A DNA stretch of 31,466 nt, taken from the IMG/VR virus record IMGVR_UViG_2645727604_000022. One strand, 5' to 3'. The stretch is from a virus. Its lineage: Duplodnaviria; Heunggongvirae; Uroviricota; Caudoviricetes. How positions within the stretch are numbered: the stretch's first letter is position 1; each line of letters begins with the position of its first letter. The translations under genes were made by a program, and so were the position numbers. Positions 1 to 31,466 of the stretch are shown here, piece by piece. Below the pieces are notes generated by a model. That model had not been told where the DNA came from and did no database searches. It worked only from the letters and a program-made list of their open reading frames with translations.

Positions 1-1335
1 ATGCGTTACAATCAATTTTCACATTACAAACGCTCCGACACTTTAGCCGGGGAGTTTATGAGATACAAGCCCAATCAATACATAATCTGTGATTCTTACG
101 GTAACTACTATTTAAGGATCACGCTGCCTGTGTATATGCAGCCCTTTTTTGAAGGAAAAAGGACGTTTGTCAGAAGTCTACACACAAGTAATCTTCGTGT
201 TGCACGTAGAAAGCGTGATCAGATTGCAGATGAATACCATTGTCTACGGGAGAGTGTCGCCCCTGTAAACAGCACAATAGAGAACACGCTGGAACTGTTA
301 CGCAGTAAGGCTAAATACGCCAAAACAGCTACCAGAATGCAAGATACAGCGTCTTCGTGTCCGTCATTGCTTAAAATTCTTGAAATCTACCTGACAATTA
401 ACAGCACGAAGAAGAAGCCAGCCACTTTAGCTAAGGCAAGAAAAGCGGTAGAGATGTTTCTCTCCTACCGTAAAAAGCCTGATATTGCATTGCAAGATGT
501 AAGCCGCACCACTGTTACAGGCTGGATTGAACACATGCAAAAAACCCTTTCACAACAATCAATTGCAAATTATATCAGCCCAATGGCCCAGCTATGGGAA
601 TTAGCTTCATCACGTTACCACGATGCGCCAGAAAGGGCGCTCTCCCCCTGGCGAGGGCATAGGCTTGATGTGGCACAAAGTAGAGAGAGCTACGAGGCAT
701 TTTCTAACAAAGAGCTATTGCAGGTGTTGCAAGTATTTTCCGGTGATTCAGCAGAAAACAAAGAAATGATGGCTTTGTGTCTTATCGGTTTATATACAGG
801 TATGCGGATCAATGAGATAGCAAGTCTCACAATAGACGATGTGAAAGAGATCGAAGGTGTGCTGTGTTTTGAAATCACACAGGGAAAGACGAAAGCTGCG
901 GCACGTGTTGTGCCTGTACATAGCCTTATCACTCCGTTGGTGTTGTCGCTGCGTGAAAAGCCTCACAATGGCTTTTTGTTCTATCACGCCAGCATTACAG
1001 AGCGTGCTGATGGTAAACGTTCCACGTGGCACACGCAGAGATTTACAAGAGCTAAACGAAAGGCTTTAGGGGAAAAGGGAACAGAAAGGAAGGTGTTTCA
1101 TTCTCTGAGACACGGAGTAGCACAGCTTCTTGATCGAAATCAAATTCCAGAAGACAGGATCGCCCTTCTCCTGGGCCATACACGCGGCAATACAGAAACA
1201 TTCCGCACATATAGCAAGAATGCAGCTTCTCCGGTAGAGCTTAAAAACTATATTGAGCTTCTACGCTACCCTGAAATAGAGAAAGGCTTATCAATCAATA
1301 AAAAATCAAATTTAAGGCGTAAAACAACACCATAG
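1..1335 (+). CDS. int: Tyrosine site-specific recombinase / integrase (444 aa; may extend upstream of the window)
   Basis: Catalytic-type motifs GMRINEIASL (Arg box), HSLRHGVAQLL (HxxR) and LLGHTRGNTETFRTYSK (Tyr) in the C-terminal half; ORF starts exactly at the window edge. Confidence 0.8.
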   Translation: MRYNQFSHYKRSDTLAGEFMRYKPNQYIICDSYGNYYLRITLPVYMQPFFEGKRTFVRSLHTSNLRVARRKRDQIADEYHCLRESVAPVNSTIENTLELLRSKAKYAKTATRMQDTASSCPSLLKILEIYLTINSTKKKPATLAKARKAVEMFLSYRKKPDIALQDVSRTTVTGWIEHMQKTLSQQSIANYISPMAQLWELASSRYHDAPERALSPWRGHRLDVAQSRESYEAFSNKELLQVLQVFSGDSAENKEMMALCLIGLYTGMRINEIASLTIDDVKEIEGVLCFEITQGKTKAAARVVPVHSLITPLVLSLREKPHNGFLFYHASITERADGKRSTWHTQRFTRAKRKALGEKGTERKVFHSLRHGVAQLLDRNQIPEDRIALLLGHTRGNTETFRTYSKNAASPVELKNYIELLRYPEIEKGLSINKKSNLRRKTTP

Positions 1336-1342
1336 ACGCAAT

Positions 1343-1380
1343 AAAGAGGCTTCAACATATATTAGTAGCCTCTTTTATAA
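1343..1380. terminator. Putative bidirectional intrinsic terminator between the convergent integrase and 237-aa genes
   Basis: 9-bp stem AAAGAGGCT / AGCCTCTTT with 15-nt loop, A-run on the left and T-rich tract on the right. Confidence 0.45.
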
Positions 1381-1416
1381 TTACATCGTTACAGAGCGTT
1401 TTAGAGGCGTTTACGG

Positions 1417-2130
1417 CTATTCCTGTTTAAAGGCAGGAGTAATAGTGTCTTCACCTTCACTACTTGATTTTTCAGTGTTAACACGTTTTTTCATATTAGC
1501 CCCGATGTTCTTAGATGGCTGTGTTTTGATAGCTACAGTGTTTACAGTGCCATAAGAAACTAATCTGATTTGCTCAAAGCTAAGATCAAATACCAGGGAT
1601 TCGCTTGCCTCTTCTGTGTATTCGATGCCTGTTAAAACAACGTTCTCAAAAGTTTTATTTTCTGTAACAAGAAGAAAAGGCTGTCTACTGTCCATAATCT
1701 GATTCAGGTAATCTATAGCCAATGATCTTCTGTTCCCTGTCACCCCTGCACTCTTTAACAAGCCAGGATCGCTTTTAATCGGTGTTTCAGTGATCCTCCC
1801 TTTAAGAGAAAACTTATTATTCTTCACTTGAACGTGATCCGATACAGTAGCCCCATTCTCTACGGGGTAGCTTGTAACATCTGCCGAACGTCTTACGTTC
1901 ACATCGTCTACACTGTCAAAAGCCAGTGCCATATAATTTTCATAAACGTCATTACCAGAAGATGCCAGCCCACTGGTAACAATAGCAAAACCATTTTCTC
2001 CTTTTGTTTTATTGGCTTTGCTATTTTCGTTTTTTGTAGAGTTTATATCTTGTTCTGCTTTGTAAACAGCCTGAACGTGTTGTTCTGGAGTATTTGCTGC
2101 ACGTATGGTTAAAATCCCGGCGGTCGCCAT
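1417..2130 (-). CDS. Hypothetical protein (237 aa), last gene of the structural-like operon
   Basis: Long ORF in AT-rich DNA; no recognisable motif; SD is 15 nt from the ATG so the true start is uncertain. Confidence 0.55.
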   Translation of the reverse strand: MATAGILTIRAANTPEQHVQAVYKAEQDINSTKNENSKANKTKGENGFAIVTSGLASSGNDVYENYMALAFDSVDDVNVRRSADVTSYPVENGATVSDHVQVKNNKFSLKGRITETPIKSDPGLLKSAGVTGNRRSLAIDYLNQIMDSRQPFLLVTENKTFENVVLTGIEYTEEASESLVFDLSFEQIRLVSYGTVNTVAIKTQPSKNIGANMKKRVNTEKSSSEGEDTITPAFKQE

Positions 2131-2164
2131 AATAATAATTTTCCTTGCAATGTTATGGCGGGAA

Positions 2165-3991
2165 TTACCCGCCGTTAGATTGTCCTGATAAGCTGGTTAA
2201 TGTTAATGATTTCAAGAAGCTATCCCGACTTGCTCTCGCTGTAAAATCCACATAATCGCTTAATCTTGATGTGTCACTATTAATAGTAAGAGGAACCTCT
2301 GTTACCACTTCAAATGTAGGATTCAGATTGAATACAGGAGATAAATTATAAGCCGGAGTTGTCATTGCAAGATTATTTAAAGCACCCTGTTTGAGATTGG
2401 TTATCGGTGCTTCACTAACTGACATTTTTACATCTGACACAGAAGAATTATCATCGAAAAGCAATCCCTTAATCGTGTTAAAGAGAGAATGACTATTATC
2501 AGGTGTAGTTGTTGCAGTGCCAGCGCCTTTATATTGATCAGGAACGAGATTATCTAAATTCTTCTTCATCCCTTCATTGCTTAATGGCGGTGCATCACCC
2601 ATATTTTTTTGAATAGCATCTGTCTTATCATCATTACGATTAAACCAGTTTACAATCTTCATAATAGCTTCAAAGAGACTTCCTATAGCTTCTCCCAGCT
2701 TCGTAAAATACGGAGTGAGATTAGAAAGGTTTTTCATAAACTCTTCCGTTACTTTTGGATCGAGAGATTTCATAAACCCGTCTACGAATGCTACTTGCCT
2801 TGCATCAGAAAGCTGTGAAAGCTGTCTGTTTAGTTCTCTGAATTTAACGATAGATTCTTGCTGTGTTTCTGTTAGCCATTTTCCAGAGGCTTTTTGCTGA
2901 TTAATACTTTCTTGTACATCTTTAACGGAACGTTGCCAATATTTTGATGTAAGCATCAAATCATCGCCCAGATCTTCTAAACGTTGTCCAATTTGAGAAT
3001 CTGAAAACCCTTTTTTCATCATTCCATTAACAGCCTTAGAAATTAATCCGGCTGGATTATCAGCAAATTTTTTAAGGTCGCTTTTGTTAATAACACCGAT
3101 GTTTAGAAGTTCATTAATAGCGTTATCACCGCCTTTCCATTCAGATTTTCCTTTCTTGTCTTTCACCAATTCAGCTTCACTATAGGATTTTGCGGCACGT
3201 TCACGCACATCTTTCATCTGATCCAGGTATTTCCTAGCCCCTTGATCACCCATCATAGAGTCAACGCCGTTTCTATACGCCCATTCTGTAATATTATACA
3301 TCTGGTTAACGTCTACACCGCCCAGCCTTGCACGTTGAATTAGCTCCCCTTGCGTTTCAGCATTCGCAAAGCTGTTAGCCATAAATTCAGAGGTTTTACT
3401 AACAGCCATCACGCCAGCAGCCGCCGTAGCGCCTCCAAATAACAGAGCGCCCATAGTGGCGGAATTCCCTGCTCCTCCCTTAACGGGGGCTAATTGAGCT
3501 TTTCTGTTGCCATTAATCTTACGTTGTTGCTGTTGTAAGCGTTTCATCTGACTATTCATACGTGCAAGCGAGATAGCCCCTTGCTCATATTGTTTTGCTA
3601 TCTCTCTAGCCTGTGCAATAGCTTTATATTGTTCAGCTACAGAGAGGCGGTGCATTGCACTGATAGAGCTTGACACATCAAGGAGCTTTAATTCTGCTTT
3701 CTCTTTACGTGCTGCTATTTGTTGCTGTTGCCTTGCCTGTGCTCTTGCTGCGGCAGCTTGTGCTCTTTGATTTTGCTTTTCTGTTTTGGCTTTTTGCTGG
3801 GTAATCTTGTCTACTTCACTTTGTGCTTTCTTATAGCCTTTAGTGACGCTATCAAATCTTAATTTAGCTGGCTTGATGTTTTCTGCGAATTCCTTTAAGC
3901 CTGTAATAGAGTCTTTCGCTTTTTTTAAGCTGTCTTTATCTACACTAAATGTAACTGTGTTCTTAATTTTAGAAGTGTTAATTTCTAACAT
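2165..3991 (-). CDS. Hypothetical coiled-coil / glycine-zipper protein (608 aa), tape-measure-like or ejection-protein-like
   Basis: Q/A/R-rich coiled-coil stretch (QRAQAAAARAQARQQQQIAARKEKAELK), hydrophobic Gly-rich segment GALLFGGATAAAGVMAVS; SD AAGGGG 7 nt before ATG. Confidence 0.7.
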   Translation of the reverse strand: MLEINTSKIKNTVTFSVDKDSLKKAKDSITGLKEFAENIKPAKLRFDSVTKGYKKAQSEVDKITQQKAKTEKQNQRAQAAAARAQARQQQQIAARKEKAELKLLDVSSSISAMHRLSVAEQYKAIAQAREIAKQYEQGAISLARMNSQMKRLQQQQRKINGNRKAQLAPVKGGAGNSATMGALLFGGATAAAGVMAVSKTSEFMANSFANAETQGELIQRARLGGVDVNQMYNITEWAYRNGVDSMMGDQGARKYLDQMKDVRERAAKSYSEAELVKDKKGKSEWKGGDNAINELLNIGVINKSDLKKFADNPAGLISKAVNGMMKKGFSDSQIGQRLEDLGDDLMLTSKYWQRSVKDVQESINQQKASGKWLTETQQESIVKFRELNRQLSQLSDARQVAFVDGFMKSLDPKVTEEFMKNLSNLTPYFTKLGEAIGSLFEAIMKIVNWFNRNDDKTDAIQKNMGDAPPLSNEGMKKNLDNLVPDQYKGAGTATTTPDNSHSLFNTIKGLLFDDNSSVSDVKMSVSEAPITNLKQGALNNLAMTTPAYNLSPVFNLNPTFEVVTEVPLTINSDTSRLSDYVDFTARASRDSFLKSLTLTSLSGQSNGG

Positions 3992-4002
3992 TTAAAATCC
4001 CC

Positions 4003-4206
4003 TTAATCATTTTTACCACCTTCTTTACTTAAGAAATGGTGTAGAGCCTGATCAATACTCTCGTTTAATCTGAACATACGGGCTTTTACTCCTTCATATG
4101 GAACATCTAAGAGAGAACAGAGATATTTCAGATTTAACAAGCCTCTAGAATCATTAGCATCTAAATGAACGTGTACACCATTTTTTGATTTCAGAATCAC
4201 TTCCAT
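4003..4206 (-). CDS. Hypothetical small protein (67 aa)
   Basis: ORF with SD GAGAGGTGA 7 nt upstream, sits directly after the terminator that follows the 342-aa gene. Confidence 0.45.
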   Translation of the reverse strand: MEVILKSKNGVHVHLDANDSRGLLNLKYLCSLLDVPYEGVKARMFRLNESIDQALHHFLSKEGGKND

Positions 4207-4227
4207 ATTTTAATCACCTCTCAAAAT

Positions 4228-4274
4228 TTAAAAAAAAAATAAAAAAAAGGCGAAGCGTGAATACACGCCACGCC
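4228..4274 (-). terminator. Intrinsic terminator downstream of the 342-aa gene
   Basis: On the minus strand: hairpin AGGCGTGGCGTG-TATT-CACGCTTCGCCT followed by a long U-run (plus-strand A-run 4228-4247). Confidence 0.5.
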
Positions 4275-4293
4275 TCTATTACACGTTAAAATA

Positions 4294-5322
4294 TTATTTA
4301 ACAGTGATTTGAACGGAGAAGCCTACACCGTGGTTTACAACCATCTGGCTATTCTCTGTAACAACGTTAACAGCATCACCACGAGAAGATTCATAGCTGT
4401 AGCTGTACACCTCAGCAGGAGCGGTATTAATCAGTTCAAAAGTGCTGGAAGCCGCCCCATAGATGGCCTGGTAGACGTTAGAGCCTTTAGCGAATTTAGG
4501 CACGGCTACAGCGTCAGCGGTCATATGTGCAAGGTGTAGCGGATCTACCAGTTTAATAACATCAATGTTAGTTCCTGGAATAGTGAACGCTGTCACCCCC
4601 GGTAGCAGGTCACGACGCTGATACACAACGTTTCCCTCTTCCAGTGGGCTTACATACTGGAATGCGTTTGCCATACCAGCAGAGAATCGAATTGCAGAGA
4701 AGGCTTCCGGCTTACAGAAAACAACAATACGCTCTACAGCAGCCGCCTGGCTTTGTGCTTTTTCGATAATGTCAGTAGCAATCTGATCAAATTCTTTAAA
4801 AATCTTCGTGGTGTCAGTGCTGGAAGCGTTCACAGTGGCTTTCATAGCTGATACGTTAAACAGCTTGCCCCATTCGATAAGAACATCATCAGTTTTAGGC
4901 GTGTAAGTTTTACCGCTAAACAGAGATGCAGCCAACACGCTCTCTTTTGTACGCTGATACGCTACGTGGTGTTTAGCAACATAGTCAGCATAGATATCAG
5001 TGAGTGTTTCCTGAAAATCAGTGCCTGGCTTACGTTTGCCTTGAACATCAGAAGGACGGATCACATCTTCACGAAGAAAATACGGGATTTCAATCAGCCA
5101 TTCTTTACCTTGTTCTCGCTTAGTAACATTGTGTTCAGAAGAGAAACGAGAGGTTTCTTTGTTGAACAGAGATTCGTTGCTTTCGACAAGCTGGGAAACA
5201 GCTACTTTATGAGAACTAACGCCCACCGGATCAGTGAAGTCGAGGGTAGAGAGCAGATAGTTTCTAGTGCTATGCGCAGAGAACAAAGGGGCTAAATCAA
5301 CGTAATCATTACCTAGAATCAT
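4294..5322 (-). CDS. Hypothetical protein (342 aa), probably an abundant structural protein (capsid-like guess only)
   Basis: Long ORF; helical N-terminal half and beta-rich C-terminal half; followed by a strong terminator as is common for highly expressed structural genes; no diagnostic motif. Confidence 0.7.
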   Translation of the reverse strand: MILGNDYVDLAPLFSAHSTRNYLLSTLDFTDPVGVSSHKVAVSQLVESNESLFNKETSRFSSEHNVTKREQGKEWLIEIPYFLREDVIRPSDVQGKRKPGTDFQETLTDIYADYVAKHHVAYQRTKESVLAASLFSGKTYTPKTDDVLIEWGKLFNVSAMKATVNASSTDTTKIFKEFDQIATDIIEKAQSQAAAVERIVVFCKPEAFSAIRFSAGMANAFQYVSPLEEGNVVYQRRDLLPGVTAFTIPGTNIDVIKLVDPLHLAHMTADAVAVPKFAKGSNVYQAIYGAASSTFELINTAPAEVYSYSYESSRGDAVNVVTENSQMVVNHGVGFSVQITVK

Positions 5323-5340
5323 TTATTATTATTCCTTTTA

Positions 5341-5703
5341 TTAAGAAGTGAAAACCGTATTAAAGCCTTCAAGCTGGAAGCCTTTTTTAATTAATGCTGT
5401 TTTTGCTGCTTCACTTACAGCATTCAGGGCATCAGCTTTGATGCATACAAGCCCAGCATTGCTACGTAGCACATCTACAGGCTTGTTGTCTCCAGCCGTT
5501 ACAAATTCACTCATAACAACATAGATATCATCTCCTGATTCATATTTAGCGCCAGTGCTGGTGATCAAGTCTCCGCATTCAACATCAGCAGGAAGAGAAG
5601 CAAAAACCTTGCTTTCTACAGAGGCAAACGGATCAGTACAATAAGCCACCAGATCTGTAAACGTCTTTCGACTTGGAAAAAGAGCGTCTAAATCAATAAT
5701 CAT
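5341..5703 (-). CDS. Hypothetical protein (120 aa), immediately upstream of the 342-aa gene
   Basis: Strong SD TAAGGAG 8 nt before ATG; start overlaps the stop of the upstream 70-aa ORF. Confidence 0.6.
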   Translation of the reverse strand: MIIDLDALFPSRKTFTDLVAYCTDPFASVESKVFASLPADVECGDLITSTGAKYESGDDIYVVMSEFVTAGDNKPVDVLRSNAGLVCIKADALNAVSEAAKTALIKKGFQLEGFNTVFTS

Positions 5704-5912
5704 TTAGTAATCTCCTTAGCTTTTAATTTGATTAATTCATTAAGGGAAGGTGTAGACGGAGAAGAAGGAGAAAAATATTTTTCAACACATCTTTCTACTT
5801 CCTCTACAGAACACCCAGCGTATTTAGCTACCATTTCGGTAATTTGTGGATTAATTTTCAGCATTTCATCTTTATACTTGATGATTTGCTCTTTATCATT
5901 TAAGAACAACAT
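5700..5912 (-). CDS. Hypothetical small protein (70 aa) with SPSSPSTPS linker
   Basis: ORF translationally coupled to the next gene; weak SD. Confidence 0.45.
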   Translation of the reverse strand: MLFLNDKEQIIKYKDEMLKINPQITEMVAKYAGCSVEEVERCVEKYFSPSSPSTPSLNELIKLKAKEITK

Positions 5913-6035
5913 TTATATAAACCTTGTTACCTTGTTTAAAGTAAGAAATACAACTTTTAAGTTGCATAACGGGCAAAATAAAAGGCAGCATTTAAAGCCG
6001 CCTTTTATTAACTCATACCTATGTAATTACCCTAT

Positions 6036-6065
6036 GTTATGCATACTCCAAGATGTATGCATAAC
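6036..6065. promoter_or_regulatory. Perfect 11-bp inverted repeat GTTATGCATAC-N8-GTATGCATAAC (candidate operator upstream of the structural-like operon)
   Basis: Read directly from the sequence; lies in the 343-bp gap between the 6256-6621 gene and the 5912 start. Confidence 0.35.
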
Positions 6066-6255
6066 AAAGGAAAAAAGAGGTAATAATGACACTTAAGGAG
6101 GAGGAGAAGCGGGGAGCGGAGATTTTACTCCCCTTTAATGACAGGAAGAATTTTTAATATCGAACCAACAAAGGAAAAATAATCACCCTATATAATTATA
6201 TTAACATACAATAGATGAAATGTCAAGATATTTTACAACTTTTTTGTTGCTTTTT

Positions 6256-6621
6256 TTATTCTTCTGTGATAGCAGCGCCTAAGCGTTGAGCTAGTTCAAC
6301 AAGTCCGTCTCCTACATAGCGAACGTCCGAGTAAATACCTTCTATCCAGTTTGATAGCTCCCATATCTGATCCGCTGTCAGATATGCGTTCTCACTCTTA
6401 CAGAGCATCTCTACACGCTTACAGAGCATCTCAAAGGCATTCACAGCTAAATCCCAGTGTTTAAACGCCTCATTTAGTGCCGCTGGCGTGTTTTCTTTGT
6501 ATGCTTCAAGTTCAGCACGGTTTAAAGGCAGGAGGTAATCATCCTCATAATAATTAATTAGTGAGTAAATTGTGTCATACGTGTTTTTGTTCATATTAAA
6601 AGTCTCCATAGTGATCAACAT
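6256..6621 (-). CDS. Hypothetical protein (121 aa by ORF; likely start at the third Met, 6594)
   Basis: GGAG 9 nt before the ATG at 6594; contains an in-frame 21-bp tandem duplication (EMLCK repeat). Confidence 0.55.
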   Translation of the reverse strand: MLITMETFNMNKNTYDTIYSLINYYEDDYLLPLNRAELEAYKENTPAALNEAFKHWDLAVNAFEMLCKRVEMLCKSENAYLTADQIWELSNWIEGIYSDVRYVGDGLVELAQRLGAAITEE

Positions 6622-7006
6622 TATCCAGAATCTGGAATTCAGGAACTAAATTATTTAGGCCATTGGTGGCGAGATAACCAACGTAGTGATTATAATCTTC
6701 AAATCCTAAAATCTGGTATTTGCGTAAATCAGAGCTATCAACAATATACTCTTTTCTTTTTCTAGGTTTCCAGAATACGCCAGGTGTTGAAGATAAGATT
6801 TCTTGTAATGCGATATATTCATCTCCACAAGGCACAGAGGGAGAATGTTCTATGATCTCTGTTTTCCATTCGCCAGGGGCGCTATTATGCTTGGTGAGCG
6901 TAACTAGCTCTTTAAAGTCTTTACGTCTTAGAATAGATTTAGGTTTACTTAGAAGAGAAGCTGAATCACCGATCTTCTTAACAACATTGTTTTTTCTTTT
7001 TGCCAT
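6596..7006 (-). CDS. Hypothetical protein (136 aa) with basic N-terminus
   Basis: ORF in the minus-strand replication/regulation operon; N-terminus MAKRKNNVVKK. Confidence 0.55.
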   Translation of the reverse strand: MAKRKNNVVKKIGDSASLLSKPKSILRRKDFKELVTLTKHNSAPGEWKTEIIEHSPSVPCGDEYIALQEILSSTPGVFWKPRKRKEYIVDSSDLRKYQILGFEDYNHYVGYLATNGLNNLVPEFQILDNVDHYGDF

Positions 7007-7135
7007 TTATTTTTCCTTTTCTTTTAAAGGAAAACACCCCGAAATATGTTTCTAACGTGAGAAAGAACAATAACCAATACATAGCTACTATCATAATAAT
7101 GTTTTCCTTTTATATTTTAATTACATAGAGAGATT

Positions 7136-7414
7136 TTAGAGAGTGGAATAGATGAATTCTATTTCTTTATCTAGTCTTTTGAGATTGAATGTAGAGAAAG
7201 ATAATTCTTTAATTTCTATAACACCGAAGTTTGATAGCTGTTTAAGCCAGAATTTTAAACCATCTTCAGAGCACCCTGCTCGATGTAACACATCGCTATA
7301 TTTTAGCGGTGTTGGCTTTCCTTTATAGAGGTAAGCAAGTGTTTCGTAGATGCGTTTTCCTGTGTCATTACACTGAATTCTGTCTACTTGATTTTTTACT
7401 AAATATTGAATCAT
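7136..7414 (-). CDS. Hypothetical protein (92 aa)
   Basis: ORF directly downstream of the HTH replication-like gene. Confidence 0.5.
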   Translation of the reverse strand: MIQYLVKNQVDRIQCNDTGKRIYETLAYLYKGKPTPLKYSDVLHRAGCSEDGLKFWLKQLSNFGVIEIKELSFSTFNLKRLDKEIEFIYSTL

Positions 7415-7425
7415 AACCCTCCTTA

Positions 7426-8115
7426 TTAAAATGGAATATCAAAGTCATCATACACATTTGGGTAATTCTTAGAAAAATATGCCTCAATACCATTTGGTAG
7501 CTTTAACCTGTGCTTATAGGCTAACGATGTTGCAAATTCTATAAATGATGCTCCTCCTGTTCTGGTATTCTTCTGCTTGATAATAAGAGATGCAAAATTC
7601 TCTAACACATCCTCCTCATTATCATTAGCTACCTTTTCACTTGATGAAACAGGTGTTTCTTCCGTCTCCCACGGCAAAGGCGCATCCCAATCATCAAGAA
7701 CATCAAAAGAAGGCTGTTTATGGCCTTTAGGTTGTTCCTGTGCTTCTTCTGCCTCAGAAAGATCAGAGAGTGATGATTCTCCTGGGGGAGTAATATGTGC
7801 ATCTGTGAGAGGGAGAGCATTGTAAATCAAAGATGAAATATACGGATCAGGATGTGGGGATGTTTCTAATAATCCCATCTCTTTAAGATCGTTTATCTTA
7901 CGTTTAATTGTTGACGCTGAAGACTTAAAAATCTTAGCTAATGTTTCGTGACTTTCATAACAATTAAGGTTGTTTTCCTGATAACTAAGGAATCGAAAAT
8001 AAAGCACAATATGTAATAGATCTAAATCTTTTCCTTGAGGGAATTTATCAGAATAAATCTTTGATACATTATCAAACGTGTCATAGTGTTTTGTAAAAGT
8101 TAGTTGATTAATCAT
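7426..8115 (-). CDS. Putative replication initiator / replisome-organizer-like HTH protein with SSB-like C-terminal tip (229 aa)
   Basis: HTH-like segment HETLAKIFKSSASTIKRKINDLKEMGLLE, acidic disordered middle, extreme C-terminus YDDFDIPF (E. coli SSB ends DFDDDIPF). Confidence 0.6.
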   Translation of the reverse strand: MINQLTFTKHYDTFDNVSKIYSDKFPQGKDLDLLHIVLYFRFLSYQENNLNCYESHETLAKIFKSSASTIKRKINDLKEMGLLETSPHPDPYISSLIYNALPLTDAHITPPGESSLSDLSEAEEAQEQPKGHKQPSFDVLDDWDAPLPWETEETPVSSSEKVANDNEEDVLENFASLIIKQKNTRTGGASFIEFATSLAYKHRLKLPNGIEAYFSKNYPNVYDDFDIPF

Positions 8116-8166
8116 TAAAAATCTCCTTATAAATCACGCTTAATGCGCTACTAAAGTGAATGAGGA

Positions 8167-8334
8167 TCACTTACCCTTTTTTTGTTTGATGTTCTCTGCT
8201 GCTTCAGTAATGATTTCTAACATCAAATCACTGACCATAATTTGCCTTTTCTTGGCTTCAGCAAATAAAACCTTGAAGATTTCAGGGTCAACGTGTAGGT
8301 AAGTGCGCGGAATTGGTTTCTTAGTTTCGCTCAT
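8167..8334 (-). CDS. Small ribbon-helix-helix-like (CopG/Arc-type) putative regulator, 55 aa; not in the ORF track
   Basis: Hand translation MSETKKPIPRTYLHVDPEIFKVLFAEAKKRQIMVSDLMLEIITEAAENIKQKKGK; SD AAGGAG 7 nt upstream of the ATG at 8334. Confidence 0.45.
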   Translation of the reverse strand: MSETKKPIPRTYLHVDPEIFKVLFAEAKKRQIMVSDLMLEIITEAAENIKQKKGK

Positions 8335-8353
8335 AGTTTTCTCCTTCTATTCT

Positions 8354-8542
8354 TTACTCTGTTTCAGATTCTTTTTCATTTTTTCTTAGTTCATCAATAA
8401 TCTTGAGTGCTTCATTGAAGCAAGCTGCTCGCTCTGGATAACCTCGACTCCTTGCCATATTACGATTCATTACTACTTGATGGCGTGTAAGCTCACCTTT
8501 TTTAAATGCCTCTACGACGTGTTTCGGTGTAAACCATTTCAT
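8354..8542 (-). CDS. Hypothetical small protein (62 aa), first gene of the minus-strand operon
   Basis: ORF with a candidate sigma70 promoter about 100 bp upstream. Confidence 0.45.
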   Translation of the reverse strand: MKWFTPKHVVEAFKKGELTRHQVVMNRNMARSRGYPERAACFNEALKIIDELRKNEKESETE

Positions 8543-8652
8543 AAAAAACTCCTTATTCAGTTAAAAGAAAAAACACCTTGCAAGCCTGACGGCTTCAAAG
8601 TGCATTGATTTTGATTATTTAGAGAAGAATGTTTTCTGTCCCTCTAATACCT

Positions 8653-8681
8653 ATTATTACATATAAAGAAACATTTGTCAA
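8653..8681 (-). promoter_or_regulatory. Candidate sigma70 promoter for the 8542-to-6256 operon
   Basis: On the minus strand TTGACA, 17-bp spacer, AATAAT. Confidence 0.3.
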
Positions 8682-9240
8682 TACCTTTTCACAAAAAATC
8701 TGATCTTTTTCATGCACTTACATTTTTTCTTAGCAATTCGTGCTCTCCTGTGTGGTGCTATTCTTCATTATCCGCTAAAACGCTCTAAAACGCGTTCTAA
8801 CGAGGTTTTGATAAAAGCAATACATTCCCTTATGTAATGGCTGTTTAGCTCGCCAGAGGCTTATTTAAGGGGCTTATTTTGTATTTGTTAGGTATATGAA
8901 AAGGTAATGGTAGATATAAGATAGAGAGTCACTTTATAAAACGCCCTGTAAAGCCCTGTAGTGAGTTTATTATATGTAGGCAATGCGTTTCCATTCCCTA
9001 CCCTGCTTAATGCTATTAGAGAAGCATTTAGACCCCTTATTTTTAATTAATTAAAGTATCCTCTATACATTCCTGTTATGAAACACCTCTGAATCCTTCA
9101 TAAAACACATTATGACGCAAAGAACACTTTTCTAAGGTGATTCCCTTCCTGAATGCTGTTTCTTGCGTCAAAGAGCTACACAGAGCTTATAAAGCTATTA
9201 TTAATAATAAAGTAGATAAGTAAGATAACTAAGATAGATA

Positions 9241-9660
9241 AGATTAATAAGATCAGAATTCTCTTTCGGTGTCGCCTCTGGCTTTTCCACCGAAAACAAT
9301 TACACAACTACAGAGAATAACGAGAGTTATTAAATGTAGAAAGTGGAATTGTATTGAGGCTTAGTGAAATTACACGAGGAAAGCAGAGTGTAATTGAGCT
9401 TTAGCCGCTCTCTCTTCGAGTAATTACACAACTACAGAATGTAGAAGTGGAATTAAGAGTTAGAGTTAACACATAAGCAATCAGTATGATTGGTTAGGTG
9501 ATTACTCTTCTGCGCACAGCGCAATAGATTTCTTCGTGGGCGTTATCGCCAACGAAGTTACACGAAGAAAGTAACGCTTTGCTTTCGGTGTGAGCGGAAC
9601 GGGCCAGCCACGAAGCCCAAAGGTAGCGGAGTAAGGCTGCTTGCCAGAGAGTGAAGCTAA
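9241..9660. other. Structured, relatively GC-richer non-coding block with nested hairpins and TGTGTAAT/AATTACACA motifs (possible regulatory RNA or protein-binding array)
   Basis: Hairpins TTTCGGTG...CACCGAAA, AATTACAC-N12-GTGTAATT, CTTCGTGGGCG-TTAT-CGCCAACGAAG; direct repeats AATTACACAACTACAGA at 9297 and 9422; no ORF of 60 aa or more. Confidence 0.3.
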
Positions 9661-9769
9661 CGCCGGAAGGCAAAAGATCATATATATATATAGATATAAA
9701 GAATATTATTATTATGATCTAATTAATAATCTAATATAGTTTTATTAATAGTCTTATTGTAGTTCACAG

Positions 9770-9845
9770 TGACCTACCCCCTAGCTCACTATGACCTACC
9801 CCCTAGCTCATAGTGAACTACCCCCTAGCTCATAGTGAACTACCG
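9770..9845. repeat. Iteron array: about 3.5 tandem copies of a 22-bp unit TGA(C/A)CTACCCCCTAGCTCA, next to an AT-rich tract (9660-9760); candidate replication origin
   Basis: Units start at 9770, 9792, 9814 and 9836 (22-bp period); the preceding tract is almost pure A/T including ATATATATATATAGATATAAAG. Confidence 0.6.
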
Positions 9846-10318
9846 TTACTACCAATCATCACATAGCACTCTGTGTAATGCCTTTCTATGTGTGTGCCAT
9901 AATCCCCTATATTCCCTGTGTAAATCATAGAATATCCCTAACTTATTCCTGTGTAATTCCATACTAAAAATTCAATGAAAAGTAGCTTAAAAGTGCAATT
10001 CTTACTTTCTTCACTTTTACATCACTTTCGCAAAGCCTTGTGTAGTGCGGCTTACAGAGCACCATCAGAAATTGTTGGCTAAAAATTGTTCTGCTTGTTT
10101 CTGAATGAGTTTTCTCGTTTGTGCAAATTTTAAAATTTATTTTGTTTTTACAGCCTTATTTCGTGTAATGCGTGGCATAGCAAGCCCTTTTCTTGTGTTG
10201 TCAAGACATTTGGCAACGTTCAAACATCTGTTTAGAAATGCCAAATTGTTGATCTAACAAATAAACCTGTATAAACAGAACACTATTTAATCTATTCCCC
10301 TGTGTATCCATTAGGCAT

Positions 10319-10426
10319 ACCAAATGAATACATCTAAATCGTGTAATATTCCGTACCTATAAGGCTTGAAACAGACCAAATGAATACGATATACTCATTT
10401 GCATTGGAGTAGTGCCAAATCGATAC
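10319..10426. promoter_or_regulatory. res-like recombination / autoregulatory site upstream of the serine recombinase gene
   Basis: Three direct copies of ACCAAATGAATAC-like 13-mer (10319, 10375, 10414); the middle one forms a 25-bp palindrome CAAATGAATACGATATACTCATTTG. Confidence 0.45.
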
Positions 10427-10440
10427 ATTAAGGGGATTTT

Positions 10441-10980
10441 ATGAGCAATATCGGTTATAAGCGTGTGAGCACTGTAGATCAGAACACTGATCGCCAGCTT
10501 GCAGGAGTAACGCTTGATAAAGTCTTTGAAGATAAGCTGTCAGGTAAAGACACTAACCGTCCAGGATTGCAGGCGTGTTTATCCTATCTGAGAGAAGGCG
10601 ACACCTTACACGTGCACTCTCTCGACCGTTTAGGGCGTAACACCTTAGACATTCTTGCCTTAGTGGAACAACTTAATAATCGAGGTGTAATTGTTCGATT
10701 TCATAAAGAAGGGATCATTGCAGACATTACAAGCGCGATGGGAAAAATGATGCTTACGATGTTGTCGGCAGTTGCAACGTGTGAACGTGAACTGATGTTA
10801 GAGCGTAAACGAGAAGCGCAAGCCGTCAATCCTACAAAGCGTGGTAATGGAAAAGCAGTAGATAGAGAAGGTATAAAGAAAGCCCTTTCTGATGGCCTGT
10901 CAGTGCGTAAAACCGCCGAGAGCTTTAATGTTGCTCCTTCAACGGTACAGCGAATTAAGAAGGAAGAAGAGGAGGCGTAA
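10441..10980 (+). CDS. Small serine recombinase (resolvase/invertase family), 179 aa
   Basis: N-terminus MSNIGYKRVSTVDQNTDRQ with catalytic-Ser context, FEDKLSGKDTNRPGL and GDTLHVHSLDRLGRN match the Hin/resolvase family pattern; SD AAGGGGA upstream. Confidence 0.9.
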   Translation: MSNIGYKRVSTVDQNTDRQLAGVTLDKVFEDKLSGKDTNRPGLQACLSYLREGDTLHVHSLDRLGRNTLDILALVEQLNNRGVIVRFHKEGIIADITSAMGKMMLTMLSAVATCERELMLERKREAQAVNPTKRGNGKAVDREGIKKALSDGLSVRKTAESFNVAPSTVQRIKKEEEEA

Positions 10981-10996
10981 TGCCTCCTTGATATTT
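10970..10996 (+). terminator. Putative intrinsic terminator overlapping the recombinase stop codon
   Basis: Hairpin AGGAGGC-GTAAT-GCCTCCT followed by a T-rich tract. Confidence 0.45.
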
Positions 10997-11421
10997 GGGG
11001 ATTCTGGATTTTCCAGATCGGGGGGCGCTGAAAATCGCGTTAAGCACCTCTCGCAATCTAGCCATAAGGGAGGGGATTCATATGTATTTAGATGTATTTA
11101 TAGCTATTTATGGCTATTTATGGCTATTTATTTTTTATTTATCTTTATTTAAAAATAACCTTATAAATCAATAAGATACAGAACTATCTGTTTATATTTT
11201 AATCAATTAAATCAAGTTTAATACCCTTAAATACCCTAAAAATAGCCTTAAATACCCCAATAATTAATTTTAAGGCTTTCCGTGTTCTCTTCTGCATTAT
11301 GAAAATGCAAAATAAGGCACAAAACAAGCTCACAGACGCATTAAACACACATCACCTATACACCCCTATACCAAGCAATGAAAACAGCGTTAGAATGCGT
11401 CCTGTTGCGTTCTGGAGATTT

Positions 11422-11580
11422 TCAGAAATCCTCTCTAAGCCATTTCAACTCACTAAGGAGTTTTCTTTCTTCGTTCTCTCTCTGTTTACGCTCTAACCAG
11501 GCTTTTCCTTCTGGCGTAGACAGGAACTTACGAGCGTGAATCTTGCGGTTATTACGTTTTATAGCTGCAATGTTTTTCAT
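11422..11580 (-). CDS. Possible small basic protein (52 aa); not in the ORF track
   Basis: Hand translation MKNIAAIKRNNRKIHARKFLSTPEGKAWLERKQRENEERKLLSELKWLREDF; AGAGG 6 nt before the ATG. Confidence 0.25.
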   Translation of the reverse strand: MKNIAAIKRNNRKIHARKFLSTPEGKAWLERKQRENEERKLLSELKWLREDF

Positions 11581-12183
11581 CGTGTGCCTCTGTATTCATA
11601 TGAAAATTAACAAGTTACATACTACACAGGGAGACTACGCATAAAACACAATACAAGTAAAGATACATTTTCAAGACAATAGGAGCCATAAAGCGCCTTT
11701 GATGGTTATACCAAAAAATAAGCGCCGTAGGCGTATCCACTAAAAAGGGCTTTTTCACAAAAGCTATGAAGTCTTAGCAGTTCTTCTCTTATCAGGCACC
11801 CGTTGTACTCCGGTGGACGAAACCGTGCTAGAGCTTGATTCTTTCCCGATCAAGTTAGGTTTTGAAGAGGTGGGCTTTAATCCACTATTGCACTTAAAAC
11901 TCTTCCCATCATTTAGCCTGTTTATCCTCTGCAACGTCTCACGACGTGTGGCATCATTGGACACCGCGCCAGGTGTGGAACATCTTGCTAAGAGTTTTGG
12001 TAGAAGGTTTAGAGACGGTGGCACGTCTTCCAGCTTCAAAGGAACTTGTTACGAGGTTGAGCCTGGGAACTACTCGCCCATACGTGTTACACTACCAAAG
12101 CCCATAACAACGTATAGGCGTTTGTAAGTGATAACAGAAGATACAATTTCTTAGAGAAGTTAAGCTAAGTTATTGATTTTCTT

Positions 12184-12202
12184 AATGGTGCCGATAATAG
12201 GA
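12184..12202. repeat. attL: 19-bp copy of the tRNA-Thr 3' end
   Basis: Identical to 30021-30039. Confidence 0.6.
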
Positions 12203-12263
12203 ACAATACACATAGGCGATAAGCTTTGTTTTTGTTGCCTTTTTTATTGTTCATTTTTTATAG

Positions 12264-12288
12264 ATACCCCCAAAAGTACCCCCATATC
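12264..12288. repeat. Tandem TACCCCCA half-site motif ATACCCCCAAAAGTACCCCCATATC, left-end copy (candidate integrase arm-type site)
   Basis: Near-identical copy (21 of 22 positions) at 29889-29913 in the same orientation. Confidence 0.4.
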
Positions 12289-12313
12289 TTTTTCCGCCCC
12301 TGAAATTTGGTTG

Positions 12314-12725
12314 TTATTCATACAGCATATCAGGCGGTAACGCTCTCCCTTTAACCCACTTATTGTATGATAGTGCTATCCCACAATAAGGAATCAGCCA
12401 GCCATGAGAATGACCAGCCGCAAAAAAGAGATACTTAGCTACTTTGAACCGGATAACCTCGAATGGGTGACTGGTGAGATTGGTGCGCCGCCCATAGTGG
12501 CGTGATTGCCGCGTTACCCATGCTTTCATCCTCACCCCATACGCGATACTCGCTACCTGGATCACCTTTACGCCCTTTCTCGAACATATACAGGTGTTCG
12601 TCATTCCAGCCAAAAGCTAACTGGATCACGGCATGAAGTTTACTAAAGGGGATTTGCTCTGGAACCAGCACACGCCGCCATATAGGTGGTTTGCTGTCTC
12701 GGATGGTTATCTTTAGCTGGTACAT
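12314..12725 (-). pseudogene. Frameshifted gene resembling the pRiA4b ORF-3-like family
   Basis: N-terminal frame MYQLKITIRDSKPPIWRRVLVP...AFGWNDEHLYMF continues in a second overlapping frame carrying YLFFAAGHSHGWLI; family assignment is from memory. Confidence 0.45.
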
Positions 12726-12845
12726 GCAAATCCTGAATAAATGCGAATCGGAAGGATAACGATACTGACGTACTCACAATTCTGTAAAGGTGAATAAAGG
12801 AAATTTGCTTAATACGCATAAGTTACATGTGGAATAATCCCATAT

Positions 12846-13031
12846 CTACCTGCGCGGCGCTGGCTTCTTCCACTGGTAGGCAGGTGCTCGCATCATTTCG
12901 CGGAACCTGTCGCGCCGGGCTATATCGGCATTAACTGATCGTTCTATCTCCCGTTGATCTGCCTGTGTAAGCTGATGGCCTCCGTGCTCAAGTTTGGCGA
13001 TGGTCAATAAGGCTATTTCGCGTGGTGTCAT
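12846..13031 (-). CDS. Hypothetical small protein (61 aa)
   Basis: ORF with SD AGAGGG 8 nt upstream. Confidence 0.35.
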   Translation of the reverse strand: MTPREIALLTIAKLEHGGHQLTQADQREIERSVNADIARRDRFREMMRAPAYQWKKPAPRR

Positions 13032-13328
13032 ACGTCATACCCTCTGGAAGAATGAAACACGCCCGGATTAAATTTCATTTTTCGCGGGTATAAAAAAACG
13101 ATGGGGCGGGCAGTCCCGGATAGTCAGGGCTGTAGAGATTTGACTACCCCCTCCCCACTGGATTCAGGTTACTGCTATTCCGTTAAGCGCTGCTTACGGG
13201 GATAGCTGCGTTGTGATTTTGACCATTCAGGTCGCCGCTATTTCCTCACCGATTGGGTGCTACGCGCGCGCGTACTTGTCCCGAAATACCAGAAACCGCC
13301 AGCCAGAGGATGATTTCCCTCTGGTGGT

Positions 13329-13610
13329 CTACCTTTGCCTCTTGCCGCCATTTAACCGGAAGGCGTTACCGTTCGGTTGCGCTATCCCCATGCGGTGTTG
13401 CGTTTCGGTAACAGCTTTATGCAGGTCGCCAAATTCCTCAACCTTCACGGGCGGGCGCTTCACGTTCTCCAGACACGTTTCACGGCGGCGCTTTATCCAT
13501 TCCCGATCATCGTCCTCGGTGCATAACAGCATGACTTCCATCCATCGTGCGGCAGCTCTCCGGTATAGCCCTTTTGACTCCAGCTCTTCAGCTTTCCTGT
13601 CCCTTATCAT
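13329..13610 (-). CDS. PerC-family-like small transcriptional regulator (93 aa)
   Basis: N-terminus MIRDRKAEELESKGLYRRAAARW resembles the PerC/Pch family as recalled; SD GAGAGG 7 nt upstream. Confidence 0.5.
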   Translation of the reverse strand: MIRDRKAEELESKGLYRRAAARWMEVMLLCTEDDDREWIKRRRETCLENVKRPPVKVEEFGDLHKAVTETQHRMGIAQPNGNAFRLNGGKRQR

Positions 13611-13640
13611 TTCTGCCTCTCAGATTATATAGATAAGCAA

Positions 13641-13770
13641 AAAGGTGTTGGTTCAGTTGGTTCAGTTGGTTCAATTTGTAAAGATTGTTGTTTTTATTGT
13701 GTTTTTTCTGAAATATTGAACCAACATCAACTCATTTTGAACCAACACAGCCCAGCTCTGAACCAACAAC
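13641..13770. repeat. Iteron cluster IR-L: three tight GTTGGTTCA repeats then three spaced TGAACCAAC repeats
   Basis: Reverse complement matches cluster 20679-20799, including a 43-bp perfect terminal match. Confidence 0.65.
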
Positions 13771-13869
13771 ACAGCGATAGATTTGTGATTGGTCCGTTAT
13801 TTTCTGGCTGATATTTGAGCGTATAACAGTGTTATACAGTGGTATACTGTATGGATATTACTCACTGAT

Positions 13870-14325
13870 ATGGTCTTTGCAATGAGCAAATCTAATCTGG
13901 TCGCGTTCCGCATCCCATCTGAATTGCAGGATGAGTTTAATCGGTCTGTTCTCGCTTCTGGAGGAGATAAAACCTCCTGGCTTGTTGATGCGATTCGCAT
14001 GAAGCTGGGGCAGCCGGAAAAGTCTATTGATTCACGAATGCTTGGGCTGGTGGAGCGCATGGAAAAAGCCGCTGCGTCGCTTATTGCCGGAAAGCCGAAC
14101 ATCCCACCAAAACCATATAACGAAACGGCAGTTATAAAGATCATTGCCGATACCATCCAACAGGGATTTGATAATGGGCGTGTGATAGCTGAACGGATCA
14201 ATGAAGCAGGCTATCAAACAAAAGCTGGTAAAGCGTGGGATAAAGATATTTACAGCGCGTGGAAGCGTCAGGGAAGCAATGCTGAAAAGCTAAAAGCAGT
14301 GATTGATTGTAAGGTCAGCGTATAA
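13870..14325 (+). CDS. Mnt/Arc-like ribbon-helix-helix domain protein with C-terminal extension (151 aa)
   Basis: RHH-like N-terminus SNLVAFRIPSELQDEFNRSVLASGGDKTSWLVDAIRMKLG; no clear SD. Confidence 0.55.
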   Translation: MVFAMSKSNLVAFRIPSELQDEFNRSVLASGGDKTSWLVDAIRMKLGQPEKSIDSRMLGLVERMEKAAASLIAGKPNIPPKPYNETAVIKIIADTIQQGFDNGRVIAERINEAGYQTKAGKAWDKDIYSAWKRQGSNAEKLKAVIDCKVSV

Positions 14326-14404
14326 ACATGAGTGCCCATTGGAAAGTTGCTTGGGCCAATACCTTTATACACCAGCAGGTAGTGACGATAGGTGAGGATC
14401 AGAT

Positions 14405-14626
14405 ATGAAAGGCAGAACGCCACACATTGAACATCAAGCCAACCACTTCCCTGATGTTCGCAATGAGATGATTGCCATTCGCGGTGATATGCACGGATTG
14501 GAGCGTCGAATTATTGATAAGATTGATGAAAATAGAGATAAGGCCAGTGAAAATCAAAAGTGGATCATCGGCCTGTTGATTTTATCAATTCTTATCCCGC
14601 TACTTATCGCATTGGTCACAAAATGA
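14405..14626 (+). CDS. Small protein with C-terminal transmembrane anchor (73 aa)
   Basis: SD GAGGA 9 nt upstream; C-terminus KWIIGLLILSILIPLLIALVTK. Confidence 0.5.
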   Translation: MKGRTPHIEHQANHFPDVRNEMIAIRGDMHGLERRIIDKIDENRDKASENQKWIIGLLILSILIPLLIALVTK

Positions 14627-15146
14627 ATATCCAATGTGTATGCTGTCGATGCTACGCGCGCGTACTTGTCGCAAAATATCAGGCAAAGGCCAGATTCAGA
14701 AAGTCGTGATAATCACCAGCACAACATGAGATGTCATGTAACGCGATTGATCACACCAGATACATGTGATGGTGTACCCGCATAAAACATCGTCATAGCG
14801 CGTCCTGTGCGCACATACGCCGATAATCAACACATCACCACCACTCTGTCTCGTGTAGAGAACAGTTTCATGGTATCCCCCGCCATCGTGTGCGTACTGG
14901 TCGGACGTGGTTGCAAAATTTTTGCAACTGATACCCCTCGCGCGCGTACTGGTCACGAAATTGGTGTTTTGCTGTGGCAGTGATATCAGAAAAATCTTCC
15001 TGTTTCACATAAAGCGGATATGCGCGTACTGTAACGACCCCATCAACGGGATCGGATTTGAAATCCTGACCCAAGCTATGTACCAAATGCCATGTCTTGG
15101 ATATATGATGATTGCCATTCTAAACAAAGCTAAAGGGAGGGTTGGT

Positions 15147-15503
15147 GTGAGGGGGCAGGCAGTTATAATTATTTTGTTGGGTTTAATTGTCGCAAAGTTA
15201 TACCCGACTTTATCGATGGTGTTTTTTGCCATTATTGGCGCAGCCATCTTTACTTATATCATTAAACATACCGCCTTGTGGTTCTATAAAATTGATATAG
15301 TTCAGAAGTTTGTACGTCCTGTGTCGATGTTATTACTAGCATTAATACCAATTGGTGTTGCTTATGTAATTGATGTTTTTTACCCTTCGGACACTGAAAG
15401 GTGGTTGATAGTTTTGTATTGTTATATTGGTGTAGCTCTCTTTTGTGGATTTCATTGGTGTTTCGAAAAGATCAATGACTCTATTTCAAAGAATAAAGAT
15501 TGA
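15147..15503 (+). CDS. AT-rich small integral membrane protein with four predicted TM helices; candidate immunity / superinfection-exclusion protein (ORF track frame opens at 14907; start here assigned to GTG 15147)
   Basis: SD GGAGGG 6 nt before GTG; four hydrophobic helices; about 37% GC on sampled lines versus about 63% in the adjacent 705-aa gene. Confidence 0.6.
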   Translation: MRGQAVIIILLGLIVAKLYPTLSMVFFAIIGAAIFTYIIKHTALWFYKIDIVQKFVRPVSMLLLALIPIGVAYVIDVFYPSDTERWLIVLYCYIGVALFCGFHWCFEKINDSISKNKD

Positions 15504-15517
15504 GGCCATCCGTGGCC
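15504..15517. terminator. Short hairpin between the convergent membrane-protein and 705-aa genes
   Basis: GGCCA-TCCG-TGGCC hairpin; weak flanking U-runs. Confidence 0.3.
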
Positions 15518-15522
15518 ATTCA

Positions 15523-17640
15523 CTAGTCATTATCTGGATCATTAGATAGCCAAGTAATGATGCCCAGTCTGGCGATGGTCCGTTTTTCCTGTTCAGGAAG
15601 AGAGTTAAAAAAACTCTTCCATTGAGGGGAGCGCCTGATACGTGAATCAACAATGTGCCCAGGCGCTTTTCCGTGTAGATTTTTTACTGCGCTCTGGAAG
15701 GCTGGCGAGGCAATTAATTTATCCGCAGCATCAGCCGCCCCTGCTCCACCAGCTAATCGAGCTTTACTCGCCAATCTTGCTCCAATATCAGCCCCAGCAA
15801 TGGCTCCAAGCGATCCAAAATGAGCGCCTACCATCGTGCCTATTTTTTGAATGTGTTTTGCTGCTAGTTCGTATGGAGCTGTTACCCGATTAAATCTGTT
15901 TACAAACTCATTCAGCTTACCAGTAGATATTTCATGCGCTTTAGCATTTTTTATTGCTCTGGCAACTTTGTATACATCATATAGTCCGCTCATTGTTTCT
16001 TTTGGCAAATGTTCAGCCAAAGTCTTTAGCTGTCCACTGTGTTGCAAGTTTTGCCACCAATCTGCAAAGCCAGATGGATTAAAGTCGGCCCCACGCTTCC
16101 CAGAGGAAAGCATATCTCTTAATGCTGTTCCTACTAGCTCCCTTCGCAATGTTCTTGATGGAGTATTTTGCATAATCTCACGAAACCCTCTCGCATCACC
16201 TTTTGCCATAGATTGAAGAGAATTCGTTACTTTATACGCTATATCCCCATTAAGTGTTTTCCCGCGAAGATTTACCATTTGCCTTTCTAAGTTTTTTCTC
16301 ATAGCTACAAGGCGTTGTGCGACTTCGAAATCTCGCAAGTATCCAGTATTGGATAAGACAGATTTTTGGTCTTCAGCTAAAGCTCCATATAGTCTTGATA
16401 GCGCTTCTTTATCAGCATCTTTGTATGGCCCCTGCTTTTTATTTAGGGCATCACCAACTAAACGCCTTTGCCTGTTTAAATTTGCATACGTTAGGATTCT
16501 ATCTGGGCCGGGGTTTATTGCTGTAAAAACTCGCTTTTCTATTGGGTCAAGATTATCCCACCCTCCTAAATCATCAGCGATTTTTTCCAGCATAGTGCTT
16601 GTGTTATTTGCTTCGACTTTTGTTCTTGGTGATAGAGCGGAATCAACACGTTTATATAACTGATCACTACGGTTTTTTAGTGCTTCCATTCTACTATTTA
16701 TCTGATAAATATATTTTTCGCTCATAGCTAACGCATCTGGCGCACCAGCAACATCATCGATTATCTTGCCAGCACTAGAGGCTAATTCGCTTATTGCTTT
16801 ATCTTCTTGAGCTTTTAACGCTGATCCTGTCCGTGACTTTAGGGCTTGCTCTACAGCTTGGTATTGCTCATTTCCTGATAAATGAGAAGGAAGAACTGAA
16901 TCAACATGAAGCCTATTTGCAGCCTCAACAATTTCTTTCTGAGGTTTTAGATCTAGCCCTTCAAGCGAAGAGGCAAGATTTGGGTTGCCTTGTGCAGATA
17001 ACTTACGAATTTTCTCTTCGGCAGGAGTAATCCCCTCAATATCTGGAATCGAAGAAACATTCTTCTTGGTTAATTTCCCAGCTATTTTATTAATTGCAGG
17101 GCCAGCAAGTTCGGCTACAGGGCCAGCCACAGCGCCAATAGCAGCGCCGGAAGCAACATCGCTATTTGTTCCATTGGCTACAATAGCCCCTTCTCCAGCA
17201 CCAAGCCCTGCGGCGGCAGCCAGTCTTGCCGCCCCTTTGGGAACCTGAGAAATAATCCCACCACCACTAACAAATGGCGCTGCTTGTCCAACGAACTCAC
17301 CAACATCTTGTGCGGTTGATGGTTTTGCCGCTAACTTCTGCTGTAGAGACTGAATTGCGGCTTGCTCTTCTGGTGTCATATCCTGAAACAGGCCAACACC
17401 TTTACCAACATCCATCAATCCACTGAGAACGCCATACATAAAACGGTCGAAACCGTTAGCATTATTAACAACATTTTCCTGTCTGGAATTTTCCTCTGGT
17501 GAAACCAAAGGTGATTGCTGCTGTTCTGGTTGGGCATCAAGCACAAAACCATCAGGAAGCTGTGAACTATCAGGAAACTGTGAGTTATCAGGTTGTTCAT
17601 CGAGCACAAAACCTTCCGGTAAGATTACATTTGCTGCCAT
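15523..17640 (-). CDS. Hypothetical large Gly/Ala-rich coiled-coil protein (705 aa), last gene of the LexA-box operon
   Basis: N-terminal repeats PEGFVLDEQP / PDGFVLDAQP, long Gly/Ala zipper segments, no P-loop or nuclease motif found. Confidence 0.75.
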   Translation of the reverse strand: MAANVILPEGFVLDEQPDNSQFPDSSQLPDGFVLDAQPEQQQSPLVSPEENSRQENVVNNANGFDRFMYGVLSGLMDVGKGVGLFQDMTPEEQAAIQSLQQKLAAKPSTAQDVGEFVGQAAPFVSGGGIISQVPKGAARLAAAAGLGAGEGAIVANGTNSDVASGAAIGAVAGPVAELAGPAINKIAGKLTKKNVSSIPDIEGITPAEEKIRKLSAQGNPNLASSLEGLDLKPQKEIVEAANRLHVDSVLPSHLSGNEQYQAVEQALKSRTGSALKAQEDKAISELASSAGKIIDDVAGAPDALAMSEKYIYQINSRMEALKNRSDQLYKRVDSALSPRTKVEANNTSTMLEKIADDLGGWDNLDPIEKRVFTAINPGPDRILTYANLNRQRRLVGDALNKKQGPYKDADKEALSRLYGALAEDQKSVLSNTGYLRDFEVAQRLVAMRKNLERQMVNLRGKTLNGDIAYKVTNSLQSMAKGDARGFREIMQNTPSRTLRRELVGTALRDMLSSGKRGADFNPSGFADWWQNLQHSGQLKTLAEHLPKETMSGLYDVYKVARAIKNAKAHEISTGKLNEFVNRFNRVTAPYELAAKHIQKIGTMVGAHFGSLGAIAGADIGARLASKARLAGGAGAADAADKLIASPAFQSAVKNLHGKAPGHIVDSRIRRSPQWKSFFNSLPEQEKRTIARLGIITWLSNDPDND

Positions 17641-18923
17641 TTTCCGTTCCTGTAAATGATTTTCTGACCAGTTTTAGGGTTGGTTGCCGTTGCGCCTTCT
17701 GATATTCCTCCGGTTGCCGCTTTTGCCTGTCCAGTGCCAGCCTGTGATGTAGGCTGCCCGGAAACATCGTCAAATAGCTTCGCTTTCCTTCTTTCAAGGC
17801 TTTTTCTTAGCCCCTGAGGAATAGTTTCTCCATATGTATCGAGATACTCGTCAACCTGCTGGTTAAACTGCTGCCCCATAGCATTGGCGTTGATTTTTGC
17901 GGCGTTAACAATGTTATCCTTTGCCTCCTGCGACAGGCCGTTTCCAGCATTAAGCTGGTCTATGTATCCTTTGATTTGTCCCCATATGCCATCAGACCGC
18001 ATTACCTGAACCTGTTCGCCTTCACGAACGACTGACTGCGGGTCAAGAGATTTCATGTAGTTGAAGATAATCCCAAGTTGGGCAGCGCCAGTATTTACCT
18101 TGCTAAGGGCTTGCAGAGAGTTTGCCGCCGCTCTGACAGAGTTATAATTTTTGCCAAAATTGGTAATGTCAGAATTTAATCCCTTAATTAAGTCTGCTGA
18201 CGGCTTACCTTTTTGCCCCAGCTCCATTAGCTTCAATCCCATCTCATCTGAGTGAATTTGTGCTCGCTGAGCCCTGTCTAGTTGAGCGTTCTGGATATTT
18301 GCCCATCCTCTCGCGTTCTCCATGTCAGCCTGACGCATACTTTCATCCAGTCGCCCTTGCTCAAGTCGACGACCTTCCATTTGATCTTTGATATCGAAAT
18401 ACTTCTCATGACCGAGAGAAAACAGTGCCATACTACCAGCAAGCCGCTGGAACCCCTGTGGATCATTAACATGCATTTCGGCAACAGACTCAGGAGAAAT
18501 TCCCAAGCGACGCATTTCATCTTCGTTATCTGCTATGAATTTTCCAAATGCCCCAGTTCCGAGCGAAGATGCGATTTGAGCACTAGTCGCAAGATGACCA
18601 ATAGAATTTCTCTGGTCGTCATCAATAAAGCCCATCCCTTTCTGAACGCTTTCAAATTCTTCTGGATACTCAGAAATAAGACTGCGCATTTTGTTTCTGT
18701 CTCCAGACTCAAAAGCCCCGGCATATGCTTTCTGAAACTCTGCTTTACGCTGTTGTTGACGTGCCTGCTGATTAATCTCAGCAACGCCTCTTAGCCCCTG
18801 TAGCGCCATTAAACCTACGTTTGGCTGCTGCTGATACTGCACAGGCTGAGGAACGGAAGAACGAGGAGCATTATCATTTTGCGGTGCCATGCTAGGCAGC
18901 CCGCCAAGTTGCCATGTCGCCAT
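17625..18923 (-). CDS. Hypothetical coiled-coil protein (432 aa)
   Basis: Q-rich N-terminus; overlaps neighbouring genes by a few nt (translational coupling). Confidence 0.75.
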   Translation of the reverse strand: MATWQLGGLPSMAPQNDNAPRSSVPQPVQYQQQPNVGLMALQGLRGVAEINQQARQQQRKAEFQKAYAGAFESGDRNKMRSLISEYPEEFESVQKGMGFIDDDQRNSIGHLATSAQIASSLGTGAFGKFIADNEDEMRRLGISPESVAEMHVNDPQGFQRLAGSMALFSLGHEKYFDIKDQMEGRRLEQGRLDESMRQADMENARGWANIQNAQLDRAQRAQIHSDEMGLKLMELGQKGKPSADLIKGLNSDITNFGKNYNSVRAAANSLQALSKVNTGAAQLGIIFNYMKSLDPQSVVREGEQVQVMRSDGIWGQIKGYIDQLNAGNGLSQEAKDNIVNAAKINANAMGQQFNQQVDEYLDTYGETIPQGLRKSLERRKAKLFDDVSGQPTSQAGTGQAKAATGGISEGATATNPKTGQKIIYRNGKWQQM

Positions 18924-19600
18924 TAGAATCCAAGCCCCCCAACAAGACCAATAAGCCCACCACCAATAGCGCCGGCCGCAGTTCCTATTCCAGGAACAAC
19001 GGAACCAAGTTGCGCACCCGCTAAAGCGCCTGATGCTGCCCCACCAATACCACGCGCAAGACTGGATGGCTGCTGCGCCTGACCTGCACGAATAGCGCCA
19101 AGCCCCTGCAAGAGTTGTCCGGTATTATTGGCGTAGTTTTGCCCTGCCGTTGCCTGCCCTGATGCCGCATTCATCCCGACATTTAGCAGGTTTCCATAAT
19201 TTTGCATTTGCCCACTAAGCCAATTGTTATAAAGCATGGGCGCAATGGAAGATAACTGGTTACTGGTAGCTGTTGAGCCAAGCCCCCCGGTAGCTTCTGC
19301 TGAGACAAGGTTCTGATAACGGGCCTGATCTGCCTGTGTTTTATATAAACCAGAACCAAAGAAATCATTCGCGGCTTTATTCTGCCCTTCCAGAGTCATC
19401 AGTCCTTGTAGTTGTTGTAAAGCAGGCAATCCGACTTCTGCATACGGCTTGAGATTATTCATCACCGTATTCCACTGCTCGCGCTGCAAATCAATTGCCT
19501 GCTGCTGGGCCTTCGCCTGAGCTTTAGAGGCACCACCATCACCGCCTTTTTCGTATACGGCACGATTGAGATGTTTATGAGCTATATGGGTAATTAACAT
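18923..19600 (-). CDS. Hypothetical protein with extremely Gly-rich hydrophobic C-terminus (225 aa)
   Basis: C-terminus GIGGAASGALAGAQLGSVVPGIGTAAGAIGGGLIGLVGGLGF. Confidence 0.7.
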   Translation of the reverse strand: MLITHIAHKHLNRAVYEKGGDGGASKAQAKAQQQAIDLQREQWNTVMNNLKPYAEVGLPALQQLQGLMTLEGQNKAANDFFGSGLYKTQADQARYQNLVSAEATGGLGSTATSNQLSSIAPMLYNNWLSGQMQNYGNLLNVGMNAASGQATAGQNYANNTGQLLQGLGAIRAGQAQQPSSLARGIGGAASGALAGAQLGSVVPGIGTAAGAIGGGLIGLVGGLGF

Positions 19601-20055
19601 TCGCTGAATTCCTTATATTGTTGCCGAGTTAACTGATAAAGCGTTACGCCGACGGGTTTACCACATCTGATATAAGCATCATCAAGGTGACCAACACGGG
19701 TAGCGCCAAGCAAACGGATAATTGCCCGTCCGTATTTCGTGGTGTCAGGAACCATAGTGATGCTGTTAAGGAATGGTGAGTTTTCGAGAAGCCATTTGCA
19801 GAATAATCGATGTCCTTGCAGTGCATATTCACCACGGAATCCGGGGTCGTACACCGCATGGCATTCAACAACGCTATGCCAGAAGTTACGCACTTCATGA
19901 ACGCCAGCCAGCACTAATCCTTCGTAGATGCCGAGATATACCGCATCAGGCTTGATGTAGTACGTGTGCCCCGGCTCAACAATATTTTCGGTATTGCCTG
20001 GCTCGTTAAGAAAGGCCTGTAATCGCACAGGGTTATCAATAAATTTTAGTTCCAT
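19594..20055 (-). CDS. Hypothetical protein (153 aa)
   Basis: ORF coupled to downstream genes; no diagnostic motif (GNAT motif looked for and not found). Confidence 0.7.
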   Translation of the reverse strand: MELKFIDNPVRLQAFLNEPGNTENIVEPGHTYYIKPDAVYLGIYEGLVLAGVHEVRNFWHSVVECHAVYDPGFRGEYALQGHRLFCKWLLENSPFLNSITMVPDTTKYGRAIIRLLGATRVGHLDDAYIRCGKPVGVTLYQLTRQQYKEFSEC

Positions 20056-20071
20056 GCGATGCCATCCATTT

Positions 20072-20233
20072 TCACATACAGCCTGCCAGCGCCTTATCTA
20101 TTAACCCTCGTGCAATTTCATGCAGAGTTGGCGCTACTCCAATTCCTGATTTTTTACGCTGCTCTTCCTGAATTTTCTTTATCGCTTCCATTTGCTTCTC
20201 ACTTATCAATACCGGCTTTACTGAAATAGCCAT
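20072..20233 (-). CDS. Small RHH-like putative regulator (53 aa), first gene of the operon; not in the ORF track
   Basis: Hand translation MAISVKPVLISEKQMEAIKKIQEEQRKKSGIGVAPTLHEIARGLIDKALAGCM; GGGGG 5 nt before ATG. Confidence 0.45.
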   Translation of the reverse strand: MAISVKPVLISEKQMEAIKKIQEEQRKKSGIGVAPTLHEIARGLIDKALAGCM

Positions 20234-20248
20234 AACGCCCCCTTAGAA

Positions 20249-20264
20249 CTGTATAAAACAACAG
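20249..20264. promoter_or_regulatory. LexA-type SOS box CTGTATAAAACAACAG, immediately downstream of a perfect TATAAT (20267-20272, minus strand)
   Basis: Matches CTGT-N8-ACAG with an AT-rich spacer; sits 16-31 bp upstream of the RHH start codon; only such box found in the window. Confidence 0.45.
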
Positions 20265-20678
20265 TTATTATAGTTTCACAAATCGCAATATTCATCATCG
20301 TAATTGCAAAATATGAAACAAATAGCACAAAAAAATGCCACCGCTCAGTAGCTGGTGGCATCGTTCTGTGTGTCAGGTTTTGACAGGTTTTTTATGGACT
20401 CTAAAAACTATATTTATGGTGTCGCATTACTCTTCACGGCAGGCGCTTTTCAGTTCTGCCCTTGCTTCTGGCTCCATTGGTAATTTGATTCGCGATCAGC
20501 TATGCGGATGGTTTGCTGAACAGGCATAACAACTTCTCAGAGGCTGTTTTCTGAACTACGAAAATTTCGTAGTGCTCACTTTCAAAAACGTCACGCCCTT
20601 GTACACAGGATTTTACGAAAGTCTCGTAAAACACTCTCTGATGCCAGCCAGGTGTTGTGCGCATCAATTCAGTCACAT

Positions 20679-20799
20679 TGTGTTGGTTCAAAATACCGTG
20701 TTGTTGGTTCAGTGTTGGTTCAATAAAAAGAATAAAATCCTTATAAAACAATACTCTTTACAAATTGAACCAACTGAACCAACTGAACCAACACCTTTT
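20679..20799. repeat. Iteron cluster IR-R: inverted partner of 13641-13770, 19 bp downstream of the primase-helicase stop
   Basis: Three spaced GTTGGTTCA then TGAACCAACTGAACCAACTGAACCAAC. Confidence 0.65.
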
Positions 20800-20817
20800 C
20801 TACGCACATGAAGAAGC

Positions 20818-23577
20818 TCATTCTTCAGATGAGTTATAATCTCCTGGCTGGTAATTGAGTACATAAACGTTTATTTGTCGTCCCTGAATACGTGGTGATT
20901 TTCTTTGGTATCCACGACCGCTGTTTGGTGGGGTTAGCATCCCGGCTTTTTTCAACACTTCAGCAAACTGTTTTGCGTTGAAACCACATGCGATCTCCTT
21001 TTCAAATGTGGCCGGGAATGTGTAGAAAATCATTGGGCTTTCGTCATGTTCTCCACGCTGACGGTATCCGGCTAAATCTTTGATGGGCAAATCTGCCGGG
21101 CTGTATGGAAATGGTGCAAAACGGCTAAGCCCATAGGCATTAAGAAATGCCTCCGTTTGTTCAATAATCTGCTGATGCTCTTTGTTACCTGTGCCGAACT
21201 CGCGCAACCATGCGTTATAGCTGTGCTGTATCGCATCACGGCATGTCTGAGCATCCCAGCCTGTTACAACCTCGCCTAACAACAATGCGGCCTCCAGAAT
21301 GGCAAATCGCGCGGCTACACGGTGAACCTGCTCACCATAATCGGATGGGATCAGGCTTCTCCATCTGCTTTCGCAGTCACGAACGGTTTTAATAGCCTGT
21401 TGCTGGTGGTCTGCCAGCCATTTAATCCACTCACGCCCGGACGCGCCGTGGTGATGCTGGTAAGCGTCTTTCAGTGCGTCTGCGTGCTGTTTTCCGTTCT
21501 GGTAATCGTGAAAGCGTACTGCTTTACTCAACGGAATATTCAGCAGTCGCACCAGTTGCCCGGCTTTGGTTTTTCGCCCGGAAGTAGCGATAAATGTTTC
21601 TAAATCCATTTCTCCGGTGCTGATTGCCACTGTACGCCAGCGTTTTAGATCCCGGTTTCCACCATCTTTAGCGCCTTGCAGTTTCCCTACACCGTTAAAT
21701 AACGCATAGGCAGACTGTGAGACGCTGACAGGATCAGCGCCCTGACCAACTTCATCAAGCGGCATTAGTCCGTCATTGTGGGCGGCGGCCTCATTTGCCA
21801 GCCCCAGCGCGGTTCCGTACCACGTCAGCCGCAGTAAATCAGGGTTGCCGTATAAGCTGCTCGCCACGTTTGCCGTGGTGGTCTTACCTGCGCTCGACTG
21901 CTCATAGAAATGAATGCCGAACCCGTCAGCGCCCACCAGCCCAATCAATGGCGCTGCCAGTGCTGCGCCGATCCCGGTCATCATTGAATAGTTACCAAAG
22001 GACAGACGCGCCACGTTATCACGCCAGCTTTTCTCGCTCCCTGAGACGGTATATCCGGCTGCGGCTGAGCTTCTCCCGCTGAACAGCACAGGATTTTCAG
22101 GTGTTCCGATGATTTCCCCATCAGGCATGATGTACGCTCCGCATTGCCAGCCAGTGGCATGAGCAACACGCCACAATTCACGAGAGCCACTGCGTTGTAG
22201 CCAGTCTGCCAGTATTGCTCTGAGGCTGCTTTTGGTCGTGACATTTACCCCACCAGCTTTAAGTGTGCGCCATCCTTCACGTTCACCAATATCAGCCAGT
22301 GGAATGGCAGCGGTTGTCGGCGTTTCAGAACCAAACGACAGCCAGCGAAGAATGAGATACTGGTCTTTATCGTCTCTGCCAGTACCGATAACGCTTAACG
22401 GAGAACATAACCAGCTTTCGTTATTGATGATTTCTCCACTCTGGCTGTCAGCTCTCGGAGATACCCAATAAATACCATCCTCGCGGCTTTCTATTCTTGG
22501 TTTCAGTGGATCGGTATCCATAACCTTAAAATCGCTTCCCTCAATGGTCTGTGGCTCCTGTTTCACGCCATTACCCTGTGGTTGGTACATTGACTTATTG
22601 AACGCTTCTGTGGCGCATTTAATGCCGTGTTTTTGGTGGTAATCATTCCAGTCTGCTTTGTGATCTGTCGGGGGTAATGCCACCCATCCAGAAACAGATA
22701 AAGCTGCTTTTTCTGCTGCTATTCTCCCCGTGTTTTGTCTTCCTTCGCTGTGGTCGTTATCCGCAGCAATGATGATTTGTGCTGAAGGAAATTTATCCCG
22801 CAGTACCTGGGCGACATATAACAGGTTCCCGGCATCAATCGCCGCCACTGTCAGCGCCTCTGGACGCATTAAATGGGCAGATAATGCCGTTGCCAGCCCT
22901 TCTGCGATTAAGATGCTCTGTGTTGTTTCTGGTGCGTTTATGGCGTGATATGCCCCTCGCTTTGCTGAACCTGTCAGGAGTCTTTTTTCACCATGTGAGG
23001 TAATAGTCTGTGCTGCTGTTACTGCGCCGGATTTATCCACCAGCGCCAGCAACAGAGATCCATCGGGCAACACGGGGAATGTAAAATCACCTACCCCTTT
23101 CGCAACCAGATAATCAGATTTGCCGTTTACAGCCTTTCTGCGCATGTCATCAAACTGACGGGAAAACGTATCCCGTCTTTGTTGTTCGTCCTTCTCTGCC
23201 CTTTTCAGGCGCTCCTGTTCGCGTCGCTGGCGCTCGGTTTCCAGTTGTTCCCGTTTCTGGCTGGTGGCTTCTGGTGTTTCCGTTGTCCGGTAATCAATAC
23301 CCAGAACATCAGCGGCAAGAAGCGCCGCCTCTGTTGTGTCGCAGTTATTTACGCGTTTAATTAAATCCAGCCCATCACCAGCGCCGCACTGATTACAGAT
23401 GAAGCTACCGCGCCCGTTGTCATCGAACCGGAATCGATCTTTGCCCCCACATGCAGGGCAGGGAGCATGACGGCGCGGAGAGTCAGGGACATTTATGTTC
23501 AGGCAGCCCAGCACATGAGGCCAGTTGTTTTCAGACGCACTGATAACCTGACGGATAAGATCAATGTTTCGCATCAC
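20818..23577 (-). CDS. P4 alpha-like primase-helicase (919 aa)
   Basis: N-terminal zinc-ribbon CPACGG...CNQCG, P-loop YEQSSAGKTTT; size and context typical of satellite/island replication proteins. Confidence 0.85.
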   Translation of the reverse strand: MMRNIDLIRQVISASENNWPHVLGCLNINVPDSPRRHAPCPACGGKDRFRFDDNGRGSFICNQCGAGDGLDLIKRVNNCDTTEAALLAADVLGIDYRTTETPEATSQKREQLETERQRREQERLKRAEKDEQQRRDTFSRQFDDMRRKAVNGKSDYLVAKGVGDFTFPVLPDGSLLLALVDKSGAVTAAQTITSHGEKRLLTGSAKRGAYHAINAPETTQSILIAEGLATALSAHLMRPEALTVAAIDAGNLLYVAQVLRDKFPSAQIIIAADNDHSEGRQNTGRIAAEKAALSVSGWVALPPTDHKADWNDYHQKHGIKCATEAFNKSMYQPQGNGVKQEPQTIEGSDFKVMDTDPLKPRIESREDGIYWVSPRADSQSGEIINNESWLCSPLSVIGTGRDDKDQYLILRWLSFGSETPTTAAIPLADIGEREGWRTLKAGGVNVTTKSSLRAILADWLQRSGSRELWRVAHATGWQCGAYIMPDGEIIGTPENPVLFSGRSSAAAGYTVSGSEKSWRDNVARLSFGNYSMMTGIGAALAAPLIGLVGADGFGIHFYEQSSAGKTTTANVASSLYGNPDLLRLTWYGTALGLANEAAAHNDGLMPLDEVGQGADPVSVSQSAYALFNGVGKLQGAKDGGNRDLKRWRTVAISTGEMDLETFIATSGRKTKAGQLVRLLNIPLSKAVRFHDYQNGKQHADALKDAYQHHHGASGREWIKWLADHQQQAIKTVRDCESRWRSLIPSDYGEQVHRVAARFAILEAALLLGEVVTGWDAQTCRDAIQHSYNAWLREFGTGNKEHQQIIEQTEAFLNAYGLSRFAPFPYSPADLPIKDLAGYRQRGEHDESPMIFYTFPATFEKEIACGFNAKQFAEVLKKAGMLTPPNSGRGYQRKSPRIQGRQINVYVLNYQPGDYNSSEE

Positions 23578-23932
23578 CGTACCCCACGTGGTCTATAGCG
23601 TTTGCGATATGGCTAACTAGCATCTGCCACTTGGTTATTCCGTAATCAGTCAGCATGCCATCATTGTTTAGCCACATATCAAATTCAGCGGTTGTCGCAA
23701 GTTTCCACTTATCGCCGTGGACAGTCCTCATTGCTGGGTACATGAATGCGCAAATCAGATCACAAACATCTGACGGCTTCAGAGATGTAGTAATGGTGCG
23801 TCCCTCTGGCGTCTGAATTGCCATTTTCTCTTCACCAGTAGAATGAAGGTTATGAATCCACACAGCACCAGCAATCTTTGCCACCTGCTCTCCGATTGCG
23901 GAGCTAAGCGCCATTTCTACATTTTCACGCAT
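23561..23932 (-). CDS. Hypothetical protein (123 aa)
   Basis: ORF overlapping the primase start (coupled). Confidence 0.55.
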   Translation of the reverse strand: MRENVEMALSSAIGEQVAKIAGAVWIHNLHSTGEEKMAIQTPEGRTITTSLKPSDVCDLICAFMYPAMRTVHGDKWKLATTAEFDMWLNNDGMLTDYGITKWQMLVSHIANAIDHVGYGDAKH

Positions 23933-24266
23933 GAGAACCTCCCGCTACAGTTGCGCCCATGTCATTAACCATGCTTTGCCATATCTCACGCCCGACGTCA
24001 GTCAATCTGTCCTTAGTGACGCAACGATCAAGAAGCTCGATCCCCACGGTTTCCCACTGCGGGTAGAACACTTTCATGGCTGCCAGTGCGTAACTATCGA
24101 TCAGGCTGCGAACGCCTTTTACTCCATTGACGATTTCCACACGGACGGCCTCTCCGTCCGCATCAATCATGAAATAGTCCCCGCCGCTGGTGGAGGTAAT
24201 GTGGTTATACAGTGCTGACGCATACTTATTTGCCAGCGCATTCAGTCGGAAATTTTTAGTAATCAT
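23925..24266 (-). CDS. Hypothetical protein (113 aa)
   Basis: ORF in the coupled gene chain. Confidence 0.55.
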   Translation of the reverse strand: MITKNFRLNALANKYASALYNHITSTSGGDYFMIDADGEAVRVEIVNGVKGVRSLIDSYALAAMKVFYPQWETVGIELLDRCVTKDRLTDVGREIWQSMVNDMGATVAGGSHA

Positions 24267-24276
24267 GGCTCCATCC

Positions 24277-24879
24277 TCAGTGCGTCACTGGTTCCGCTGG
24301 CATGCCGTTTTCATTCAGTTCAGCTATAAAGCTGTTGTGAAGTTCAGCAAGCGTTTCACGACCAAATGGAGTCAGTGCTCCTTGTTCCACATCCATCATG
24401 GCTCTGTAGAAAATGATGGCGCGTTCTGTGCCAGACTCGATGCCAAAACGTTCTATCATCGCGCCCTCAATGTTGTTTGCCATAGCGAGGCGCTCTGCTA
24501 CTGGATACAGCGGCATGGCGACGATGCCGTTGGAATAAACAGCCACTTCGGAAGGATTGCCAGTATCATCAATGATGCTGACAGTGCCGTTTTCCTTTCT
24601 CATTTCATTGATGAATGCTGTTGCTATCAGCCAGCGCCACATAATCACGTGATGCTGTGATGTGTAATCGAAATATCCCTGGTTGCCGCCACTGGCAATA
24701 GCGAGATGTATAAACATGCCTTCATCTGGTTTATCGTCATAATCCCCGGCATCCAGACGATTTACGGCATCAATATATGAGACGGTCTCAACGCGTTCTG
24801 TCATGCCATCGTTGCTGCGGTACATGATGTTTACGCCGTCAGGCGTTGCTTCTGCATGGAAAGTTAAGAAATTATTCAT
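24277..24879 (-). CDS. Hypothetical protein (about 200 aa; start assigned to internal ATG 24879 rather than ORF-track 24984)
   Basis: GAGG 6 nt before ATG 24879; 8-nt overlap with the upstream gene. Confidence 0.5.
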   Translation of the reverse strand: MNNFLTFHAEATPDGVNIMYRSNDGMTERVETVSYIDAVNRLDAGDYDDKPDEGMFIHLAIASGGNQGYFDYTSQHHVIMWRWLIATAFINEMRKENGTVSIIDDTGNPSEVAVYSNGIVAMPLYPVAERLAMANNIEGAMIERFGIESGTERAIIFYRAMMDVEQGALTPFGRETLAELHNSFIAELNENGMPAEPVTH

Positions 24880-25093
24880 GTTTCGCCTCGCCTGAATGAT
24901 TCTGTAACTCATATTTGCCCAACAATTCGTCTGCTTCCTGAATAGCTTCTGGTACGCCATTGAGCAGTGACATAACCGCGCCAATCATTAACTTGTCTCT
25001 GTTGCTGGGGCTGGCCCCTTCAAGCCAGAACCCTAAAACAGTCTGAACCTGTTCGATGCGACATTGCGCTTCAATGAGCTGGATGTTGGTCAT
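24872..25093 (-). CDS. Hypothetical small protein (73 aa)
   Basis: ORF in the coupled gene chain. Confidence 0.45.
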   Translation of the reverse strand: MTNIQLIEAQCRIEQVQTVLGFWLEGASPSNRDKLMIGAVMSLLNGVPEAIQEADELLGKYELQNHSGEAKHE

Positions 25094-25353
25094 TTCGCAC
25101 TCTCCACATCGATTAAACCGATATCTATCAGGGAGGTAACTTTTTGTAGCCAGCTATTGATTACTGTCGCCTGTTCCCCTCCCACCGAGGGAACAATCTC
25201 ATTCATCACATGAACCAGACCTGTGCGCGCTCTGGTAAGCCGTTCAGTCGCGCAATCTGCGGGAGTGAATGTGTCTGGATATGGCTCTTCGCGCCCCAGC
25301 AATGATTCAATTTCCAGCTCACACGGATGACGATAAATTAAGTTGATATTCAT
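25090..25353 (-). CDS. Hypothetical small protein (87 aa)
   Basis: ORF in the coupled gene chain. Confidence 0.45.
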   Translation of the reverse strand: MNINLIYRHPCELEIESLLGREEPYPDTFTPADCATERLTRARTGLVHVMNEIVPSVGGEQATVINSWLQKVTSLIDIGLIDVESAK

Positions 25354-25544
25354 TTTTCACCCCCAAGAATTACCAGCTCGGCACGGGCATCGTTAACCAA
25401 AGATGAGCACGCTTTAATCGCATCCACGACATCAGCAGCGTCCATTTCTTCAGCCGAAAGACTGACAGCAACCAGGACAGCCGCTGCTTGCTCGATTAAT
25501 TGAAGTGCGGACGTAAGGCGAGGGGTATTAATTGAGTTATTCAT
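25350..25544 (-). CDS. Hypothetical small protein (64 aa from ATG 25544)
   Basis: GGGGG 6 nt before ATG; 8-nt overlap with the upstream gene. Confidence 0.45.
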   Translation of the reverse strand: MNNSINTPRLTSALQLIEQAAAVLVAVSLSAEEMDAADVVDAIKACSSLVNDARAELVILGGEK

Positions 25545-25755
25545 TGGTTGCCCCCGTTTTGCATGGCATTTGTCCACCTTCCAGCAGGAAATGAACGTCA
25601 CGAACGGCGAGATCCAATATCGCGAGTAACGCCTTCAGTCTTTCGTCTCGTGAGGGAGAGTTGCTCACCAGAATGTCGTTAATCACTTCTGTCAGTGTGA
25701 TGATCTGGCTTGTGCGTTCGAGGGGATCCATATGCACATCGTAGGTTTTAATCAT
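25537..25755 (-). CDS. Hypothetical small protein (72 aa)
   Basis: SD GGAGG 6 nt before ATG 25755; lies in the C-terminal frame of the 342-aa track ORF. Confidence 0.45.
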   Translation of the reverse strand: MIKTYDVHMDPLERTSQIITLTEVINDILVSNSPSRDERLKALLAILDLAVRDVHFLLEGGQMPCKTGATNE

Positions 25756-25942
25756 GTGCCACCTCCATGCGGATACGACCAGCAAAAAAGCAGATGTGAT
25801 CGCGCACCAGAGAACGGCGAGCATCGCGTTCAGACTCGGCAGCAATATGATGAATTTTGGCGGTAATTGTCGGGCAATCGCGGCGAACTGCGGCGATAAT
25901 CCAGATAAATTGCGGTTTTTGGGTAGGGGTAGTAGCCAGCAT
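25748..25942 (-). CDS. Hypothetical small protein (64 aa), first gene of the coupled chain leading to the primase
   Basis: Strong SD AAGGAGG 7 nt before ATG. Confidence 0.5.
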   Translation of the reverse strand: MLATTPTQKPQFIWIIAAVRRDCPTITAKIHHIAAESERDARRSLVRDHICFFAGRIRMEVAHD

Positions 25943-26099
25943 GTGGCAGCCTCCTTGATTGATGTTTTATAGCCACCGCCGGAGGTCCTAAGCTCGCTGG
26001 CGGTGGACTGTACAGGGTTAGGACTACTGGCAATCAAGGAAACCAGCCTGACCGAAGTCAGCCCCATACAGCCCACCATTGATAAGGTGTGCGTGTGCG

Positions 26100-26230
26100 C
26101 CGATACAAAAAAAGACGCTGGCGCGTCATGTATCGCCTCGATTGCCTGCGGGGTCCTAATCCCGGCACCCGTTTTATGAGGTGCCTTATAACCATAAACC
26201 GTGTTGCCGCATAACGGCAAGCTCTTTTTT
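26100..26230 (+). ncRNA. Candidate structured small RNA ending in an intrinsic terminator
   Basis: Hairpins GACGC-TGGC-GCGTC (26114-26127), GGCACC-N10-GGTGCC (26164-26185), terminator TTGCCG-CATAA-CGGCAA followed by CTCTTTTTT (26204-26230). Confidence 0.3.
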
Positions 26231-26565
26231 ATGGACTCCGAAAACTCACTATTGGAAGAACCAGAGGCACAGTACATCGCGCTCATTTCGTTAACGTCGC
26301 GCGTGCGGACGAAGATTTTTGTGGAGTCACTACGCGAGCAGAACAGGTCATCTACGACCAGAAATTCTCTGGCGCAGCCGCTGACCTTCTCAACGCTAAC
26401 ACCATCGACCGTAATTTCTGACATAGTTAAGGCATCCGCTCCTACCACCATAAAATGATAAGCTTTGCTTGTATCTGCTGTATTAATGCCAGACTTTGCT
26501 GTCATATTGCTGGATTTTTGCGACATAGCAGTCAGTGAAAATATCTTCTTCTGGACGGTTAGCAT
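26170..26565 (-). CDS. Protein-like N-terminal part of the ORF starting at 26565; 3' end unresolved (frame stays open to 25537)
   Basis: SD GGAGG 7 nt before ATG 26565, coupled to the upstream gene; the first ~130 codons look protein-like, the following codons read like translated structured RNA; the 26170 end is arbitrary. Confidence 0.3.
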
Positions 26566-26741
26566 TTGTTAACCTCCGCGAACTCCTTCATGAAGCGCGC
26601 CAGCGGTTGTACGCATGGCGATTGATACCCGTCGCGATAAAACGTCACTCGGTTGTGAGACACGCTTTCGACAGTAACGAGTGCTCCGTGGGCATCTTTG
26701 TAGCGTTTTTGAGGTTGTGGTGTTCCTGTCGGCTTAAACAT
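26559..26741 (-). CDS. Hypothetical small protein (60 aa from ATG 26741)
   Basis: SD GGAGG 6 nt before ATG; start overlaps the AntA-like stop. Confidence 0.4.
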   Translation of the reverse strand: MFKPTGTPQPQKRYKDAHGALVTVESVSHNRVTFYRDGYQSPCVQPLARFMKEFAEVNKC

Positions 26742-27567
26742 GGACCGCCTCCAGACGCTTGGCGAGCCAGCGTTGCGACAGGCGGGTGAGTTCTCCTTTG
26801 CGCTGCTCATATTCCATGCCCATATCAATTAACGTGATATTGGTGCTTTCGAGATATGAGAGGTGCTCAAGCTGTTCTGCGTTCATATGGTCGCGAGGTT
26901 CGCCAGAATAGCCATTTATCCGCGCCCACTGCTTAGCAGTTAGCCCTCCAAGAACGATACGAGAAATCATATTGCTCTCGTTTGTGTAGTGGTGTTGCTG
27001 CGTCGTTTTCCCCTGCTCGGCACGGGCCATATTCAGCGCATCGCACATTGGCTTAAAGTTGTTTGCGGCACTGATACGGGCTTTTAGCTGGCGACGATAG
27101 CGGGCGGCGATTTCAGGCACGCTACGCTGTAATTCTTCCTCGCACTGGATGAAATAACGACGGATAGCGCGACCCTGATCATTGCGTTCGATCATTGCCA
27201 GCTCTTTCGCCATTCCGACACTTAACAGATAGTCTTTGCCGGGTCTGCCAGACTGCTTAATCTTGCTGTAAGCCGTGCCATTCGGGCTTTTCCCCAAATT
27301 TGGGGAAATTGTTTTATGGACTGAGTAATCGTGCCCAATGGTGAAGTCATATTCAGAGATGCGATCAGTGATCCATGTAGAGAAGTCTTTTCCCACGCCC
27401 AACGCTTTGTGTAACGCTTTTGCGCTAACAATATTGGTTTCACGCCCACCGATGTGACCAGGAATAACCGGGACAATTGCGGCAAATTCATTACCGTTAA
27501 TTGTGCCCAGAGAGGCGTTCAGATGAGGGGCGGCCTCAGAAATTAATCTGCTTTTTTCGATGTTCAT
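26734..27567 (-). CDS. AntA/AntB-type antirepressor-like protein (277 aa)
   Basis: N-terminal segment SAKALHKALGVGKDFSTWITDRISEYDFTIGHDY matches the AntA domain pattern as recalled. Confidence 0.6.
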   Translation of the reverse strand: MNIEKSRLISEAAPHLNASLGTINGNEFAAIVPVIPGHIGGRETNIVSAKALHKALGVGKDFSTWITDRISEYDFTIGHDYSVHKTISPNLGKSPNGTAYSKIKQSGRPGKDYLLSVGMAKELAMIERNDQGRAIRRYFIQCEEELQRSVPEIAARYRRQLKARISAANNFKPMCDALNMARAEQGKTTQQHHYTNESNMISRIVLGGLTAKQWARINGYSGEPRDHMNAEQLEHLSYLESTNITLIDMGMEYEQRKGELTRLSQRWLAKRLEAVHV

Positions 27568-27579
27568 TTTCAGTCTCCG

Positions 27580-28011
27580 TTAGGCGGCGTTAAACGCGTC
27601 CGGGTAGAGTTTCAGAATGTCGGCAATTTCCTGCTGAGAAAGTCCGTTGTGATCATTTATGTTCGCAAGATGGTTAATATGAGTGATCACTTTCAGAACA
27701 TCACCACGGCAGGAGAAACGGTAGCGAAGGTGTGTTCCGATACCATCAGGATTCTTTTCGTCGATACGCTCCAGAGTGATTCCAAGCTGGCGTTCTAACT
27801 CTGTTGCATAGTTACGACCAGAAGACAGACGGCAGTAGCGAAGAATGTCATTTTCTGTCCATCCCTCTATACCAGTACGCAGCATATAGACTCTGGCACG
27901 ATGCTTTTTCGGTGTGCGCTTTGGTGCTTGAAGGGATTTTGTAAGGGGCGTAACATCAGATACACGAATATCTGAATTAGCCGCCTGTAATGGGCGGTTT
28001 TTCTTTTCCAT
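27580..28011 (-). CDS. Hypothetical putative DNA-binding protein (143 aa)
   Basis: ORF coupled to alpA (ATGA overlap); basic N-terminus, HTH-like segment RLSSGRNYATELERQLGITL. Confidence 0.5.
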   Translation of the reverse strand: MEKKNRPLQAANSDIRVSDVTPLTKSLQAPKRTPKKHRARVYMLRTGIEGWTENDILRYCRLSSGRNYATELERQLGITLERIDEKNPDGIGTHLRYRFSCRGDVLKVITHINHLANINDHNGLSQQEIADILKLYPDAFNAA

Positions 28012-28214
28012 CAGGCCACCTCGTCTCTAGATTCTAATATACACTTCTCAATCCATTCATCTATTTCAGACTCAACAAAAGCAATTGCCCGACTTCCAAT
28101 TTTTACCTGTTTAGGGAACCTCCCCTGACTAATAAGACGATAAATCCATGCTTTGCTATAACCAGTTCGCCTTTGAACTTCAGAGAGACGAATTAATGAA
28201 TTGTAATTAGCCAT
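28011..28214 (-). CDS. alpA: AlpA-family excisionase / transcriptional regulator (67 aa)
   Basis: LIRLSEVQRRTGYSKAWIYRLISQGRFPKQVKIGSRAIAFVESEIDEWI matches the AlpA pattern. Confidence 0.8.
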   Translation of the reverse strand: MANYNSLIRLSEVQRRTGYSKAWIYRLISQGRFPKQVKIGSRAIAFVESEIDEWIEKCILESRDEVA

Positions 28215-28436
28215 TTATTAATATCCTGTACTAATGACGCAATAACCCCCTCCTGCAACGAATGGCGAGAGTTTTATTTGCGTCAAATGTCGAATACGCC
28301 AAAGACCACAATATGAAAAACATATTGCGGTCTTTTATAAAAGATAGTCAGATTGTTTTGGTTTGTTCGCTCCACAAGGGTAGAGCTACCCTGCATTTCG
28401 GCAGGATCACGCTATTAGGCGTGACATCCAGTAGTT

Positions 28437-28499
28437 TTAAAGAACAATTGCGCTTTGTCAGCGCCAAAGCCTGTTAAAGAACATTCCGCTTTGTCAGCG
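28437..28499. repeat. Two direct 26-27-bp repeats TTAAAGAACA(A/T)T(T/C)(G/C)CGCTTTGTCAGCG between int and alpA
   Basis: Copies at 28437-28463 and 28474-28499. Confidence 0.3.
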
Positions 28500-28642
28500 A
28501 CGTAGAAGGCTCAATACACCTTCGTTTATAAAAGAGCGATTGCCCTTCTCCAGGGCTAACTGTTAAATAGCAATCCTCTGTGAGTTTTTATCAATCTACT
28601 CCCCTATACTTTAGTAAACCTCTGTATACTTGTCCAGTTGTT

Positions 28643-29857
28643 TCATGCGTGTTTTTCAAACACCATATGCACCACATTTCCGCCATGCTCGAGAGAATCC
28701 ATATAGTCGGCATACCATTGAAGCATCTCCCGCCTTCCATCCAGATATTGCGCATGGTTGTATGTGCCACGAATTGAGTTCTTATCAACGTGAGCGAGCT
28801 GCGTTTCTATCCACGCGGTGTTATAGCCCTGCTCATGCAAAATCGTACTCATAGTGTGCCGGAACCCATGACCAGTTACACGTCCAGCGTAGCCAATGCG
28901 CTTAAACACTTGGTTTATGCTGGCCTCACTCATTGTTTTCCTTGGATCATTGCGCCCGGGAAACATAAGAGGGTAATTGCCTGTTATTTCTCTAATCTTC
29001 CCAATAAGCGAAAGAGCCTGATCAGACAATGGCACAATATGAGGCCGCCGCATTTTCATACGTGAAGCGGGTATCTCCCAGATAGCCTTGTTGAAATCAA
29101 TTTCATCCCATAATGCGCCACGTAGTTCGCCAGTCCGCAAGCCGGTGATAATCAGTAGACGAGCCGCCATAACAACCAATGCGCTTCCTGAGTAACTGGA
29201 CAATGCCTTGAAAAAATCAGGTAATTCTTTAGCTGTAAGGAAAGGGTAATGATTAGATTCATGGCCTTGCATCGCGCTAGTAAGGTCTGGTGCAGGGTTA
29301 TACTCTGCGCGACCAGTGACTATTGCATAGCGGAAAACTTCCCCGCACCGCTGCCTCACTTTTTTGGCTTTTTCTGTAGCACCGCGCCCCTCGATGCGCC
29401 GCAGCACATTCAGAAGTTCAAGTGGTTTGATTTCGGCGATTGGTTTTTTGCCAATGTAAGGGAACACATCTTTGTTGAAGGCTTCGAGGATGTCTGAAGC
29501 ATAACCAGCAGACCATTTTTTTAATTTGCTGCTGTGCCACTCAAGGGCAATATCTTTGAAGGTGTTGTTTAACTGCGTTTCCCGGGCAATCTTTTCCTCT
29601 CGTTTCGCTTCCATCGGATCGATACCACCAGCGATACCTCTTTTCGCATCTTCACGTTTTGCCCGAGCATCGGCTAGAGTAACCTCAGGATACACACCTA
29701 GTGCCAATAGCTTCTCTTTACCAGCTACACGATATTTAAGTCGCCAGTATTTACCTCCATTAGGTTTTACCAAGAGATACAAACCGCCACCATCGGCCAG
29801 CTTGTAAGCCTTCTCTTTTGGCTTGGCTGTGTCTATTTGACGGGCATTGAGTTTCAC
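28643..29857 (-). CDS. int: P4-type tyrosine integrase (404 aa)
   Basis: N-terminus MKLNARQIDTAKPKEKAYKLADGGGLYLLVKPNGGKYWRLKYR typical of tRNA-targeting P4-like integrases; catalytic HGFRHT and Tyr region near the C-terminus; adjacent to tRNA. Confidence 0.9.
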   Translation of the reverse strand: MKLNARQIDTAKPKEKAYKLADGGGLYLLVKPNGGKYWRLKYRVAGKEKLLALGVYPEVTLADARAKREDAKRGIAGGIDPMEAKREEKIARETQLNNTFKDIALEWHSSKLKKWSAGYASDILEAFNKDVFPYIGKKPIAEIKPLELLNVLRRIEGRGATEKAKKVRQRCGEVFRYAIVTGRAEYNPAPDLTSAMQGHESNHYPFLTAKELPDFFKALSSYSGSALVVMAARLLIITGLRTGELRGALWDEIDFNKAIWEIPASRMKMRRPHIVPLSDQALSLIGKIREITGNYPLMFPGRNDPRKTMSEASINQVFKRIGYAGRVTGHGFRHTMSTILHEQGYNTAWIETQLAHVDKNSIRGTYNHAQYLDGRREMLQWYADYMDSLEHGGNVVHMVFEKHA

Positions 29858-29888
29858 TTGGGGGTACCTCCACTAAACCGAACAGCAA

Positions 29889-29913
29889 ATACCCCCATAA
29901 GTACCCCCATCTG
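29889..29913. repeat. Tandem TACCCCCA motif ATACCCCCATAAGTACCCCCATCTG, right-end copy (candidate arm-type site)
   Basis: Partner of 12264-12288. Confidence 0.4.
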
Positions 29914-29922
29914 ACCGTAGAT

Positions 29923-30005
29923 TTTGAGGGACTTTAGTAGACGTCAAAAGACGAACGGGGCTTTAATACGCGGATTATAAGGGGTTTTGAAAGACTTTAG
30001 TAGAC
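29923..30005. repeat. Two direct 21-bp repeats TTTTGA(GG/AA)GACTTTAGTAGAC between int and attR
   Basis: Copies at 29923-29942 and 29985-30005. Confidence 0.4.
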
Positions 30006-30020
30006 TTGGGGAGATGTTTG

Positions 30021-30039
30021 AATGGTGCCGATAATAGGA
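30021..30039. repeat. attR: 19-bp core overlapping the 3' end of tRNA-Thr
   Basis: Identical to 12184-12202. Confidence 0.6.
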
Positions 30040-30098
30040 GTCGAACCTACGACCTTCGCATTACGAATGCGCTGCTCTACCAACTGAGCTATATCGGC
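30023..30098 (-). tRNA. thrW: tRNA-Thr (anticodon CGU)
   Basis: Reverse complement reads GCCGATATAGCTCAGTTGGTAGAGCAGCGCATTCGTAATGCGAAGGTCGTAGGTTCGACTCCTATTATCGGCACCA; 7-bp acceptor stem, anticodon loop TTCGTAA. Confidence 0.9.
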
Positions 30099-30212
30099 CC
30101 TGAAAGGACATGTTCACGAACGTGAATCACGGTGGACAAGGTTAAAACTAACCGGGCGATGCGTCAATGGCCTTGTGAATCAAATGGCTACTTTTGCATC
30201 ACCCGGTTTTAT

Positions 30213-31466
30213 TTACGCACGAATGGTGTAATCACCAATGCCGATCCACTTGTAAGTGGTCAGTGCTTCCAGCCCCATCGGGCCACGCGCGTGAAGTTTT
30301 TGTGTGCTTACCGCCACTTCCGCTCCCAGACCAAACTGGCCGCCATCGGTAAAACGCGTAGAGGCGTTAACGTAAACAGCGGACGAATCCACTTCGTTAA
30401 CAAAACGCTGGGCGTTGCGCATATCGCGGGTCAGGATCGCATCGGAGTGTTGTGTGCCGTGTTCACGAATATGGGCGATGGCATCGTCAAGATCGCTGAC
30501 GATTTTAACGTTCAAATCTAATGACAGAAACTCATCGTCATACTCTTCGGCTTTAACAGCCACCACCTTCGCGGGGCCTGCCTGCAACTGCGCCAGCGCA
30601 GCTACATCTGCGTGTAATGTCACGCTGCTTTCCGCCATTTGCTTGCTTAATGCGGGCAGGAAGCTATCGGCGATGTTTTTATTCACCAGCAACGTTTCTA
30701 CCGTATTACACGTGCTCGGACGCTGAGTTTTCGCGTTGACAATTACTTTCAGGGCTTCAGCGATCTCTGCGCTTTCATCAACGTAAATATGGCATACGCC
30801 TATACCGCCTGTGATCACCGGAATTGTCGACTGCTCGCGGCACAGTTTATGCAAACCAGCCCCACCGCGCGGGATCAGCATGTCGATGTATTTATCCATA
30901 CGCAGCATTTCACTGACCAGCGCACGGTCAGGATTATCAATTGCCTGCACGGCACCCGCCGGTAAGCCGCAGGATTTCAGGGCGTCCTGAATCACCGCTA
31001 CCGTTGCAGCGTTAGTGCGACAGGTTTCTTTGCCGCCGCGCAGGATCACCGCGTTACCGGTTTTCAGGCACAGGGAAGCAACATCAACCGTCACGTTCGG
31101 GCGCGCTTCATAAATCACGCCAATCACTCCCAGCGGTACGCGACGACGCTCAAGACGCAGGCCGCTGTCCAGTACGCCGCCATCGATTACCTGCCCCACC
31201 GGATCGGCGAGATTGCACACCTGGCGCACATCGTCGGCAATGCCTGTCAGCCGTGCGGGCGTCAGTGCCAGACGGTCAAGCATCGCTTCGCTAAGGCCAT
31301 TAGCACGCGCGTCTGCAACATCCTGTGCGTTAGCGTTGAGGATGCTTTCGCTTTGTGCTTCCAGTTCATCGGCGATTTTTTCCAGCACACGATTTTTTTC
31401 GCGGCTGGAGAGTTGCGCTAATTTATACGAGGCTTGCTTCGCGGCAATGCCCATTTGTTCCAGCAT
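30213..31466 (-). CDS. proA: Gamma-glutamyl phosphate reductase (417 aa, complete; start at window edge)
   Basis: Full-length match to E. coli ProA as recalled ([25 protein letters not shown] ... GDYTIRA). Confidence 0.95.

Follow-up and report, generated by a model that had tools for sequence, protein, structure and literature searches.

Organization of the operon and its expression signals

The window, that is, the whole 31,466-nt stretch of viral DNA analyzed (IMGVR_UViG_2645727604_000022), carries six co-oriented ORFs of 70, 120, 342, 67, 608, and 237 aa on the minus strand, exactly where an earlier reading based on the sequence alone (hereafter the sequence-only reading) had placed them. 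The features of this operon and its upstream region are as follows.

5968..6226, minus strand: sigma-70 promoter and leader, upstream of ORF70
5700..5912, minus strand: ORF70, first gene of the structural operon, a small acidic protein with no Pfam, PHROG, or NCBIfam match
5341..5703, minus strand: ORF120, putative capsid decoration protein
4294..5322, minus strand: ORF342, HK97-fold major capsid protein of the lambda-E family
4252..4276, minus strand: intrinsic-terminator-like hairpin and T-run, directly 3' of the capsid gene
4003..4206, minus strand: ORF67, small helix-turn-helix-like protein, directly upstream of the tape-measure gene
2165..3991, minus strand: ORF608, tail tape measure protein
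1417..2130, minus strand: ORF237, tail-tube initiator (Dit-like)

AAGGAG-type Shine-Dalgarno sequences precede ORF120, ORF342, ORF67, and ORF608, and the intrinsic terminator expected after the 342-aa gene was found as a hairpin with a long T-run (4276-4252), both in agreement with the sequence-only reading; a terminator-like site likewise follows the capsid gene in islands of Serratia and Sodalis. Upstream of ORF70, a promoter of the form TTGACA-17-TAATAT with TG (6226-6198) is followed by a structured leader of ~225 nt (fold -65.9 kcal/mol, z = -6.0) with a terminator at its end (~6010-5975), and this promoter-leader-terminator arrangement recurs in Klebsiella, Serratia, and Sodalis islands. 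In other island lineages, proteins of 66-74 aa occupy the position of ORF70. ORF67 showed no similarity to phage genes at the equivalent position; its family alignment and weak HTH Pfam matches of family members suggest a helix-turn-helix-like protein, and a regulator, an excisionase, and a packaging-specificity factor are candidate roles.

Capsid and tail proteins encoded by the operon

ORF342, which had previously not been matched to the lambda E family, hits Pfam Phage_cap_E (PF03864) at 55.8 bits (cut-off 22.9) over residues 19-341, and the best PDB match of its family profile is Phi92_gp124, covering the full length (E 1.7e-18). A Foldseek search with its AF2 model (pLDDT 70) retrieved the capsid proteins of PhiTE, Bas63, Sf14, ICP1, and lambda (E 1e-16 to 1e-8, TM ~0.65), in agreement with the HK97 fold that had been proposed earlier as something to look for in this protein. 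By these profile and model comparisons, ORF342 is an HK97-fold, lambda-E-type major capsid protein, with shell assembly as its predicted function. Its identity to the Justusliebigvirus major capsid protein (MCP) is only 22%, and the closest capsid protein among 50,697 phage records reaches ~27% at most, which marks the capsid gene as a long-standing lineage specific to the satellite and not a piece of phage acquired recently. The dN/dS of ORF342 is 0.08-0.13.

The gene for ORF120 (dN/dS 0.17-0.23) adjoins the capsid gene upstream, as phi92 gp123 precedes gp124 and lambda D precedes E, and its family is confined to these islands. An hhalign comparison with phi92 gp123 was negative (probability 2%), with no detectable sequence similarity. 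The top Foldseek matches of its AF2 model, itself at pLDDT 61, are weak (E 0.03-0.3, TM ~0.3) and are small capsid decoration chains (Bas63, Sf14, phi29 gp8.5, SHP/gpD, and DUF2190). Position and weak fold matches together point to a putative capsid decoration protein.

The sequence-only reading had recognized no tail genes, a view that the next two proteins overturn. ORF608 matches tape-measure PHROG 16051 (1e-53) and Phi92_gp134 (PDB 21vq_V, E 6e-39); it shares 29% identity over 447 aa with the Justusliebigvirus tape measure protein (TMP) and, in addition, 55% over the first 66 aa, and the first 87 nt of the gene are 86% identical to the phage tape-measure gene at the DNA level. The coiled-coil/Gly-zipper character ascribed to it earlier is borne out by a helical stretch rich in Q, A, and R and, at residues ~170-200, a hydrophobic segment rich in Gly and Ala; its dN/dS is ~0.2. 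On the strength of these matches, ORF608 is a tail tape measure protein, predicted to set tail length; as it has 51 aa fewer than its phage counterpart, a tail shorter by ~8 nm is predicted. ORF237, which lies beside ORF608 in the same order as the tube initiator and tape-measure genes in the phage, matches Pfam Dit_like (PF21821; 4e-29, 101.8 bits against a cut-off of 24.2), Phi92_gp135 (PDB 21vq_N, E 1e-77), the PhiTE-type "Tube initiator protein" 9cuy_K (E 2e-13), and Pam3 gp17 (E 1e-6). It is 60% identical to the phi92-like phage protein (gp135), with 49-80% across island lineages, and DNA at 2022-2100 within the gene is 91% identical to phage EC_OE_11. In the related phage phiTE, the inner baseplate hub has the tube initiator as its first hexameric ring (PMC11972413). 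ORF237 is, by homology, a Dit-like tail-tube initiator whose structural role is predicted by analogy with this phiTE relative. Lineages in Klebsiella, Serratia, and Kluyvera do not have the tube initiator, which implies that it is not essential to the island family.

The integrative island and its distribution

The operon lies within a 12.4-kb island bounded by 19-nt att repeats and integrated at tRNA-Thr (thrW), beside proA. The other features of the island are listed below.

1..1335, plus strand: tyrosine integrase (Pfam Phage_integrase, RefSeq annotation)
6256..7414, minus strand: ORF121, ORF136, and ORF92, island-specific core genes conserved across lineages
7426..8542, minus strand: replication/regulation module (ORF229, ORF55, and ORF62)
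9760..9844: four 22-bp palindromic iterons adjoining an AT-rich stretch, putative replication origin
10441..10980, plus strand: Hin/Gin-type serine DNA invertase (Pfam Resolvase, 1e-33; PHROG DNA invertase)
10988..11062: non-coding patch whose 42-nt core matches a Justusliebigvirus site exactly
12184..12202: right att core, an exact copy of the tRNA-Thr 3' end at 30021-30039

The left att site lies ~107 bp ahead of the window start; in L001, the repeat is found at 3894-3912 and 16270-16288, and the integrase copy is annotated as 425 aa, with a start at about window position 58. ORF229 is a winged-helix, replication-initiator-like protein (PHROG replication-initiator matches), and the replication/regulation module has been exchanged between near-identical islands. 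In other islands, the iteron sequence co-varies with the Rep allele, and the island putatively has its own Rep/iteron replicon, a function predicted from sequence. ORF121, ORF136, and ORF92, which have no family matches in Pfam, PHROGs, NCBIfam, or PADLOC (ORF136 and ORF121 also have no homologue among the 50,697 phage records), are candidate assembly or interference factors. The serine DNA invertase gene is present in some islands and absent from others. Searches with Pfam, PHROGs, NCBIfam, and PADLOC extended to the entire island the earlier finding that portal, terminase, and protease genes are absent. They also detected no genes for a sheath, tube, or baseplate or for lysis, and the island lacks a small terminase, a scaffold, and any pac-redirecting factor.

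The island family spans Enterobacterales (E. coli, Klebsiella, Serratia, Sodalis, Citrobacter, Kluyvera, Buttiauxella, and others), and across genera an ordered set of a ~70-aa protein, a ~120-aa protein, the capsid protein, a ~60-aa protein, and the tape measure protein, with or without the tube initiator, adjoins the integrase. At least 80% of the island query is covered in 147 of 5,426 complete E. coli genomes. Capsid identity within the family ranges from 37 to 98%, and more distant capsid relatives also reside in ~12-kb att-bounded islands together with a tape measure and an integrase. The family ORFs are intact, with conserved lengths and dN/dS of 0.02-0.25, and no pseudogenes were seen in the operon; the gene set is under purifying selection across Enterobacterales.

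Relationship to phi92-like lytic phages

Patches of 91-100% identity are shared between the island and lytic Justusliebigvirus phages. Window positions 8108-8346 show 99.6% DNA identity to phage muut, ORF55 is identical to gp185 of phage inny over 53/53 residues (100%), and ORF229 is 32% identical to inny gp184. The 42-nt non-coding core is single-copy in many Justusliebigvirus genomes; no stable RNA fold was found for the patch around it, which is a candidate shared cis site (pac, ori, or promoter). In phi92, gp123 is the decoration protein, gp124 the capsid protein, gp134 the tape measure, and gp135 the tube initiator, and the 120/342-aa and 608/237-aa pairs of the island mirror gp123-gp124 and gp134-gp135 in order, and three of the four proteins also match in sequence. 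However, the two phage pairs lie ~7 kb apart, separated by neck, sheath, tube, and chaperone genes that the island does not have, the island capsid protein is only 22% identical to its counterpart, and ORF120 has no detectable similarity to gp123. Based on these similarities, the most likely helpers of the island would be large, strictly lytic phi92-like myoviruses (Stephanstirmvirinae, mainly Justusliebigvirus).

Comparison with known satellites

The PLE satellites of the lytic myovirus ICP1 carry their own tape measure and baseplate hub protein, both detected in PLE virions, as well as a predicted tail assembly chaperone, and PLE tails are 10 nm shorter (PMC12987554). The likeness to the present island, judged by its predicted gene functions, is functional and architectural: a small integrated island and, as helper (presumed for our island), a large strictly lytic myovirus with a lambda-E-type capsid protein (PMC12987554). 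In both, a private tape measure adjoins an inner baseplate/hub protein, the two being distantly to moderately similar to those of the helper; the tape measure is shorter (95 aa and 10 nm in PLE, 51 aa and a predicted ~8 nm in the island), and a replication initiator and origin (predicted in the island) are present without terminase or portal. On the other hand, PLE takes the ICP1 capsid protein and shrinks the shell with the external scaffold TcaP (PDB 8g1r), whereas the island encodes its own HK97 capsid protein. It also has no recognizable tail assembly chaperone. Host and helper lineages differ as well, and the integrase of the island is a tyrosine recombinase, while that of PLE is a large serine recombinase.

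As proposed for the island, the capsid-forming PICIs (cf-PICIs) of Enterobacterales form capsids with HK97 proteins of their own and rely on the helper for tails, and some have putative tape-measure genes, but they carry the full complement for heads and packaging (small terminase, portal, protease, capsid, and head-tail connectors) and use temperate helpers, whereas the presumed helper of the island is a virulent myovirus. The island has only the capsid protein and one or two small partners, which falls short of the cf-PICI module. In Staphylococcus aureus, the SaPIbov5 protein Ccm, a capsid homologue with 24% identity, redirects capsid size (PMC8569155). Satellite capsid homologues are ~22-24% identical to those of the helper in both cases, and Ccm yields small capsids; however, Ccm fills pentamers only and acts on a temperate siphovirus, and the capsid gene of the island comes together with tail-core genes and a private gene for a putative decoration protein. 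The Mycolicibacterium EPIPs are reported to have their own major capsid and tape measure proteins and altered tail length (PMC12822802), but they additionally have genes for a small terminase, a scaffold, a head-tail adaptor, a stopper, and a serine integrase, exploit a prophage, and are unrelated to the island in host and gene content. No Pfam or PHROGs match to P4-like genes (Sid/Psu/Delta, alpha primase-helicase) was found for any island ORF, and we found no published description of a satellite family of this kind.

A probable satellite of lytic myoviruses and alternative explanations

Considering these data, we think it probable that an integrative satellite of ~12.4 kb has its virion module in this operon and, from sequence comparison, would form chimeric virions in a PLE-like manner with a phi92-like helper. 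Features generic to satellites are present, namely a small att-bounded element with an integrase, its own predicted replication module, and no autonomous virion or lysis genes. The sequence-only reading had proposed a minimal capsid set of a satellite; this idea is favored by the att-flanked island, the integrase, the replicon, the ties to a specific group of lytic phages, and the absence of other virion genes. Half of the module is a tail core (tape measure and tube initiator), which that reading had missed. Its other suggestion, non-virion effectors, is not supported, three of the six operon proteins being homologues of chains in the solved phi92 entries 21uy and 21vq. Several points count against a satellite: all IMG/VR matches lie inside larger prophage-predicted contigs, with no free-form island contigs in IMG/VR; genes for a small terminase, a pac-redirecting factor, a portal, a scaffold, and a protease are all missing; a capsid protein with only 22% identity would have to engage the portal and scaffold of the helper; the decoration assignment draws on weak fold matches and the helper assignment on sequence similarity; and the tube initiator is absent from several lineages.

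Three other explanations were weighed. The island might be a satellite whose ORF342 co-assembles with the helper capsid protein, for instance in pentamers, and thereby forces a small T number like SaPIbov5 Ccm, in keeping with the 22% identity of ORF342 to the helper MCP (Ccm and the phi12 capsid protein, which co-assemble, share 24%) and from the lack of scaffold, portal, and protease genes, for which helper head proteins would be needed anyway. However, a private putative decoration gene beside the capsid gene, with no detectable similarity to phi92 gp123, fits a shell surface made of island protein, and the island capsids stay at ~22% identity to every phage MCP while the tube initiators keep 49-80% to the phage protein, suggesting that few helper contacts constrain the capsid; we consider such co-assembly rather unlikely. 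Also unlikely, in our view, is an unpackaged defense island that protects the population by using the capsid, tape-measure, and tube-initiator homologues as dominant-negative decoys to wreck phi92-like head and tail assembly, even though the searches revealed neither a portal nor a scaffold nor a gene for packaging specificity, the N-termini of the tail proteins remain helper-like, as docking onto helper partners would require, and satellites and prophages are known to use interference with tail assembly as a defense (PMC11364771; PLE Rta). The island has its integrase, its att sites, and a Rep/iteron module for autonomous replication; it has spread through many genera, at many integration sites and with exchange of modules, as transferable satellites typically do; a full-length capsid gene and its partner are kept at dN/dS ~0.1-0.2 from E. 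coli to Serratia; and PADLOC matched no defense system in the island. Interference and self-packaging are moreover compatible, PLE doing both. RefSeq labels most island genes as hypothetical proteins and IMG/VR pipelines call the region prophage, as might be expected if these were left-over structural genes of a decaying prophage. Such a remnant without present function is nevertheless highly improbable and already contradicted by purifying selection and conserved architecture: the compact gene set is intact in many genera (dN/dS and ORF lengths as above, no operon pseudogenes), the related phages are lytic, with genomes of ~146 kb, and were not seen in integrated form in this analysis, and a close copy of the capsid gene was found in none of the phage records.

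Under the favored satellite reading, helper infection would switch on the island, which would then be excised and replicated; the switch may involve phage-style sigma-70 promoters, the ORF55 regulator common to island and phage, and read-through of the leader terminator. Using its terminase and portal, the helper would package island DNA into a small shell that consists of ORF342 or is nucleated by it and is probably stabilized by ORF120; with phiTE (~142 kb, T=13) as the yardstick, T ~3-4 is predicted for 12.4 kb. The tail joined to this head would be chimeric, with the satellite's own tape measure and tube-initiator ring in place of those of the helper, inside a baseplate, tube, and sheath that the helper makes. 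Helper parts would thereby be diverted, and helper yield would probably be lowered.

Layout and signals of the structural operon

ORF calling on the window recovered the six minus-strand ORFs of the operon carried by the island (a 12.4-kb element integrated at tRNA-Thr, whose ORFs are named by length in amino acids) at exactly the coordinates given in the sequence-only reading:

5912-5700, minus strand: ORF70 (70 aa, no assigned role)
5703-5341, minus strand: ORF120 (120 aa, putative decoration protein)
5322-4294, minus strand: ORF342 (342 aa, major capsid protein)
4206-4003, minus strand: ORF67 (67 aa, helix-turn-helix-like)
3991-2165, minus strand: ORF608 (608 aa, tape measure)
2130-1417, minus strand: ORF237 (237 aa, tube initiator)

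Ribosome-binding sites of the AAGGAG type precede four of the six ORFs, and the terminator previously noticed after the 342-aa gene was found again as a 9-bp GC-rich hairpin with a long T-run (4276-4252), directly 3' of ORF342. Another hairpin, between the ORF237 gene and the convergent integrase gene, closes the operon. ORF70 is preceded by a sigma-70 promoter close to consensus (TTGACA-17-TAATAT, with a TG-extended -10) and, 3' of it, by a leader of ~225 nt that is far more stably folded than its shuffled controls (z = -6.0) and has a strong terminator at its end. This region and its counterparts upstream of the structural operon in three related islands are located as follows:

window 5968-6226, minus strand: promoter, leader and terminator
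L005 (related island) 8937-9329: promoter, leader and terminator
L007 (related island) 8815-9224: promoter, leader and terminator
L008 (related island) 8980-9322: promoter, leader and terminator

The layout, comprising a perfect TTGACA -35, a 17-nt spacer, a TG-extended -10, a leader of 200-380 nt and an intrinsic terminator, is kept in four divergent lineages, and islands of Klebsiella, Serratia and Sodalis share it with the E. coli island in sequences that cannot be aligned. It suggests a candidate terminator read-through (antitermination) switch or a small RNA. The same promoter style is also found in the structural region of the phage.

Virion proteins encoded by the island

Nothing in the operon had been thought to match known virion families, which proved wrong, as the capsid, tape-measure and tube-initiator proteins each match one. 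ORF342 scores 55.8 bits against the Pfam lambda E family, Phage_cap_E (cut-off 22.9), and the best match of its family profile among PDB sequences is Phi92_gp124, the major capsid protein of phi92 (E 1.7e-18, full length). The HK97-fold search by Foldseek that had been proposed as a check was borne out: the AlphaFold model of ORF342 (pLDDT 70) matched the HK97-fold capsids of PhiTE, Bas63, Sf14, ICP1 and lambda (E 1e-16 to 1e-8, TM ~0.65). ORF608 matches tape-measure PHROG 16051 (1e-53) and Phi92_gp134 in PDB 21vq (6e-39). For ORF237, matches were found to Pfam Dit_like (4e-29), to Phi92_gp135 (1e-77) and to tube initiators from Pam3 and a PhiTE-type phage. In the PhiTE particle, the tape measure is encircled by the tube initiator, which makes up the first hexameric ring of the inner baseplate hub (PMC11972413). 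Considering that three of the proteins are homologous to chains in solved phi92 entries, the alternative of non-virion effectors was rejected.

ORF120 gave no sequence match in the searches run, and its family was negative against phi92 gp123 by hhalign. By position, ORF120 corresponds to gp123, a chain of the capsid in PDB 21uy that is related to a head stabilisation/decoration protein. The ORF120 model is mediocre (pLDDT 61), and the best fold matches are weak and mostly to small decoration proteins. From position and fold, a role as decoration protein appears plausible, not established. Family alignment and weak Pfam matches indicate that ORF67 resembles a small helix-turn-helix protein. 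Pairwise BLASTP of ORF120 and ORF67 against the phage genes at corresponding positions detected no similarity.

Boundaries, replicon and tandem neighbour

An exact 19-nt repeat of the tRNA-Thr 3' end bounds the island (12184-12202 in the window, which starts ~107 bp inside the left end of the island) and has a second copy at 30021-30039; in a genome with this island alone, 12.4 kb separate the repeats, of which the right one lies within the tRNA-Thr gene beside proA. The island encodes a tyrosine integrase, a winged-helix replication-initiator-like protein (ORF229) and a Hin-type invertase. The reported absence of portal, terminase and protease was confirmed with four HMM libraries, which likewise detected no scaffold, sheath, tube, baseplate-wedge, fibre or lysis genes and no known defence systems on the island. 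No packaging-specificity gene was found on it, an Rfam scan returned nothing credible, and tblastn of two further island proteins, ORF136 and ORF121, against all phage records (50,697) revealed no homologue.

The putative origin consists of four 22-bp palindromic iterons adjoining an AT-rich stretch; iterons are located as follows:

window 9760-9844: iterons
L017 (comparison locus) 1517-1600: iterons
L021 (comparison locus) 5523-5606: iterons
L016 (comparison locus) 5525-5588: iterons

E. coli islands that are otherwise nearly identical differ in iteron sequence according to their allele of Rep (ORF229): islands with Rep at least 92% identical have iteron units TAGNTCANNNTGANCTA-CCCCC, and the 52% Rep allele goes with iterons ACAGAATTCTGTTAGACACCCCC. 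Such co-variation in sequence is as expected of a Rep-origin pair and indicates exchangeable replicon cassettes. A 16-nt inverted repeat (94% complementary; 10324-10339 and 11086-11101) flanks the invertase gene (10441-10980) and a patch shared with phages, and may delimit an invertible segment or be a chance occurrence in AT-rich DNA.

A second satellite, element B (12203-30039), uses the same tRNA-Thr att site in tandem with the island. This EcCIMP1-like PICI encodes an integrase (28643-29857), an Ant-like antirepressor and a 919-aa primase, and its region 15523-20055 encodes P22-type gp7/gp20/gp16-like ejection proteins and a DUF2824 protein with ~90% DNA identity to phage Kapi1. The EcCIMP1 PICI has been published and is mobilised by Kapi1 (PMC11773190). 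Both tandem satellites bring their own proteins that leave the virion before the DNA, namely the tape measure in the island and ejection proteins in element B.

Distribution and conservation of the island family

Relatives of ORF342 with 37-98% identity, always 341-348 aa long, were found only on bacterial chromosomes of Enterobacterales, including E. coli (a cluster of 2,818 sequences), Klebsiella, Citrobacter, Enterobacter, Cronobacter, Kluyvera, Buttiauxella, Serratia and Sodalis. Beside an integrase, the islands of Klebsiella, Serratia and Sodalis keep a ~70-aa gene, a ~120-aa gene, the capsid gene, a ~60-aa gene and a tape measure of 616-650 aa in this order. Across 35 loci, a presence/absence matrix places the capsid, ORF120, the tape measure and ORF136 in the core; most island lineages, not all, have the tube initiator, and the module of Rep and ORF55 (a small island gene) is freely swapped among islands. 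The island was detected at coverage of at least 80% in 147 of 5,426 complete E. coli genomes. An IMG/VR scan for a free ~12-kb island returned copies embedded in larger contigs only.

By exhaustive profile search, wider capsid relatives form a continuum of 92 clusters (E <= 1e-10). Examining the contexts of three intermediate relatives, we observed the trio of ~110-aa gene, capsid gene and ~60-aa gene in all three, a tape measure of 580-690 aa nearby in two (clusters P0149 and P0156) and an integrase in one, the ~12-kb att-bounded P0149 element.

In distant capsid relatives on the comparison sequences L041, L043, L045 and L046 (E 1e-33 to 1e-58 against the family profile), the capsid gene is again preceded by a gene of ~110 aa and followed by one of ~60 aa. 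A tape measure (581 aa), an integrase and a Pfam Phage_phiTE_211 protein are also encoded by L045 and L046 (11,966 and 11,964 nt; 36% GC). L041 has a phiTE_211 protein together with a tape measure of 691 aa, and L043/L044 have neither tape measure nor integrase within the sequence examined. The metagenomic contigs L045 and L046 were considered as circles and are not circular, their ends lying ~10 nt outside a 20-nt att repeat; that contigs of this type from two independent sequencing runs break there hints at occupied/empty-site heterogeneity.

Sequence ties to phi92-like phages

Among phages, Justusliebigvirus (phi92-like) has the closest relatives of both the tube initiator (58-60% identity) and the tape measure (~36% over aligned pieces), and Phapecoctavirus comes next. 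The two genera, members of Stephanstirmvirinae, have genomes of ~146-151 kb and records from sewage and faecal isolates, and we take their phages to be strictly lytic. At the DNA level, identity to the phage tube-initiator gene is 91% for window 2022-2100, and the tape-measure gene is 86% identical to that of the phage over its first 87 nt. ORF55, a regulator common to island and phage, is identical to gp185 of phage inny at 53 of 53 residues, and window 8108-8346 has 99.6% DNA identity to phage muut; beside it, ORF229 (7426-8115) is 32% identical to the neighbouring phage gene gp184, which has two such winged-helix repeats. By eye, ORF55 is ribbon-helix-helix-like, and its allele in other islands is ~45% identical.

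A non-coding patch (10988-11062) contains a 42-nt core (11021-11062) that is an identical single-copy site in many Justusliebigvirus genomes. It is a candidate shared pac site, origin or promoter; its RNA fold is unstructured (z = -0.18). In the phages, the core sits among tiny, probably spurious ORFs. Records named 'Campylobacter phage A150/C3' (MG065639, MG065656; 146,366 bp) share the 46-nt non-coding patch (95.7%), and the C3 tape-measure match is as for E. coli Justusliebigvirus phages; these records may be mislabelled or contaminant.

Such near-identical patches require recent recombination between island and phage in one cell. However, the capsid protein behaves differently: across island lineages, the tube initiator is 49-80% identical to the phage protein whereas the capsid protein is only ~22% identical, and no capsid more than ~27% identical to ORF342 was detected among the 50,697 phage records.

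Proposed mechanism and alternative explanations

With gene identities, mobile-element anatomy, family conservation and sequence ties to phi92-like phages established, we propose that infection by a phi92-like phage would trigger excision of the island and its replication from its own origin. Helper terminase and portal would then load island DNA into a small shell that ORF342 makes or nucleates and ORF120 perhaps decorates. The tail joined to this head would be chimeric, with the satellite supplying the tape measure and the tube-initiator ring. The T=13 shell of PhiTE holds ~142 kb (PMC11972413). If a ~148-kb phi92-type genome is assumed to have a shell like that of PhiTE and capacity scales as T^1.5, we estimate T ~2.5 for 12.4 kb, that is, T=3 or T=4. 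At ~1.5-1.6 Å per residue, the 51 residues by which the tape measure falls short of that of the phage would take ~8 nm off the tail.

Instead of a private shell, ORF342 might contribute to a mixed one, as does Ccm of SaPIbov5, which is 24% identical to the helper capsid protein and makes up the pentamers of small capsids (PMC8569155); we regard this as unlikely. It is also rather improbable that the element is purely a defence island that poisons phage assembly. PADLOC and NCBIfam gave neither a defence system nor a named family for any operon or core gene, and RefSeq names the island genes 'major capsid protein', 'phage baseplate protein' or 'hypothetical protein'. The structural genes are all intact, with dN/dS of 0.02-0.25 where dS is unsaturated, and this purifying selection together with the conserved compact architecture contradicts a prophage remnant, an explanation to which we give very little credence. 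Membership among cf-PICIs, P4-like elements or classical PICIs was rejected because their defining genes are missing.

The proposed satellite recalls several known systems. PLEs are satellites of ICP1, a lytic myovirus, with their own genes for a tape measure and a baseplate hub protein, both detected in PLE virions, and for a predicted chaperone; PLE tails are 10 nm shorter (PMC12987554). cf-PICIs have private capsids but need a full head module, which in the island is reduced to the capsid gene and small partners, and EPIPs resemble the island in having a capsid protein and a tape measure but carry many more head genes. The island combines ideas of PLE, Ccm, cf-PICI and EPIP in a much smaller gene set. 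We found no description of this family in open-access papers or bioRxiv, including by RefSeq protein accession.

Implications for satellites of lytic phages

It is a serious possibility, which we put at slightly below even, that the E. coli island represents a superfamily, widespread and as yet undescribed, whose members in Enterobacterales and beyond are satellites of large virulent myoviruses and, with no more than four to six genes, add a private small capsid and a private tail core to a virion that is otherwise stolen. The capsid would consist of their own HK97 protein and their own decoration protein, without their own portal, protease or terminase, and the tail core would be the tape measure and the tube-initiator ring. 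If so, the strategies of cf-PICI and PLE are merged in one minimal element, and a PLE-like system becomes available in a host amenable to genetic work. Well-characterised satellites of strictly lytic phages come mainly from Vibrio (PLE, PICMI), and to our knowledge satellite-encoded tape measures were demonstrated only in 2025-26. Existing satellite finders, which use P4, PICI, cf-PICI and PLE signatures, probably overlook the family. Phi92-like phages are often isolated for phage therapy, and an abundant family in E. coli and other Enterobacterales that targets them would be a hidden host factor limiting these phages, as well as a gene-transfer route driven by lytic phages. It would also be a tractable model for why satellites swap the tail tape measure and hub, and for how a small shell is built from a single capsid gene on a foreign portal.

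What the first reader, a model, noticed from the sequence alone, without database searches (positions are those of the whole stretch)
7426..8115. Replication-organizer-like protein ending in an SSB C-terminal tip mimic
The last residues YDDFDIPF closely match the E. coli SSB tail DFDDDIPF that docks SSB-interacting proteins such as PriA, RecQ, ExoI, DnaG and the chi subunit. On a mobile-element HTH protein with an acidic disordered linker, this could recruit host replication factors to the element origin or compete with SSB to interfere with host or phage DNA metabolism.
Basis: partly seen in the sequence, partly recalled or inferred. Interest (0 to 1): 0.6.

Follow-up and report, generated by a model that had tools for sequence, protein, structure and literature searches.

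The report
Satellite replication initiator with SSB-tail tip
A small mobile element in E. coli, probably a parasite of large lytic phages, encodes an origin-binding replication starter protein whose last residues copy the docking tag of the cell's single-stranded-DNA-binding protein, which suggests a simple and testable way for the element to recruit replication machinery it does not encode.

Summary
The ORF at 7426-8115 (minus strand, 229 aa) ends in YDDFDIPF; E. coli SSB ends in DFDDDIPF. The tip is under strong selection. Of 215 unique full-length homologues, 206 end in Phe and 195 end in [ILV]PF, across 45 distinct terminal octamers. The terminal Phe is the only invariant column of the C-terminal module. 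The protein is a replication initiator, not a plain "transcriptional regulator". PHROGs place it with phage initiator and DnaD/O-like families. Its N-terminal winged-helix domain most resembles RepA_N initiators. Natural domain swaps show that the N-domain type, not the C-module type, co-varies with the 22-bp iterons beside an 86% AT tract about 1.6 kb upstream. The host element is about 12.3 kb and sits at tRNA-Thr. It has an integrase, a capsid gene, and TMP- and Dit-like genes related to Stephanstirmvirinae lytic phages, but no helicase, primase or polymerase. One such phage carries an Odn-like chimera of Rep N-domains fused to a nuclease. The most likely mechanism, which is inferred, is that iteron-bound Rep displays SSB-type tips that dock onto host or helper replisome proteins. 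Binding was not tested. I found no published precedent.

The parts
7426..8115 (-). rep: 229-aa iteron-type replication initiator, annotated in RefSeq as 'transcriptional regulator'
   Evidence: ORF and translation. PHROG replication-initiation, DnaD-like and O-like hits, best phrog_270 at 2.6e-9. RefSeq annotation.
7783..8115 (-). Rep N-terminal winged-helix domain (aa 1-111), ending in the family-wide motif ALPLTDAHxxPP; the inferred iteron-recognition module
   Evidence: AF2 pLDDT above 90 for aa 20-110. Foldseek top PDB hits are RepA_N initiators 4pql/4pt7/4pta/5kbj and DnaD-NTD 2v79, with E of 0.01-0.1. D105, H107 and P111 are invariant. N-type co-varies with iteron type.
7621..7782 (-). 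Acidic, Pro-containing disordered linker (aa 112-165)
   Evidence: aa 117-164 have pLDDT below 50. 15 D+E against 3 K+R, pI 4.05. Length and sequence vary among homologues, and this is where N and C modules recombine.
7453..7620 (-). Small four-helix C-terminal module (aa 166-221) with no known fold relative
   Evidence: AF2 pLDDT about 90 in the full model and 80.8 when modelled alone. No PDB match, best Foldseek E above 5. No Pfam or NCBIfam hit.
7429..7452 (-). C-terminal tip YDDFDIPF-COOH (aa 222-229), an SSB-Ct-like motif
   Evidence: SSB-Ct is DFDD+DIPF, with IPF required (PMC10143822). 195 of 215 unique homologues end in [ILV]PF and 206 of 215 end in F. The terminal F is the only invariant column of the C-module alignment. 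Terminal codons vary synonymously.
9760..9847 (.). Four tandem 22-bp iterons (TAGYTCAYWRTGAMCTACCCCC), the inferred Rep binding sites of the origin
   Evidence: The same iteron type occurs in all N0-type loci, and different types occur with N1, N2, N3/4 and N5 Rep alleles.
9670..9759 (.). AT-rich tract (86% AT) abutting the iterons, the inferred DNA-unwinding element
   Evidence: It is conserved next to the iteron arrays in related loci. There is no DnaA box in this region.
9299..10347 (.). Cluster of GTGTAAT motifs on both sides of the origin, mostly minus-strand on the left and plus-strand on the right; function unknown
   Evidence: 15 matches in the window against 3.6 expected, and no shuffle of 100 reached 15. 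Eight of the matches lie in this 1-kb stretch.
8167..8334 (-). o55: 55-aa ORF just upstream of rep; 100% identical to phage inny gene inny_185
8354..8542 (-). o62: 62-aa ORF, first gene of the rep operon-like block
   Evidence: syntenic in nearly all loci.
7136..7414 (-). o92: 92-aa ORF 11 nt downstream of rep; its allele changes together with the Rep C-module type
1..1335 (+). Tyrosine integrase of the element
   Evidence: Pfam Phage_integrase at 1.4e-17. RefSeq annotation in L001.
1417..5322 (-). Structural genes of the element: Dit-like (1417-2130), TMP-like 608 aa (2165-3991), HK97-type major capsid protein (4294-5322)
   Evidence: Pfam Dit_like at 3.8e-29 and Phage_cap_E at 4.9e-15; PHROG TMP at 1.1e-53. 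Dit is 58-61% identical to Stephanstirmvirinae phage proteins, and TMP and MCP also match phage inny.
10441..10980 (+). Serine recombinase (resolvase type), a syntenic part of the element
   Evidence: Pfam Resolvase at 1.1e-33. Synteny in many loci.
12184..12203 (.). Repeat of the tRNA-Thr 3' end (att), the right-hand boundary of the element; a second, unrelated island follows as far as tRNA-Thr at 30023-30098

Best explanation
The gene encodes the replication initiator (Rep) of a 12.3-kb integrative element that is most likely a satellite of lytic Stephanstirmvirinae myoviruses. The N-terminal winged-helix domain binds the 22-bp iterons next to an AT-rich unwinding element about 1.6 kb upstream. 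A 50-aa acidic disordered linker tethers a small helical C-module that ends in -[DE]x[IL]PF-COOH, the same short motif by which bacterial SSB, and the helper-type phage's own SSB-like protein, dock replisome and primosome proteins. The element encodes no helicase, primase or polymerase, and the origin has no DnaA box. I therefore propose that an array of iteron-bound Rep molecules displays several SSB-type tips on flexible tethers at the origin. In effect this imitates SSB-coated DNA and recruits proteins with SSB-Ct-binding pockets to start replication. Candidate host proteins are PriA, PriC, DnaG and the chi subunit of the clamp loader. Candidate helper proteins are the phage primase-helicase and polymerase. 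Shown here: the ORF and tip, strong purifying selection on the tip, the domain architecture, N-domain/iteron co-variation, the gene content of the element, and its relatedness to the phage group. Inferred: iteron binding, tip-pocket docking, and which partner is recruited.
For: Initiator identity: PHROG hits to initiator, DnaD-like and O-like families, and the N-domain fold is closest to RepA_N initiators and DnaD-NTD. Origin: four 22-bp iterons plus an 86% AT tract. Natural swap experiment: N and C modules recombine independently (N0C0, N0C1, N1C0, N1C1, N2C1, N2C2). Iteron type follows the N-type only, with 2-6 cognate copies per locus in 22 loci. Tip selection: 206 of 215 unique homologues end in F and 195 of 215 end in [ILV]PF, over 45 distinct terminal octamers and at least 7 C-module types that are mutually barely alignable. 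The terminal F is the only invariant C-module column. Terminal codons vary synonymously and the downstream junctions differ. No unrelated ORF ends in [IL]PF. Match to SSB-Ct determinants: IPF is required, and the Asp residues and an aromatic residue add affinity (PMC10143822). Need for recruitment: the element has no helicase, primase or polymerase and no DnaA box near the origin. Helper context: Dit, TMP and MCP are homologous to Stephanstirmvirinae proteins. Those phages' SSB-like protein carries PMDFDDDIPF, and in phage tuntematon it is C-terminal. Phage inny has a chimera of Rep N-domains and an endonuclease, like ICP1 Odn, which implies that the Rep/ori module matters in a phage-satellite conflict (PMC8263062). 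Precedent for an initiator carrying a replisome hub motif: RK2 TrfA and the beta-clamp-binding motif (PMC4980987).
Confidence: 0.6

Rival explanations
1. Decoy or interference. The primary role of the tip is to compete with host or helper SSB for its partner proteins. This would sequester them and damp helper-phage or host DNA replication and repair, as a satellite's anti-phage activity, rather than build a replisome at the element's origin.
For: The tip has the same sequence logic as SSB-Ct. The candidate helper phages' SSB-like proteins use exactly this tail, so a competitor would hit phage replication. In the PLE/ICP1 system, satellite replication functions reduce helper replication (PMC7145576).
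Against: The tip is always attached to an origin-binding initiator and is kept through every N/C module swap. A pure competitor would not need an iteron-binding domain or a tether. SSB is very abundant and tetrameric, so stoichiometric competition by a regulatory initiator seems inefficient (my own knowledge). This is not exclusive with recruitment, and both could operate.
Confidence: 0.15
2. A private docking tag. The -xPF-COOH tip binds a specific partner that has nothing to do with SSB-Ct pockets, and its likeness to SSB-Ct is convergent or superficial. The partner could be the co-varying downstream protein o92 or another element or helper protein, or the tip could fold back onto Rep's own DNA-binding surface as an auto-inhibitory DNA mimic.
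For: The acidic part of the motif is not universally kept, and only [IL]PF is. The C-module type and the o92 allele change together. Acidic SSB-type tails are known to bind their own DNA-binding domain (my own knowledge of SSB and T7 gp2.5; the T7 tail papers are listed).
Against: The most conserved residues, [IL]-P-F-COOH, are exactly the ones resolved in SSB-Ct/partner crystal structures and required for SSB function (PMC10143822). The I/L alternation mirrors natural SSB tails (my own knowledge). The tip is kept while both the N-domain and the C-module, and with them o92, are exchanged. That argues for a constant external reader rather than a co-evolving private partner or a specific intramolecular surface. 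The o92/C-module linkage can be explained by simple adjacency.
Confidence: 0.17
3. An ordinary transcriptional regulator, as annotated, whose C-terminal resemblance to SSB is chance or reflects DNA-level conservation of the gene junction.
Against: The chance expectation is 5e-6 per protein. There are 45 distinct terminal octamers with the same last three residues. Codons vary synonymously (ATT/ATA/CTA/CTT, CCA/CCC, TTT/TTC) with at least 5 different downstream junction sequences. PHROG hits are all replication proteins. Iterons plus an AT-rich tract co-vary with the N-domain.
Confidence: 0.03

Closest known systems
RepA_N-type initiators of plasmids and of the Vibrio satellite PLE (pSK41/pTZ2162 RepA; PLE RepA)
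   Same: The architecture is two modules. An N-terminal winged-helix domain, related to DnaD-NTD, binds iterons, and a lineage-specific C-terminal domain is presumed to recruit replication machinery. Neither has helicase or primase activity. PLE replicons are modular, with RepA alleles matched to cognate origins, and the helper phage evolved a nuclease carrying the RepA DNA-binding domain (PMC7145576; PMC8263062). All of this is mirrored here.
   Different: There is no Pfam RepA_N hit, and the structural similarity is weak. For RepA_N proteins the recruitment mechanism is explicitly unknown. Here the C-module ends in a recognisable SSB-Ct-type motif. The host clade (Enterobacterales), the integrase type and the helper group all differ.
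Bacterial SSB C-terminal tip (SSB-Ct, DFDDDIPF) and phage or plasmid SSBs that carry it
   Same: The terminal D-I-P-F-COOH is identical and is preceded by Asp and aromatic residues. It is tethered through an acidic, Pro-containing disordered linker. It would act multivalently when several copies sit on DNA. Stephanstirmvirinae SSB-like proteins carry the exact host tail.
   Different: There is no OB fold and no predicted ssDNA binding. The DNA anchor is a sequence-specific dsDNA-binding winged helix. The tip is appended to a folded helical module and not directly to the linker.
RK2 TrfA and other plasmid initiators with a beta-clamp-binding motif
   Same: An iteron-binding initiator carries a short linear motif copied from the host replisome's interaction hub and uses it to assemble the replisome at the plasmid origin (PMC4980987).
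   Different: The hub is different (the beta-clamp CBM against SSB-Ct) and the motif position is different (internal against the extreme C-terminus with a free carboxylate). The Rep tail does not fit the clamp-binding consensus (sequence inspection).
Phage T7 gp4 helicase-primase acidic C-terminal tail ending in Phe, which resembles the gp2.5 SSB tail
   Same: A non-SSB replication protein shares its SSB's acidic, Phe-terminated tail, so both can dock on the same polymerase surface.
   Different: T7 is a self-contained phage replisome. Here the bearer is an origin-binding initiator of an element that lacks a replisome, and the motif copied is the bacterial IPF type.

Membership tests
SSB-Ct-type docking motif (functional class, not a protein family) | Extreme C-terminal Phe with a free carboxylate | tested here: met
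   F229 is followed by the stop codon. 206 of 215 homologues end in F.
SSB-Ct-type docking motif (functional class, not a protein family) | Pro at -2 and Ile/Leu at -3 (IPF required for SSB function, PMC10143822) | tested here: met
   The window protein ends in IPF. 195 of 215 homologues end in [ILV]PF. Requirement cited.
SSB-Ct-type docking motif (functional class, not a protein family) | Acidic residues plus an aromatic residue in the proximal segment (DFDD) | tested here: met
   Met for the window protein: YDDF precedes DIPF. Across the family it is only partly met: at least 2 acidic residues in 12 of 24 non-redundant tails and an aromatic residue in 20 of 24.
SSB-Ct-type docking motif (functional class, not a protein family) | Physical binding to SSB-interacting proteins (chi, PriA, PriC, DnaG, ExoI, RecQ and others), competed by SSB-Ct peptide | not testable with these tools
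   No binding assay or heteromeric structure prediction is available.
SSB family (OB-fold ssDNA-binding proteins) | N-terminal OB-fold ssDNA-binding and oligomerisation domain | tested here: not met
   AF2 gives a winged-helix N-domain. There is no SSB hit in Pfam, NCBIfam or PDB. The protein is therefore not an SSB.
RepA_N initiators (Pfam PF06970) | Sequence match to the RepA_N model | tested here: not met
   No RepA_N hit at E of 1 or below.
RepA_N initiators (Pfam PF06970) | DnaD-NTD-like winged-helix N-domain fold | tested here: inconclusive
RepA_N initiators (Pfam PF06970) | Binds iterons at a cognate origin; NTD for DNA, lineage-specific CTD | tested here: met
   Met by comparative inference only. 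Iteron type follows N-domain type and is independent of C-module type in 22 loci. No EMSA was done.
HTH_36 (Pfam PF13730) | Score at or above the gathering threshold of 25 bits | tested here: inconclusive
   24.3 bits for the window protein. Some 97-99% identical homologues carry a precomputed PF13730 call. Phage inny_184 scores 44.6 bits.
Phage replication initiator / DnaD-like / O-like PHROGs (phrog_270, 428, 186, 391) | Significant profile match | tested here: met
   phrog_270 at 2.6e-9, 428 at 2.5e-6, 186 at 1.2e-5 and 391 at 1.4e-4. All cover the N-domain, with or without the linker.
Beta-clamp-binding motif (QL[SD]LF type) | Consensus Qxx[LM]x[FL] pentapeptide or hexapeptide | tested here: not met
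   The tail YDDFDIPF has no Gln and no Leu. Consensus recalled from my own knowledge and PMC4980987.
Phage satellite (PLE/PICI-like integrative element) | Integrase plus att at a tRNA; own ori and initiator; incomplete virion gene set related to a helper phage | tested here: met
   Integrase and an att repeat of tRNA-Thr. Rep plus ori. The only structural genes are MCP, TMP-like and Dit-like, and they are homologous to Stephanstirmvirinae proteins.
Phage satellite (PLE/PICI-like integrative element) | Induction, replication and packaging dependent on a helper phage | not testable with these tools
   No experimental data exist, and no circular or virion-derived contigs were found.

The most novel reading that the evidence does not exclude
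Iteron-bound Rep forms a duplex-DNA-anchored array of SSB tails, so the origin passes for SSB-coated ssDNA. This nucleates DnaA-independent primosome or replisome loading, either through host PriA/PriC/DnaG/chi or through the helper phage's SSB-tail readers. It would be the first natural transplant of the SSB hub motif onto a non-SSB protein. It operates in a previously undescribed, widespread family of E. coli satellites of lytic Stephanstirmvirinae phages, which in turn counter with an Odn-like origin-directed nuclease.
Probability: 0.35. Interest if true: 0.85.

Novelty: new variant of a known kind. Interest (0 to 1): 0.7.

Why it matters
How initiators that lack helicase and primase activity bring a replisome to their origin is an acknowledged open question. 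This group includes the RepA_N-like Rep proteins of plasmids and phage satellites, and the question is stated explicitly for PLE RepA in PMC7145576. A conserved eight-residue SSB-type tip gives a concrete handle that can be tested with a single residue change: delete the terminal Phe, or mutate the Pro as in ssb113. If confirmed, mobile elements can hijack the SSB interaction hub without encoding an SSB, which would add SSB-Ct to the beta-clamp motif as a portable replisome-recruitment tag. It would also suggest searching other mobile-element proteins for the same tag, and it bears on SSB-Ct-mimetic antibacterial design. The context is of interest too: an apparently undescribed satellite family with matches in about 20% of complete E. 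coli genomes, with signs of an arms race against therapeutic-type lytic phages.

Full report
THE OBSERVATION. The ORF at window 7426-8115 lies on the minus strand. It encodes 229 aa, starts with ATG and ends ...SKNYPNVYDDFDIPF*. E. coli SSB-Ct is the octapeptide DFDD+DIPF. The terminal IPF is required for function, and the Asp side chains and Phe172 add affinity (PMC10143822). The last four residues are identical to SSB-Ct, and the proximal four have the same make-up of two Asp plus an aromatic residue. By amino-acid frequencies, a C-terminal DIPF is expected in about 5e-6 of proteins. Among 382 unique ORFs of at least 100 aa in all DNA fetched at that stage, the 23 ending in [IL]PF are all members of this family.

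- The HTH is real: HTH_36 scores 24.3 bits against a cut-off of 25.
- The linker is acidic and disordered: aa 112-165 have 15 D+E against 3 K+R and pI 4.05, and aa 117-164 have pLDDT below 50.
- The tip follows a confidently modelled four-helix C-terminal module (aa 166-225). It does not follow the linker directly.

CONSERVATION OF THE TIP. The family is small and confined to Enterobacterales. It has only 40 representative clusters at 50% identity among 1.84 billion proteins. Loci come from Escherichia, Enterobacter, Serratia, Buttiauxella, Citrobacter and Erwinia.
- Representatives only 25-47% identical to the query still end in DDFEIPF, DDFDIPF, EEFELPF, FFDPIPF, EFDPIPF, YDSIPF, FEDLPF, SAVPF or TPDPF.
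- Loci from genomes, IMG/VR and metagenomes show the same pattern, including many where only the N-terminal domain is detectably homologous.
- Pooling everything gives 215 unique full-length proteins. Of these, 206 end in F, 199 end in PF and 195 end in [ILV]PF, spread over 45 distinct terminal octamers.
- The few proteins without a terminal F look truncated or frameshifted.
- In an alignment of C-terminal modules, the terminal Phe is the only invariant column.
- The terminal codons vary synonymously or conservatively (ATT/ATA/CTA/CTT, CCA/CCC, TTT/TTC), and the downstream junction sequences differ. Selection therefore acts on the peptide, not on a DNA motif.
- The acidic character before the tip is less strict. 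At least two acidic residues occur at positions -4 to -9 in 12 of 24 non-redundant tails, and an aromatic residue in 20 of 24.

WHAT THE PROTEIN IS. RefSeq calls it a "transcriptional regulator". PHROGs instead match it only to replication proteins: phrog_270 "replication initiation protein" at 2.6e-9, plus DnaD-like loader and O-like initiator families. The AlphaFold model shows three parts:
- a winged-helix N-domain (aa 7-110, pLDDT above 90);
- a disordered linker;
- a small helical C-module.

THE ORIGIN AND A NATURAL SWAP EXPERIMENT. About 1.6 kb upstream of rep lies a 1.9-kb non-coding stretch. It contains four tandem 22-bp repeats (9760-9847) directly abutting a 90-bp tract of 86% AT (9670-9759). 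This is a classical iteron-plus-DUE arrangement. There is no DnaA box there.

Related loci have the same layout but different repeats. Splitting Rep at the conserved ALPLTDAHxxPP motif shows that N-domains and C-modules recombine independently, giving N0C0, N0C1, N1C0, N1C1, N2C1 and N2C2. The repeat type follows the N-domain type only, with 2-6 cognate copies per locus and regardless of C-type:
- N0: TAGGTCACTGTGAGCTAGGGGG
- N1: ACCTAGGAAATGAGTTCCTACCT
- N2: TGTAACG-N4-GTTACA palindromes
- N3/N4: CAGGCACTATACCGGAGGGGG
- N5: its own repeat
This is strong comparative evidence that the N-domain reads the iterons and that the protein is the element's initiator. It also shows that the tip is retained whatever N-domain or C-module it is combined with. 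That argues for a constant external reader of the tip.

THE ELEMENT. Gene order is conserved across loci: integrase (1-1335), Dit-like, a TMP-like 608-aa protein, an HK97-type capsid protein, several small ORFs, rep, o55, o62, the non-coding origin region, and a serine recombinase (10441-10980). A repeat of the tRNA-Thr 3' end at 12184-12203 marks its right boundary. From att to att it measures about 12.3 kb. The rest of the window (12.2-30.0 kb) is a second, unrelated island next to tRNA-Thr and proA.

The element encodes no helicase, primase, loader or polymerase. A match to the 4-kb rep region occurs in 1078 of 5426 complete E. coli genomes, and 265 of them cover at least 80% of it.

Its structural proteins point to Stephanstirmvirinae lytic myoviruses (Justusliebigvirus and Phapecoctavirus). 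Dit is 58-61% identical to theirs, and the best hits are all in this subfamily. The TMP-like and capsid proteins also match phage inny. I therefore read the element as a probable phage satellite. No induction or packaging data exist, and I found no circular contigs. The literature searches found no description of it.

ARMS-RACE EVIDENCE, noticed in passing. Phage inny gene inny_184 consists of two tandem Rep-N-like domains fused to an endonuclease domain. The first copy is N2-type. The endonuclease domain matches phrog_681 at 3.9e-18, Pfam MUG113 at threshold and T5orf172 weakly. The protein has no PF tip. The adjacent gene inny_185 is 100% identical to the element's o55. This is the architecture of ICP1 Odn, the origin-directed nuclease that uses a PLE RepA-like domain to cleave PLE origins (PMC8263062). 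It independently suggests that this Rep/ori module is a functional replication module worth attacking.

WHOSE TAIL IS BEING COPIED? The Stephanstirmvirinae SSB-like protein (inny_125, annotated as SSB in phages BME3 and Mt1B1_P17) contains the exact host sequence PMDFDDDIPF. In phage tuntematon the protein ends there. In inny and Mt1B1_P17, 15 more residues follow. Sequence therefore cannot tell whether the Rep tip addresses host proteins or helper-phage proteins.

MECHANISM (inferred). Several Rep molecules bound to the iterons would present several [DE]x[IL]PF-COOH tips on 50-residue flexible tethers beside the AT-rich element. This would be a duplex-anchored imitation of SSB-coated DNA. Proteins with SSB-Ct pockets would be concentrated at the origin and would supply the helicase loading, priming and polymerase functions the element lacks. 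The host candidates, from established knowledge, are PriA, PriC, DnaG and the chi subunit of the clamp loader. The alternative is the helper replisome.

The nearest documented precedent is RK2 TrfA, whose beta-clamp-binding motif is needed for replisome assembly at oriV (PMC4980987). For RepA_N-type satellite initiators, the recruitment mechanism is stated to be unknown (PMC7145576).

Caveats:
- Only about 4 residues are free beyond the last helix.
- The acidic segment is variable.
- Nothing here measures binding.

RIVALS.
- A decoy that competes with SSB. This is possible and not exclusive with recruitment, but it does not explain the obligatory link to an origin-binding domain.
- A private docking or auto-inhibitory tag unrelated to SSB pockets. 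This is disfavoured because the conserved residues are exactly the SSB-critical IPF, and because the tip survives exchange of both flanking modules.
- Chance or DNA-level conservation on an ordinary regulator. This is rejected on statistics, codon variation and the iteron data.

VERDICT. The protein is an iteron-binding initiator of a probable phage satellite, and the SSB-type tip is its most conserved C-terminal feature. The recruitment mechanism is well motivated but untested. I found no precedent for an SSB-Ct-type tip on an initiator. I rate it a new variant of a known kind, namely an initiator carrying a replisome hub motif, with interest 0.7.

Noticed in passing
L030:3914-5017 (phage inny MN850601, gene inny_184) and L030:3694-3876 (inny_185): The lytic Justusliebigvirus phage inny encodes a 367-aa protein made of two tandem Rep-N-like iteron-binding domains fused to an endonuclease domain. 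The first domain is N2-type and the second resembles N3. The endonuclease domain matches phrog_681 at 3.9e-18, Pfam MUG113 at threshold and T5orf172 weakly. The protein has no PF tip. The neighbouring gene is 100% identical to the element's o55. The architecture parallels ICP1 Odn, the anti-satellite origin-directed nuclease. Only about 4 phage records hold a near-full-length copy, for example Mt1B1_P17 at 70% identity.
   Followed up: partly
window 1-12203 (element); L001:13879-26218: The 12.3-kb element at tRNA-Thr looks like an undescribed phage-satellite family. It has an integrase, a resolvase, Rep plus ori, and only three virion genes (HK97-type capsid, TMP-like, Dit-like) homologous to Stephanstirmvirinae lytic myoviruses. 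A match to its rep region occurs in 1078 of 5426 complete E. coli genomes. No paper describing it was found.
   Followed up: partly
L034:34112-35059 (inny_125); L035:151-1038; L036:151-1083: The SSB-like proteins of Stephanstirmvirinae phages carry the exact E. coli SSB tail PMDFDDDIPF. In phage tuntematon the protein ends there. In inny and Mt1B1_P17 the motif is followed by 15 more residues (APIGLQYGRNFLHCF), which would bury the normally essential free carboxylate.
   Followed up: partly
window 9299-10347: The heptamer GTGTAAT occurs 15 times in the window against 3.6 expected, and no shuffle of 100 reached that count. Eight copies lie within 1 kb around the iterons, mostly on the minus strand to the left and the plus strand to the right. 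They may be a second set of protein-binding sites (regulator, recombinase or packaging). Function unknown.
   Followed up: no
window 8543-10440: This is an unusually long (1.9 kb) non-coding stretch between o62 and the resolvase. It is conserved in position across loci, has no Rfam match and no convincing ORF, and contains further short repeats besides the origin, such as GCGTTTTAGA x2 and TTATCTWACTTA x3-4.
   Followed up: partly
L012:1950-2280; L018; L010: Some elements carry two different iteron arrays side by side (L012 has N1-type and N0-type together), or single relic copies of non-cognate iterons. This suggests origin-module exchange by recombination within this region.
   Followed up: partly
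window 7136-7414 (o92) and related loci: The allele of the small downstream ORF o92 changes together with the Rep C-module type. It is above 90% identical with C0/C2 modules and about 24% identical with C1. This may be mere linkage or a functional partnership. o92 has no family hit.
   Followed up: no
L031 (plasmid NZ_CP126938, 34359-44658): A copy of the element's rep region (N2C1 Rep ending in YDSIPF, with o62, o55 and the recombinase) sits on a conjugative IncF plasmid of an avian pathogenic E. coli. An IS3-family insertion separates the recombinase from the rep block, and the iterons are missing from their usual place.
   Followed up: no
window 12204-30040: A second island lies in tandem at the same tRNA-Thr. 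It has a P4-type integrase (28643-29857), AntA-like and Ash-family proteins, a 919-aa Zn-ribbon/Toprim/DUF927 primase-helicase (20818-23577), and homologues of the P22 ejection proteins gp7 and gp20 plus DUF2824 (17625-20055). It is unrelated to the Rep element.
   Followed up: no

Follow-up and report, generated by a model that had tools for sequence, protein, structure and literature searches.

For the gene-free 1.9 kb at positions 8543-10440, the most likely role is that of control region and origin of replication in a small Escherichia coli phage satellite. The region lies within the window (the whole 31,466-nt stretch of viral DNA that was analysed), where it probably represents the central noncoding control region of the satellite, with a predicted origin core at 9673-9844 whose iterons would be the target of the Rep-like initiator encoded at 7426-8115.

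The gene-free region and its host element

No open reading frame (ORF) of at least 60 aa is found on either strand between 8542 and 10441, in agreement with the sequence-only reading that had called 8543-10440 ORF-free, and none of the shorter frames is conserved. Two minus-strand ORFs of 59 aa (9494-9673 and 9502-9681) fall just below the 60-aa threshold; they show no conservation in 34 distinct homologous copies of the region, among which the longest ORF changes, and a protein-coding reading was discarded on this basis. The region has a G+C content of 36%. The satellite is an integrated element of about 12 kb, which starts before position 1 of the window and extends to about 12,200, where a repeat of the 3′ end of tRNA-Thr(CGT) (the tRNA itself at 30023-30098) marks both its tRNA-side end and the junction with the neighbouring prophage. 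It encodes homologues of capsid, decoration, tape-measure and tube-initiator proteins. Its Dit-like, tape-measure and capsid genes are related to inny_106, inny_105 and inny_96 of the lytic phage inny (60%, 28-53% and 23% identity, respectively), which ties the element to the Stephanstirmvirinae phage group; its earlier description as ‘satellite-like’ is borne out by the present analysis and by the literature (PMC10448857).

The region is carried by 751 of 5426 complete E. coli genomes (about 1 in 7), pathogenic lineages among them; such genomes contain 1067 copies, of which 1065 lie in the chromosome. Strains MS15052, BEN2908, NC101 and O104:H4 C227-11 are among the carriers. The comparative set consisted of about 50 related loci. 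A 17-mer metagenome scan gave many chance matches, and a BLAST filter was applied before its results were used; a search of genome contigs with Rep gave one locus only. The positions of the features are listed in Table 1.

Table 1. Features of the control region and its surroundings, with positions in the window, strand and basis of assignment
Feature	Position	Strand	Basis
Rep-like initiator, 229 aa	7426-8115	-	Pfam HTH_36; PHROG
55-aa ORF, ribbon-helix-helix-like by eye	8167-8334	-	just upstream of rep
62-aa ORF, first gene of leftward operon	8354-8542	-	annotated, kept in all related loci
Leader hairpin and T-run, terminator-/attenuator-like (putative function)	8563-8602	-	read from sequence
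Leftward sigma-70 promoter TTGACA, 17 nt, AATAAT, upstream TG	8653-8681	-	consensus scan 11/12
Direct repeats CTAAAACGC	8775-8805	+	TRF
Promoter-like TTGATA-17-TATGTA, rightward into gene-free DNA	8808-8836	+	near-invariant columns, diverged loci
GC-richer self-complementary block	9241-9672		43.5% G+C versus 36% for the whole region
GTG(T/C)AAT copies	9297-10347	both	enrichment and strand pattern
A+T-rich tract, candidate DNA-unwinding element	9673-9759		87.4% A+T, 87 bp
Class-A iterons	9760-9844	+	TRF: period 22, 3.9 copies, 89% matches, score 126
Most widely conserved island of the family	9945-10086		81-92% identity in distant relatives
Candidate res/autoregulatory site	10227-10430	+	repeats D9, I2; promoter scan
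Small serine recombinase, resolvase type, 179 aa	10441-10980	+	Pfam Resolvase 1.1e-33
19-bp direct repeat of tRNA-Thr(CGT) 3′ end	12184-12202		local BLAST of 29951-30110 versus window

Iterons, the A+T tract and the Rep-like initiator

The candidate origin core combines an A+T-rich tract with four iteron units, namely TAGTTCACAGTGACCTACCCCC, TAGCTCACTATGACCTACCCCC, TAGCTCATAGTGAACTACCCCC and TAGCTCATAGTGAACTACCGTT, each of which holds an internal near-palindrome TCAC(A/T)(A/G)TGA. The sequence-only reading had counted about 3.5 tandem 22-bp iterons at 9770-9845, a figure that stands with minor adjustment of copy number and borders. It had also described an almost pure A/T tract at 9660-9760; such a tract is indeed present within narrower limits, but the interval 9660-9760 as a whole is only 80% A+T. 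GATC sites are found within the tract at 9676 and 9716. The A+T tract precedes the first iteron set in all loci for which the central segment was read, namely 22 of the close family (by anchor) and five of the distant subfamily (directly). The region displays two features expected of an iteron-type theta origin, at least three tandem repeats of ~17-22 bp in helical phase and an adjoining A+T-rich unwinding element. DnaA boxes or integration host factor (IHF) sites are found in many, not all, origins of this type, and a scan of 8543-10440 for DnaA boxes (TTWTNCACA) and the IHF consensus (WATCAANNNNTTR) detected none. The idea that the iterons are arm-type integrase sites was ruled out, as they lie >2 kb from the att repeat.

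The 229-aa protein, here called Rep, has been published as RepA (PMC10448857) and is annotated by NCBI as a transcriptional regulator. An N-terminal winged-helix domain of class A is joined via an acidic linker to a C-terminal domain whose last residues are ...DDFDIPF. The PHROG matches of Rep are solely to replication initiation, O-like and DnaD-like families, and hmmscan assigns it to HTH_36, at or slightly under the Pfam cut-off in most classes. The RepA_N assignment obtained by HHsearch (PMC10448857) was not reproduced by hmmscan up to E = 10, nor did Rep match Rep_3 or RepC. A sequence search of the PDB gave 0 matches and one of NCBIfam nothing useful; the single-sequence AlphaFold2 model (pLDDT 40.9) was unusable, and the Rep homologues for alignment were near-identical ones only. 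[quoted passage not shown] As all Rep proteins bear such an IPF tail, mimicry of the SSB tip may be the means by which the replisome is recruited.

Rep proteins of the family are mosaics, with five classes of N-terminal DNA-binding domain and three of C-terminal domain. In the central DNA, the iteron sets form an array whose order never departs from A-D-B-C-A-E; classes other than A have 3-6 copies and periods of 18-24 bp. The iteron set adjoining the A+T tract corresponds to the binding class of Rep in 23 of 26 distinct architectures, while 100,000 label shuffles gave a mean of 6.7 class matches and a maximum of 17, a comparison that overstates independence because the loci share descent. The first iteron set is non-cognate in the three remaining architectures, and some loci retain a single cognate iteron. 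All five N-terminal classes match only PHROG initiator, O-like and DnaD-like loader families (E = 1e-10 to 1e-5). From the tracking of the first iteron set by Rep class, together with these family matches, we infer that Rep binds the iterons; on the same grounds, the earlier proposal of an iteron-type origin, unwound at a neighbouring tract and served by the 7426-8115 gene, is supported. The predicted origin sits 1.6 kb from rep, a distance exceeding that in most iteron replicons.

Alternatively, the tandem repeats could be operators and the 229-aa protein a genuine transcriptional regulator, the whole forming a divergent-promoter switch for the leftward operon and the recombinase. This would accord with the NCBI name, with the conserved promoters and attenuator of the region and with the lack of DnaA boxes and replisome genes. 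We nevertheless regard it as improbable, for the repeats come invariably after the A+T tract and are separated by >1 kb from either conserved promoter, each binding-domain class matches initiator families only, the Rep C terminus mimics the SSB tip (PMC5872125) and the phage nuclease chimeras discussed below follow the precedent of origin-directed Odn.

Folded block, outward repeats, promoters and recombinase

On the rep side, the promoter of the leftward operon has a -35 element (TTGACA) that is invariant in both subfamilies. Between this promoter and the 62-aa gene lies the leader hairpin, whose stem is invariant in 10 diverged loci and whose loop varies (TGAC, TTGTTG, C-TTG). Neither the 62-aa nor the 55-aa ORF has a family match. 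The latter matches inny_185 at all of its residues 1-53 (53/53 aa, 100% identity), nucleotide identity being 98.3% across 230 bp, and inny_185 stands directly upstream of the chimeric nuclease gene of that phage. The rightward element at 8808-8836 is a putative promoter only, because the promoter scan made no call there.

The GC-richer block of nested hairpins, described earlier at 9241-9660, is confirmed at 9241-9672. Its predicted RNA folding energy is -151.3 kcal/mol for the plus strand (z = -7.4) and -129.3 kcal/mol for the minus strand (z = -6.3), and 0 of 100 shuffles folded as well. The block is nearly identical in 34 distinct copies, with hardly any variation at 9470-9672, and contains a variably present duplication of ~124 bp (17-nt anchors at 9298-9314 and 9422-9438) that is missing from loci L002, L057, L063 and L115. 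That it is noncoding is indicated by scattered single-base indels and by the absence of any ORF shared among the copies. In the distant subfamily, a diverged counterpart shares GCGCACAGCGCA and TGTGAGCGG with it.

Such a block could be the template of a large structured noncoding RNA, which would then be the main product of the region, acting as a regulator or as a primer or pre-primer running into the origin; in the primer version, it would be read from the rightward promoter-like site at 8808-8836. The exceptional stability of the fold (the plus strand being 22 kcal/mol more stable than the minus strand), the near-invariance of a noncoding sequence and the conserved promoter-like element aimed at it are all compatible with such an RNA. 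However, the minus strand likewise folds much better than its shuffles, a result expected of DNA palindromes, 0 terminators are predicted and the corresponding stretch of the distant subfamily differs in most of its sequence. The Rfam comparison proposed for 9241-9660 matched no family: with Rfam 15, nothing in 8100-10700 reached gathering scores, the two matches being eukaryotic and at chance level (E above 5), and the putative RNA itself has no match even at E = 10. Covariation is uninformative for the block, its 34 copies being almost invariant and offering no sequence variation for testing pairs. The neighbouring conserved island (9935-10100 tested) yields no consensus RNA structure (-3.8 kcal/mol, 0 compensatory pairs), and single-base indels within its A-runs argue against coding. 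Altogether, an RNA as the main product is considered unlikely; the evidence speaks neither for nor against the antisense or regulatory RNA raised by the sequence-only reading.

Still less credence is given to the repeats and the structured block being a pac or cos site for the terminase of a helper phage. A satellite without terminase genes does need a packaging signal somewhere, and the block is the least variable DNA of the region, but the repeats co-vary with Rep and not with terminase; moreover, megablast and blastn of the region against the phage collection detected no nucleotide similarity, and comparison with the complete inny genome gave nothing past 22-bp chance matches.

A second type of repeat extends on both sides of the iterons. 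The sequence-only reading had reported about ten copies of TGTGTAAT or its shorter form in both orientations; this number holds when one mismatch is allowed (10 sites, 9299-10347) or for the core GTGTAA, but not for exact TGTGTAAT, of which the region has four and the window five versus 1.16 expected. The enrichment statistics called for at that stage place the core well above background, with 10 sites in 1.05 kb against an expectation of 0.52 based on the remainder of the window (Poisson P = 2e-10). To the left of the iterons, copies are on the minus strand (9299, 9369, 9423 and 9558), the sole plus-strand copy (9387) being a hairpin partner; to the right, all are on the plus strand (9872, 9917, 9950, 10162 and 10340, with a degenerate copy at 10039). 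All 14 loci inspected, some of them from the distant subfamily, show this strand switch at the iterons; in that subfamily the copies on the left read GTGCAAT. A function of GTGYAAT as a helper-phage promoter element was ruled out with the complete inny genome, which has 68 copies versus 48 expected, no strand bias and 0 copies upstream of late genes. Resemblance to a Tus/Ter site or to LexA, TyrR or CpxR boxes is poor by eye.

At the other end, the region abuts the gene of a serine recombinase with a C-terminal helix-turn-helix (HTH_7 and HTH_38); among proteins of solved structure, the resolvases of gamma-delta and Tn3 come closest to it (E = 4e-29). The recombinase-proximal 200 bp look like a res site. 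Half-sites of the CCAAATGAATAC type are located at 10241, 10320, 10376 and 10414. Compared with the three dimer-binding subsites of a full res site, the sequence offers a single clear 28-bp dyad (10376-10403) plus three additional half-sites, and the dyad overlaps the promoter TTGAAA-18-TATACT (10366-10395; scan 10/12). Loci with another recombinase type have a different repeat set, GTAGTGAT/ATCACTAC, at the res position. A resolvase-type recombinase with co-varying upstream repeats fits a replicating circular stage. As in Tn3 and gamma-delta, the recombinase is of ~180 aa and has half-sites and a 28-bp dyad upstream, overlapping its own promoter; unlike them, the satellite has no transposase, and multimer resolution is the presumed role here. 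That the region is merely the substrate of this recombinase, with invertible or shufflable cassettes, can practically be dismissed, since, despite the adjacency of the gene, the variable number of cassettes and the short inverted repeats (I13, I14) flanking the iterons, all 43 loci scored have their cassettes in one order and one orientation (they vary only by deletion or duplication), the recombinase is closest to cointegrate resolvases and the repeats that co-vary with it are confined to the last 200 bp.

Mode of replication and phage nucleases

In the proposed mechanism, the N-terminal winged-helix domain of Rep would bind the four in-phase 22-bp iterons, and oligomerisation of Rep along one helix face would melt the A+T tract. 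Since no helicase, primase or loader is encoded among the ORFs of the element, the replisome would be borrowed. Its source could be the host or an infecting helper phage of the phi92/phAPEC8-like group (Stephanstirmvirinae), such phages having genes for a primase-helicase (inny_130 in inny) and a polymerase; the recruiting surfaces are likely the exchangeable C-terminal domain of Rep and its SSB-like tip. The leftward promoter and the leader attenuator would drive the rep operon, the hairpin-rich block and the outward-pointing GTGYAAT repeats, symmetrical about the origin, may be accessory protein sites or priming/loading signals, and the res-like site preceding the gamma-delta-type resolvase would serve to resolve replicated multimers.

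The absence of helicase and primase genes and the chromosomal location of nearly all copies indicate that replication is probably helper-dependent and not plasmid-like. The autonomous, phage-plasmid-like replication suggested earlier is further disfavoured by the lack of DnaA boxes and of circular episomal contigs, no terminal overlaps being found in 17 homologous metagenome contigs. One copy alone is on a true plasmid, an IncF plasmid into which it has inserted, and no free plasmid was found to use the region as its replicon.

Known replicons offer several parallels. In phage lambda, the origin has about four iterons, each with an internal dyad, next to an A+T-rich tract, and the O initiator has an iteron-specific N-terminal domain and an exchangeable, partner-specific C-terminal domain. 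The satellite appears to share this organisation and its Rep is ‘O-like’ by PHROG, but its iterons are in noncoding DNA away from rep instead of inside the initiator gene, no P-like loader is found among its ORFs and Pfam Phage_rep_O is not matched by its proteins. With the iteron plasmids pSC101, R6K, P1 and F it has in common phased repeats of 17-22 bp, an A+T-rich element and a presumed cognate Rep, whereas it differs from them in lacking DnaA boxes and in having a Rep with a single winged-helix domain outside the Rep_3 and RepC families. In IncQ oriV, 3.5 iterons with a 22-bp period stand next to hairpin-forming priming signals.

Rep binding domains of the satellites are also found in lytic Stephanstirmvirinae phages, namely inny, muut, Mt1B1_P17 and BI-EHEC. 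In these four phages, two such domains are joined to a T5orf172/MUG113 (GIY-YIG-type) nuclease domain, with the pairs E+D in inny, B+D in muut and C+D in Mt1B1_P17; inny gp184 and Mt1B1_P17 QNJ49226 comprise two HTH_36 domains and MUG113/T5orf172, the C-terminal domain matching T5-type homing endonucleases. The phage domains share 93-99% DNA identity with satellite rep genes, and one is identical over 104/104 aa. For the class-A Rep of the window, a tblastn search of 50,697 phage records for a cognate nuclease gave only a 34% match (the class-E domain of inny). Fusion of a Rep binding domain to a T5orf172/GIY-YIG nuclease in a phage is the design of Odn of phage ICP1, which cuts the origin of the PLE satellite at the iterons bound by RepA (PMC8263062). 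It would appear, then, that some lytic phages attack satellite DNA with nucleases built from its own origin-binding domain.

The satellite family and the nucleases are known already: Barth et al. (2023) predicted both, proposed that the coliphage proteins target RepA or the origin, and reported modular RepA binding domains, tRNA integration and Dec, MCP, TMP and baseplate genes (PMC10448857). The element family and phage genes are the same as those considered here, and Table S6 of that paper covers 224 satellites. However, the main text of that study (PMC10448857) contains neither ‘iteron’ nor ‘noncoding’ and does not map the E. coli satellite origin, and it gives no satellite cognate for the second domain of the nucleases, for which class-D rep genes with 93-99% DNA identity are identified here. 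As in PLE, an integrated satellite of a lytic myovirus has its iteron origin in a large noncoding region, the exchangeable N-terminal binding domain of the initiator co-varies with the origin, and a helper phage chimera combines the satellite binding domain with a T5orf172 nuclease (PMC8263062). The differences lie in the host (E. coli) and helper group (Stephanstirmvirinae); in Rep, which is HTH_36 and not RepA_N by hmmscan; in the nucleases, with two binding domains in the coliphage chimeras and with 42% aa identity for ICP1 Odn versus 93-99% DNA identity to the satellite for the chimeras; in the several iteron classes, in fixed order, of many E. coli satellites; and in the capsid, decoration, tape-measure and tube-initiator homologues that the satellite itself encodes.

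A related satellite may contain as many as five distinct iteron sets, and each set has its own matching Rep binding domain. It may be, as a tentative extension, that the origin is a multi-specificity cassette array, in which the set adjoining the unwinding tract is the one in use. If so, deletion of sets and swaps of rep 5′ ends would switch replicon specificity quickly, which could evade phage nucleases made from two stolen Rep domains, and a co-resident satellite could permit replication in trans. With a class-A Rep and class-A iterons only, the variant in the window would then escape recognition by all four known phage nucleases.

To our knowledge, ICP1 against PLE in Vibrio cholerae is the only worked-out case of a satellite origin-binding domain weaponised by a phage. 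The E. coli counterpart was predicted in 2023 from protein domains, without its target DNA (PMC10448857). With the predicted origin, five iteron classes and the matching Rep domains located, this prediction becomes directly testable in E. coli. Furthermore, phi92/phAPEC8-like helper candidates are used in phage-therapy collections and about one in seven genomes carries the region, so that satellite carriage or origin class could affect phage efficacy.

The gene-free region and its candidate origin

In a recently predicted family of E. coli phage satellites, the feature at 8543-10440 is most likely the region of replication and control. It is real and well organised; all the elements listed in the sequence-only reading were found and exceed chance. 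It is free of ORFs of 60 aa or more, and its two minus-strand ORFs of 59 aa lack conservation across 34 distinct homologous copies, which vary by single-base indels. The A+T tract extends over 9673-9759 (87% A+T), the tandem iterons over 9760-9844 (period 22, 3.9 copies), and the hairpin block at 9241-9672 folds with z-scores of -7.4 (plus strand) and -6.3 (minus strand). The short repeat described as present in about ten copies is found in its exact form, TGTGTAAT, only four times in the region, but its core GTGTAA does occur at ten sites in 1.05 kb (0.5 expected, P = 2e-10). Copies of GTG(T/C)AAT switch strand at the iterons, from minus on the left to plus on the right, in 14/14 loci examined, an arrangement symmetric about the candidate origin; no enrichment of this motif was found in the genome of the lytic phage inny.

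The best reading is that the region holds an origin dependent on the initiator Rep, at which Rep would bind the iterons, the DNA would melt and the replisome would be recruited; multimers would be resolved by the recombinase. This part of the earlier replicon proposal is supported. Its other half, replication as a 'phage-plasmid', is unsupported because no helicase, primase or loader was found in element A (the element carrying the region), no DnaA box in 8543-10440, and no free plasmid form of the region in complete E. coli genomes. The candidate origin is probably helper-dependent.

Features of element A, its gene-free region and the adjoining prophage, with the iteron classes of related loci
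Feature	Position	Strand or direction	Remarks
Element A	before position 1 to ~12.2 kb
Tyrosine integrase	1-1335		first in element A gene order
229-aa HTH_36 protein (Rep)	7426-8115	minus	after small ORFs of element A
Conserved hairpin and T-run	8602-8563	minus	after leftward promoter; stem kept, loop variable
Strong leftward promoter	8681-8653	minus
Direct repeats CTAAAACGC	upstream of 8808		before promoter-like element
Promoter-like TTGATA-17-TATGTA	8808-8836	rightwards	conserved
Half-site repeats and 28-bp dyad	last 200 bp of region		dyad over recombinase promoter
Serine recombinase, 179 aa	10441-10980		last listed gene of element A
P22/P1-type prophage	12203-30020		own integrase and C4/isrK RNAs
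Iteron class A			TAGCTCAYWRTGAMCTACCCCC
Iteron class B			TTGATAGGGGTA
Iteron class C			TTCTGTRGGGGTG
Iteron class D			GGAAMTCATTTCCTAGGTA
Iteron class E			GTAAC-N5-GTTAC

Among the other modules, TTGATA-17-TATGTA is a candidate rightward promoter. The noncoding GC-rich block hardly varies between copies, with a 124-bp duplication present in some and absent in others, and a diverged block holds its position in a distant subfamily; the GC-rich block may act either as RNA or as DNA hairpins. Conservation across the family is widest in the island at 9945-10086, and no RNA structure sought in it was supported. At 4501-4717 of locus L013 (E. coli CH423, near tRNA-Gly), the island (9918-10092 in the window) occurs alone at about 79-84% identity, adjoining a tyrosine recombinase and IS3 remnants without other parts of the region; this copy could belong to an element in decay or be a piece that moves independently. 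The half-site repeats and dyad, the different repeat set that accompanies the other recombinase type in the last 200 bp, and the 179-aa recombinase, closest to gamma-delta and Tn3 resolvases, together point to a candidate res site for multimer resolution.

Pairing of iterons with the initiator

Rep is a mosaic protein: its N-terminal winged-helix domains fall into five or more unrelated classes (A-E), which are combined with C-terminal domains of three classes. Every class matches only PHROG families of replication initiation proteins, O-like initiators and DnaD-like loaders (E-values 1e-10 to 1e-5), with a near-threshold Pfam match to HTH_36. All variants, across the three unrelated C-terminal classes (7426-8115; loci L001-L014), end in DFDIPF, YDSIPF or YDSLPF. 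These ends resemble the E. coli SSB C-terminal tip, DDDIPF, through which replication proteins are recruited (PMC5872125), so that Rep may, by mimicry, recruit SSB-binding replication proteins.

The stretch from the GC-rich block to the conserved DNA on the right is an array of iteron sets of five kinds, in the invariable order A-D-B-C-A-E, different sets being absent in different loci. The set directly after the long A+T tract corresponds to the Rep binding-domain class in 23 of 26 distinct architectures, while 100,000 label shuffles gave a mean of 6.7 and a maximum of 17 class matches, figures that carry no formal probability because the loci share ancestry. From the mosaic structure it is seen that Rep and iterons changed together repeatedly and independently. 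The window itself combines a class-A Rep with four class-A iterons and no other set. Up to five classes stand in tandem in the central segment of some relatives (metagenome loci L027, L036, L060, L097 and L098), as in AAAA-D-BB-CC-AA-EE, and their order never changes; other loci resemble products of deletion in which the cognate class has come to lie beside the A+T tract.

The iteron array of the window (9759-9843) is itself a 40-nt imperfect palindrome with fold z-scores as low as -12.9. The cores of iteron 2 (TCACTATGA) and of iterons 3-4 (TCATAGTGA) are exact reverse complements of each other, and iteron 1 has a core (TCACAGTGA) that is a near-palindrome of itself. Such a palindrome could allow cruciform extrusion.

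Element A, its surroundings and its relatives

The window comes from an Escherichia chromosome, beside tRNA-Thr(CGT) (30023-30098, minus strand), and is divided in two at 12184-12202 by a 19-bp repeat of the tRNA 3' end. This direct repeat and its counterpart at 30021-30039 flank a complete prophage between satellite and tRNA; the thrW site is thus occupied in tandem by satellite and prophage. In the latter, Rfam matches at 25996-26184 (minus strand) to C4 antisense RNA (80 bits) and the Hfq-binding RNA isrK (63 bits) constitute a P1/P22-type immunity RNA pair. In element A, the integrase is followed by a Dit-like tail protein, a tape-measure-like protein, a lambda gpE-type capsid protein and several small ORFs, and the HTH_36 protein by 55-aa and 62-aa ORFs, the 1.9-kb gene-free region and the serine recombinase. 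Satellite homologues of structural genes of the likely helper (1417-5703, minus strand) keep the gene order of that phage, in which decoration-like and capsid proteins are followed by the tape measure and the tail-tube initiator. Their identities to inny proteins are 60% (inny_106), 28-53% (inny_105) and 23% (inny_96); the satellite has neither portal nor terminase. A satellite-encoded tape measure is unusual.

The region is present in 751 of 5426 complete E. coli genomes and is chromosomal at 1065 of its 1067 places; the two 'plasmid' matches are a chromosome-sized record and a whole element inserted in an IncF plasmid. No nucleotide match was found in 50,697 phage records. Related elements are integrated at tRNA-Thr, tRNA-Gly and tRNA-Leu and beside thiM, and all share one layout (small ORFs, 1.4-2.6 kb of gene-free DNA, serine recombinase).

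Chimeric nucleases of lytic phages

Comparison of the Rep classes with phages by tblastn gave unexpected matches in lytic phages, namely 328-367-aa proteins of four Stephanstirmvirinae myoviruses (inny, muut, Mt1B1_P17 and BI-EHEC). In them, a pair of Rep binding domains in tandem (E+D in inny, B+D in muut, C+D in Mt1B1_P17) precedes a MUG113/T5orf172 nuclease domain (GIY-YIG superfamily). Their genes share 93-99% DNA identity with satellite genes (L007 and Mt1B1_P17, 99.2% over 353 bp; L005 and inny, 98.9% over 261 bp). The satellite 55-aa gene (8167-8334, minus strand) has 98% DNA identity to inny_185 (MN850601, 120587-120769), with 53/53 aligned residues identical, and inny_185 lies directly upstream of the chimeric nuclease gene; the 55-aa gene and the 5' segment of rep were apparently taken up by the phage as one contiguous piece. 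The chimeras have the architecture of Odn, the origin-directed nuclease of phage ICP1, which binds and cuts the origin iterons of the Vibrio cholerae satellite PLE (PMC8263062). Since inny_106, inny_105 and inny_96 are homologous to the satellite tail-tube-initiator, tape-measure and capsid genes, phages of this type are likely helpers of the satellite.

The satellite family and the arms-race idea are already known. Barth, Dunham and Seed (2023) described odn-like genes in Inny, Muut and Mt1B1_P17, together with 224 putative E. coli satellites whose RepA proteins are modular (PMC10448857), and a literature search found the Stephanstirmvirinae-satellite link in no other paper. Their text mentions neither iterons nor a noncoding region in these satellites, and by their account no satellite cognate was detectable for the second binding domain of each nuclease; in this analysis that domain matches class-D Rep genes. 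Given that report, the present work contributes a map of the candidate origin, the iteron classes and the way in which these pair with Rep. It thereby provides the DNA target that had been missing from a phage-satellite arms race open to testing in E. coli.

Follow-up and report, generated by a model that had tools for sequence, protein, structure and literature searches.

What does a small serine recombinase, preceded by an array of short repeats, do in a phage-related island that has a tyrosine integrase of its own? The locus lies in a 31,466-nt stretch of DNA, referred to here as the window, which is E. coli chromosome beside thrW and proA (tRNA-Thr at 30023-30098, proA at 30213-31466). Several islands are stacked there at tRNA-Thr, and the recombinase sits in the left-most of them, which measures ~12.2 kb (window 1 to ~12202). 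The original prediction read the gene and its repeats as a res-like site with its resolvase, serving multimer resolution of a replicating circular form, and left an invertase role open.

The recombinase ORF occupies 10441-10980 on the plus strand and encodes 179 aa, with a catalytic domain followed by a C-terminal HTH. In Pfam, PF00239 (Resolvase) matches residues 4-128 at 1.1e-33, and HTH_38, HTH_23 and HTH_7 match residues 141-175, below the Pfam cut-offs and at the right position. Alignment to known proteins gave bit scores of 105 for gamma-delta resolvase, 102 for Tn3 resolvase, 96 for Gin and 67 for Sin; the gamma-delta, Tn3 and Gin alignments are full-length, the first reaching residue 175. 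The segments GYKRVST (containing Ser10) and LDRLGRNT align to GYARVST and LDRLGRDT of gamma-delta, and the catalytic motifs GYxRVST and LDRLGR are fully conserved. At the positions of the Tn3 regulatory interface (R2, R32, K54 and E56), numbered by our reading of the alignment with Tn3-type recombinases, the protein has S, K, Y and R. With a catalytic N-domain, a short C-terminal HTH and a total length in the ~180-200 aa class, the ORF reads as a genuine, intact small serine recombinase, as had been proposed for these coordinates. A Shine-Dalgarno-like AAGGGG, read from the sequence, lies at 10430-10435 on the plus strand, 5 nt before the ATG, and a GC-rich hairpin over the stop codon (AGGAGGC-GTAAT-GCCTCCT, 10970-10988, strand unassigned), which was scored on the minus strand, is a possible terminator. 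In a genome-wide species scan, the best full-length relatives outside Escherichia were ~50% identical to the recombinase.

The repeats upstream of the gene comprise three directly repeated 13-mers, CCAAATGAATACA at 10320-10332, CCAAATGAATACG at 10376-10388 and CCAAATCGATACA at 10415-10427, all within 1 nt of where they were first placed. The motif also occurs inverted, as two strong copies (TGTATCCATTAGG at 10303-10315; TATACTCATTTGC at 10390-10402) and one degenerate copy (CGTACCTATAAGG at 10352-10364) that matches the consensus at 7/13 positions. Together the six half-sites form three dyads. Site I, the putative crossover site, spans 10303-10332 as TGTATCCATTAGG-CATA-CCAAATGAATACA (13+4+13 = 30 bp), its centre falling between A and T at 10317/10318. 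Site II, a putative accessory site with a degenerate left half, spans 10352-10388 as CGTACCTATAAGG-11 nt-CCAAATGAATACG (13+11+13 = 37 bp), and site III, likewise a putative accessory site, spans 10390-10427 as TATACTCATTTGC-12 nt-CCAAATCGATACA (13+12+13 = 38 bp). The array measures 125 bp in the order I-II-III, with site III adjoining the gene; a 19-bp linker separates sites I and II, whose centres are 52.5 bp apart. The original prediction of three direct repeats beginning at 10319 was thus right about the repeats and needed correction on their extent, since the array starts at 10303, and on their arrangement, which is that of three dyads with inverted copies. It had also called one 13-mer palindromic; the third 13-mer merely contains ATCGAT, and the true dyad symmetry lies between half-sites.

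The 13-mer repeats go well beyond what chance would give. A scan for outward-facing pairs, with a matrix that included the window's own sites, scored site I at 38.1, site III at 32.0 and site II at 23.4, the next-best pair in the window reaching 18.3. A second matrix was built only from half-sites of two related loci, L094 and L096, and run over the whole 31,466-nt window on both strands; its five best matches all fell inside 10303-10427, and because the first matrix contained the window's own sites, this is the only one of the two results that is independent. For the best half-site outside the array, at 11591-11603, no partner was found. Three dyads built on one half-site motif with differing spacers are the pattern of Tn3/gamma-delta res, here recognized by sequence pattern only and with a weak II-L. 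On this pattern, the array has a Tn3/gamma-delta-like res layout with a geometry of its own.

This layout is shared with relatives. The upstream regions of L094 (82% protein identity) and of L096 and L097 (69%) align with the window without an indel across sites I-III, and in L096 all six half-sites are clear, II-L matching the III-R of this locus perfectly in inverted form. The 13+4+13 geometry of site I recurs in L094, L096, L013, L104 and the plasmid pDETEC86, and the 13+12+13 geometry of site III in L094, L096 and pDETEC86. Three dyad sub-sites in the Tn3 order and a layout held in common with relatives are consistent with the res-like site that had been predicted upstream of the gene. The half-site words themselves differ. 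I-R and III-R co-vary by lineage, reading AATGAATACA / AATCGATACA in the window, GATCGCTACA / AATCGCTACA in L094 and TATGAACACA / TTTGAACACA in L096, and further words occupy the 30-bp site I of an O104:H4-type cassette (63% identity; TGTAGTGATAAAG), of L104 (58% identity; TGTTGYAAT...) and of pDETEC86 (56% identity; TGTAGTAATATAC). Likeness between half-sites was 0.69 within a locus versus 0.58 between loci, a difference reached by 0/5,000 label permutations, and 0.76 versus 0.51 at half-site positions 4-8; because sites were picked by eye for each locus, the within-locus figure is biased upward and is descriptive only. The start of the predicted recognition helix varies as well (PSTVQRI, RSTVQRI, TQTVQRI, TRTVQNI). 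As far as these alignments tell, each lineage has its own half-site sequence on a fixed layout, and such half-site 'dialects', at least four on one scaffold, could serve the study or engineering of DNA recognition by serine recombinases.

Within this family the gene-proximal end of the array can take another form. In the O104-type cassette (L013 4520-4660) and in pPSS-11_2 (L132 2640-2814) it consists of two direct half-sites and not of a dyad, an arrangement that is Sin-like (PMC9943657) and recalls Sin site II, so that the recombinase family may span both res styles. The window's array shares with Sin/beta res the combination of a serine resolvase with accessory sites; it differs in that its sites are all inverted dyads and three in number, and the protein scores just 67 bits against Sin.

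The array also overlaps what appears to be the promoter of the gene. A promoter-like pair is predicted on the plus strand at 10366-10395, with a -35 TTGAAA at 10366-10371, an 18-nt spacer and a -10 TATACT at 10390-10395; it agrees at 10/12 positions and is the sole promoter-like match in 10150-11300. The TTGAAA-18-TATACT pair is invariant in the four aligned homologous loci, as are GGCTTG and TATACTCATTTGCAT in the same four-way upstream alignment. Half-site II-R fills the promoter spacer and half-site III-L covers the -10, so that bound protein should block its own promoter, as in Tn3/gamma-delta. Autoregulation by the recombinase is, judged from this overlap, part of the best reading of the array.

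Compared with Tn3, whose sub-sites are 28/34/25 bp with an I-II centre distance of about 53 bp, the window has sub-sites of 30/37/38 bp, site III being much longer, and a centre distance of 52.5 bp. The two systems have in common a small serine recombinase with a C-terminal HTH, dyads I-II-III directly upstream and a promoter-like pair inside the array. The res of Tn3, which has three dimer sites, measures 114 bp (PMC2602789), against 125 bp here; the I-II linker is 22 bp in Tn3 (PMC9943657), against 19 bp here, and the Tn3 sub-sites have relative spacer differences of their own (PMC9943657). Unlike Tn3/gamma-delta, the locus has no tnpA and no terminal inverted repeats, the interface residues are not conserved, and protein identity is moderate. 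No transposase domain occurs in the island ORFs scanned or in the island's RefSeq annotation, and no Tn3-type terminal inverted repeats, which in that transposon family are ~38 bp long, were seen in the island, the edges of the cassette being site I and the stop codon. In outline, then, the array appears to be a Tn3-type res that is neither a copy of the Tn3 res nor part of a transposon. Since site III is 38 bp and the interface residues differ, the synaptic architecture cannot be assumed to be the same as that of Tn3. Tn3/gamma-delta-type systems act solely on res sites in direct repeat within a single supercoiled molecule, and their product is a 2-noded catenane.

Similarity alone cannot separate a resolvase from an invertase, since Gin (96 bits) is nearly level with gamma-delta resolvase (105 bits). 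An invertase of the Hin/Gin/Cin/Pin type belongs to the same protein superfamily and would flip the segment between site I and an inverted partner to switch the expression of something nearby. Enzymes of this type act, with a Fis-dependent enhancer, on two inverted sites that bound a segment present in both orientations. PHROG 125, which carries the label 'DNA invertase', matches the recombinase, and an inverted repeat with a 15/16 match (10324-10339 / 11086-11101) brackets the gene in a way that would suit such a reading. The downstream arm of this repeat, however, scores below 8.6 as a half-site and is kept in islands without the recombinase. A query with 10318-11093 flipped was searched in 5,426 complete E. 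coli genomes, and 0/5,426 spanned either junction of the inverted arrangement; wherever the flipped query matched, in 493 genomes, its middle lay on the opposite strand from its flanks, and the 11 loci first examined were all co-linear. No partner site was found by matrix and dyad scans of the 31,466-nt window or in the first 50 kb of phi92, and no orphan res copy was found in the 157 carrier genomes. The three-dyad array directly upstream is the pattern of a resolvase and not that of paired 26-bp invertase sites, and no tail-fibre gene, surface gene or other switchable gene lies nearby. The search for an inverted partner that the original prediction called for has therefore come back empty in the window and among the carrier genomes, and with no partner site, no inversion and no orphan res, the invertase role that it had left open is now the least credible of the readings considered here.

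The island around the recombinase has the make-up of a phage-related element with a predicted replication module. Its tyrosine integrase (1-1335, plus strand; DUF6538 + Phage_integrase) is followed on the minus strand by a Dit-like/tail-tube-initiator protein (1417-2130), a tape-measure-like protein of 608 aa (2165-3991), a lambda-E-type major capsid protein (4294-5322) and a replication-initiator-like HTH protein of 229 aa (7426-8115). The last of these matches phrog_270, 'replication initiation protein', at 2.6e-9, together with O-like and DnaD-like families and HTH_36. A 22-bp iteron-like array of 3.9 copies lies at 9760-9844 (strand unassigned), with AT-rich repeats of 8-12 nt before it at 9675-9758. 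The island also holds small ORFs, and ~1.2 kb beyond the recombinase it ends in a 17-nt copy of the tRNA end. The tyrosine integrase had been described as lying alongside the recombinase; the two do share an island, but the integrase is 9 kb off, at the other island end. The window has a further integrase, of the P4 type (28643-29857), which is part of another island. An identical recombinase protein occurs in islands at five or more chromosomal contexts, so the recombinase is not the integrase and does not choose the integration site; the loci with the identical recombinase adjoin proA-proB-phoE-crl.

Between the Rep-like gene and res, ~1.9 kb (8542-10300) is free of ORFs and contains repeats, the iterons and a CCTGTGTAA motif at 9915, 9948 and 10298; it is probably the replication origin, though large for one. 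An Rfam search of window 8400-12400 gave no match. Elsewhere in the window, on the minus strand at 15523-19600, P22-type ejection genes (gp7, PF25688, 6.6e-73; a gp20-like translocase, PF16928, 6e-48; and a 705-aa ORF) adjoin a P4-like satellite with a primase (20818-23577), Ash and the integrase at 28643-29857; no other P22 structural genes were found in the window.

Related recombinases are found on small circular replicons. The closest relatives sit on 2-6 kb plasmids. One is carried by a 4.3-kb element that is circular by a 141-nt terminal overlap and permuted contigs; another is on pDETEC86 (L131, NZ_CP116175.1), a circular E. coli plasmid of 1,985 bp on which the recombinase, with its own three-site array, is the only annotated gene. 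A homologue is also present on two more ~2-kb E. coli/Salmonella plasmids (1,952 and 2,000 bp). The recombinase gene is all that these small plasmids and the island have in common, and an Rfam search of the plasmids gave no match and no RNAI. Related islands outside E. coli (L102, L103) have a 60%-identical recombinase at the corresponding place, behind ~2 kb of non-coding DNA. The order in such islands agrees with that in the window: a gene of 185 aa, assigned to the Rep-like slot by its position, comes first, followed by ~2 kb of non-coding DNA and by the recombinase.

Res/resolvase pairs on small circular replicons are known to maintain these as monomers, and RK2/RP4 ParA-res is a plasmid multimer-resolution system of this sort with a serine resolvase. 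The window resembles such systems in having a stand-alone res and resolvase beside a replication module, and departs from them in that the carrier is an integrated phage-related island in whose family the cassette is optional. It is a known kind of res/resolvase module in a somewhat unusual carrier; a literature search found no paper on resolvases in phage satellites.

The site layout, the Rep-like gene with its iterons and the relatives on 2-4 kb circles are all consistent with the multimer resolution originally proposed. We consider that the cassette (10303-10997) is probably a res/resolvase unit that resolves multimers of the island's circular replicating form to monomers and regulates its own expression. 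In the following scheme, binding to DNA, the position of the crossover, the need for direct repeats, repression and a circular replicating stage are inferred. The tyrosine integrase (1-1335) would supply excision, and the excised island, replicating from its Rep protein and iterons, would at times form a dimer or higher multimer, which is the presumed substrate. Dimers of the 179-aa recombinase would bind the three dyad sub-sites upstream of their own gene, and where two direct copies of the 125-bp res lie on one supercoiled circle, the accessory sites would assemble a synaptic complex. Strand exchange would take place at the central A and T of site I, and site I x site I recombination would return the multimer to monomers, while the recombinase would repress itself through II-R and III-L on its own -35/-10 region. 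The integrated, single-copy island would show no reaction, because there is no partner site.

Several observations weigh against resolution of multimers. Neither a circular nor a multimeric form of the island turned up: in viral contigs, a scan for the site I pattern returned only prophage predictions from isolate genomes, and among metagenomes 15 contigs had the site I pattern and 0 had a terminal overlap. Two metagenome contigs of about island length (12.6-12.8 kb) carry the tRNA-Thr flank and represent islands broken at the tRNA repeat. Site II-L is weak, with 7/13 positions, and if a helper phage packages the island from concatemers with terminal repeats, resolving them is not obviously advantageous. 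The cassette can, moreover, be dispensed with.

This last point follows from comparison of the islands. The res and gene form an exchangeable cassette on the plus strand, delimited at 10303-10997 by homology limits, filler replacement and flank changes: L094 shares exactly 10303-10997 with flanks otherwise unrelated, L012 has 383 nt of unrelated non-coding DNA in place of 10307-10988, and in L106, L107, L108 and L015 the right flank differs after 10997. Counted over complete E. coli genomes, 157 have this cassette in the slot, 296 the O104-type cassette (63% identical) and 334 the non-coding filler. The filler in 334 genomes indicates that the island's life cycle does not require the cassette, which is an optional module of the island. 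That the 383-nt filler might be a decayed recombinase gene was ruled out, as it gave no tblastn match and has no half-sites.

Sharp edges, a slot that frequently lacks a cassette or carries another one, and relatives that live on small plasmids could also describe a legacy or selfish cassette that came from a small plasmid or transposon, regulates itself and plays no role in the island's life cycle. Such a reading does not sit easily with the state of the cassette where it is present. E. coli copies of the recombinase gene differ at 10-31 nt and at 0-7 aa, site I varies at 1/30 positions among 11 E. coli copies, and gene and sites are intact in 156/157 carrier genomes; by these counts, with mostly synonymous change in the gene, the cassette is under purifying selection where present. 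The 60%-identical homologue at the same position in islands of other bacteria (L102, L103) and the lack of a transposase and of Tn3-type inverted repeats in the island also speak against it, and we regard a purely inherited passenger as unlikely.

At 10306/10307, within site I-L, lies the left boundary of the presence/absence polymorphism, and half-sites cover the promoter. This might suggest a protein that acts chiefly as a DNA-binding regulator or that promotes the exchange of modules, with the array as an operator or a hotspot for swapping the DNA on its right and with recombination as incidental. Against this, the protein keeps its catalytic motifs in full, the breakpoint lies away from the centre of site I, where a junction made by the recombinase would be expected, and the right edge at 10988-10997 has no site. 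We give this explanation very little weight.

Resolution of multimers thus remains the preferred reading of the cassette, and its carrier raises a further set of observations. Downstream of the gene, in segment 10988-11066, window 11017-11056 is a 40-nt exact match to phi92 nt 318-357, with a shared TTGATATTTG in addition. The matching sequence lies across nt 343, where the 343-bp left direct terminal repeat of phi92 has its inner edge; it is found in 61 records, mostly phi92-like (Justusliebigvirus) phages, and is kept in islands without the recombinase. The 40-nt segment may mimic a packaging or cleavage site of the helper. Still further downstream, within 11082-11264, are inverted arrays with a 10-nt period (TATTTATGGC x3.7 at 11095-11131 and AATACCCTTA x3.7 at 11220-11257); these arrays, downstream of the recombinase and of the phi92-like segment, could be a protein-binding site for packaging or partition. 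The island's Dit-like/tail-tube-initiator protein is 58-61% identical to a protein of ~146-148 kb phi92-like phages, and the same phages have proteins with 34-36% identity to its 608-aa tape-measure homologue. The terminal-repeat match and the tail genes suggest that the ~12.2-kb island is a satellite of phi92-like phages with tail-length genes of its own. The island's capsid protein (4294-5322) is unlike phi92-like capsids; its only phage matches are ~25% identical capsids, nearly all of them from Pseudomonas phages, those listed being 90-99 kb, so that the tail and head genes of the island seem to be of different origins. Phi92 itself encodes a resolvase/invertase-family protein of 220 aa, gp053 (L130 19493-20155), which has no evident function in a lytic phage of ~148 kb; derivation of the recombinase from gp053 was ruled out, the two being 32% identical over 81 aa only. 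From the sequences compared, the carrier island looks like an undescribed satellite family of phi92-like (Justusliebigvirus) myoviruses, and a literature search found no paper on satellites of Justusliebigvirus.

With res ~600-700 nt from the 40-nt copy of the phi92 terminal-repeat edge, a candidate packaging site, and with helper-like tail genes in the island, a double role like that of Cre/lox can be imagined, in which res x res recombination would circularize a terminally redundant or longer-than-unit incoming satellite without RecA, in addition to resolving dimers. This idea is an analogy and no more. A three-site res in the style of Tn3 normally requires a supercoiled circle, whereas injected DNA is linear, and many islands are without the cassette; we judge such a double role improbable. 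A broader proposal, which we hold to be somewhat less doubtful and still speculative, is that the cassette marks a plasmid-like stage of a widespread family of satellites of phi92-like phages, the resolvase either circularizing longer-than-unit transduced DNA or balancing monomer circles, for maintenance, against concatemers, for packaging by the terminal-repeat machinery of the helper.

A slot that holds this cassette, a 63%-identical cassette or filler is a natural experiment on what a phage satellite gains from a resolvase. The carrier island is of more interest than the cassette, whose value is as a clue to the island's life cycle: the presence of a resolution cassette beside a Rep-like gene and iterons argues that the island, which hundreds of E. 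coli genomes carry, exists for some of the time as a replicating circle.

Follow-up and report, generated by a model that had tools for sequence, protein, structure and literature searches.

The window analysed in this study, a 31.5-kb stretch of DNA, corresponds to the E. coli proA-thrW region, and it raises the question of why the 3' end of one tRNA gene should occur in it twice. A reading made from the letters alone, hereafter the sequence-only reading, had proposed that two unrelated elements used this tRNA gene successively. Our data support two integrative elements, A and B, that stand in tandem and are independent of each other, each recombining with the final 17-20 bases of thrW, and we put the probability of this reading at about 0.88. 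Because the inner element is a variant of an island with experimentally proven mobility, the stacked arrangement can be regarded as real but ordinary.

Boundaries of the two elements

The thrW gene, called as tRNA-Thr(CGU), lies on the minus strand at 30023-30098. The core AATGGTGCCGATAATAGGA, which joins the last 17 bases of the tRNA, CCA among them, to two bases downstream, was found in exactly two copies, both on the plus strand and identical to each other: the proximal att core within the intact tRNA gene (30021-30039) and a displaced copy of the thrW 3' end at the A/B junction (12184-12202), which is the distal att core of B. No further match with up to three mismatches was present in the window, and shuffles gave an expectation of 0.00. 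The 19-bp duplication over 17.8 kb described by the sequence-only reading is therefore present. Its designation of the 12184 copy as attL was correct for the site and not for the name, since by the usual convention attL is the junction proximal to the integrase and the tRNA.

Element B extends over 12203-30020 (17.8 kb), bounded by the exact 19-bp repeat, with its integrase 163 bp from the core. Element A measures approximately 12.27 kb between cores and occupies 1-12183, the final 86 bp of the element and the left att copy being outside the window. A contig 100% identical to window positions 1-15322 extends leftward and carries a third core copy, TGGTGCCGATAATAGGAGT, that ends 86 bp before position 1; the second att copy on which a separate element A depended in the earlier interpretation was thus recovered, and the A integrase starts about 140 bp from it. 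As had also been noted, the DNA outside the 12184 copy is AT-rich, with a GC content of 38.9% in A, 47.2% in B, and 54% in the proA flank.

At one end of the locus stands an intact tRNA gene, at the other a direct repeat of its 3' end, and tyrosine integrases lie beside the att junctions. Related genomes have the unoccupied site with the flanks joined at the core. This comparison with empty strains, which the sequence-only reading had suggested, revealed the predicted junction in other E. coli as one uninterrupted 460-bp alignment of 99.3% identity; at a coverage of at least 80%, it was found in up to 2107 of 5426 genomes.

A perfect 19-bp repeat is exceptional: the distal copy lacks one C (AATGGTGC-GATAATAGGA) in the published island EcCIMP1 and in nearly all related copies. 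That the perfect distal core of the window differs from the 1-bp-deleted copy of its relatives counts against the favoured reading.

Independence and order of arrival

Each element was also found alone at thrW with the same core at its ends, A in locus L003 and B in loci L004, L005, and L006, and core copies bracket A in loci L001, L003, L007, and L112. The order A-B-thrW occurs in loci L007 and L106-L114, and the order B-A-thrW in MS 85-1 (L116). The two integrases are similar in the catalytic domain only, with 24% identity. These observations bear out the claim of two unrelated elements at one tRNA gene. Several assemblies carry the A-B array at >99.8% identity, indicating that the block is at least inherited together, and on this ground one composite island moving as a unit might be proposed, in which the core at 12184 would be a relic or a chance match. 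Such an island is scarcely tenable, however, given that A and B each occur alone with precise core-bounded ends, that the reverse order exists, that each element carries its own unrelated integrase, and that no chance match is expected for the core.

Most likely, the elements integrated successively, A first and B then into the intact tRNA gene. We consider it rather unlikely that B arrived first and that A later entered the displaced distal core of B as a secondary attB, even though either order would give the same-looking final junctions. The A-B arrays have CC in the left copy of A and usually a single C in the A/B copy, a difference that fits strand exchange by A to the left of the indel. 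Nevertheless, the distal copy has no tRNA sequence to the right of AGGA, whereas the repeats of A itself reach AGGAGT, and the B-A-thrW arrays show that A targets the intact tRNA gene. Additionally, a later prophage is inserted between A and thrW in L001, which fits the newest element being proximal.

Gene content of element B

Judged from its sequence, element B is a variant of EcCIMP1, the thrW island mobilised by the P22-like phage Kapi1. The DNA of B is 98-99% identical to that of EcCIMP1 over 12184-13747 and 18763-30100, and the intervening segment (13748-18762), containing cargo ORFs, the gp16-like gene, and most of the gp20-like gene, differs.

The following genes of B are all on the minus strand. 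The P4-type integrase (28643-29857) has an N-terminal arm-binding domain, Arm-DNA-bind_3 (PF13356), a central domain (PF22022), and a catalytic domain (PF00589); it is identical to the EcCIMP1 integrase at 403 of 404 residues and shows 42% identity to P4 Int. B also encodes an AlpA-family regulator/excisionase (28011-28214; PF05930), matching EcCIMP1 AlpA at 67/67 residues, and an AntA/AntB antirepressor (26734-27567; PF08346). The Ash/Icd-like region includes a pair of RNAs (25996-26184), the C4 antisense RNA (25996-26083) and the sRNA isrK (26108-26184), whose Rfam matches of 80.2 and 63 bits, respectively, both exceed the gathering scores. The Zn-ribbon/Toprim/DUF927 primase-helicase (20818-23577) and the PerC-family regulator (13329-13610; PF06069) are 99.5% and 100% identical to the EcCIMP1 proteins, respectively. 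Between them is a P22-type cassette (15523-20055; PF11039, PF25688, PF16928, phrog_770, phrog_6704) of gp14 (19594-20055), gp7 (18923-19600), gp20 (17625-18923), and a gp16-like ejection protein (15523-17640) that is 40-63% identical to its counterparts in P22-like phages, Kapi1 included.

Element B has the make-up of an EcCIMP1-type phage-inducible chromosomal island (PICI): the order of int, alpA, and the primase/replication genes is the conserved one, its length is within 10-20 kb, and it has no capsid, terminase, or lysis genes. The annotation of homologous copies is in agreement with this. An assignment of B as a P4-like satellite was rejected: sid, psu, delta, and epsilon were not found in Pfam and PHROG scans of its ORFs or in the annotations of homologous copies, and B shares with P4 only the integrase, AlpA, an Icd-like gene, and an alpha-like primase.

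Published work on EcCIMP1 shows excision and circularisation by PCR, a dependence on int and alpA, with AlpA necessary for excision, and transfer by Kapi1 (PMC11773190). B combines a P4-family integrase, AlpA, a primase-helicase, an antirepressor, a C4/Icd/Ash module, and its own gp14-gp7-gp20-gp16 cassette. If B is active in this strain, its induction and packaging would require a P22-like helper phage, as has been demonstrated with EcCIMP1.

Repeats in the attachment arms of element B

Near-identical doublets inside both ends of B, and two 21-bp direct repeats on its integrase side, had been reported from the sequence and were found in place. The doublet ATACCCCCA(A/T)AAGTACCCCCAT is on the plus strand at 12264-12285 in the distal arm, with a 12-bp period and 62 bp from the core, and at 29889-29910 in the integrase-proximal arm, 110 bp from the core. 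The 8-mer TACCCCCA occurs five times in the 31.5 kb, always inside the two arms of B: at 12265, 12277, 29890, and 29902 on the plus strand, and as an inverted copy on the minus strand (29859-29866) that overlaps the ribosome-binding site and start codon of int. Shuffled sequences contained 0.45 copies on average expectation, and none of 100 reached five.

Of 78 integrase homologues, which range down to 61% identity and target at least six different tRNAs, 74 keep both the doublet and the inverted copy; the distal doublet is kept in locus L004 despite a diverged spacer. Among homologous loci, the motif classes (GGGGGTA, GGGGGCA, GGGGGCC, and TGTATAG) alter in concert; in all five elements with a locatable distal end, the distal and proximal doublets belonged to one class, apart from single-base differences. 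In P4, the equivalents are the repeats at 4151-4174 for the distal doublet and 3915-3926 for the inverted copy. Together with the three-domain integrase, doublets in tandem on either arm and the inverted copy at the start of int constitute a P4-type module.

The 21-bp repeats (29922-29942 and 29985-30005; plus strand, together 29922-30005) share 19 of 21 bases, with 0 such pairs expected by chance, and carry the GTCTACTAAAGTC motif; a partial third copy adjoins the first repeat just upstream. The motif is conserved in homologous loci, where it switches in concert to GTCAAC, and is found on the integrase side only. The 21-bp repeats are more likely to be binding sites of the excisionase AlpA than integrase arm sites. 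The term arm-type repeats, which the sequence-only reading had applied, holds for the TACCCCCA doublets, on the basis of P4 attP geometry and co-variation with the integrase lineage on both arms, and probably not for the 21-bp repeats, which form another motif class. A consensus scan detected no sigma-70 promoter between thrW and int.

The opposite assignment, in which the TACCCCCA repeats would be operators (for AlpA or another regulator) or int promoter elements and the GTCTAC-type 21-bp repeats the true arm sites, appears quite improbable. Both motif classes co-vary with lineage, and an inverted copy on the int start would suit any repressor. However, the doublets are also present on the distal arm, well away from any int promoter, at a conserved distance and orientation and co-varying with the proximal doublet, and the homologous repeats are labelled attP arm repeats in the P4 record. 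Moreover, a heterobivalent integrase requires sites on both arms, and the B integrase has PF13356.

With the TACCCCCA doublets as arm sites, the attachment region of B would be a split P4-type attP, in which the C-terminal domains of the integrase act on the core and its N-terminal arm-binding domain binds the doublets on both arms. Binding of the integrase to the inverted copy over its own start codon may cause autorepression, and AlpA, by binding the GTCTAC-type repeats on the integrase side, would direct excision.

Nature of element A

Element A is an independent integrative element, and its genes for capsid, tape-measure, and tail-tube-initiator proteins are diverged copies of those in phi92-like lytic phages. 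At its thrW-distal end, it encodes a 425-aa tyrosine integrase (58-1335, plus strand; PF00589, PF20172 (DUF6538), PF13102), near-identical forms of which target thrW or srsR in different copies. On the minus strand follow a Dit-like/tail tube initiator homologue (1417-2130; PF21821) with 60% amino acid identity to the Justusliebigvirus tail tube initiator, a tape-measure-like protein of 608 aa (2165-3991; phrog_16051), a major capsid protein (4294-5322; PF03864), and a replication-initiator-like HTH protein (7426-8115) with PHROG replication initiator/O-like matches and 34% identity to inny_184. The tape-measure-like protein is collinear with the 659-aa tape-measure protein of phage inny, with 53% identity over the first 66 aa and 27% over the rest, and the major capsid protein matches that of inny over its full length at 22.6% identity. 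A 2.3-kb non-coding stretch contains four 22-bp iterons (9760-9844), a candidate origin of replication, and a serine recombinase of the DNA invertase/resolvase type is encoded at 10441-10980 on the plus strand (PF00239, phrog_125).

These genes point to the tentative reading, which we place somewhat short of an even chance, that A represents an undescribed family of E. coli satellites parasitising lytic phi92-like myoviruses (Stephanstirmvirinae). On phi92-like infection, A would excise and then replicate from the iteron origin, and it would build chimeric virions from its own capsid protein, its own tail-tube initiator, and a tape-measure protein 51 residues shorter than that of the phage. 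It is possible to a similar, less than even degree that A needs no helper and is either what is left of a decayed prophage or a defence island with a retained integrase. Pfam, PHROGs, and NCBIfam revealed no terminase, portal, sheath, or tube genes in A, its matches in viral collections are solely prophage calls from isolate genomes and thus offer no virome evidence of packaging, and decoy tape-measure or hub proteins could work purely by interfering with tail assembly. Decay is opposed by the intactness of all ORFs of A, which keep 94-96% identity in the 202 genomes, out of 5426 from E. coli, that have copies >94% identical at a coverage of at least 80%, by its precise ends at two different sites, and by its own replication initiator and iterons. 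Further, three structural proteins from one phage group have full-length, collinear homologues among the kept genes, with matching GC, a pattern of retention as shown for PLE chimeric tails (PMC12987554). An assignment of A as a capsid-forming PICI was rejected, because of the capsid module (portal, protease, head-tail adaptors, and small terminase) only the major capsid protein was recognised, with no portal, protease, or terminase matches in Pfam, PHROGs, and NCBIfam.

Comparison with known systems

EcCIMP1 of E. coli MP1 occupies the same thrW site between proA and yagU, with the same att arms, integrase, AlpA, primase, antirepressor, gp14, gp7, and PerC as B, and in MP1 it is likewise stacked against another thrW island, the vat island (PMC11773190). 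The two differ in size (17.8 kb for B and 19.96 kb for EcCIMP1), cargo, gp20 (only 38% identical), and the gp16-like gene (unrelated by BLASTP), and the pRiA4_ORF3-like gene is truncated in B. The distal core is a perfect 19 bp in B, whereas one C is missing in MP1, for which the authors gave a repeat of only 10 bp, TCCTATTATC (PMC11773190).

P4 (NC_001609) likewise has a core formed by the 3' end of a tRNA gene, an integrase with the same three domains, and annotated attP arm repeats, in which each arm has a doublet of 12-bp period and an inverted copy covers the start of int. The proximal doublets are 110 bp from the core in B and 112 bp in P4, and the distal ones 62 and 53 bp, respectively. 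P4 differs in its target (leuX instead of thrW), its repeat class (GGGGGCA instead of GGGGGTA), and its sid/psu/delta capsid-hijack genes and P2 helper dependence, which are absent from B. In the IntS/TorI attL of KplE1, the tRNA and int are separated by adjoining arm-type and excisionase sites (PMC2951348), an arrangement shared by the putative sites of B, although KplE1 has another integrase lineage, other motifs, and another tRNA (argW). In both KplE1 and B, transcription of int runs away from the tRNA, so that the control region of int overlaps the recombination arm; an attL overlapping the int promoter, together with repression by both integrase and excisionase, is an established pattern in KplE1 and P4 (PMC2951348).

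At the level of the locus, thrW is an E. coli island hot spot, and several islands can share one tRNA gene (PMC7545054, PMC4383910). In accreted tRNA islands described with Islander/TIGER, an intact tRNA gene stands at the end and displaced 3' fragments mark each boundary, as in the window (PMC7545054, PMC4383910). Nothing essential distinguishes the window from other tandem tRNA islands; here, the same two elements are recorded in either order.

Element A as a satellite is the only novel lead in the window. The PLE satellites of the Vibrio cholerae lytic myovirus ICP1 are also small integrative elements with their own replication functions and with diverged tape-measure and baseplate-hub-type homologues of the helper, the satellite tape-measure protein being shorter (PMC12987554). 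The corresponding features of A are the Justusliebigvirus tape-measure and tail-tube-initiator homologues, the Rep-like protein, and the iterons. The A integrase is a tyrosine recombinase, unlike the large serine integrase of PLE, and A is therefore not a PLE relative by descent; A also adds a capsid-protein homologue, in which it is closer to SaPIbov5 Ccm or capsid-forming PICIs. The candidate helper of A is a phi92-like coliphage in place of ICP1, and if this reading is true, A would be the coliphage counterpart of the Vibrio PLE/ICP1 system.

Two elements at one tRNA gene

The comparison provided evidence that two independent elements share a single tRNA gene in tandem, namely the outer, AT-rich element A (window 1-12183) and the inner element B (12203-30020). 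The sole tRNA gene found by ARAGORN was thrW, encoding tRNA-Thr(CGU), at 30023-30098 on the minus strand; proA lies next to it, as in the E. coli proBA-thrW arrangement. The core, the 19-mer AATGGTGCCGATAATAGGA, was located at 12184-12202 and 30021-30039 (0.00 expected from shuffles), and no further copy was present in the window even when 3 mismatches were permitted. The 22-mers ATACCCCCA(A/T)AAGTACCCCCAT lie at 12264-12285 and 29889-29910, and all five window copies of the 8-mer TACCCCCA (0.45 expected) fall in the two arms of B, the fifth of them (29859-29866) being inverted and immediately preceding the GTG start codon of the integrase. Two 21-bp repeats are located at 29922-29942 and 29985-30005. 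Left of 12184 the GC content is 38.9%; it rises to 47.2% between the two copies of the core and to 54% in proA. The sequence-only reading had proposed tandem islands at thrW with a duplicated att core and arm-type repeats, and its sequence statements were all reproduced, including the coordinates and composition of the core, the doublets (pairs of arm-type repeats), and the 21-bp repeats.

In a megablast comparison with 5,426 complete genomes of E. coli, A and B were each found to recur independently of the other. A is alone at thrW, with a core copy on both sides, in strain 20KM2762 (L003), and B is alone in strains A20 (L004), NCTC9040 (L005), and MP1 (L006), where its left neighbor is the yagU-side flank, a CP4-6-like island, and the vat island, respectively. 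The A-B-thrW order of the window, with three core copies, was observed in comparison loci L007 and L106-L114, and the reverse order, B-A-thrW, in MS 85-1 (L116). The junction of a P4-type int arm, the core, and the left end of A had at least 80% coverage in 72 genomes, and the A|B junction was present in 9-12 genomes. The unoccupied thrW, with which a comparison had been suggested, was represented by a synthetic site in which the yagU-side flank and thrW were joined at the core; it was recovered as single, unbroken 460-bp alignments at 99.3% identity, with up to 2,107 genomes showing at least 80% coverage. The second att copy for A upstream of the window, whose absence had been named as a refutation, also exists: contig JHSB01000005.1 (GCA_001265765.1) matches window 1-15322 at 100% identity and extends leftward, where a third core copy, TGGTGCCGATAATAGGAGT, stops 86 bp short of window position 1. 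The core-to-core lengths are 12.27 kb for A and 17.8 kb for B.

A single composite island was rejected in view of the occurrence of each element alone, the existence of both orders, and the empty sites. The finding is real, and its interpretation as two independent elements at one tRNA gene is correct. It is also known biology, comprising island accretion at thrW, an established E. coli hot spot for this process (PMC7545054), an EcCIMP1-type island, and a P4-type attP. As stated, it adds little that is new and stands as a clean, fully resolved example of accretion at a known hot spot.

In strain MS15052 (L001, 30470-30520), the right junction of A retains a 50-bp thrW fragment up to the anticodon loop, after which a lambdoid prophage begins, indicating a third kind of element that uses a longer core in thrW.

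Regarding the order of arrival, the A|B junctions look alike under either order, and the single-base junction differences fit both, so that the sequence alone does not decide. The arrival of B after A is favored, since attB is complete only in an intact tRNA gene, since a later prophage lies between A and thrW in L001, and since A-B and B-A arrays both exist.

Element B and EcCIMP1

Reading from thrW, B begins with a 404-aa integrase carrying the arm-binding (PF13356), central (PF22022), and catalytic domains. AlpA (28011-28214) follows, and then come a protein of 143 aa, the AntA/AntB antirepressor, a DUF4222 protein, and an Ash/Icd-like region. Beyond these lie a number of small ORFs, the Zn-ribbon/Toprim/DUF927 primase-helicase of 919 aa, and homologues of P22 gp14, gp7, gp20, and gp16, and the far end holds cargo ORFs together with PerC and a truncated pRiA4_ORF3 gene. 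Rfam-significant matches to the C4 antisense RNA and the isrK sRNA were obtained at 25996-26184 on the minus strand; the two lie side by side within an Ash-family ORF, adjoining an Icd-like gene, and this region resembles the P1/P7 ImmI-like module. Two 17-bp direct repeats, ATTGCGCTTTGTCAGCG, at 28447-28463 and 28483-28499 in the 430-bp int-alpA gap may serve the alpA promoter region as operators.

The same gene organization is found in EcCIMP1, an island of 19,963 bp that E. coli MP1 carries in its tRNA-Thr gene, in the proA-yagU interval (PMC11773190). The excision and circularization of EcCIMP1 were demonstrated by PCR and sequencing, and the island depends on int and alpA and is moved by the P22-like phage Kapi1 (PMC11773190). 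The MP1 locus is 98-99% identical to the window at the DNA level over 12184-13747 and 18763-30100. Among the proteins, the integrase (403/404 residues identical), AlpA (67/67), PerC (100%), the primase-helicase (99.5%), gp7 (98.7%), and gp14 (98%) are nearly unchanged between the two islands, whereas gp20 is only 38% identical and the gp16-like protein of B had no BLASTP match in EcCIMP1. These data, obtained by sequence comparison, identify B as a new allele of an element that is already known and has been validated by experiment. B was also considered as a P4-like satellite in the strict sense, and this was rejected because it lacks sid, psu, and delta.

The difference between the two islands is concentrated in segment 13748-18762, which is replaced in B and contains the gp16-like gene, most of gp20, and cargo, while the flanking genes are 98-100% identical. 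The gp16-like protein of B is 40-63% identical to those of the P22-like phages Sf101, APC_JM3.2, and Kapi1. This variation points to an exchange of cassettes, perhaps in step with the helper phages; EcCIMP1-type islands swap their gp20/gp16 ejection-protein genes, which hints that different helper phages are being followed. At the same position, other copies have variants of the Abi, SieA-like, or lytic-transglycosylase kind. A 28-nt repeat, CGCGCGCGTACTTGTC..., present three times (13265-13292, 14655-14682, and 14939-14966), flanks the variable cargo segment of B and may mark module boundaries or terminators. PADLOC detected no known defence genes in the cargo of B or in A.

Attachment region of the P4-type integrase family

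To place the repeats of B in a wider context, 79 loci carrying relatives of its integrase (98% to 61% identical) in other Enterobacterales were read in integrase orientation. A tRNA gene is located approximately 165 bp upstream of the integrase in nearly all loci, although its identity varies by lineage (Thr-CGU, Gly-CCC, Arg-UCU, Arg-CCU, SeC, Ser, or Phe). A 7-mer doublet with an exact 12-bp period was present in 74 of 78 loci. It usually precedes the start codon by about 50 bp, and an inverted copy accompanies it at about -8 in 58 of these 74; in the others of the 74, the whole triplet is farther upstream. Four classes of the 7-mer were distinguished, GGGGGTA (that of B itself), GGGGGCA, GGGGGCC, and TGTATAG, and the three copies switch class together.

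The distal end could be reached in five elements (L028, L029, L037, L042, and L075), in which a doublet lies 55-65 bp from the displaced core. In all five, it belongs to the same class as the proximal doublet, bar single-base differences, even where that class is the rare GTGTATAG. In A20 (L004), both the distal doublet and its distance from the core are retained despite divergence of the intervening spacer. This co-variation of the repeat copies is strong comparative evidence that the doublets are read by the cognate integrase.

The same pattern is annotated in the GenBank record of phage P4, where the 'attP arm sequence repeat' corresponds to doublets at 3942-3965 and 4151-4174, with an inverted copy overlapping the start of int (3915-3926) and the core at 4078-4097. 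The doublet-to-core distances are 112 and 53 bp in P4 and 110 and 62 bp in B, and P4 Int is 42% identical to the B integrase. The doublets therefore correspond to the classical P4 arm sites.

The proposal of arm-type repeats holds for the doublets. The 21-bp repeats carry a second motif, GTCTACTAAAGTC, on the integrase side only, and a third, partial copy (AAATCTAC) adjoins the doublet. The motif is conserved and turns to GTCAAC in concert in some lineages. Both the arm triplet and the GTCTAC/GTCAAC motif are fixed relative to int while the tRNA target varies (L008-L086, 200 bp upstream). In KplE1, attL has TorI sites, and P4 int is repressed by both Int and Vis (PMC2951348); by analogy, the 21-bp repeats are assigned to AlpA as its probable binding sites. 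No sigma-70 consensus or terminator was found by scanning the thrW-int spacer. The arm and accessory repeats are now defined across the family of P4-type integrases, providing ready predictions for work on binding and specificity.

The core itself varies by a single base. The distal copy lacks one C (AATGGTGC-GATAATAGGA) in MP1, A20, NCTC9040, and loci L007, L106, L110, L113, and L114, independently of the left neighbor, which accounts for the repeat of only 10 bp given by the authors of the EcCIMP1 study. As the deletion accompanies B into different contexts, it must sit in the attP of B, and we infer that strand exchange occurs to its left, within AATGGTGC. The full CC was observed in the window, in the identical contig L112, and in one complete genome (CUWW11). 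Since sister arrays that are 99.9% identical carry the deletion, the perfect 19-bp repeat of the window is probably a secondary 1-bp restoration.

Element A as a candidate satellite

The sequence-only reading had taken A as background, although it is the sole part of the array with real potential for novelty. At its thrW-distal end, A encodes a tyrosine integrase akin to that of B in the catalytic domain alone. Next to it A encodes a Dit-like protein, a tape-measure-like protein of 608 aa, a protein of 67 aa, a major capsid protein (PF03864), five small proteins without a known function, and an O-like replication initiator; a 2.3-kb non-coding stretch with four 22-bp units and a DNA invertase gene come after these. 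These tandem units (TAGCTCAYAGTGAMCTACCCCC) at 9760-9844, in the middle of an ORF-free stretch (8543-10440), are probably origin iterons. Downstream of the invertase gene, about 1 kb from the right end of A, TAAATA(C/G)CC is repeated four times in direct orientation (11220-11261) and also occurs inverted (11099-11125).

An A copy that is 95% identical is located inside srsR in NCTC10973 (L002, 11900-24350), flanked by a 51-bp duplication. Its integrase differs from that of the window (58-1335) mainly by a cluster of substitutions at residues 161-209, which may represent a natural switch of target specificity.

Among GenBank phages, DNA matches to A are confined to short stretches in the lytic Stephanstirmvirinae (phi92-like) coliphages of about 146 kb. 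Phage inny matches window 8117-8346 at 98% identity, and for portions of the Dit and tape-measure genes the identity is 71-91%. At the protein level, identity to the phage counterparts is 60% for the Dit-like protein (tail tube initiator), 34% for the replication initiator (inny_184), 100% over 53 aa for a 55-aa protein (inny_185), and 22.6% over the full length for the major capsid protein. The tape-measure-like protein is collinear with a 659-aa phage protein, with 53% identity in the first 66 aa and 27% thereafter. The genes of A keep the phage order, with the intervening phage genes absent, and its GC content (38.9%) is close to that of the phage (37.4%), unlike that of E. coli. A 43-bp stretch of A (11020-11062) is 95% identical to the non-coding, repeat-rich inny 138625-138667 and also matches many related phages; it may be a common cis-acting signal, for example a promoter or a signal for packaging.

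The search of A turned up no portal, terminase, sheath, or tube gene, and its classification as a capsid-forming PICI was rejected because no portal, protease, or terminase was recognized. When viral contigs were scanned with the A capsid protein, all matches were prophage calls from isolate genomes, so that the scan is uninformative on packaging. Contigs with exact A proteins showed chromosomal contexts only, and 12-kb circles were absent. A literature search for satellites of Stephanstirmvirinae, or for E. coli satellites with capsid and tape-measure genes, returned nothing relevant.

We carefully suggest that A may be a satellite of phi92-like lytic coliphages, a reading to which we assign a probability of about 0.4. 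A is a good satellite candidate for large lytic coliphages found in phage therapy collections and, if confirmed, would bear on phage resistance and gene transfer. In Vibrio cholerae, PLE satellites were recently shown to replace tape-measure, chaperone, and hub proteins of the lytic myovirus ICP1 by their own, giving chimeric tails of reduced length (PMC12987554), and A fits this chimeric-tail model.

Follow-up and report, generated by a model that had tools for sequence, protein, structure and literature searches.

Same-orientation repeats in an EcCIMP1-family PICI as candidate mimics of a helper phage pac site

Introduction

Which role, if any, is played by five short repeats that lie among the cargo genes of an island without a terminase gene? 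This question is raised by a stretch of DNA of 31,466 nucleotides (IMG/VR record IMGVR_UViG_2645727604_000022; Caudoviricetes), which was analysed as a whole and is referred to below as the window. A preliminary description, made from the sequence alone, presented the repeats as five copies of a Z-DNA-like palindrome and proposed that they may be operator sites for a local regulator or remnants of a small repetitive element. Here, we examine the composition, distribution, and possible origin of these repeats. Comparison with phage sequences suggests another answer, to which we give an even chance: the repeats may form an array of pac-site mimics that would let the terminase of a helper phage package the island.

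Results

Host element

Judged from its site and gene content, the island bearing the repeats is a member of the EcCIMP1 family of PICIs (Table 1). It is integrated between proA and yagU, with a tRNA-Thr gene at 30023-30098 and the att core TCCTATTATC present as direct repeats at 12193-12202 and 30030-30039. The integration site, the att core, and the gene set and order are the same as in EcCIMP1. The genes of the minus strand, whose annotation was transferred from homologous loci, include int, alpA, antA, DUF4222, ash, a DUF927 primase, and the P22-like ejection genes gp14, gp7, gp20, and gp16. The succession typical of EcCIMP1, namely int, alpA, and primase/helicase followed by P22-like DNA-transfer genes and a PerC-like gene, with neither capsid nor terminase genes, is found here as well. 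Long stretches of the island DNA are 87-99% identical to other islands of the family. A search of the island for a TerS-like ORF found none, and neither Rpp nor a capsid-remodelling gene was recognised in it. No relatives of the 705-aa gp16-like protein were found in other species. Islands of the EcCIMP1 type also have genes for superinfection exclusion and Abi besides PerC-like genes.

EcCIMP1 is mobilised by the P22-like phage Kapi1, and its transduction is specific and Kapi1-dependent (PMC11773190). Helper-dependent excision and transfer were demonstrated for EcCIMP1 in strain MP1 only (PMC11773190). The element has no terminase gene, and the mechanism of its packaging was stated as unknown (PMC11773190).

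Table 1. Position of the island, the repeat copies, and associated features in the window
Feature	Position	Strand	Sequence or extent	Remarks
EcCIMP1-family PICI	12203-30039	minus		at tRNA-Thr; assigned by att core and gene set
Segment holding c1	13161-13326		166 bp	bounded by CTGG; present or absent between strains
c1	13258-13305	terS sense on minus strand	..TATTTCGGGACAAGTACGCGCGCGCGTAGCA	long copy; candidate pac mimic
Conserved non-coding block	14646-15150			holds c2-c5; from cross-strain comparison
c2	14650-14697	terS sense on minus strand	..GATATTTTGCGACAAGTACGCGCGCGTAGCA	long copy; candidate pac mimic
c3	14883-14902	minus-strand reading	GACCAGTACGCACAC	degenerate
Palindrome	14908-14929		GTTGCAAAA-T-TTTTGCAAC	between c3 and c4
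c4	14935-14966	terS sense on minus strand	..CCAATTTCGTGACCAGTACGCGCGCGAGG	medium copy; candidate pac mimic
c5	15020-15037	minus-strand reading	GTTACAGTACGCGCAT	weakest copy

The repeat family

Five repeats are present where they had been reported, and they constitute a genuine family of one-way direct repeats, c1 to c5, all on the plus strand and with the common core GCGTACTKGTC. The extended core, GCGTACTKGTC(NC)GAAAT, reads ATTTCG-N-GACMAGTACGCG on the minus strand. The sequence GCGCGTACTKGTC occurs without mismatches at 13268, 14658, and 14942 and with one mismatch at 14890; the single match elsewhere in the window, at 25218, has two mismatches. Five matches were obtained in 0 of 100 shuffles (shuffle mean 0.72). 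The similarity of about 45 bp noted earlier between c1 and c2 was recovered as TGCTACGCGCGCG(CG)TACTTGTCSCRAAATAYCAG..GCCAG, and c4 has 23 bp in common with both. Copies c3 (GTGCGTACTGGTC) and c5 (ATGCGCGTACTGTAAC) are degenerate, and c3 occurs in many strains as a G>A variant (GCATAC). Distances of 52 and 80 bp separate c3, c4, and c5. Among strains, the palindrome between c3 and c4 has conserved arms and a variable centre.

The motif itself had been overstated: a palindromic TACGCGCGCGTA with CTTGTC next to it was said to occur five times. Only c2 has the 12-nt palindrome in exact form; c1 contains a 14-nt version with one extra CG, and the left half is absent from c3-c5. CTTGTC follows only c1 and c2 in this window, while CTGGTC follows c3 and c4, and CTGTAA follows c5. 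Alternation of purines and pyrimidines extends over 14 nt in c1 and 12 nt in c2, is shorter in c4, and is broken in c3 and c5, so that no run of about 12 nt is common to the copies. Since c3-c5 are devoid of the left half, the CG run belongs to two or three copies (c1, c2, and partly c4) and not to the family, and a Z-DNA-like motif is not a family trait.

The gene context was described correctly. Between c1 and c2 lie the PerC-like gene, the iteron cluster ('IR-L'), the Mnt-like gene, and the 73-aa gene; c3-c5 are located upstream of the plus-strand membrane-protein gene, whose true start is probably the GTG at 15148.

Several other interpretations of these sequences were considered and rejected. 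A minus-strand gene over 14696-15117 is not credible, as the ORF calls change frame and length and the indels are of 1 nt; in some RefSeq genomes, a minus-strand frame over c3-c5 is annotated as a 123-aa hypothetical protein. The conserved block gave no match to Pfam or PHROG, its fold z-scores of -0.6 on both strands gave no sign of structured RNA, and Rfam gave just one match, a miRNA model over the iterons that is without meaning. The fusion protein P0029 had hinted at a decayed DUF4222 paralogue but proved to result from a deletion joining the DUF4222 gene of the island to c5. Sigma-70 promoters and terminators were not enriched, with 5 promoters found by the scan versus 6.0 expected in shuffles. 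Sigma-54, Hin/Gin hix, and resolvase res sites were dismissed by eye for wrong spacing or symmetry. The replication iterons of the island have a different sequence, GTTGGTTCA.

Distribution and conservation

A 50-nt probe detected the motif in 559 of 5426 complete E. coli genomes, at one to five places in each and always in the same island family; none of these genomes had it on a plasmid. When each bacterial species was represented by one genome, 22 single matches turned up in unrelated genomes, as predicted by chance, and none in the species representatives of the Enterobacteriaceae. This restriction to one island family in E. coli rules out a REP-like or other generic intergenic repeat; the wide spread that the preliminary description had named as evidence against its own reading did not occur.

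The block holding c2-c5 is present in about 10% of complete E. coli genomes, and blastn found no homology of the block to known phages. Of 546 records (545 genomes), 537 had a best match with 90-100% identity. The block has sharp edges and differs between strains by 1-nt indels; its right edge coincides with the RBS and GTG start of a variable plus-strand cargo gene. Its conservation (93-99%) is not above that of the neighbouring genes and is, therefore, no proof of constraint. The 166-bp segment holding c1 was found once per genome in 253 genomes and adjoins perC in 29 of 30 cases among the matches listed. It is missing in one island locus (L002), where the flanks join as ..CCCCGCTGG and TGGTCTACC.

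The copies are retained where neighbouring genes differ. EcCIMP1 (L240) keeps all five, though it has neither the Mnt-like gene nor the plus-strand membrane-protein gene with its RBS. Three further islands (L123, L151, and L157) also keep repeats without the Mnt-like gene, a pattern that speaks against operators for the Mnt-like protein. The RHH (Mnt/Arc-type) label of a 151-aa protein is weakly supported. A PerC gene accompanies the repeats in 6 of the 7 tested island loci that reach into this part of the island.

Match to the small terminase gene of the helper

The TerS of Kapi1 is identical to gp1 of Sf6 (PDB 3HEF). Read on the minus strand, c1, c2, and c4 match nucleotides 170-189 of Kapi1 terS at 16-19 of 18-20 bases: 17/18 for c1 (nt 172-189; z 7.7), 19/20 with one gap for c2 (nt 170-189; z 7.7), and 16/18 for c4 (z 5.6), each reached in 0 of 200 shuffles. 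The EcCIMP1 version of c4, AATTTTGAGACAAGTACGCG, matches a second terS allele at 19/20 bases (z 10.7). Copies c3 and c5 are too degenerate for such a match; taken singly, c3 gave no significant match to terS and c5 had only 8 nt in common with it.

The reverse search pointed to the same place. A position weight matrix, made from the five copies of the window only, had its top match in the 39-kb Kapi1 genome inside terS and in sense orientation, with a score of 18.0 versus 12.1 for the next site. The 13-mer at up to one mismatch had its sole match in the Kapi1 genome inside terS as well. With a looser 34-nt matrix, the observed score was attained by 39 of 1000 shuffled genomes. A second motif-like site in terS (nt 90-115) ranked only sixth in the genome and was not used; Sf6-type terS has one clear copy of the motif.

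The matching stretch of terS encodes residues F56-A61 of the Sf6 protein, including the DNA-binding residue K59, and the match preserves the codon register, with AKHQ-FRDKYA for the island and AKHEDFRDKYA for TerS. The sequence GACAAGTACGCGAA is invariant across 56 distinct terS alleles but belongs to a generally less variable part of the gene. Synonymous-site conservation in these alleles was uninformative as an independent locator of pac, since much of the 3' half is likewise invariant. Among 27 listed genomes with an Sf6-type terS, at least 3 also contain the island, where our own estimate predicts about 0.65; this excess is weak and comes from a rough sample of clonal genomes.

Leavitt and colleagues are said to have placed the Sf6 pac, in 2013, within the part of gene 1 encoding the DNA-binding domain. 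In P22-like phages, pac lies within terS (PMC8022706). The stretch of terS matched by the copies may correspond to the Sf6-type pac. In the numbering of Sf6, nt 169-196 of Kapi1 terS are nt 163-190 of gene 1.

Discussion

Pac-site mimics as the preferred explanation

All five copies have the same orientation, with the terS sense on the minus strand, which is also the direction of the main operon of the island. If the copies mimic pac, this uniformity is accounted for, because an asymmetric pac site, whose one orientation sets the direction of packaging, requires it. The proposed mechanism can be outlined as follows. An island without its own terminase would rely on a P22-like helper with a TerS of the Sf6 gp1 type, and would offer it several same-orientation copies of an element of about 20 bp, ATTT(T)CG-N-GACAAGTACGCG, which in the helper is located inside terS. 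Induction of the helper would lead to excision and replication of the island; one or more copies on the island concatemers would then be recognised by the helper TerS. TerL would cut nearby, and headful packaging would proceed one way along the minus strand of the window, towards perC, att, and int. A 40-kb head would be filled by about two island lengths. Binding of the copies by TerS, cleavage near them, and any effect on transfer are predictions of this scheme. The very low transduction of EcCIMP1 by Kapi1 (PMC11773190) speaks against an efficient pac site.

The scheme has a more specific form, for which we see somewhat less than an even chance. The satellite would be packaged without a terminase, a redirecting protein, or cos, by means of an array of helper pac copied from terS, and the array would in turn pinpoint the pac element of Sf6-type phages to about 20 bp in codons 55-61 of gene 1.

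Comparison with known packaging signals

The pac sites of P22 (22 bp, asymmetric, inside gene 3, that is terS) and Sf6 (inside gene 1) are short asymmetric sequences within terS of P22-like headful packagers. The island copies reproduce the Sf6-type region at the level of identity given above, but they belong to a satellite, have no terS gene around them, and number three to five. Their sequence is unrelated to P22 pac (AGAGAAGATTTATCTGAAGTCG). Pseudo-pac sites, the pac-resembling chromosomal sequences that start headful packaging in generalised transduction by P22, are chance matches. In contrast, the island copies are multiple and conserved, belong to a dedicated satellite, and resemble the phage sequence much more closely. 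In the pac of SPP1, the TerS-binding boxes pacL and pacR flank the cut. The candidate boxes of the island are similarly repeated over a few hundred base pairs, although SPP1 belongs to another phage group, its sequence is unrelated, and Sf6-type terS has a single clear copy.

Satellites presenting a signal that the helper terminase accepts include P4 with its cos, cos-type SaPIs (SaPIbov5), and cos-type E. coli PICIs (EcCICFT073 with Rpp). All of these signals are cos, and EcCICFT073 adds the redirecting protein Rpp (cited in PMC11773190); the candidate signal of the present island is a pac mimic in several copies, directed at a headful P22-like helper. The GC-rich palindrome in c1 and c2 is reminiscent of REP/BIME palindromes, but the repeats do not spread genome-wide and are a family of direct repeats in which not all copies have the palindrome.

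Alternative explanations

The copies could also be inert relics, an explanation that we regard as unlikely. In this case, a terS-type fragment was captured once beside the ejection-gene module and multiplied by slippage or illegitimate recombination, possibly favoured by the CG run, without acquiring a function. The codon register of the match is what would be expected of such debris. Decay is seen in c3, with its frequent G>A variant, and in c5; the CG run differs in length between c1 and c2; c1 is dispensable, as its absence from L002 demonstrates; and the island family is young, so that conservation tells little. However, a single capture gives one copy, whereas three to five copies of the same 20-45 bp are present here, with unrelated spacers and in one orientation. 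The functional EcCIMP1 keeps all five, and the copied piece coincides exactly with the part of terS expected to bear pac. The earlier suggestion of remnants of a small repetitive element holds insofar as the copies resemble duplicated fragments; their source, however, appears to be the small-terminase gene of the helper and not a mobile repeat.

A regulatory function is quite improbable. The repeats would serve as operators or activator sites for a DNA-binding protein of the island or the helper, such as the PerC-like protein, and regulate the variable cargo genes that border the block to the left and right. The position of the block, which stops exactly at the RBS and GTG of variable plus-strand genes, would suit this function, as would a sigma-70-like minus-strand promoter at 14737-14709, between c2 and c3, the conserved palindrome between c3 and c4, and the frequent company of PerC. 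Yet EcCIMP1 keeps every copy without the plus-strand gene and RBS, and the Mnt-like protein is missing from it and other repeat-keeping islands. Moreover, c1 lies downstream of perC and not at a promoter, promoters are no more numerous than in shuffles, and the match to terS is left unexplained.

Still less can be said for recombination junctions, that is, copies that mark or favour deletions and the exchange of modules among the cargo genes, and we consider this very unlikely. Several structural variants do end at or near a copy: the left edge of the window-type block is 5 bp from c2, homology of one locus (L060) begins about 10 bp before c3, the DUF4222 deletion (L125) ends at c5, and c1 is inside the 166-bp indel. 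However, only about 3 of 7 ends lie within 15 bp of a copy, for which we estimate roughly P = 0.06. No dedicated recombinase co-occurs with the repeats; the serine recombinase at 10441-10980 belongs to the neighbouring island, and the corresponding island of MP1 has no annotated one. The same pattern would arise if terminase cut at pac sites.

Finally, it is hardly credible that plus-strand transcripts with up to four stretches complementary to terS mRNA damp synthesis of the helper terminase: the plus-strand copies are antisense to terS (14-19 nt of complementarity) and a plus-strand cargo gene lies downstream, but Kapi1 titres are not reduced by EcCIMP1 (PMC11773190), which has no plus-strand gene, no plus-strand promoter was found upstream of c2, there is no RNA structure signal, and c1 is in another transcription context.

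Significance

If the repeats are no pac-site mimics, they amount to a minor peculiarity of one locus. If they are, a packaging signal would for the first time be described for a satellite that uses P22-like headful phages, and the repeats would exemplify a satellite that copied its signal from a coding sequence of the helper. They would also provide an independent pointer to the DNA element of the Sf6 TerS ring, whose sequence-specific binding proved hard to show in vitro. A candidate signal of 20 bp in three to five copies makes the packaging mechanism of EcCIMP1-type islands experimentally tractable.

The host island and the helper phage of EcCIMP1

The window spans the E. coli proA-thrW-yagU hotspot, where an island of 17.8 kb is bounded by att cores (TCCTATTATC) and tRNA-Thr. 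Its minus-strand genes are int, alpA, antA, DUF4222, ash, a DUF927 primase gene and P22-like gp14/7/20/16 ejection-protein genes; these are followed by a small plus-strand membrane-protein gene, the repeat block, variable cargo, iterons and a PerC-like gene. Gene organisation, integration site and att core are those of EcCIMP1, the PICI of E. coli MP1 described in 2025 (PMC11773190). For its excision and specific transduction, EcCIMP1 depends on Kapi1, a P22-like helper phage; transfer was reported as very low, capsid and terminase genes are absent, and the packaging mechanism could not be determined by the authors (PMC11773190). No TerS or known redirecting protein is encoded in the island.

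The satellite's own ejection-protein genes are in parts 81–89% identical in DNA to positions 27948–30916 of Kapi1 (MT813197). Strong allelic divergence among islands suggests that these genes are often exchanged with helper phages. H10407 and MP1 have an intact 180-aa gene of the pRiA4b ORF-3 family; in the window it is represented by two overlapping ORFs and was probably split by a frameshift. Next to the PICI, and distinct from it, lies a second island, in whose place MP1 has another one (vat, MarR). One iteron forms two clusters, each with three copies of GTTGGTTCA followed by three inverted copies (TGAACCAAC); one cluster is located between perC and the Mnt-like gene and the other directly downstream of the DUF927 primase gene. 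The iterons are retained in the homologous island L123 despite different flanking sequence, and in layout the clusters recall ori and crr of P4, a pair of primase-binding sites.

The repeat family

The preliminary description listed five copies of a palindromic, Z-DNA-like motif. The copies (c1–c5) are real and correctly located, but the motif was defined too strictly. The 12-nt palindrome TACGCGCGCGTA is exact in c2 only, contains one extra CG in c1, and lacks its left half in c3–c5. This makes the family a set of direct repeats, all running one way and sharing the core GCGTACTKGTC..GAAAT, rather than a set of palindromes. Five matches to GCGCGTACTKGTC were reached in 0 of 100 dinucleotide shuffles. 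A different palindrome, GTTGCAAAA-T-TTTTGCAAC, lies between c3 and c4. Its arms are conserved across strains, its centre differs by 1–2 nt, and it may be a dimer-binding site.

Features of the window and alignment of the repeat copies with terS
Feature	Position	GCGCGTACTKGTC, plus strand (mismatches)	Minus-strand sequence	Identity with terS; z	Remark
c1	13258-13305	13268 (0)	GGTATTTCGGGACAAGTACGCGCGCG	17/18; 7.7	~45 bp common with c2
c2	14650-14697	14658 (0)	GATATTTTGCGACAAGTACGCGCGCG	19/20, one gap; 7.7	~45 bp common with c1
c3	14883-14902	14890 (1)			degenerate
c4	14935-14966	14942 (0)	CCAATTTCGTGACCAGTACGCGCGCG	16/18; 5.6	23 bp common with c1 and c2
c5	15020-15037				degenerate
c4 of EcCIMP1			AATTTTGAGACAAGTACGCG	19/20; 10.7	against second natural terS allele
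Palindrome	14908-14929				candidate dimer-binding site
Promoter-like site	14737-14709				minus strand
AGGTCGCCGC	13229-13238				inside 166-bp c1 segment
ATG start	~15108				probably wrong
GTG start	15148				right edge of block
Cargo slot	15128-15503				position of P22 sieA
Ejection-protein genes	15523-20055				gp14/gp7/gp20/gp16 type
Iteron clusters	13647-13775; 20680-20794				first is 'IR-L' of the preliminary description
pRiA4b ORF-3 family gene	12314-12725				two overlapping ORFs
att cores	12193-12202; 30030-30039
tRNA-Thr	30023-30098
Second island	1-12202				includes a 'baseplate' gene
Its integrase	1-1335
Its major capsid protein gene	4294-5322
Its serine recombinase	10441-10980

Match to the helper terS gene

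A motif scan of Kapi1 returned a single match with at most one mismatch, located inside terS (18704–19132), the small-terminase gene, and oriented opposite to the plus strand of the window. The sense strand reads GCATGAGGATTTTCGCGACAAGTACGCGAAGG. This is by far the best match in the helper: a weight matrix built from the five window copies only scored it at 18.0, against 12.1 for the runner-up site in the 39-kb phage. When the matrix was widened to 34 nt, 39 of 1000 Markov shuffles reached the observed score. Local alignments of c1, c2, c4 and the EcCIMP1 c4 all fell at terS nt 170–189, and none was reached in 200 shuffles; c3 and c5 were not significant alone in local alignment.

Kapi1 TerS is identical to Sf6 gp1 (PDB 3HEF). 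GACAAGTACGCGAA is invariant in 56 distinct Sf6-type terS alleles, within a half of the gene that is conserved generally. The motif encodes Sf6 residues F56–A61, including K59, mutation of which lowers DNA binding. For Sf6, the pac site has reportedly been placed in the gene 1 segment coding for the DNA-binding domain. The match respects the codon register of terS, with AKHQ-FRDKYA on the island side and AKHEDFRDKYA in TerS; the copies may therefore be functionless remains of a terS fragment that was captured and then duplicated by slippage. Against this, only a 20–45-bp piece was multiplied, unrelated spacers separate the copies, and all of them persist.

Distribution and variation of the locus

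With a 50-nt probe, 559 of 5426 complete E. coli genomes proved to carry the motif, each at 1–5 places and never on a plasmid. The 470-bp block with c2–c5 occurred in 545 genomes and the 181-bp segment with c1 in 253, the latter adjoining perC in 29 of 30 matches listed. When one genome per prokaryotic species was scanned, 22 single matches turned up in unrelated genomes, a chance-level result, and none in Enterobacteriaceae; the block was absent from the sequenced phages searched. The motif is thus specific to this locus and island family, and not widespread at unrelated loci as a REP-like or generic repeat would be. A 123-aa minus-strand ORF over c3–c5, annotated in some RefSeq genomes, was rejected as a gene: its 'homologues' are fragments of varied length from the same DNA in different frames, strains are separated by 1-nt indels, and no Pfam or PHROG family matched. 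A structured RNA was rejected as well, Rfam being empty for the block and folding of either strand no better than that of shuffles.

The block is 93–99% identical among 16 distinct versions. On the right it is delimited precisely by the RBS AAAGGGAGGG and the GTG at which unrelated plus-strand genes begin depending on the strain; the upstream ATG, equivalent to the RefSeq annotation of H10407, is probably wrong. The cargo slot found here also exists in islands L002, L123 and L057. Left of the block, the cargo comprises a 73-aa holin/XhlA-like gene and the 151-aa Mnt-like gene (weak RHH-like matches) in the window, an Abi gene in L002, and alpA_1 in EcCIMP1. In cargo of the EcCIMP1 type, short repeats GGTTCGCAG(T/G)... 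and CCTGCA.. were seen (L123, 3560–3700; L154, 13580–13700); the window has neither. The 166-bp segment enclosing c1 is missing from L002. Within it, AGGTCGCCGC equals 10 of the 12 bases complementary to the lambda cohesive end; chance alone predicts ~0.06 matches of this kind per window.

In L154 (IMG/VR metagenome contig 3300045988_004969), Kapi1-like terS-to-gp20 genes join island sequence near 10230. From there on the contig is 99.9% identical to the island L151 and carries the repeat block, alpA_1 and a gp16-like gene; it represents either a chimera made in assembly or a genuine phage–island recombinant.

All five copies are present in EcCIMP1, which has neither the Mnt-like gene nor the plus-strand gene with its RBS. 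The proposal that the copies are operators of the Mnt-like protein is therefore not supported, and the block as a mere leader of the membrane-protein gene is weakened. Regulatory sites bound by PerC or another protein are possible, given the promoter-like site and the palindrome, but this leaves the terS match unexplained. Rearrangement junctions coincide with several copies. The block's left edge lies at c2, junctions occur in L060 at c3 and in L125 at c5, and c1 falls within an indel; this is only a marginal excess, which could equally arise from cutting by terminase at pac sites. In the metagenomic island L125 (6001–6285, protein P0029), the DUF4222 gene is joined directly to c5 by a large deletion that took out everything from ash to the block. 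EcCIMP1 leaves Kapi1 titres undiminished (PMC11773190), so that antisense RNA directed at terS mRNA is an unlikely role.

A putative packaging signal

In phages of the P22 type, terS itself contains pac (PMC8022706; PMC9611059). Of the readings considered, a pac-mimic array for a Kapi1-type terminase explains the repeats best, with about even odds of being correct; the very low transfer reported for EcCIMP1 speaks against it. The island would require a signal acceptable to this terminase, and several same-orientation copies of a terS-derived 20-mer would be the simplest one. TerS would bind these copies, with cutting nearby and an effect on island transfer. The copies are oriented like the island's main operon; packaging would start at the block and proceed in the direction of perC, att and int, and a Kapi1 head would be filled by about two lengths of the island.

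Satellite packaging signals borrowed from a helper are likewise represented by P4 cos, cos-type SaPIs and the EcCICFT073 cos with Rpp. Unlike these, the island would have a pac mimic, in several copies, for a headful P22-like phage and, in contrast to EcCICFT073, apparently without an accessory protein. The copies do not belong to the P22 pac sequence family, since their sequence differs. The pac-mimic reading makes the open packaging question of a common E. coli satellite directly testable.

Follow-up and report, generated by a model that had tools for sequence, protein, structure and literature searches.

Two inverted iteron clusters, probably paired origin units of one Pri-Rep initiator, in an EcCIMP1-type chromosomal island

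Origins of phage-inducible chromosomal islands (PICIs) and SaPIs lie immediately 3' of rep and consist of opposed iteron sets around an AT-rich region (PMC6092414, PMC9371898), with the iterons read by a winged helix at the C-terminus of Rep (PMC6092414, PMC9371898). For EcCICFT073, pri-rep and the adjacent ori are enough for plasmid maintenance and autonomous replication (PMC6092414), and EcCIMP1 has been shown experimentally to be excised and transferred by the P22-like helper phage Kapi1 (PMC11773190). These origins have so far been treated as a single compact site after rep. In the iteron plasmids P1 (incC/incA) and F (ori2/incC), the initiator gene is flanked by origin iterons and a second iteron set, and the extra sets (incA of P1, incC of F) limit replication by titration or handcuffing. 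The satellite P4 uses two regions, ori and crr, both of which are reportedly needed in cis. We found no description of a distal second unit or a duplicated PICI origin in the searchable literature, a search by iteron sequence likewise returned none, and no account of the EcCIMP1 origin was found in the literature searched.

Here, we describe two inverted iteron clusters in a 31,466-nucleotide viral sequence (IMGVR_UViG_2645727604_000022; the window, meaning this whole stretch), place the island that carries them, compare them across relatives, and weigh what the cluster far from the primase gene might do.

The window contains an island of 17.8 kb integrated at tRNA-Thr (12184-30039) that is ~98% identical to EcCIMP1 over the core (Table 1). 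It is bounded by 19-bp direct repeats, with the exact att repeat AATGGTGCCGATAATAGGA at 12184 and 30021, an identical core at the tRNA in EcCIMP1, and the integrase beside the att site. AlpA follows int, a pri-rep module is present, and every gene from int through the gp16-like gene is on the minus strand. The gene order int/AlpA/AntA/Ash/Pri-Rep/PerC, the tRNA-Thr att repeats and the EcCIMP1 identity together place the element, at the level of sequence, as an EcCIMP1-type PICI and not a P4-like satellite. Related islands occur in databases as small circular records, and both units are also present in EcCIMP1 itself, at a distance of 8.4 kb. Beside the distal unit lies o151, which has no family in Pfam or NCBIfam; its one PHROGs match is weak (E 3e-4) and leads to a family whose function is unknown. 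One source labels a homologue as Arc-like DNA-binding. An operator-like palindrome is visible near o151 at ~13826-13850.

Table 1. Features of the island and its two iteron clusters (positions in the window)
Feature	Position	Strand	Basis or remark
Distal att core	12184..12202		19-bp direct repeat of the tRNA-Thr 3' end; far island border
PerC-family regulator, last island gene	13329..13610	-	Pfam PerC, E 3.7e-30; PerC annotation in relatives
Putative distal origin unit (cluster A, type D)	13640..13767		tight 13647-13673, AT-rich spacer 13674-13716, spaced 13717-13767
o151, conserved small protein	13870..14325	+	adjoins the distal unit in most split loci
Variable block	14281..20084		absent from sister island L146; limits by blastn against L146
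gp16-like	15523-17640	-	Pfam and PHROGs
gp20	17625-18923	-	Pfam and PHROGs
gp7	18923-19600	-	Pfam and PHROGs
gp14/DUF2824	19594-20055	-	Pfam and PHROGs
Putative proximal origin unit (cluster B, type P)	20682..20799		spaced 20682-20722, AT-rich spacer 20723-20765, tight 20766-20792
Pri-Rep fusion	20818..23577	-	Pfam: Zn-ribbon primase, Toprim_3, DUF927 helicase
AlpA-family regulator	28011..28214	-	Pfam Phage_AlpA, E 7e-20
Tyrosine integrase, P4-type arm-binding domain	28643..29857	-	Pfam
tRNA-Thr(CGU)	30021..30098	-	ARAGORN and Rfam; proximal att core 30021-39

The 9-bp iteron TGAACCAAC occurs 12 times in the window, always within the two clusters, against 0.26 copies expected by chance; 100 shuffles gave at most 2. 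A sequence-only reading had proposed two inverted clusters with three tight and three spaced copies each, and these are real: cluster A has tight copies at 13647, 13656 and 13665 (minus strand) and spaced copies at 13717, 13738 and 13759 (plus strand; 21+21 bp), and cluster B, its reverse complement, has spaced copies at 20682, 20703 and 20714 (minus strand; 11+21 bp, read from the spacer) and tight copies at 20766, 20775 and 20784 (plus strand). Tight and spaced sets are thus oppositely oriented within each cluster, and the 43-bp spacers between them are 81% (A) and 84% (B) AT, compared with 56% for the window. The inverted arms (13640-13694 and 20745-20799) are 96% identical over 55 nt and include a perfect terminal match, which had been noted as 43 bp and measures 45 bp (13640-13684). 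Likewise, cluster B does follow the primase-helicase stop codon as described, at 18 nt rather than 19 bp given the primase ORF in Table 1; 25 nt separate its last iteron from the stop. Both units therefore have opposed iterons on either side of an AT-rich region, 3+3 where at least two per side define a PICI/SaPI ori. Unit B also lies immediately 3' of pri-rep, and unit A, 7 kb away, does not. Cluster B occupies the textbook PICI ori position; for the conserved inverted second copy, 6.9 kb away, the searchable literature gave no description. The innermost iterons of the two clusters are 6,914 bp apart, and the similarity of cluster A to unit B ends 7 bp outside the tight iterons, with no primase remnant beside A.

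Scans for other sites revealed little in these units. Sigma-70 scans showed no promoter-like site within or beside either unit, no terminator was found between the primase and unit B, and a search of both units for DnaA boxes, IHF sites and GATC sites yielded no convincing candidates. The cumulative GC skew tracks gene orientation, with its turn at ~15.4 kb, away from both units.

The Zn-ribbon/Toprim primase domain of Pri-Rep is homologous to that of P4 alpha (33% identity, E 2e-41), so that the initial description of a P4 alpha-like primase stands for the N-terminal domain. It fails for the helicase, which is of the DUF927 type instead of D5_N/DUF5906/Pox_D5 and has as its PDB relative 8tch_A (8TCH), the SaPIbov1 initiator-helicase. 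The C-terminal domain was modelled poorly (pLDDT 57); its best fold match, SaPIbov1 Rep, was non-significant (Foldseek, E 0.06), and a profile search of PDB sequences with this domain returned noise only.

Comparison of ~140 related loci revealed that this C-terminal region of ~120 amino acids covaries with the iteron. At least 8 iteron words occur among the relatives, varying with the primase C-terminus, and the word is always identical in both units; in Citrobacter, for example, two units 7.8 kb apart share GGGAYAAGT. Median identity over the last 60 residues of the primase is 75% for pairs with the same word versus 42% for pairs with different words, and the ratio of C-terminus to core identity is 0.88 versus 0.65 (Mann-Whitney p 2.6e-7, phylogeny-uncorrected), while the helicase core stays similar whether words match or differ. 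The suggestion that the iteron sets serve the adjacent primase-helicase, as in P4 ori/crr, was therefore right in kind: the word follows the primase C-terminus and is common to both clusters.

Position and architecture are conserved as well. Among ~60 primase homologues, which come from many genera of Enterobacterales, nearly all have a unit that starts 27-60 bp past the stop codon. Paired units either neighbour each other at about 40 bp or have 0.4 to >10 kb of lineage-specific cargo between them; in most relatives they lie side by side with no cargo, forming a joint, mirror-symmetric putative origin of ~260-300 bp. Wherever two units occur, their tight arrays point outward. The two units also differ consistently in spacing, 11+21 in 32 proximal units and 21+21 (or 21+22) in 21 distal ones, with one exception. 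Iteron columns are 97% identical in distal units across genera (73% for the other columns of the unit) and 98% in proximal units (72%); judged from these alignments, purifying selection acts on both. In the E. coli islands tight copies number between 2 and 4, and 11 of the 40 TGAACCAAC loci have a single unit within 10 kb of available flank. In three islands (L001, L002, L143) the C-terminal two-thirds of the primase together with unit B have been swapped for a DUF5906 helicase with its own GGTACAGGT iterons, and the distal unit is still intact in L001, L143 and L142, where the primase has been replaced or deleted; as those islands are only 1-4% diverged, this persistence is uninformative on function versus recency. 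Four viral contigs (L082, L100, L121, L128) were set aside: each has a tandem TGAACCAAC run alone, no neighbouring homologues, and the look of an unrelated simple repeat.

We propose, at a probability of about 0.7, that the two clusters are inverted origin units of Pri-Rep, the distal one being a differentiated, ancestral partner that acts in replication in cis. Pri-Rep, a primase joined to a DUF927 SF3-type helicase-initiator, would recognise TGAACCAAC, most likely via its C-terminal domain, and each cluster would form one complete PICI/SaPI-type origin in which opposed iteron sets flank the AT-rich stretch that melts. Cluster B would be the canonical ori immediately 3' of pri-rep, and cluster A a second, differentiated unit for the same Pri-Rep, ancestrally paired with B rather than belonging to the cargo. 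Between the two units lie helper-exploitation and accessory genes, both here and in several further lineages. The distal unit might work as a second origin, loading helicase in the opposite orientation, or it might be an auxiliary site for binding the initiator, in the manner of P4 crr. It may also be dispensable, since pri-rep with the adjacent ori suffices in EcCICFT073 (PMC6092414).

The variable block contains o73, a 198-aa membrane-like ORF and P22-type ejection/assembly genes (Pfam, PHROGs). The clusters were first taken as possible terminal inverted repeats of a mobile cassette with a 6.9-kb cargo, and could also be read as the arms of an invertible segment. In favour of this are the inverted repeat at the two ends, 55 nt long and 96% identical, and the differing gene content between the units among relatives. 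Yet the outer flanks, GATAAGCA and CTACGCAC, share nothing that could be a target-site duplication, and the sister island L146, whose primase is 99.5% identical in amino acids and which has no ejection genes, retains both units, 1.8 kb apart. The cargo indel relative to L146 ends 513 and 597 bp inside the units. No transposase or recombinase domain is found in the ORFs between 13768 and 20681, most relatives have contiguous units with nothing between them, and the same cargo occurs with unit A alone in DUF5906-type islands, where the primase module has been swapped. The junction predicted for an inversion isomer was absent from all 5,426 E. coli genomes searched, including the 636 with matches. 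These sequence comparisons refute a cassette or invertible segment, to which we attach next to no probability. The related remark, by which the sets bracket cargo and not the replication gene, holds only for the integrated form; on the excised 17.8-kb circle the units delimit a 6.9-kb cargo arc and a ~10.7-kb arc carrying the primase.

A regulatory role for the distal unit, titrating or handcuffing Pri-Rep or serving as an operator that represses the perC and o151 promoters, strikes us as unlikely, though it has points in its favour: the unit sits in the divergent perC/o151 intergenic region, 37 bp separate its tight iterons from the start codon of perC, its spacing subtype is distinct and conserved, and EcCICFT073 replicates with pri-rep and the adjacent ori. 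Pure titration, however, would make the full origin layout superfluous, and this is kept, with the 81% AT spacer and a conserved TTTACAAAT. Nor is there a fixed relationship to promoters, given that EcCIMP1 lacks o151 and that other lineages have PerC after the proximal unit; the promoter scan of the distal unit was also empty, and it is hard to see what a satellite that must over-replicate during a lytic burst would gain from negative copy control. Less probable still is a functionless duplicate or relic, for example one left by recombination between two islands and since hitch-hiking. Orphan copies beside non-cognate DUF5906 primases and in degraded islands would suit such a history, as would the drift in tight-copy number, but the high conservation of distal iterons relative to their surroundings, the change of the distal word with the primase in other lineages, the stability of the differentiated distal subtype, and the abrupt end of similarity next to cluster A, free of primase sequence, all argue against it. 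Two inverted origin units thus remain our preferred reading. A bolder form of it, which we put forward tentatively and consider doubtful, is that the PICI origin of this clade is inherently bipartite, with both inverted units needed in cis and each loading helicase one way. The gap would then be a privileged, replication-linked capture site for helper-specific DNA-delivery modules (ejection proteins, tape measures and tail-tip proteins being repeatedly captured and exchanged), and the series from contiguous to split units would record the evolution of a P4-style ori/crr arrangement.

A large clade of Enterobacterales islands, to which the experimentally tractable EcCIMP1 belongs, thus appears to have a second conserved, differentiated origin unit, and the variable helper-specific gene module sits between the units. 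A functional distal unit would change how satellite replication is mapped and engineered, for instance in choosing a minimal replicon for PICI-based delivery vectors. It would also connect PICI origins, in a way open to testing, with the so far unexplained need of P4 for both ori and crr, and would mark a predictable site of satellite cargo. Should the unit be dispensable, what is left is a known type of origin, correctly annotated, and a duplicate of that site.

Like P4, the island has two separated iteron regions for one primase-helicase-initiator with a homologous N-terminal Zn-ribbon/Toprim primase domain. The P4 crr resembles unit B as a ~120-bp unit ~46 bp past the alpha stop, with the second set 4.5 kb away; here too, tight 9-bp copies are followed, after a gap of ~40 bp, by copies in the opposite orientation. 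However, alpha has D5_N/DUF5906/Pox_D5 where Pri-Rep has DUF927, the P4 type I iteron TGTTCACC is absent from the window, in which the iteron is TGAACCAAC, and P4 crr comprises two direct 120-bp repeats, whereas the units here are inverted and separated. P4 ori has additional type-2 repeats, the P4 regions flank the alpha operon where the short arc here holds virion and accessory genes, and the island has PICI gene content with no sid, psu, delta or cos. P1 and F share with this locus two iteron sets for one initiator protein; unlike here, their second sets have no AT-rich origin layout and act negatively, and their RepA/RepE-type initiators recruit host DnaB in place of a self-loading helicase. 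The closest match is to the PICI/SaPI origins (SaPIbov1, SaPI5, EcCICFT073), which likewise have an ori 3' of rep or pri-rep, short iterons in two opposed sets around an AT-rich centre, a self-loading helicase initiator (DUF927 here, with a SaPI Rep relative in the PDB), and initiator specificity alleles paired with matching iterons. Unlike them, the island described here has a second complete inverted unit with its own conserved spacing subtype, contiguous with the first or up to >10 kb away among relatives, and carries its variable module between the two.

The 31.5-kb window contains 12 copies of the 9-mer TGAACCAAC, against a chance expectation of 0.26, and all of them fall inside two clusters, A and B (table). 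Copy number and layout confirm what had been proposed from the sequence alone, a pair of mirror-image iteron clusters beside the primase gene: the outer 55 nt of the two clusters are complementary at 96%, and 18 nt separate the primase stop codon from the repeat end. The perfect terminal match between the clusters is likewise present, but measures 45 bp and not 43 bp. Published PICI and SaPI origins lie immediately 3' of rep and contain 6-12 iterons, at least two per side of an AT-rich centre and in opposite directions; the winged helix at the Rep C-terminus recognises these iterons, and a rep-ori segment is capable of driving plasmid replication (PMC6092414, PMC9371898). Each cluster has this layout on its own, and we therefore term them the proximal (B) and distal (A) origin units; cluster B also has the published position. 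The island that carries them belongs to the Gram-negative PICIs, with unit B an ordinary origin of that type. Some 30-45 bp inward of the proximal unit lies a CTGGCTGGCA motif (on the primase strand), conserved in several genera both where the second unit adjoins the first and where it is distant.

The window primase contains Zn_Ribbon_Prim, Toprim_3 and DUF927 domains, and P4 alpha contains Zn_Ribbon_Prim, Toprim_3, D5_N, DUF5906 and Pox_D5. BLASTP aligned the two proteins over the first ~350 residues only (33% identity, E 2e-41), and for the helicase part the sole relative with a solved structure is 8TCH, the SaPIbov1 initiator-helicase. Because of this domain content, the restricted match and the structural relative, we identify the gene by homology as a PICI Pri-Rep fusion with a P4-alpha-like primase domain. 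The label "P4 alpha-like primase" thus holds for the primase domain, which is homologous, but not for the helicase, which is DUF927 rather than D5_N/DUF5906/Pox_D5.

Both clusters lie inside a 17.8-kb island delimited on either side by 19 bp of the tRNA-Thr(CGU) 3' end, repeated in direct orientation. Reading from the tRNA, the island carries integrase, AlpA, an AntA antirepressor and an Ash-family region; several small ORFs, the primase-helicase and cluster B; homologues of P22 gp14, gp7 and gp20 with a gp16-like DNA-transfer protein; and three opposite-strand ORFs, cluster A and PerC. In the excised circle, the cargo occupies the 6.9-kb arc from one unit to the other, and perC, att, int, the regulators and pri-rep share the remaining ~10.7 kb. 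The same gene order and a ~98% identical core are found in EcCIMP1, a PICI for which excision and transfer by the P22-like phage Kapi1 have been demonstrated (PMC11773190). EcCIMP1 carries both clusters, 8.4 kb apart, one of them 26 bp past the primase stop and the other next to PerC; the EcCIMP1 paper makes no mention of an origin or iterons (PMC11773190).

Several other features of the window were observed. A C4 antisense RNA (Rfam, 80 bits) lies back to back with an isrK RNA (63 bits) within a 342-aa Ash-family ORF (Pfam); their position beside the AntA antirepressor suggests a P1/P7-like c4-icd-ant immunity arrangement, and the called start of the ORF may lie too far upstream. Upstream of o151, a small ORF abutting unit A, is an operator-like palindrome, TATAACAGTGTTATACAGTGGTATACTGTAT, and other genera have GTAAGACAG repeats instead at the equivalent position. 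An o151 homologue is named Arc-like DNA-binding protein in one source, and o151 with its palindrome looks like an autoregulated small repressor adjoining the distal unit. To the left of the island, a separate element abuts it at the att repeat and may be another small satellite in tandem.

Coordinates of features in the window and in related loci (L-numbers)
Feature	Coordinates	Details
Cluster A	13647-13767	3 head-to-tail copies (-), 43-bp spacer (81% AT), 3 copies (+) at 21 + 21 bp
Cluster B	20682-20792	mirror image of A; spacings 21 and 11 bp; spacer 84% AT
Primase-helicase ORF	20818-23577 (-)	919 aa
19-bp direct repeat	12184 and 30021	island ends
CTGGCTGGCA motif	20642-20651	also in alignment A3
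Palindrome TATAACAGTGTTATACAGTGGTATACTGTAT	13826-13850	upstream of o151
GTAAGACAG repeats	L060 ~19640-19665	upstream of o151 homologue
C4 and isrK RNAs	25996-26184 (-)	
Ash-family ORF	25537-26565	
Block extra to NZ_CP148430.1	14281-20084	
Element left of island	1-12183	
Second tyrosine integrase	1-1335	element left of island
Dit-like/baseplate	1417-2130	element left of island
Tape-measure-like	2165-3991	element left of island
Capsid-E-like	4294-5322	element left of island
O/DnaD-like initiator	7426-8115	element left of island
ORF-poor stretch	8.1-10.4 kb	element left of island
Resolvase	10441-10980	element left of island
DUF5906 module	L001 18212-18307 and 19316-19418	iteron clusters, two small genes between; primase 19448-21799
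Tape-measure, SLT-domain or Dit/baseplate-hub/spike cargo	L022:14632-18042, L055:16228-18912, L020:14448-16250, L060:16258-18012, L035:13002-16125	
Abi-family gene	L143 11717-12679	ETEC1721, right after o151

Scanning for primase homologues with one genome per species yielded 77 loci, and in nearly all of them a unit starts 27-60 bp past the stop codon. At least eight iteron words are in use (TGAACCAAC, GAGACAACA, ACGGGTTA, GAACCGAC, GTCGGGTA, GTGGGTTA, GGGAYAAGT and AACCGACC). In some loci with a different word the helicase core is still 85-92% identical while identity in the last 60 residues falls to 32-49%; in distant proteins with TGAACCAAC as their word, by contrast, these residues remain 59-86% identical. 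Divided by core identity, C-terminal identity comes to 0.88 where the word is the same and 0.65 where it differs (Mann-Whitney p 2.6e-7, uncorrected for phylogeny).

Among the 40 TGAACCAAC loci, a mirrored second unit directly adjoins the first in 12 (~40 bp gap), with two more near-contiguous variants, and lies 1.1-9.0 kb away in 10; 11 have a single unit within 10 kb of flank, and five loci are incomplete. Loci with other words have a contiguous double unit in 17 of 19 cases; the second unit is at 0.4 kb in Limnobaculum and at 7.8 kb in Citrobacter, there with the same GGGAYAAGT word and layout as the first. An independent scan of viral contigs for triple tight arrays recovered pairs at 231 bp or 7.5-10.5 kb, with the tight arrays always outermost. 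In a comparison across genera, identity is 97-98% in iteron columns and 72-73% in the other columns of the units, alike for proximal and distal units. The two types differ in spacing: all 32 distinct units with 11+21 bp are proximal, and 21 of the 22 with 21+21 or 21+22 bp are distal, the exception being the EcCIMP1 proximal unit. By helicase similarity, split loci are scattered among contiguous ones, indicating that the transition between the two forms happened, or was reassorted, several times.

The number of tight iterons varies, from two in H10407 (L002 ~11648) and four in O111:H8 strain 8E (L142 ~11037) to seven in an Erwinia MAG (L062 3988-4050), while the spaced set has three copies throughout, a pattern suggestive of slippage within the 9-bp tandem array. 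Yersinia pekkanenii (L034, locus 13866) has three double origin units in ~6 kb, from -5712 to +348 relative to the primase match end, accompanied by primase fragments, and may represent a tandem or rearranged array; one database protein of Y. pekkanenii that matches the primase C-terminus bears an HNH endonuclease domain annotation. Some complete assemblies list islands of this family as circular "plasmids" of 12-22 kb (NZ_CP148430.1, CP031371.2 and NZ_CP069874.1), which may be episomal forms caught during sequencing. The last of these, a PICI of the capsid-forming kind, encodes terminase, portal, protease and capsid; its primase has DUF927, and its TGAACCAAC origin is double and contiguous.

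Between the units each lineage has content of its own, most of it parts of the helper virion or of DNA delivery. E. coli carries P22-type ejection proteins; Chimaeribacter, Pantoea, Leclercia and Lonsdalea carry tape-measure proteins; Rosenbergiella and Cedecea carry SLT-domain proteins; and Serratia carries Dit, baseplate-hub and spike proteins. Accessory genes are also found there, among them those for a P4 Beta-like protein, Fic and Abi. The DNA-delivery component of this satellite clade thus seems to fit the virion type of the helper. Defence-type accessory genes enter the inter-unit region as well: ETEC1721 and some other E. coli islands have an Abi-family gene inserted right after o151.

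Both units belong to the primase-helicase and not to the cargo. They are conserved, differentiated from each other, covary with the protein's C-terminus and bracket a variable module. The sequence-only reading had offered terminal inverted repeats of a mobile cassette; we rejected cassette ends, and equally an invertible segment, as highly improbable on five observations. The window contains neither a target-site duplication flanking the clusters nor a transposase or recombinase between the units. The sister island NZ_CP148430.1 (a 12.15-kb circular record, primase 99.5% identical) is without ejection genes, yet keeps both units 1.8 kb apart, contrary to a cassette, and the block extra to it in the window ends 513 and 597 bp inside the units. 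In E. coli islands, MS14385, H10407 and ETEC1721 among them, a DUF5906 helicase replaces the C-terminal two-thirds of the primase together with unit B, and the cargo and unit A stay in place despite the swap. Finally, none of the 636 matching genomes among 5,426 of E. coli has the junction expected from inversion between the repeats. For iterons the DUF5906 module uses GGTACAGGT/GGTATAGGT, likewise arranged as two clusters, ~1 kb apart. Its joint with TOPRIM-DUF927 falls within the primase gene: identity is 86% over the first ~350 aa, beyond which the proteins are unrelated.

By extension from the SaPI/PICI literature, Pri-Rep would bind the iterons through its C-terminal domain, melt the AT-rich spacer and load itself as replicative helicase, with unit B as the canonical origin. 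For unit A we favour a cis-acting role in replication. One option, in keeping with the strict mirror symmetry and with the palindromic, contiguous arrangement of most relatives, is a second origin from which helicase would be loaded in the opposite orientation; by analogy with P4 crr, it might instead be an auxiliary initiator-binding site. A requirement for unit A is weakened because pri-rep and the adjacent ori suffice in EcCICFT073 (PMC6092414), because some relatives have a single unit within the available flank, and because orphan distal units persist beside non-cognate primases, although the islands with such orphans are 96-99% identical, too little diverged for persistence to be informative. 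That unit A acts in negative copy control or as an operator is unlikely, and that it is a neutral relic is less likely again. A role in replication in cis remains the favoured reading.

In the EcCIMP1 paper, the 2018 PICI paper and the openly readable text reached by full-text queries we found no description of a conserved second, inverted, differentiated unit, of its variable distance from the first, or of helper-specific cargo lying between the two. A known parallel is P4, where a 120-bp unit ~46 bp past the alpha stop codon consists of 9-bp tight copies and, across a gap, copies in the opposite orientation, with a second iteron region at a distance of 4.5 kb; this layout is strikingly similar to that of the window island. 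Membership in the P4 ori/crr system was rejected, as helicase and DNA-binding domains, iteron and repeat arrangement all differ. What stands of the initial comparison with ori/crr is the shared principle of two separated iteron regions serving one primase-helicase.
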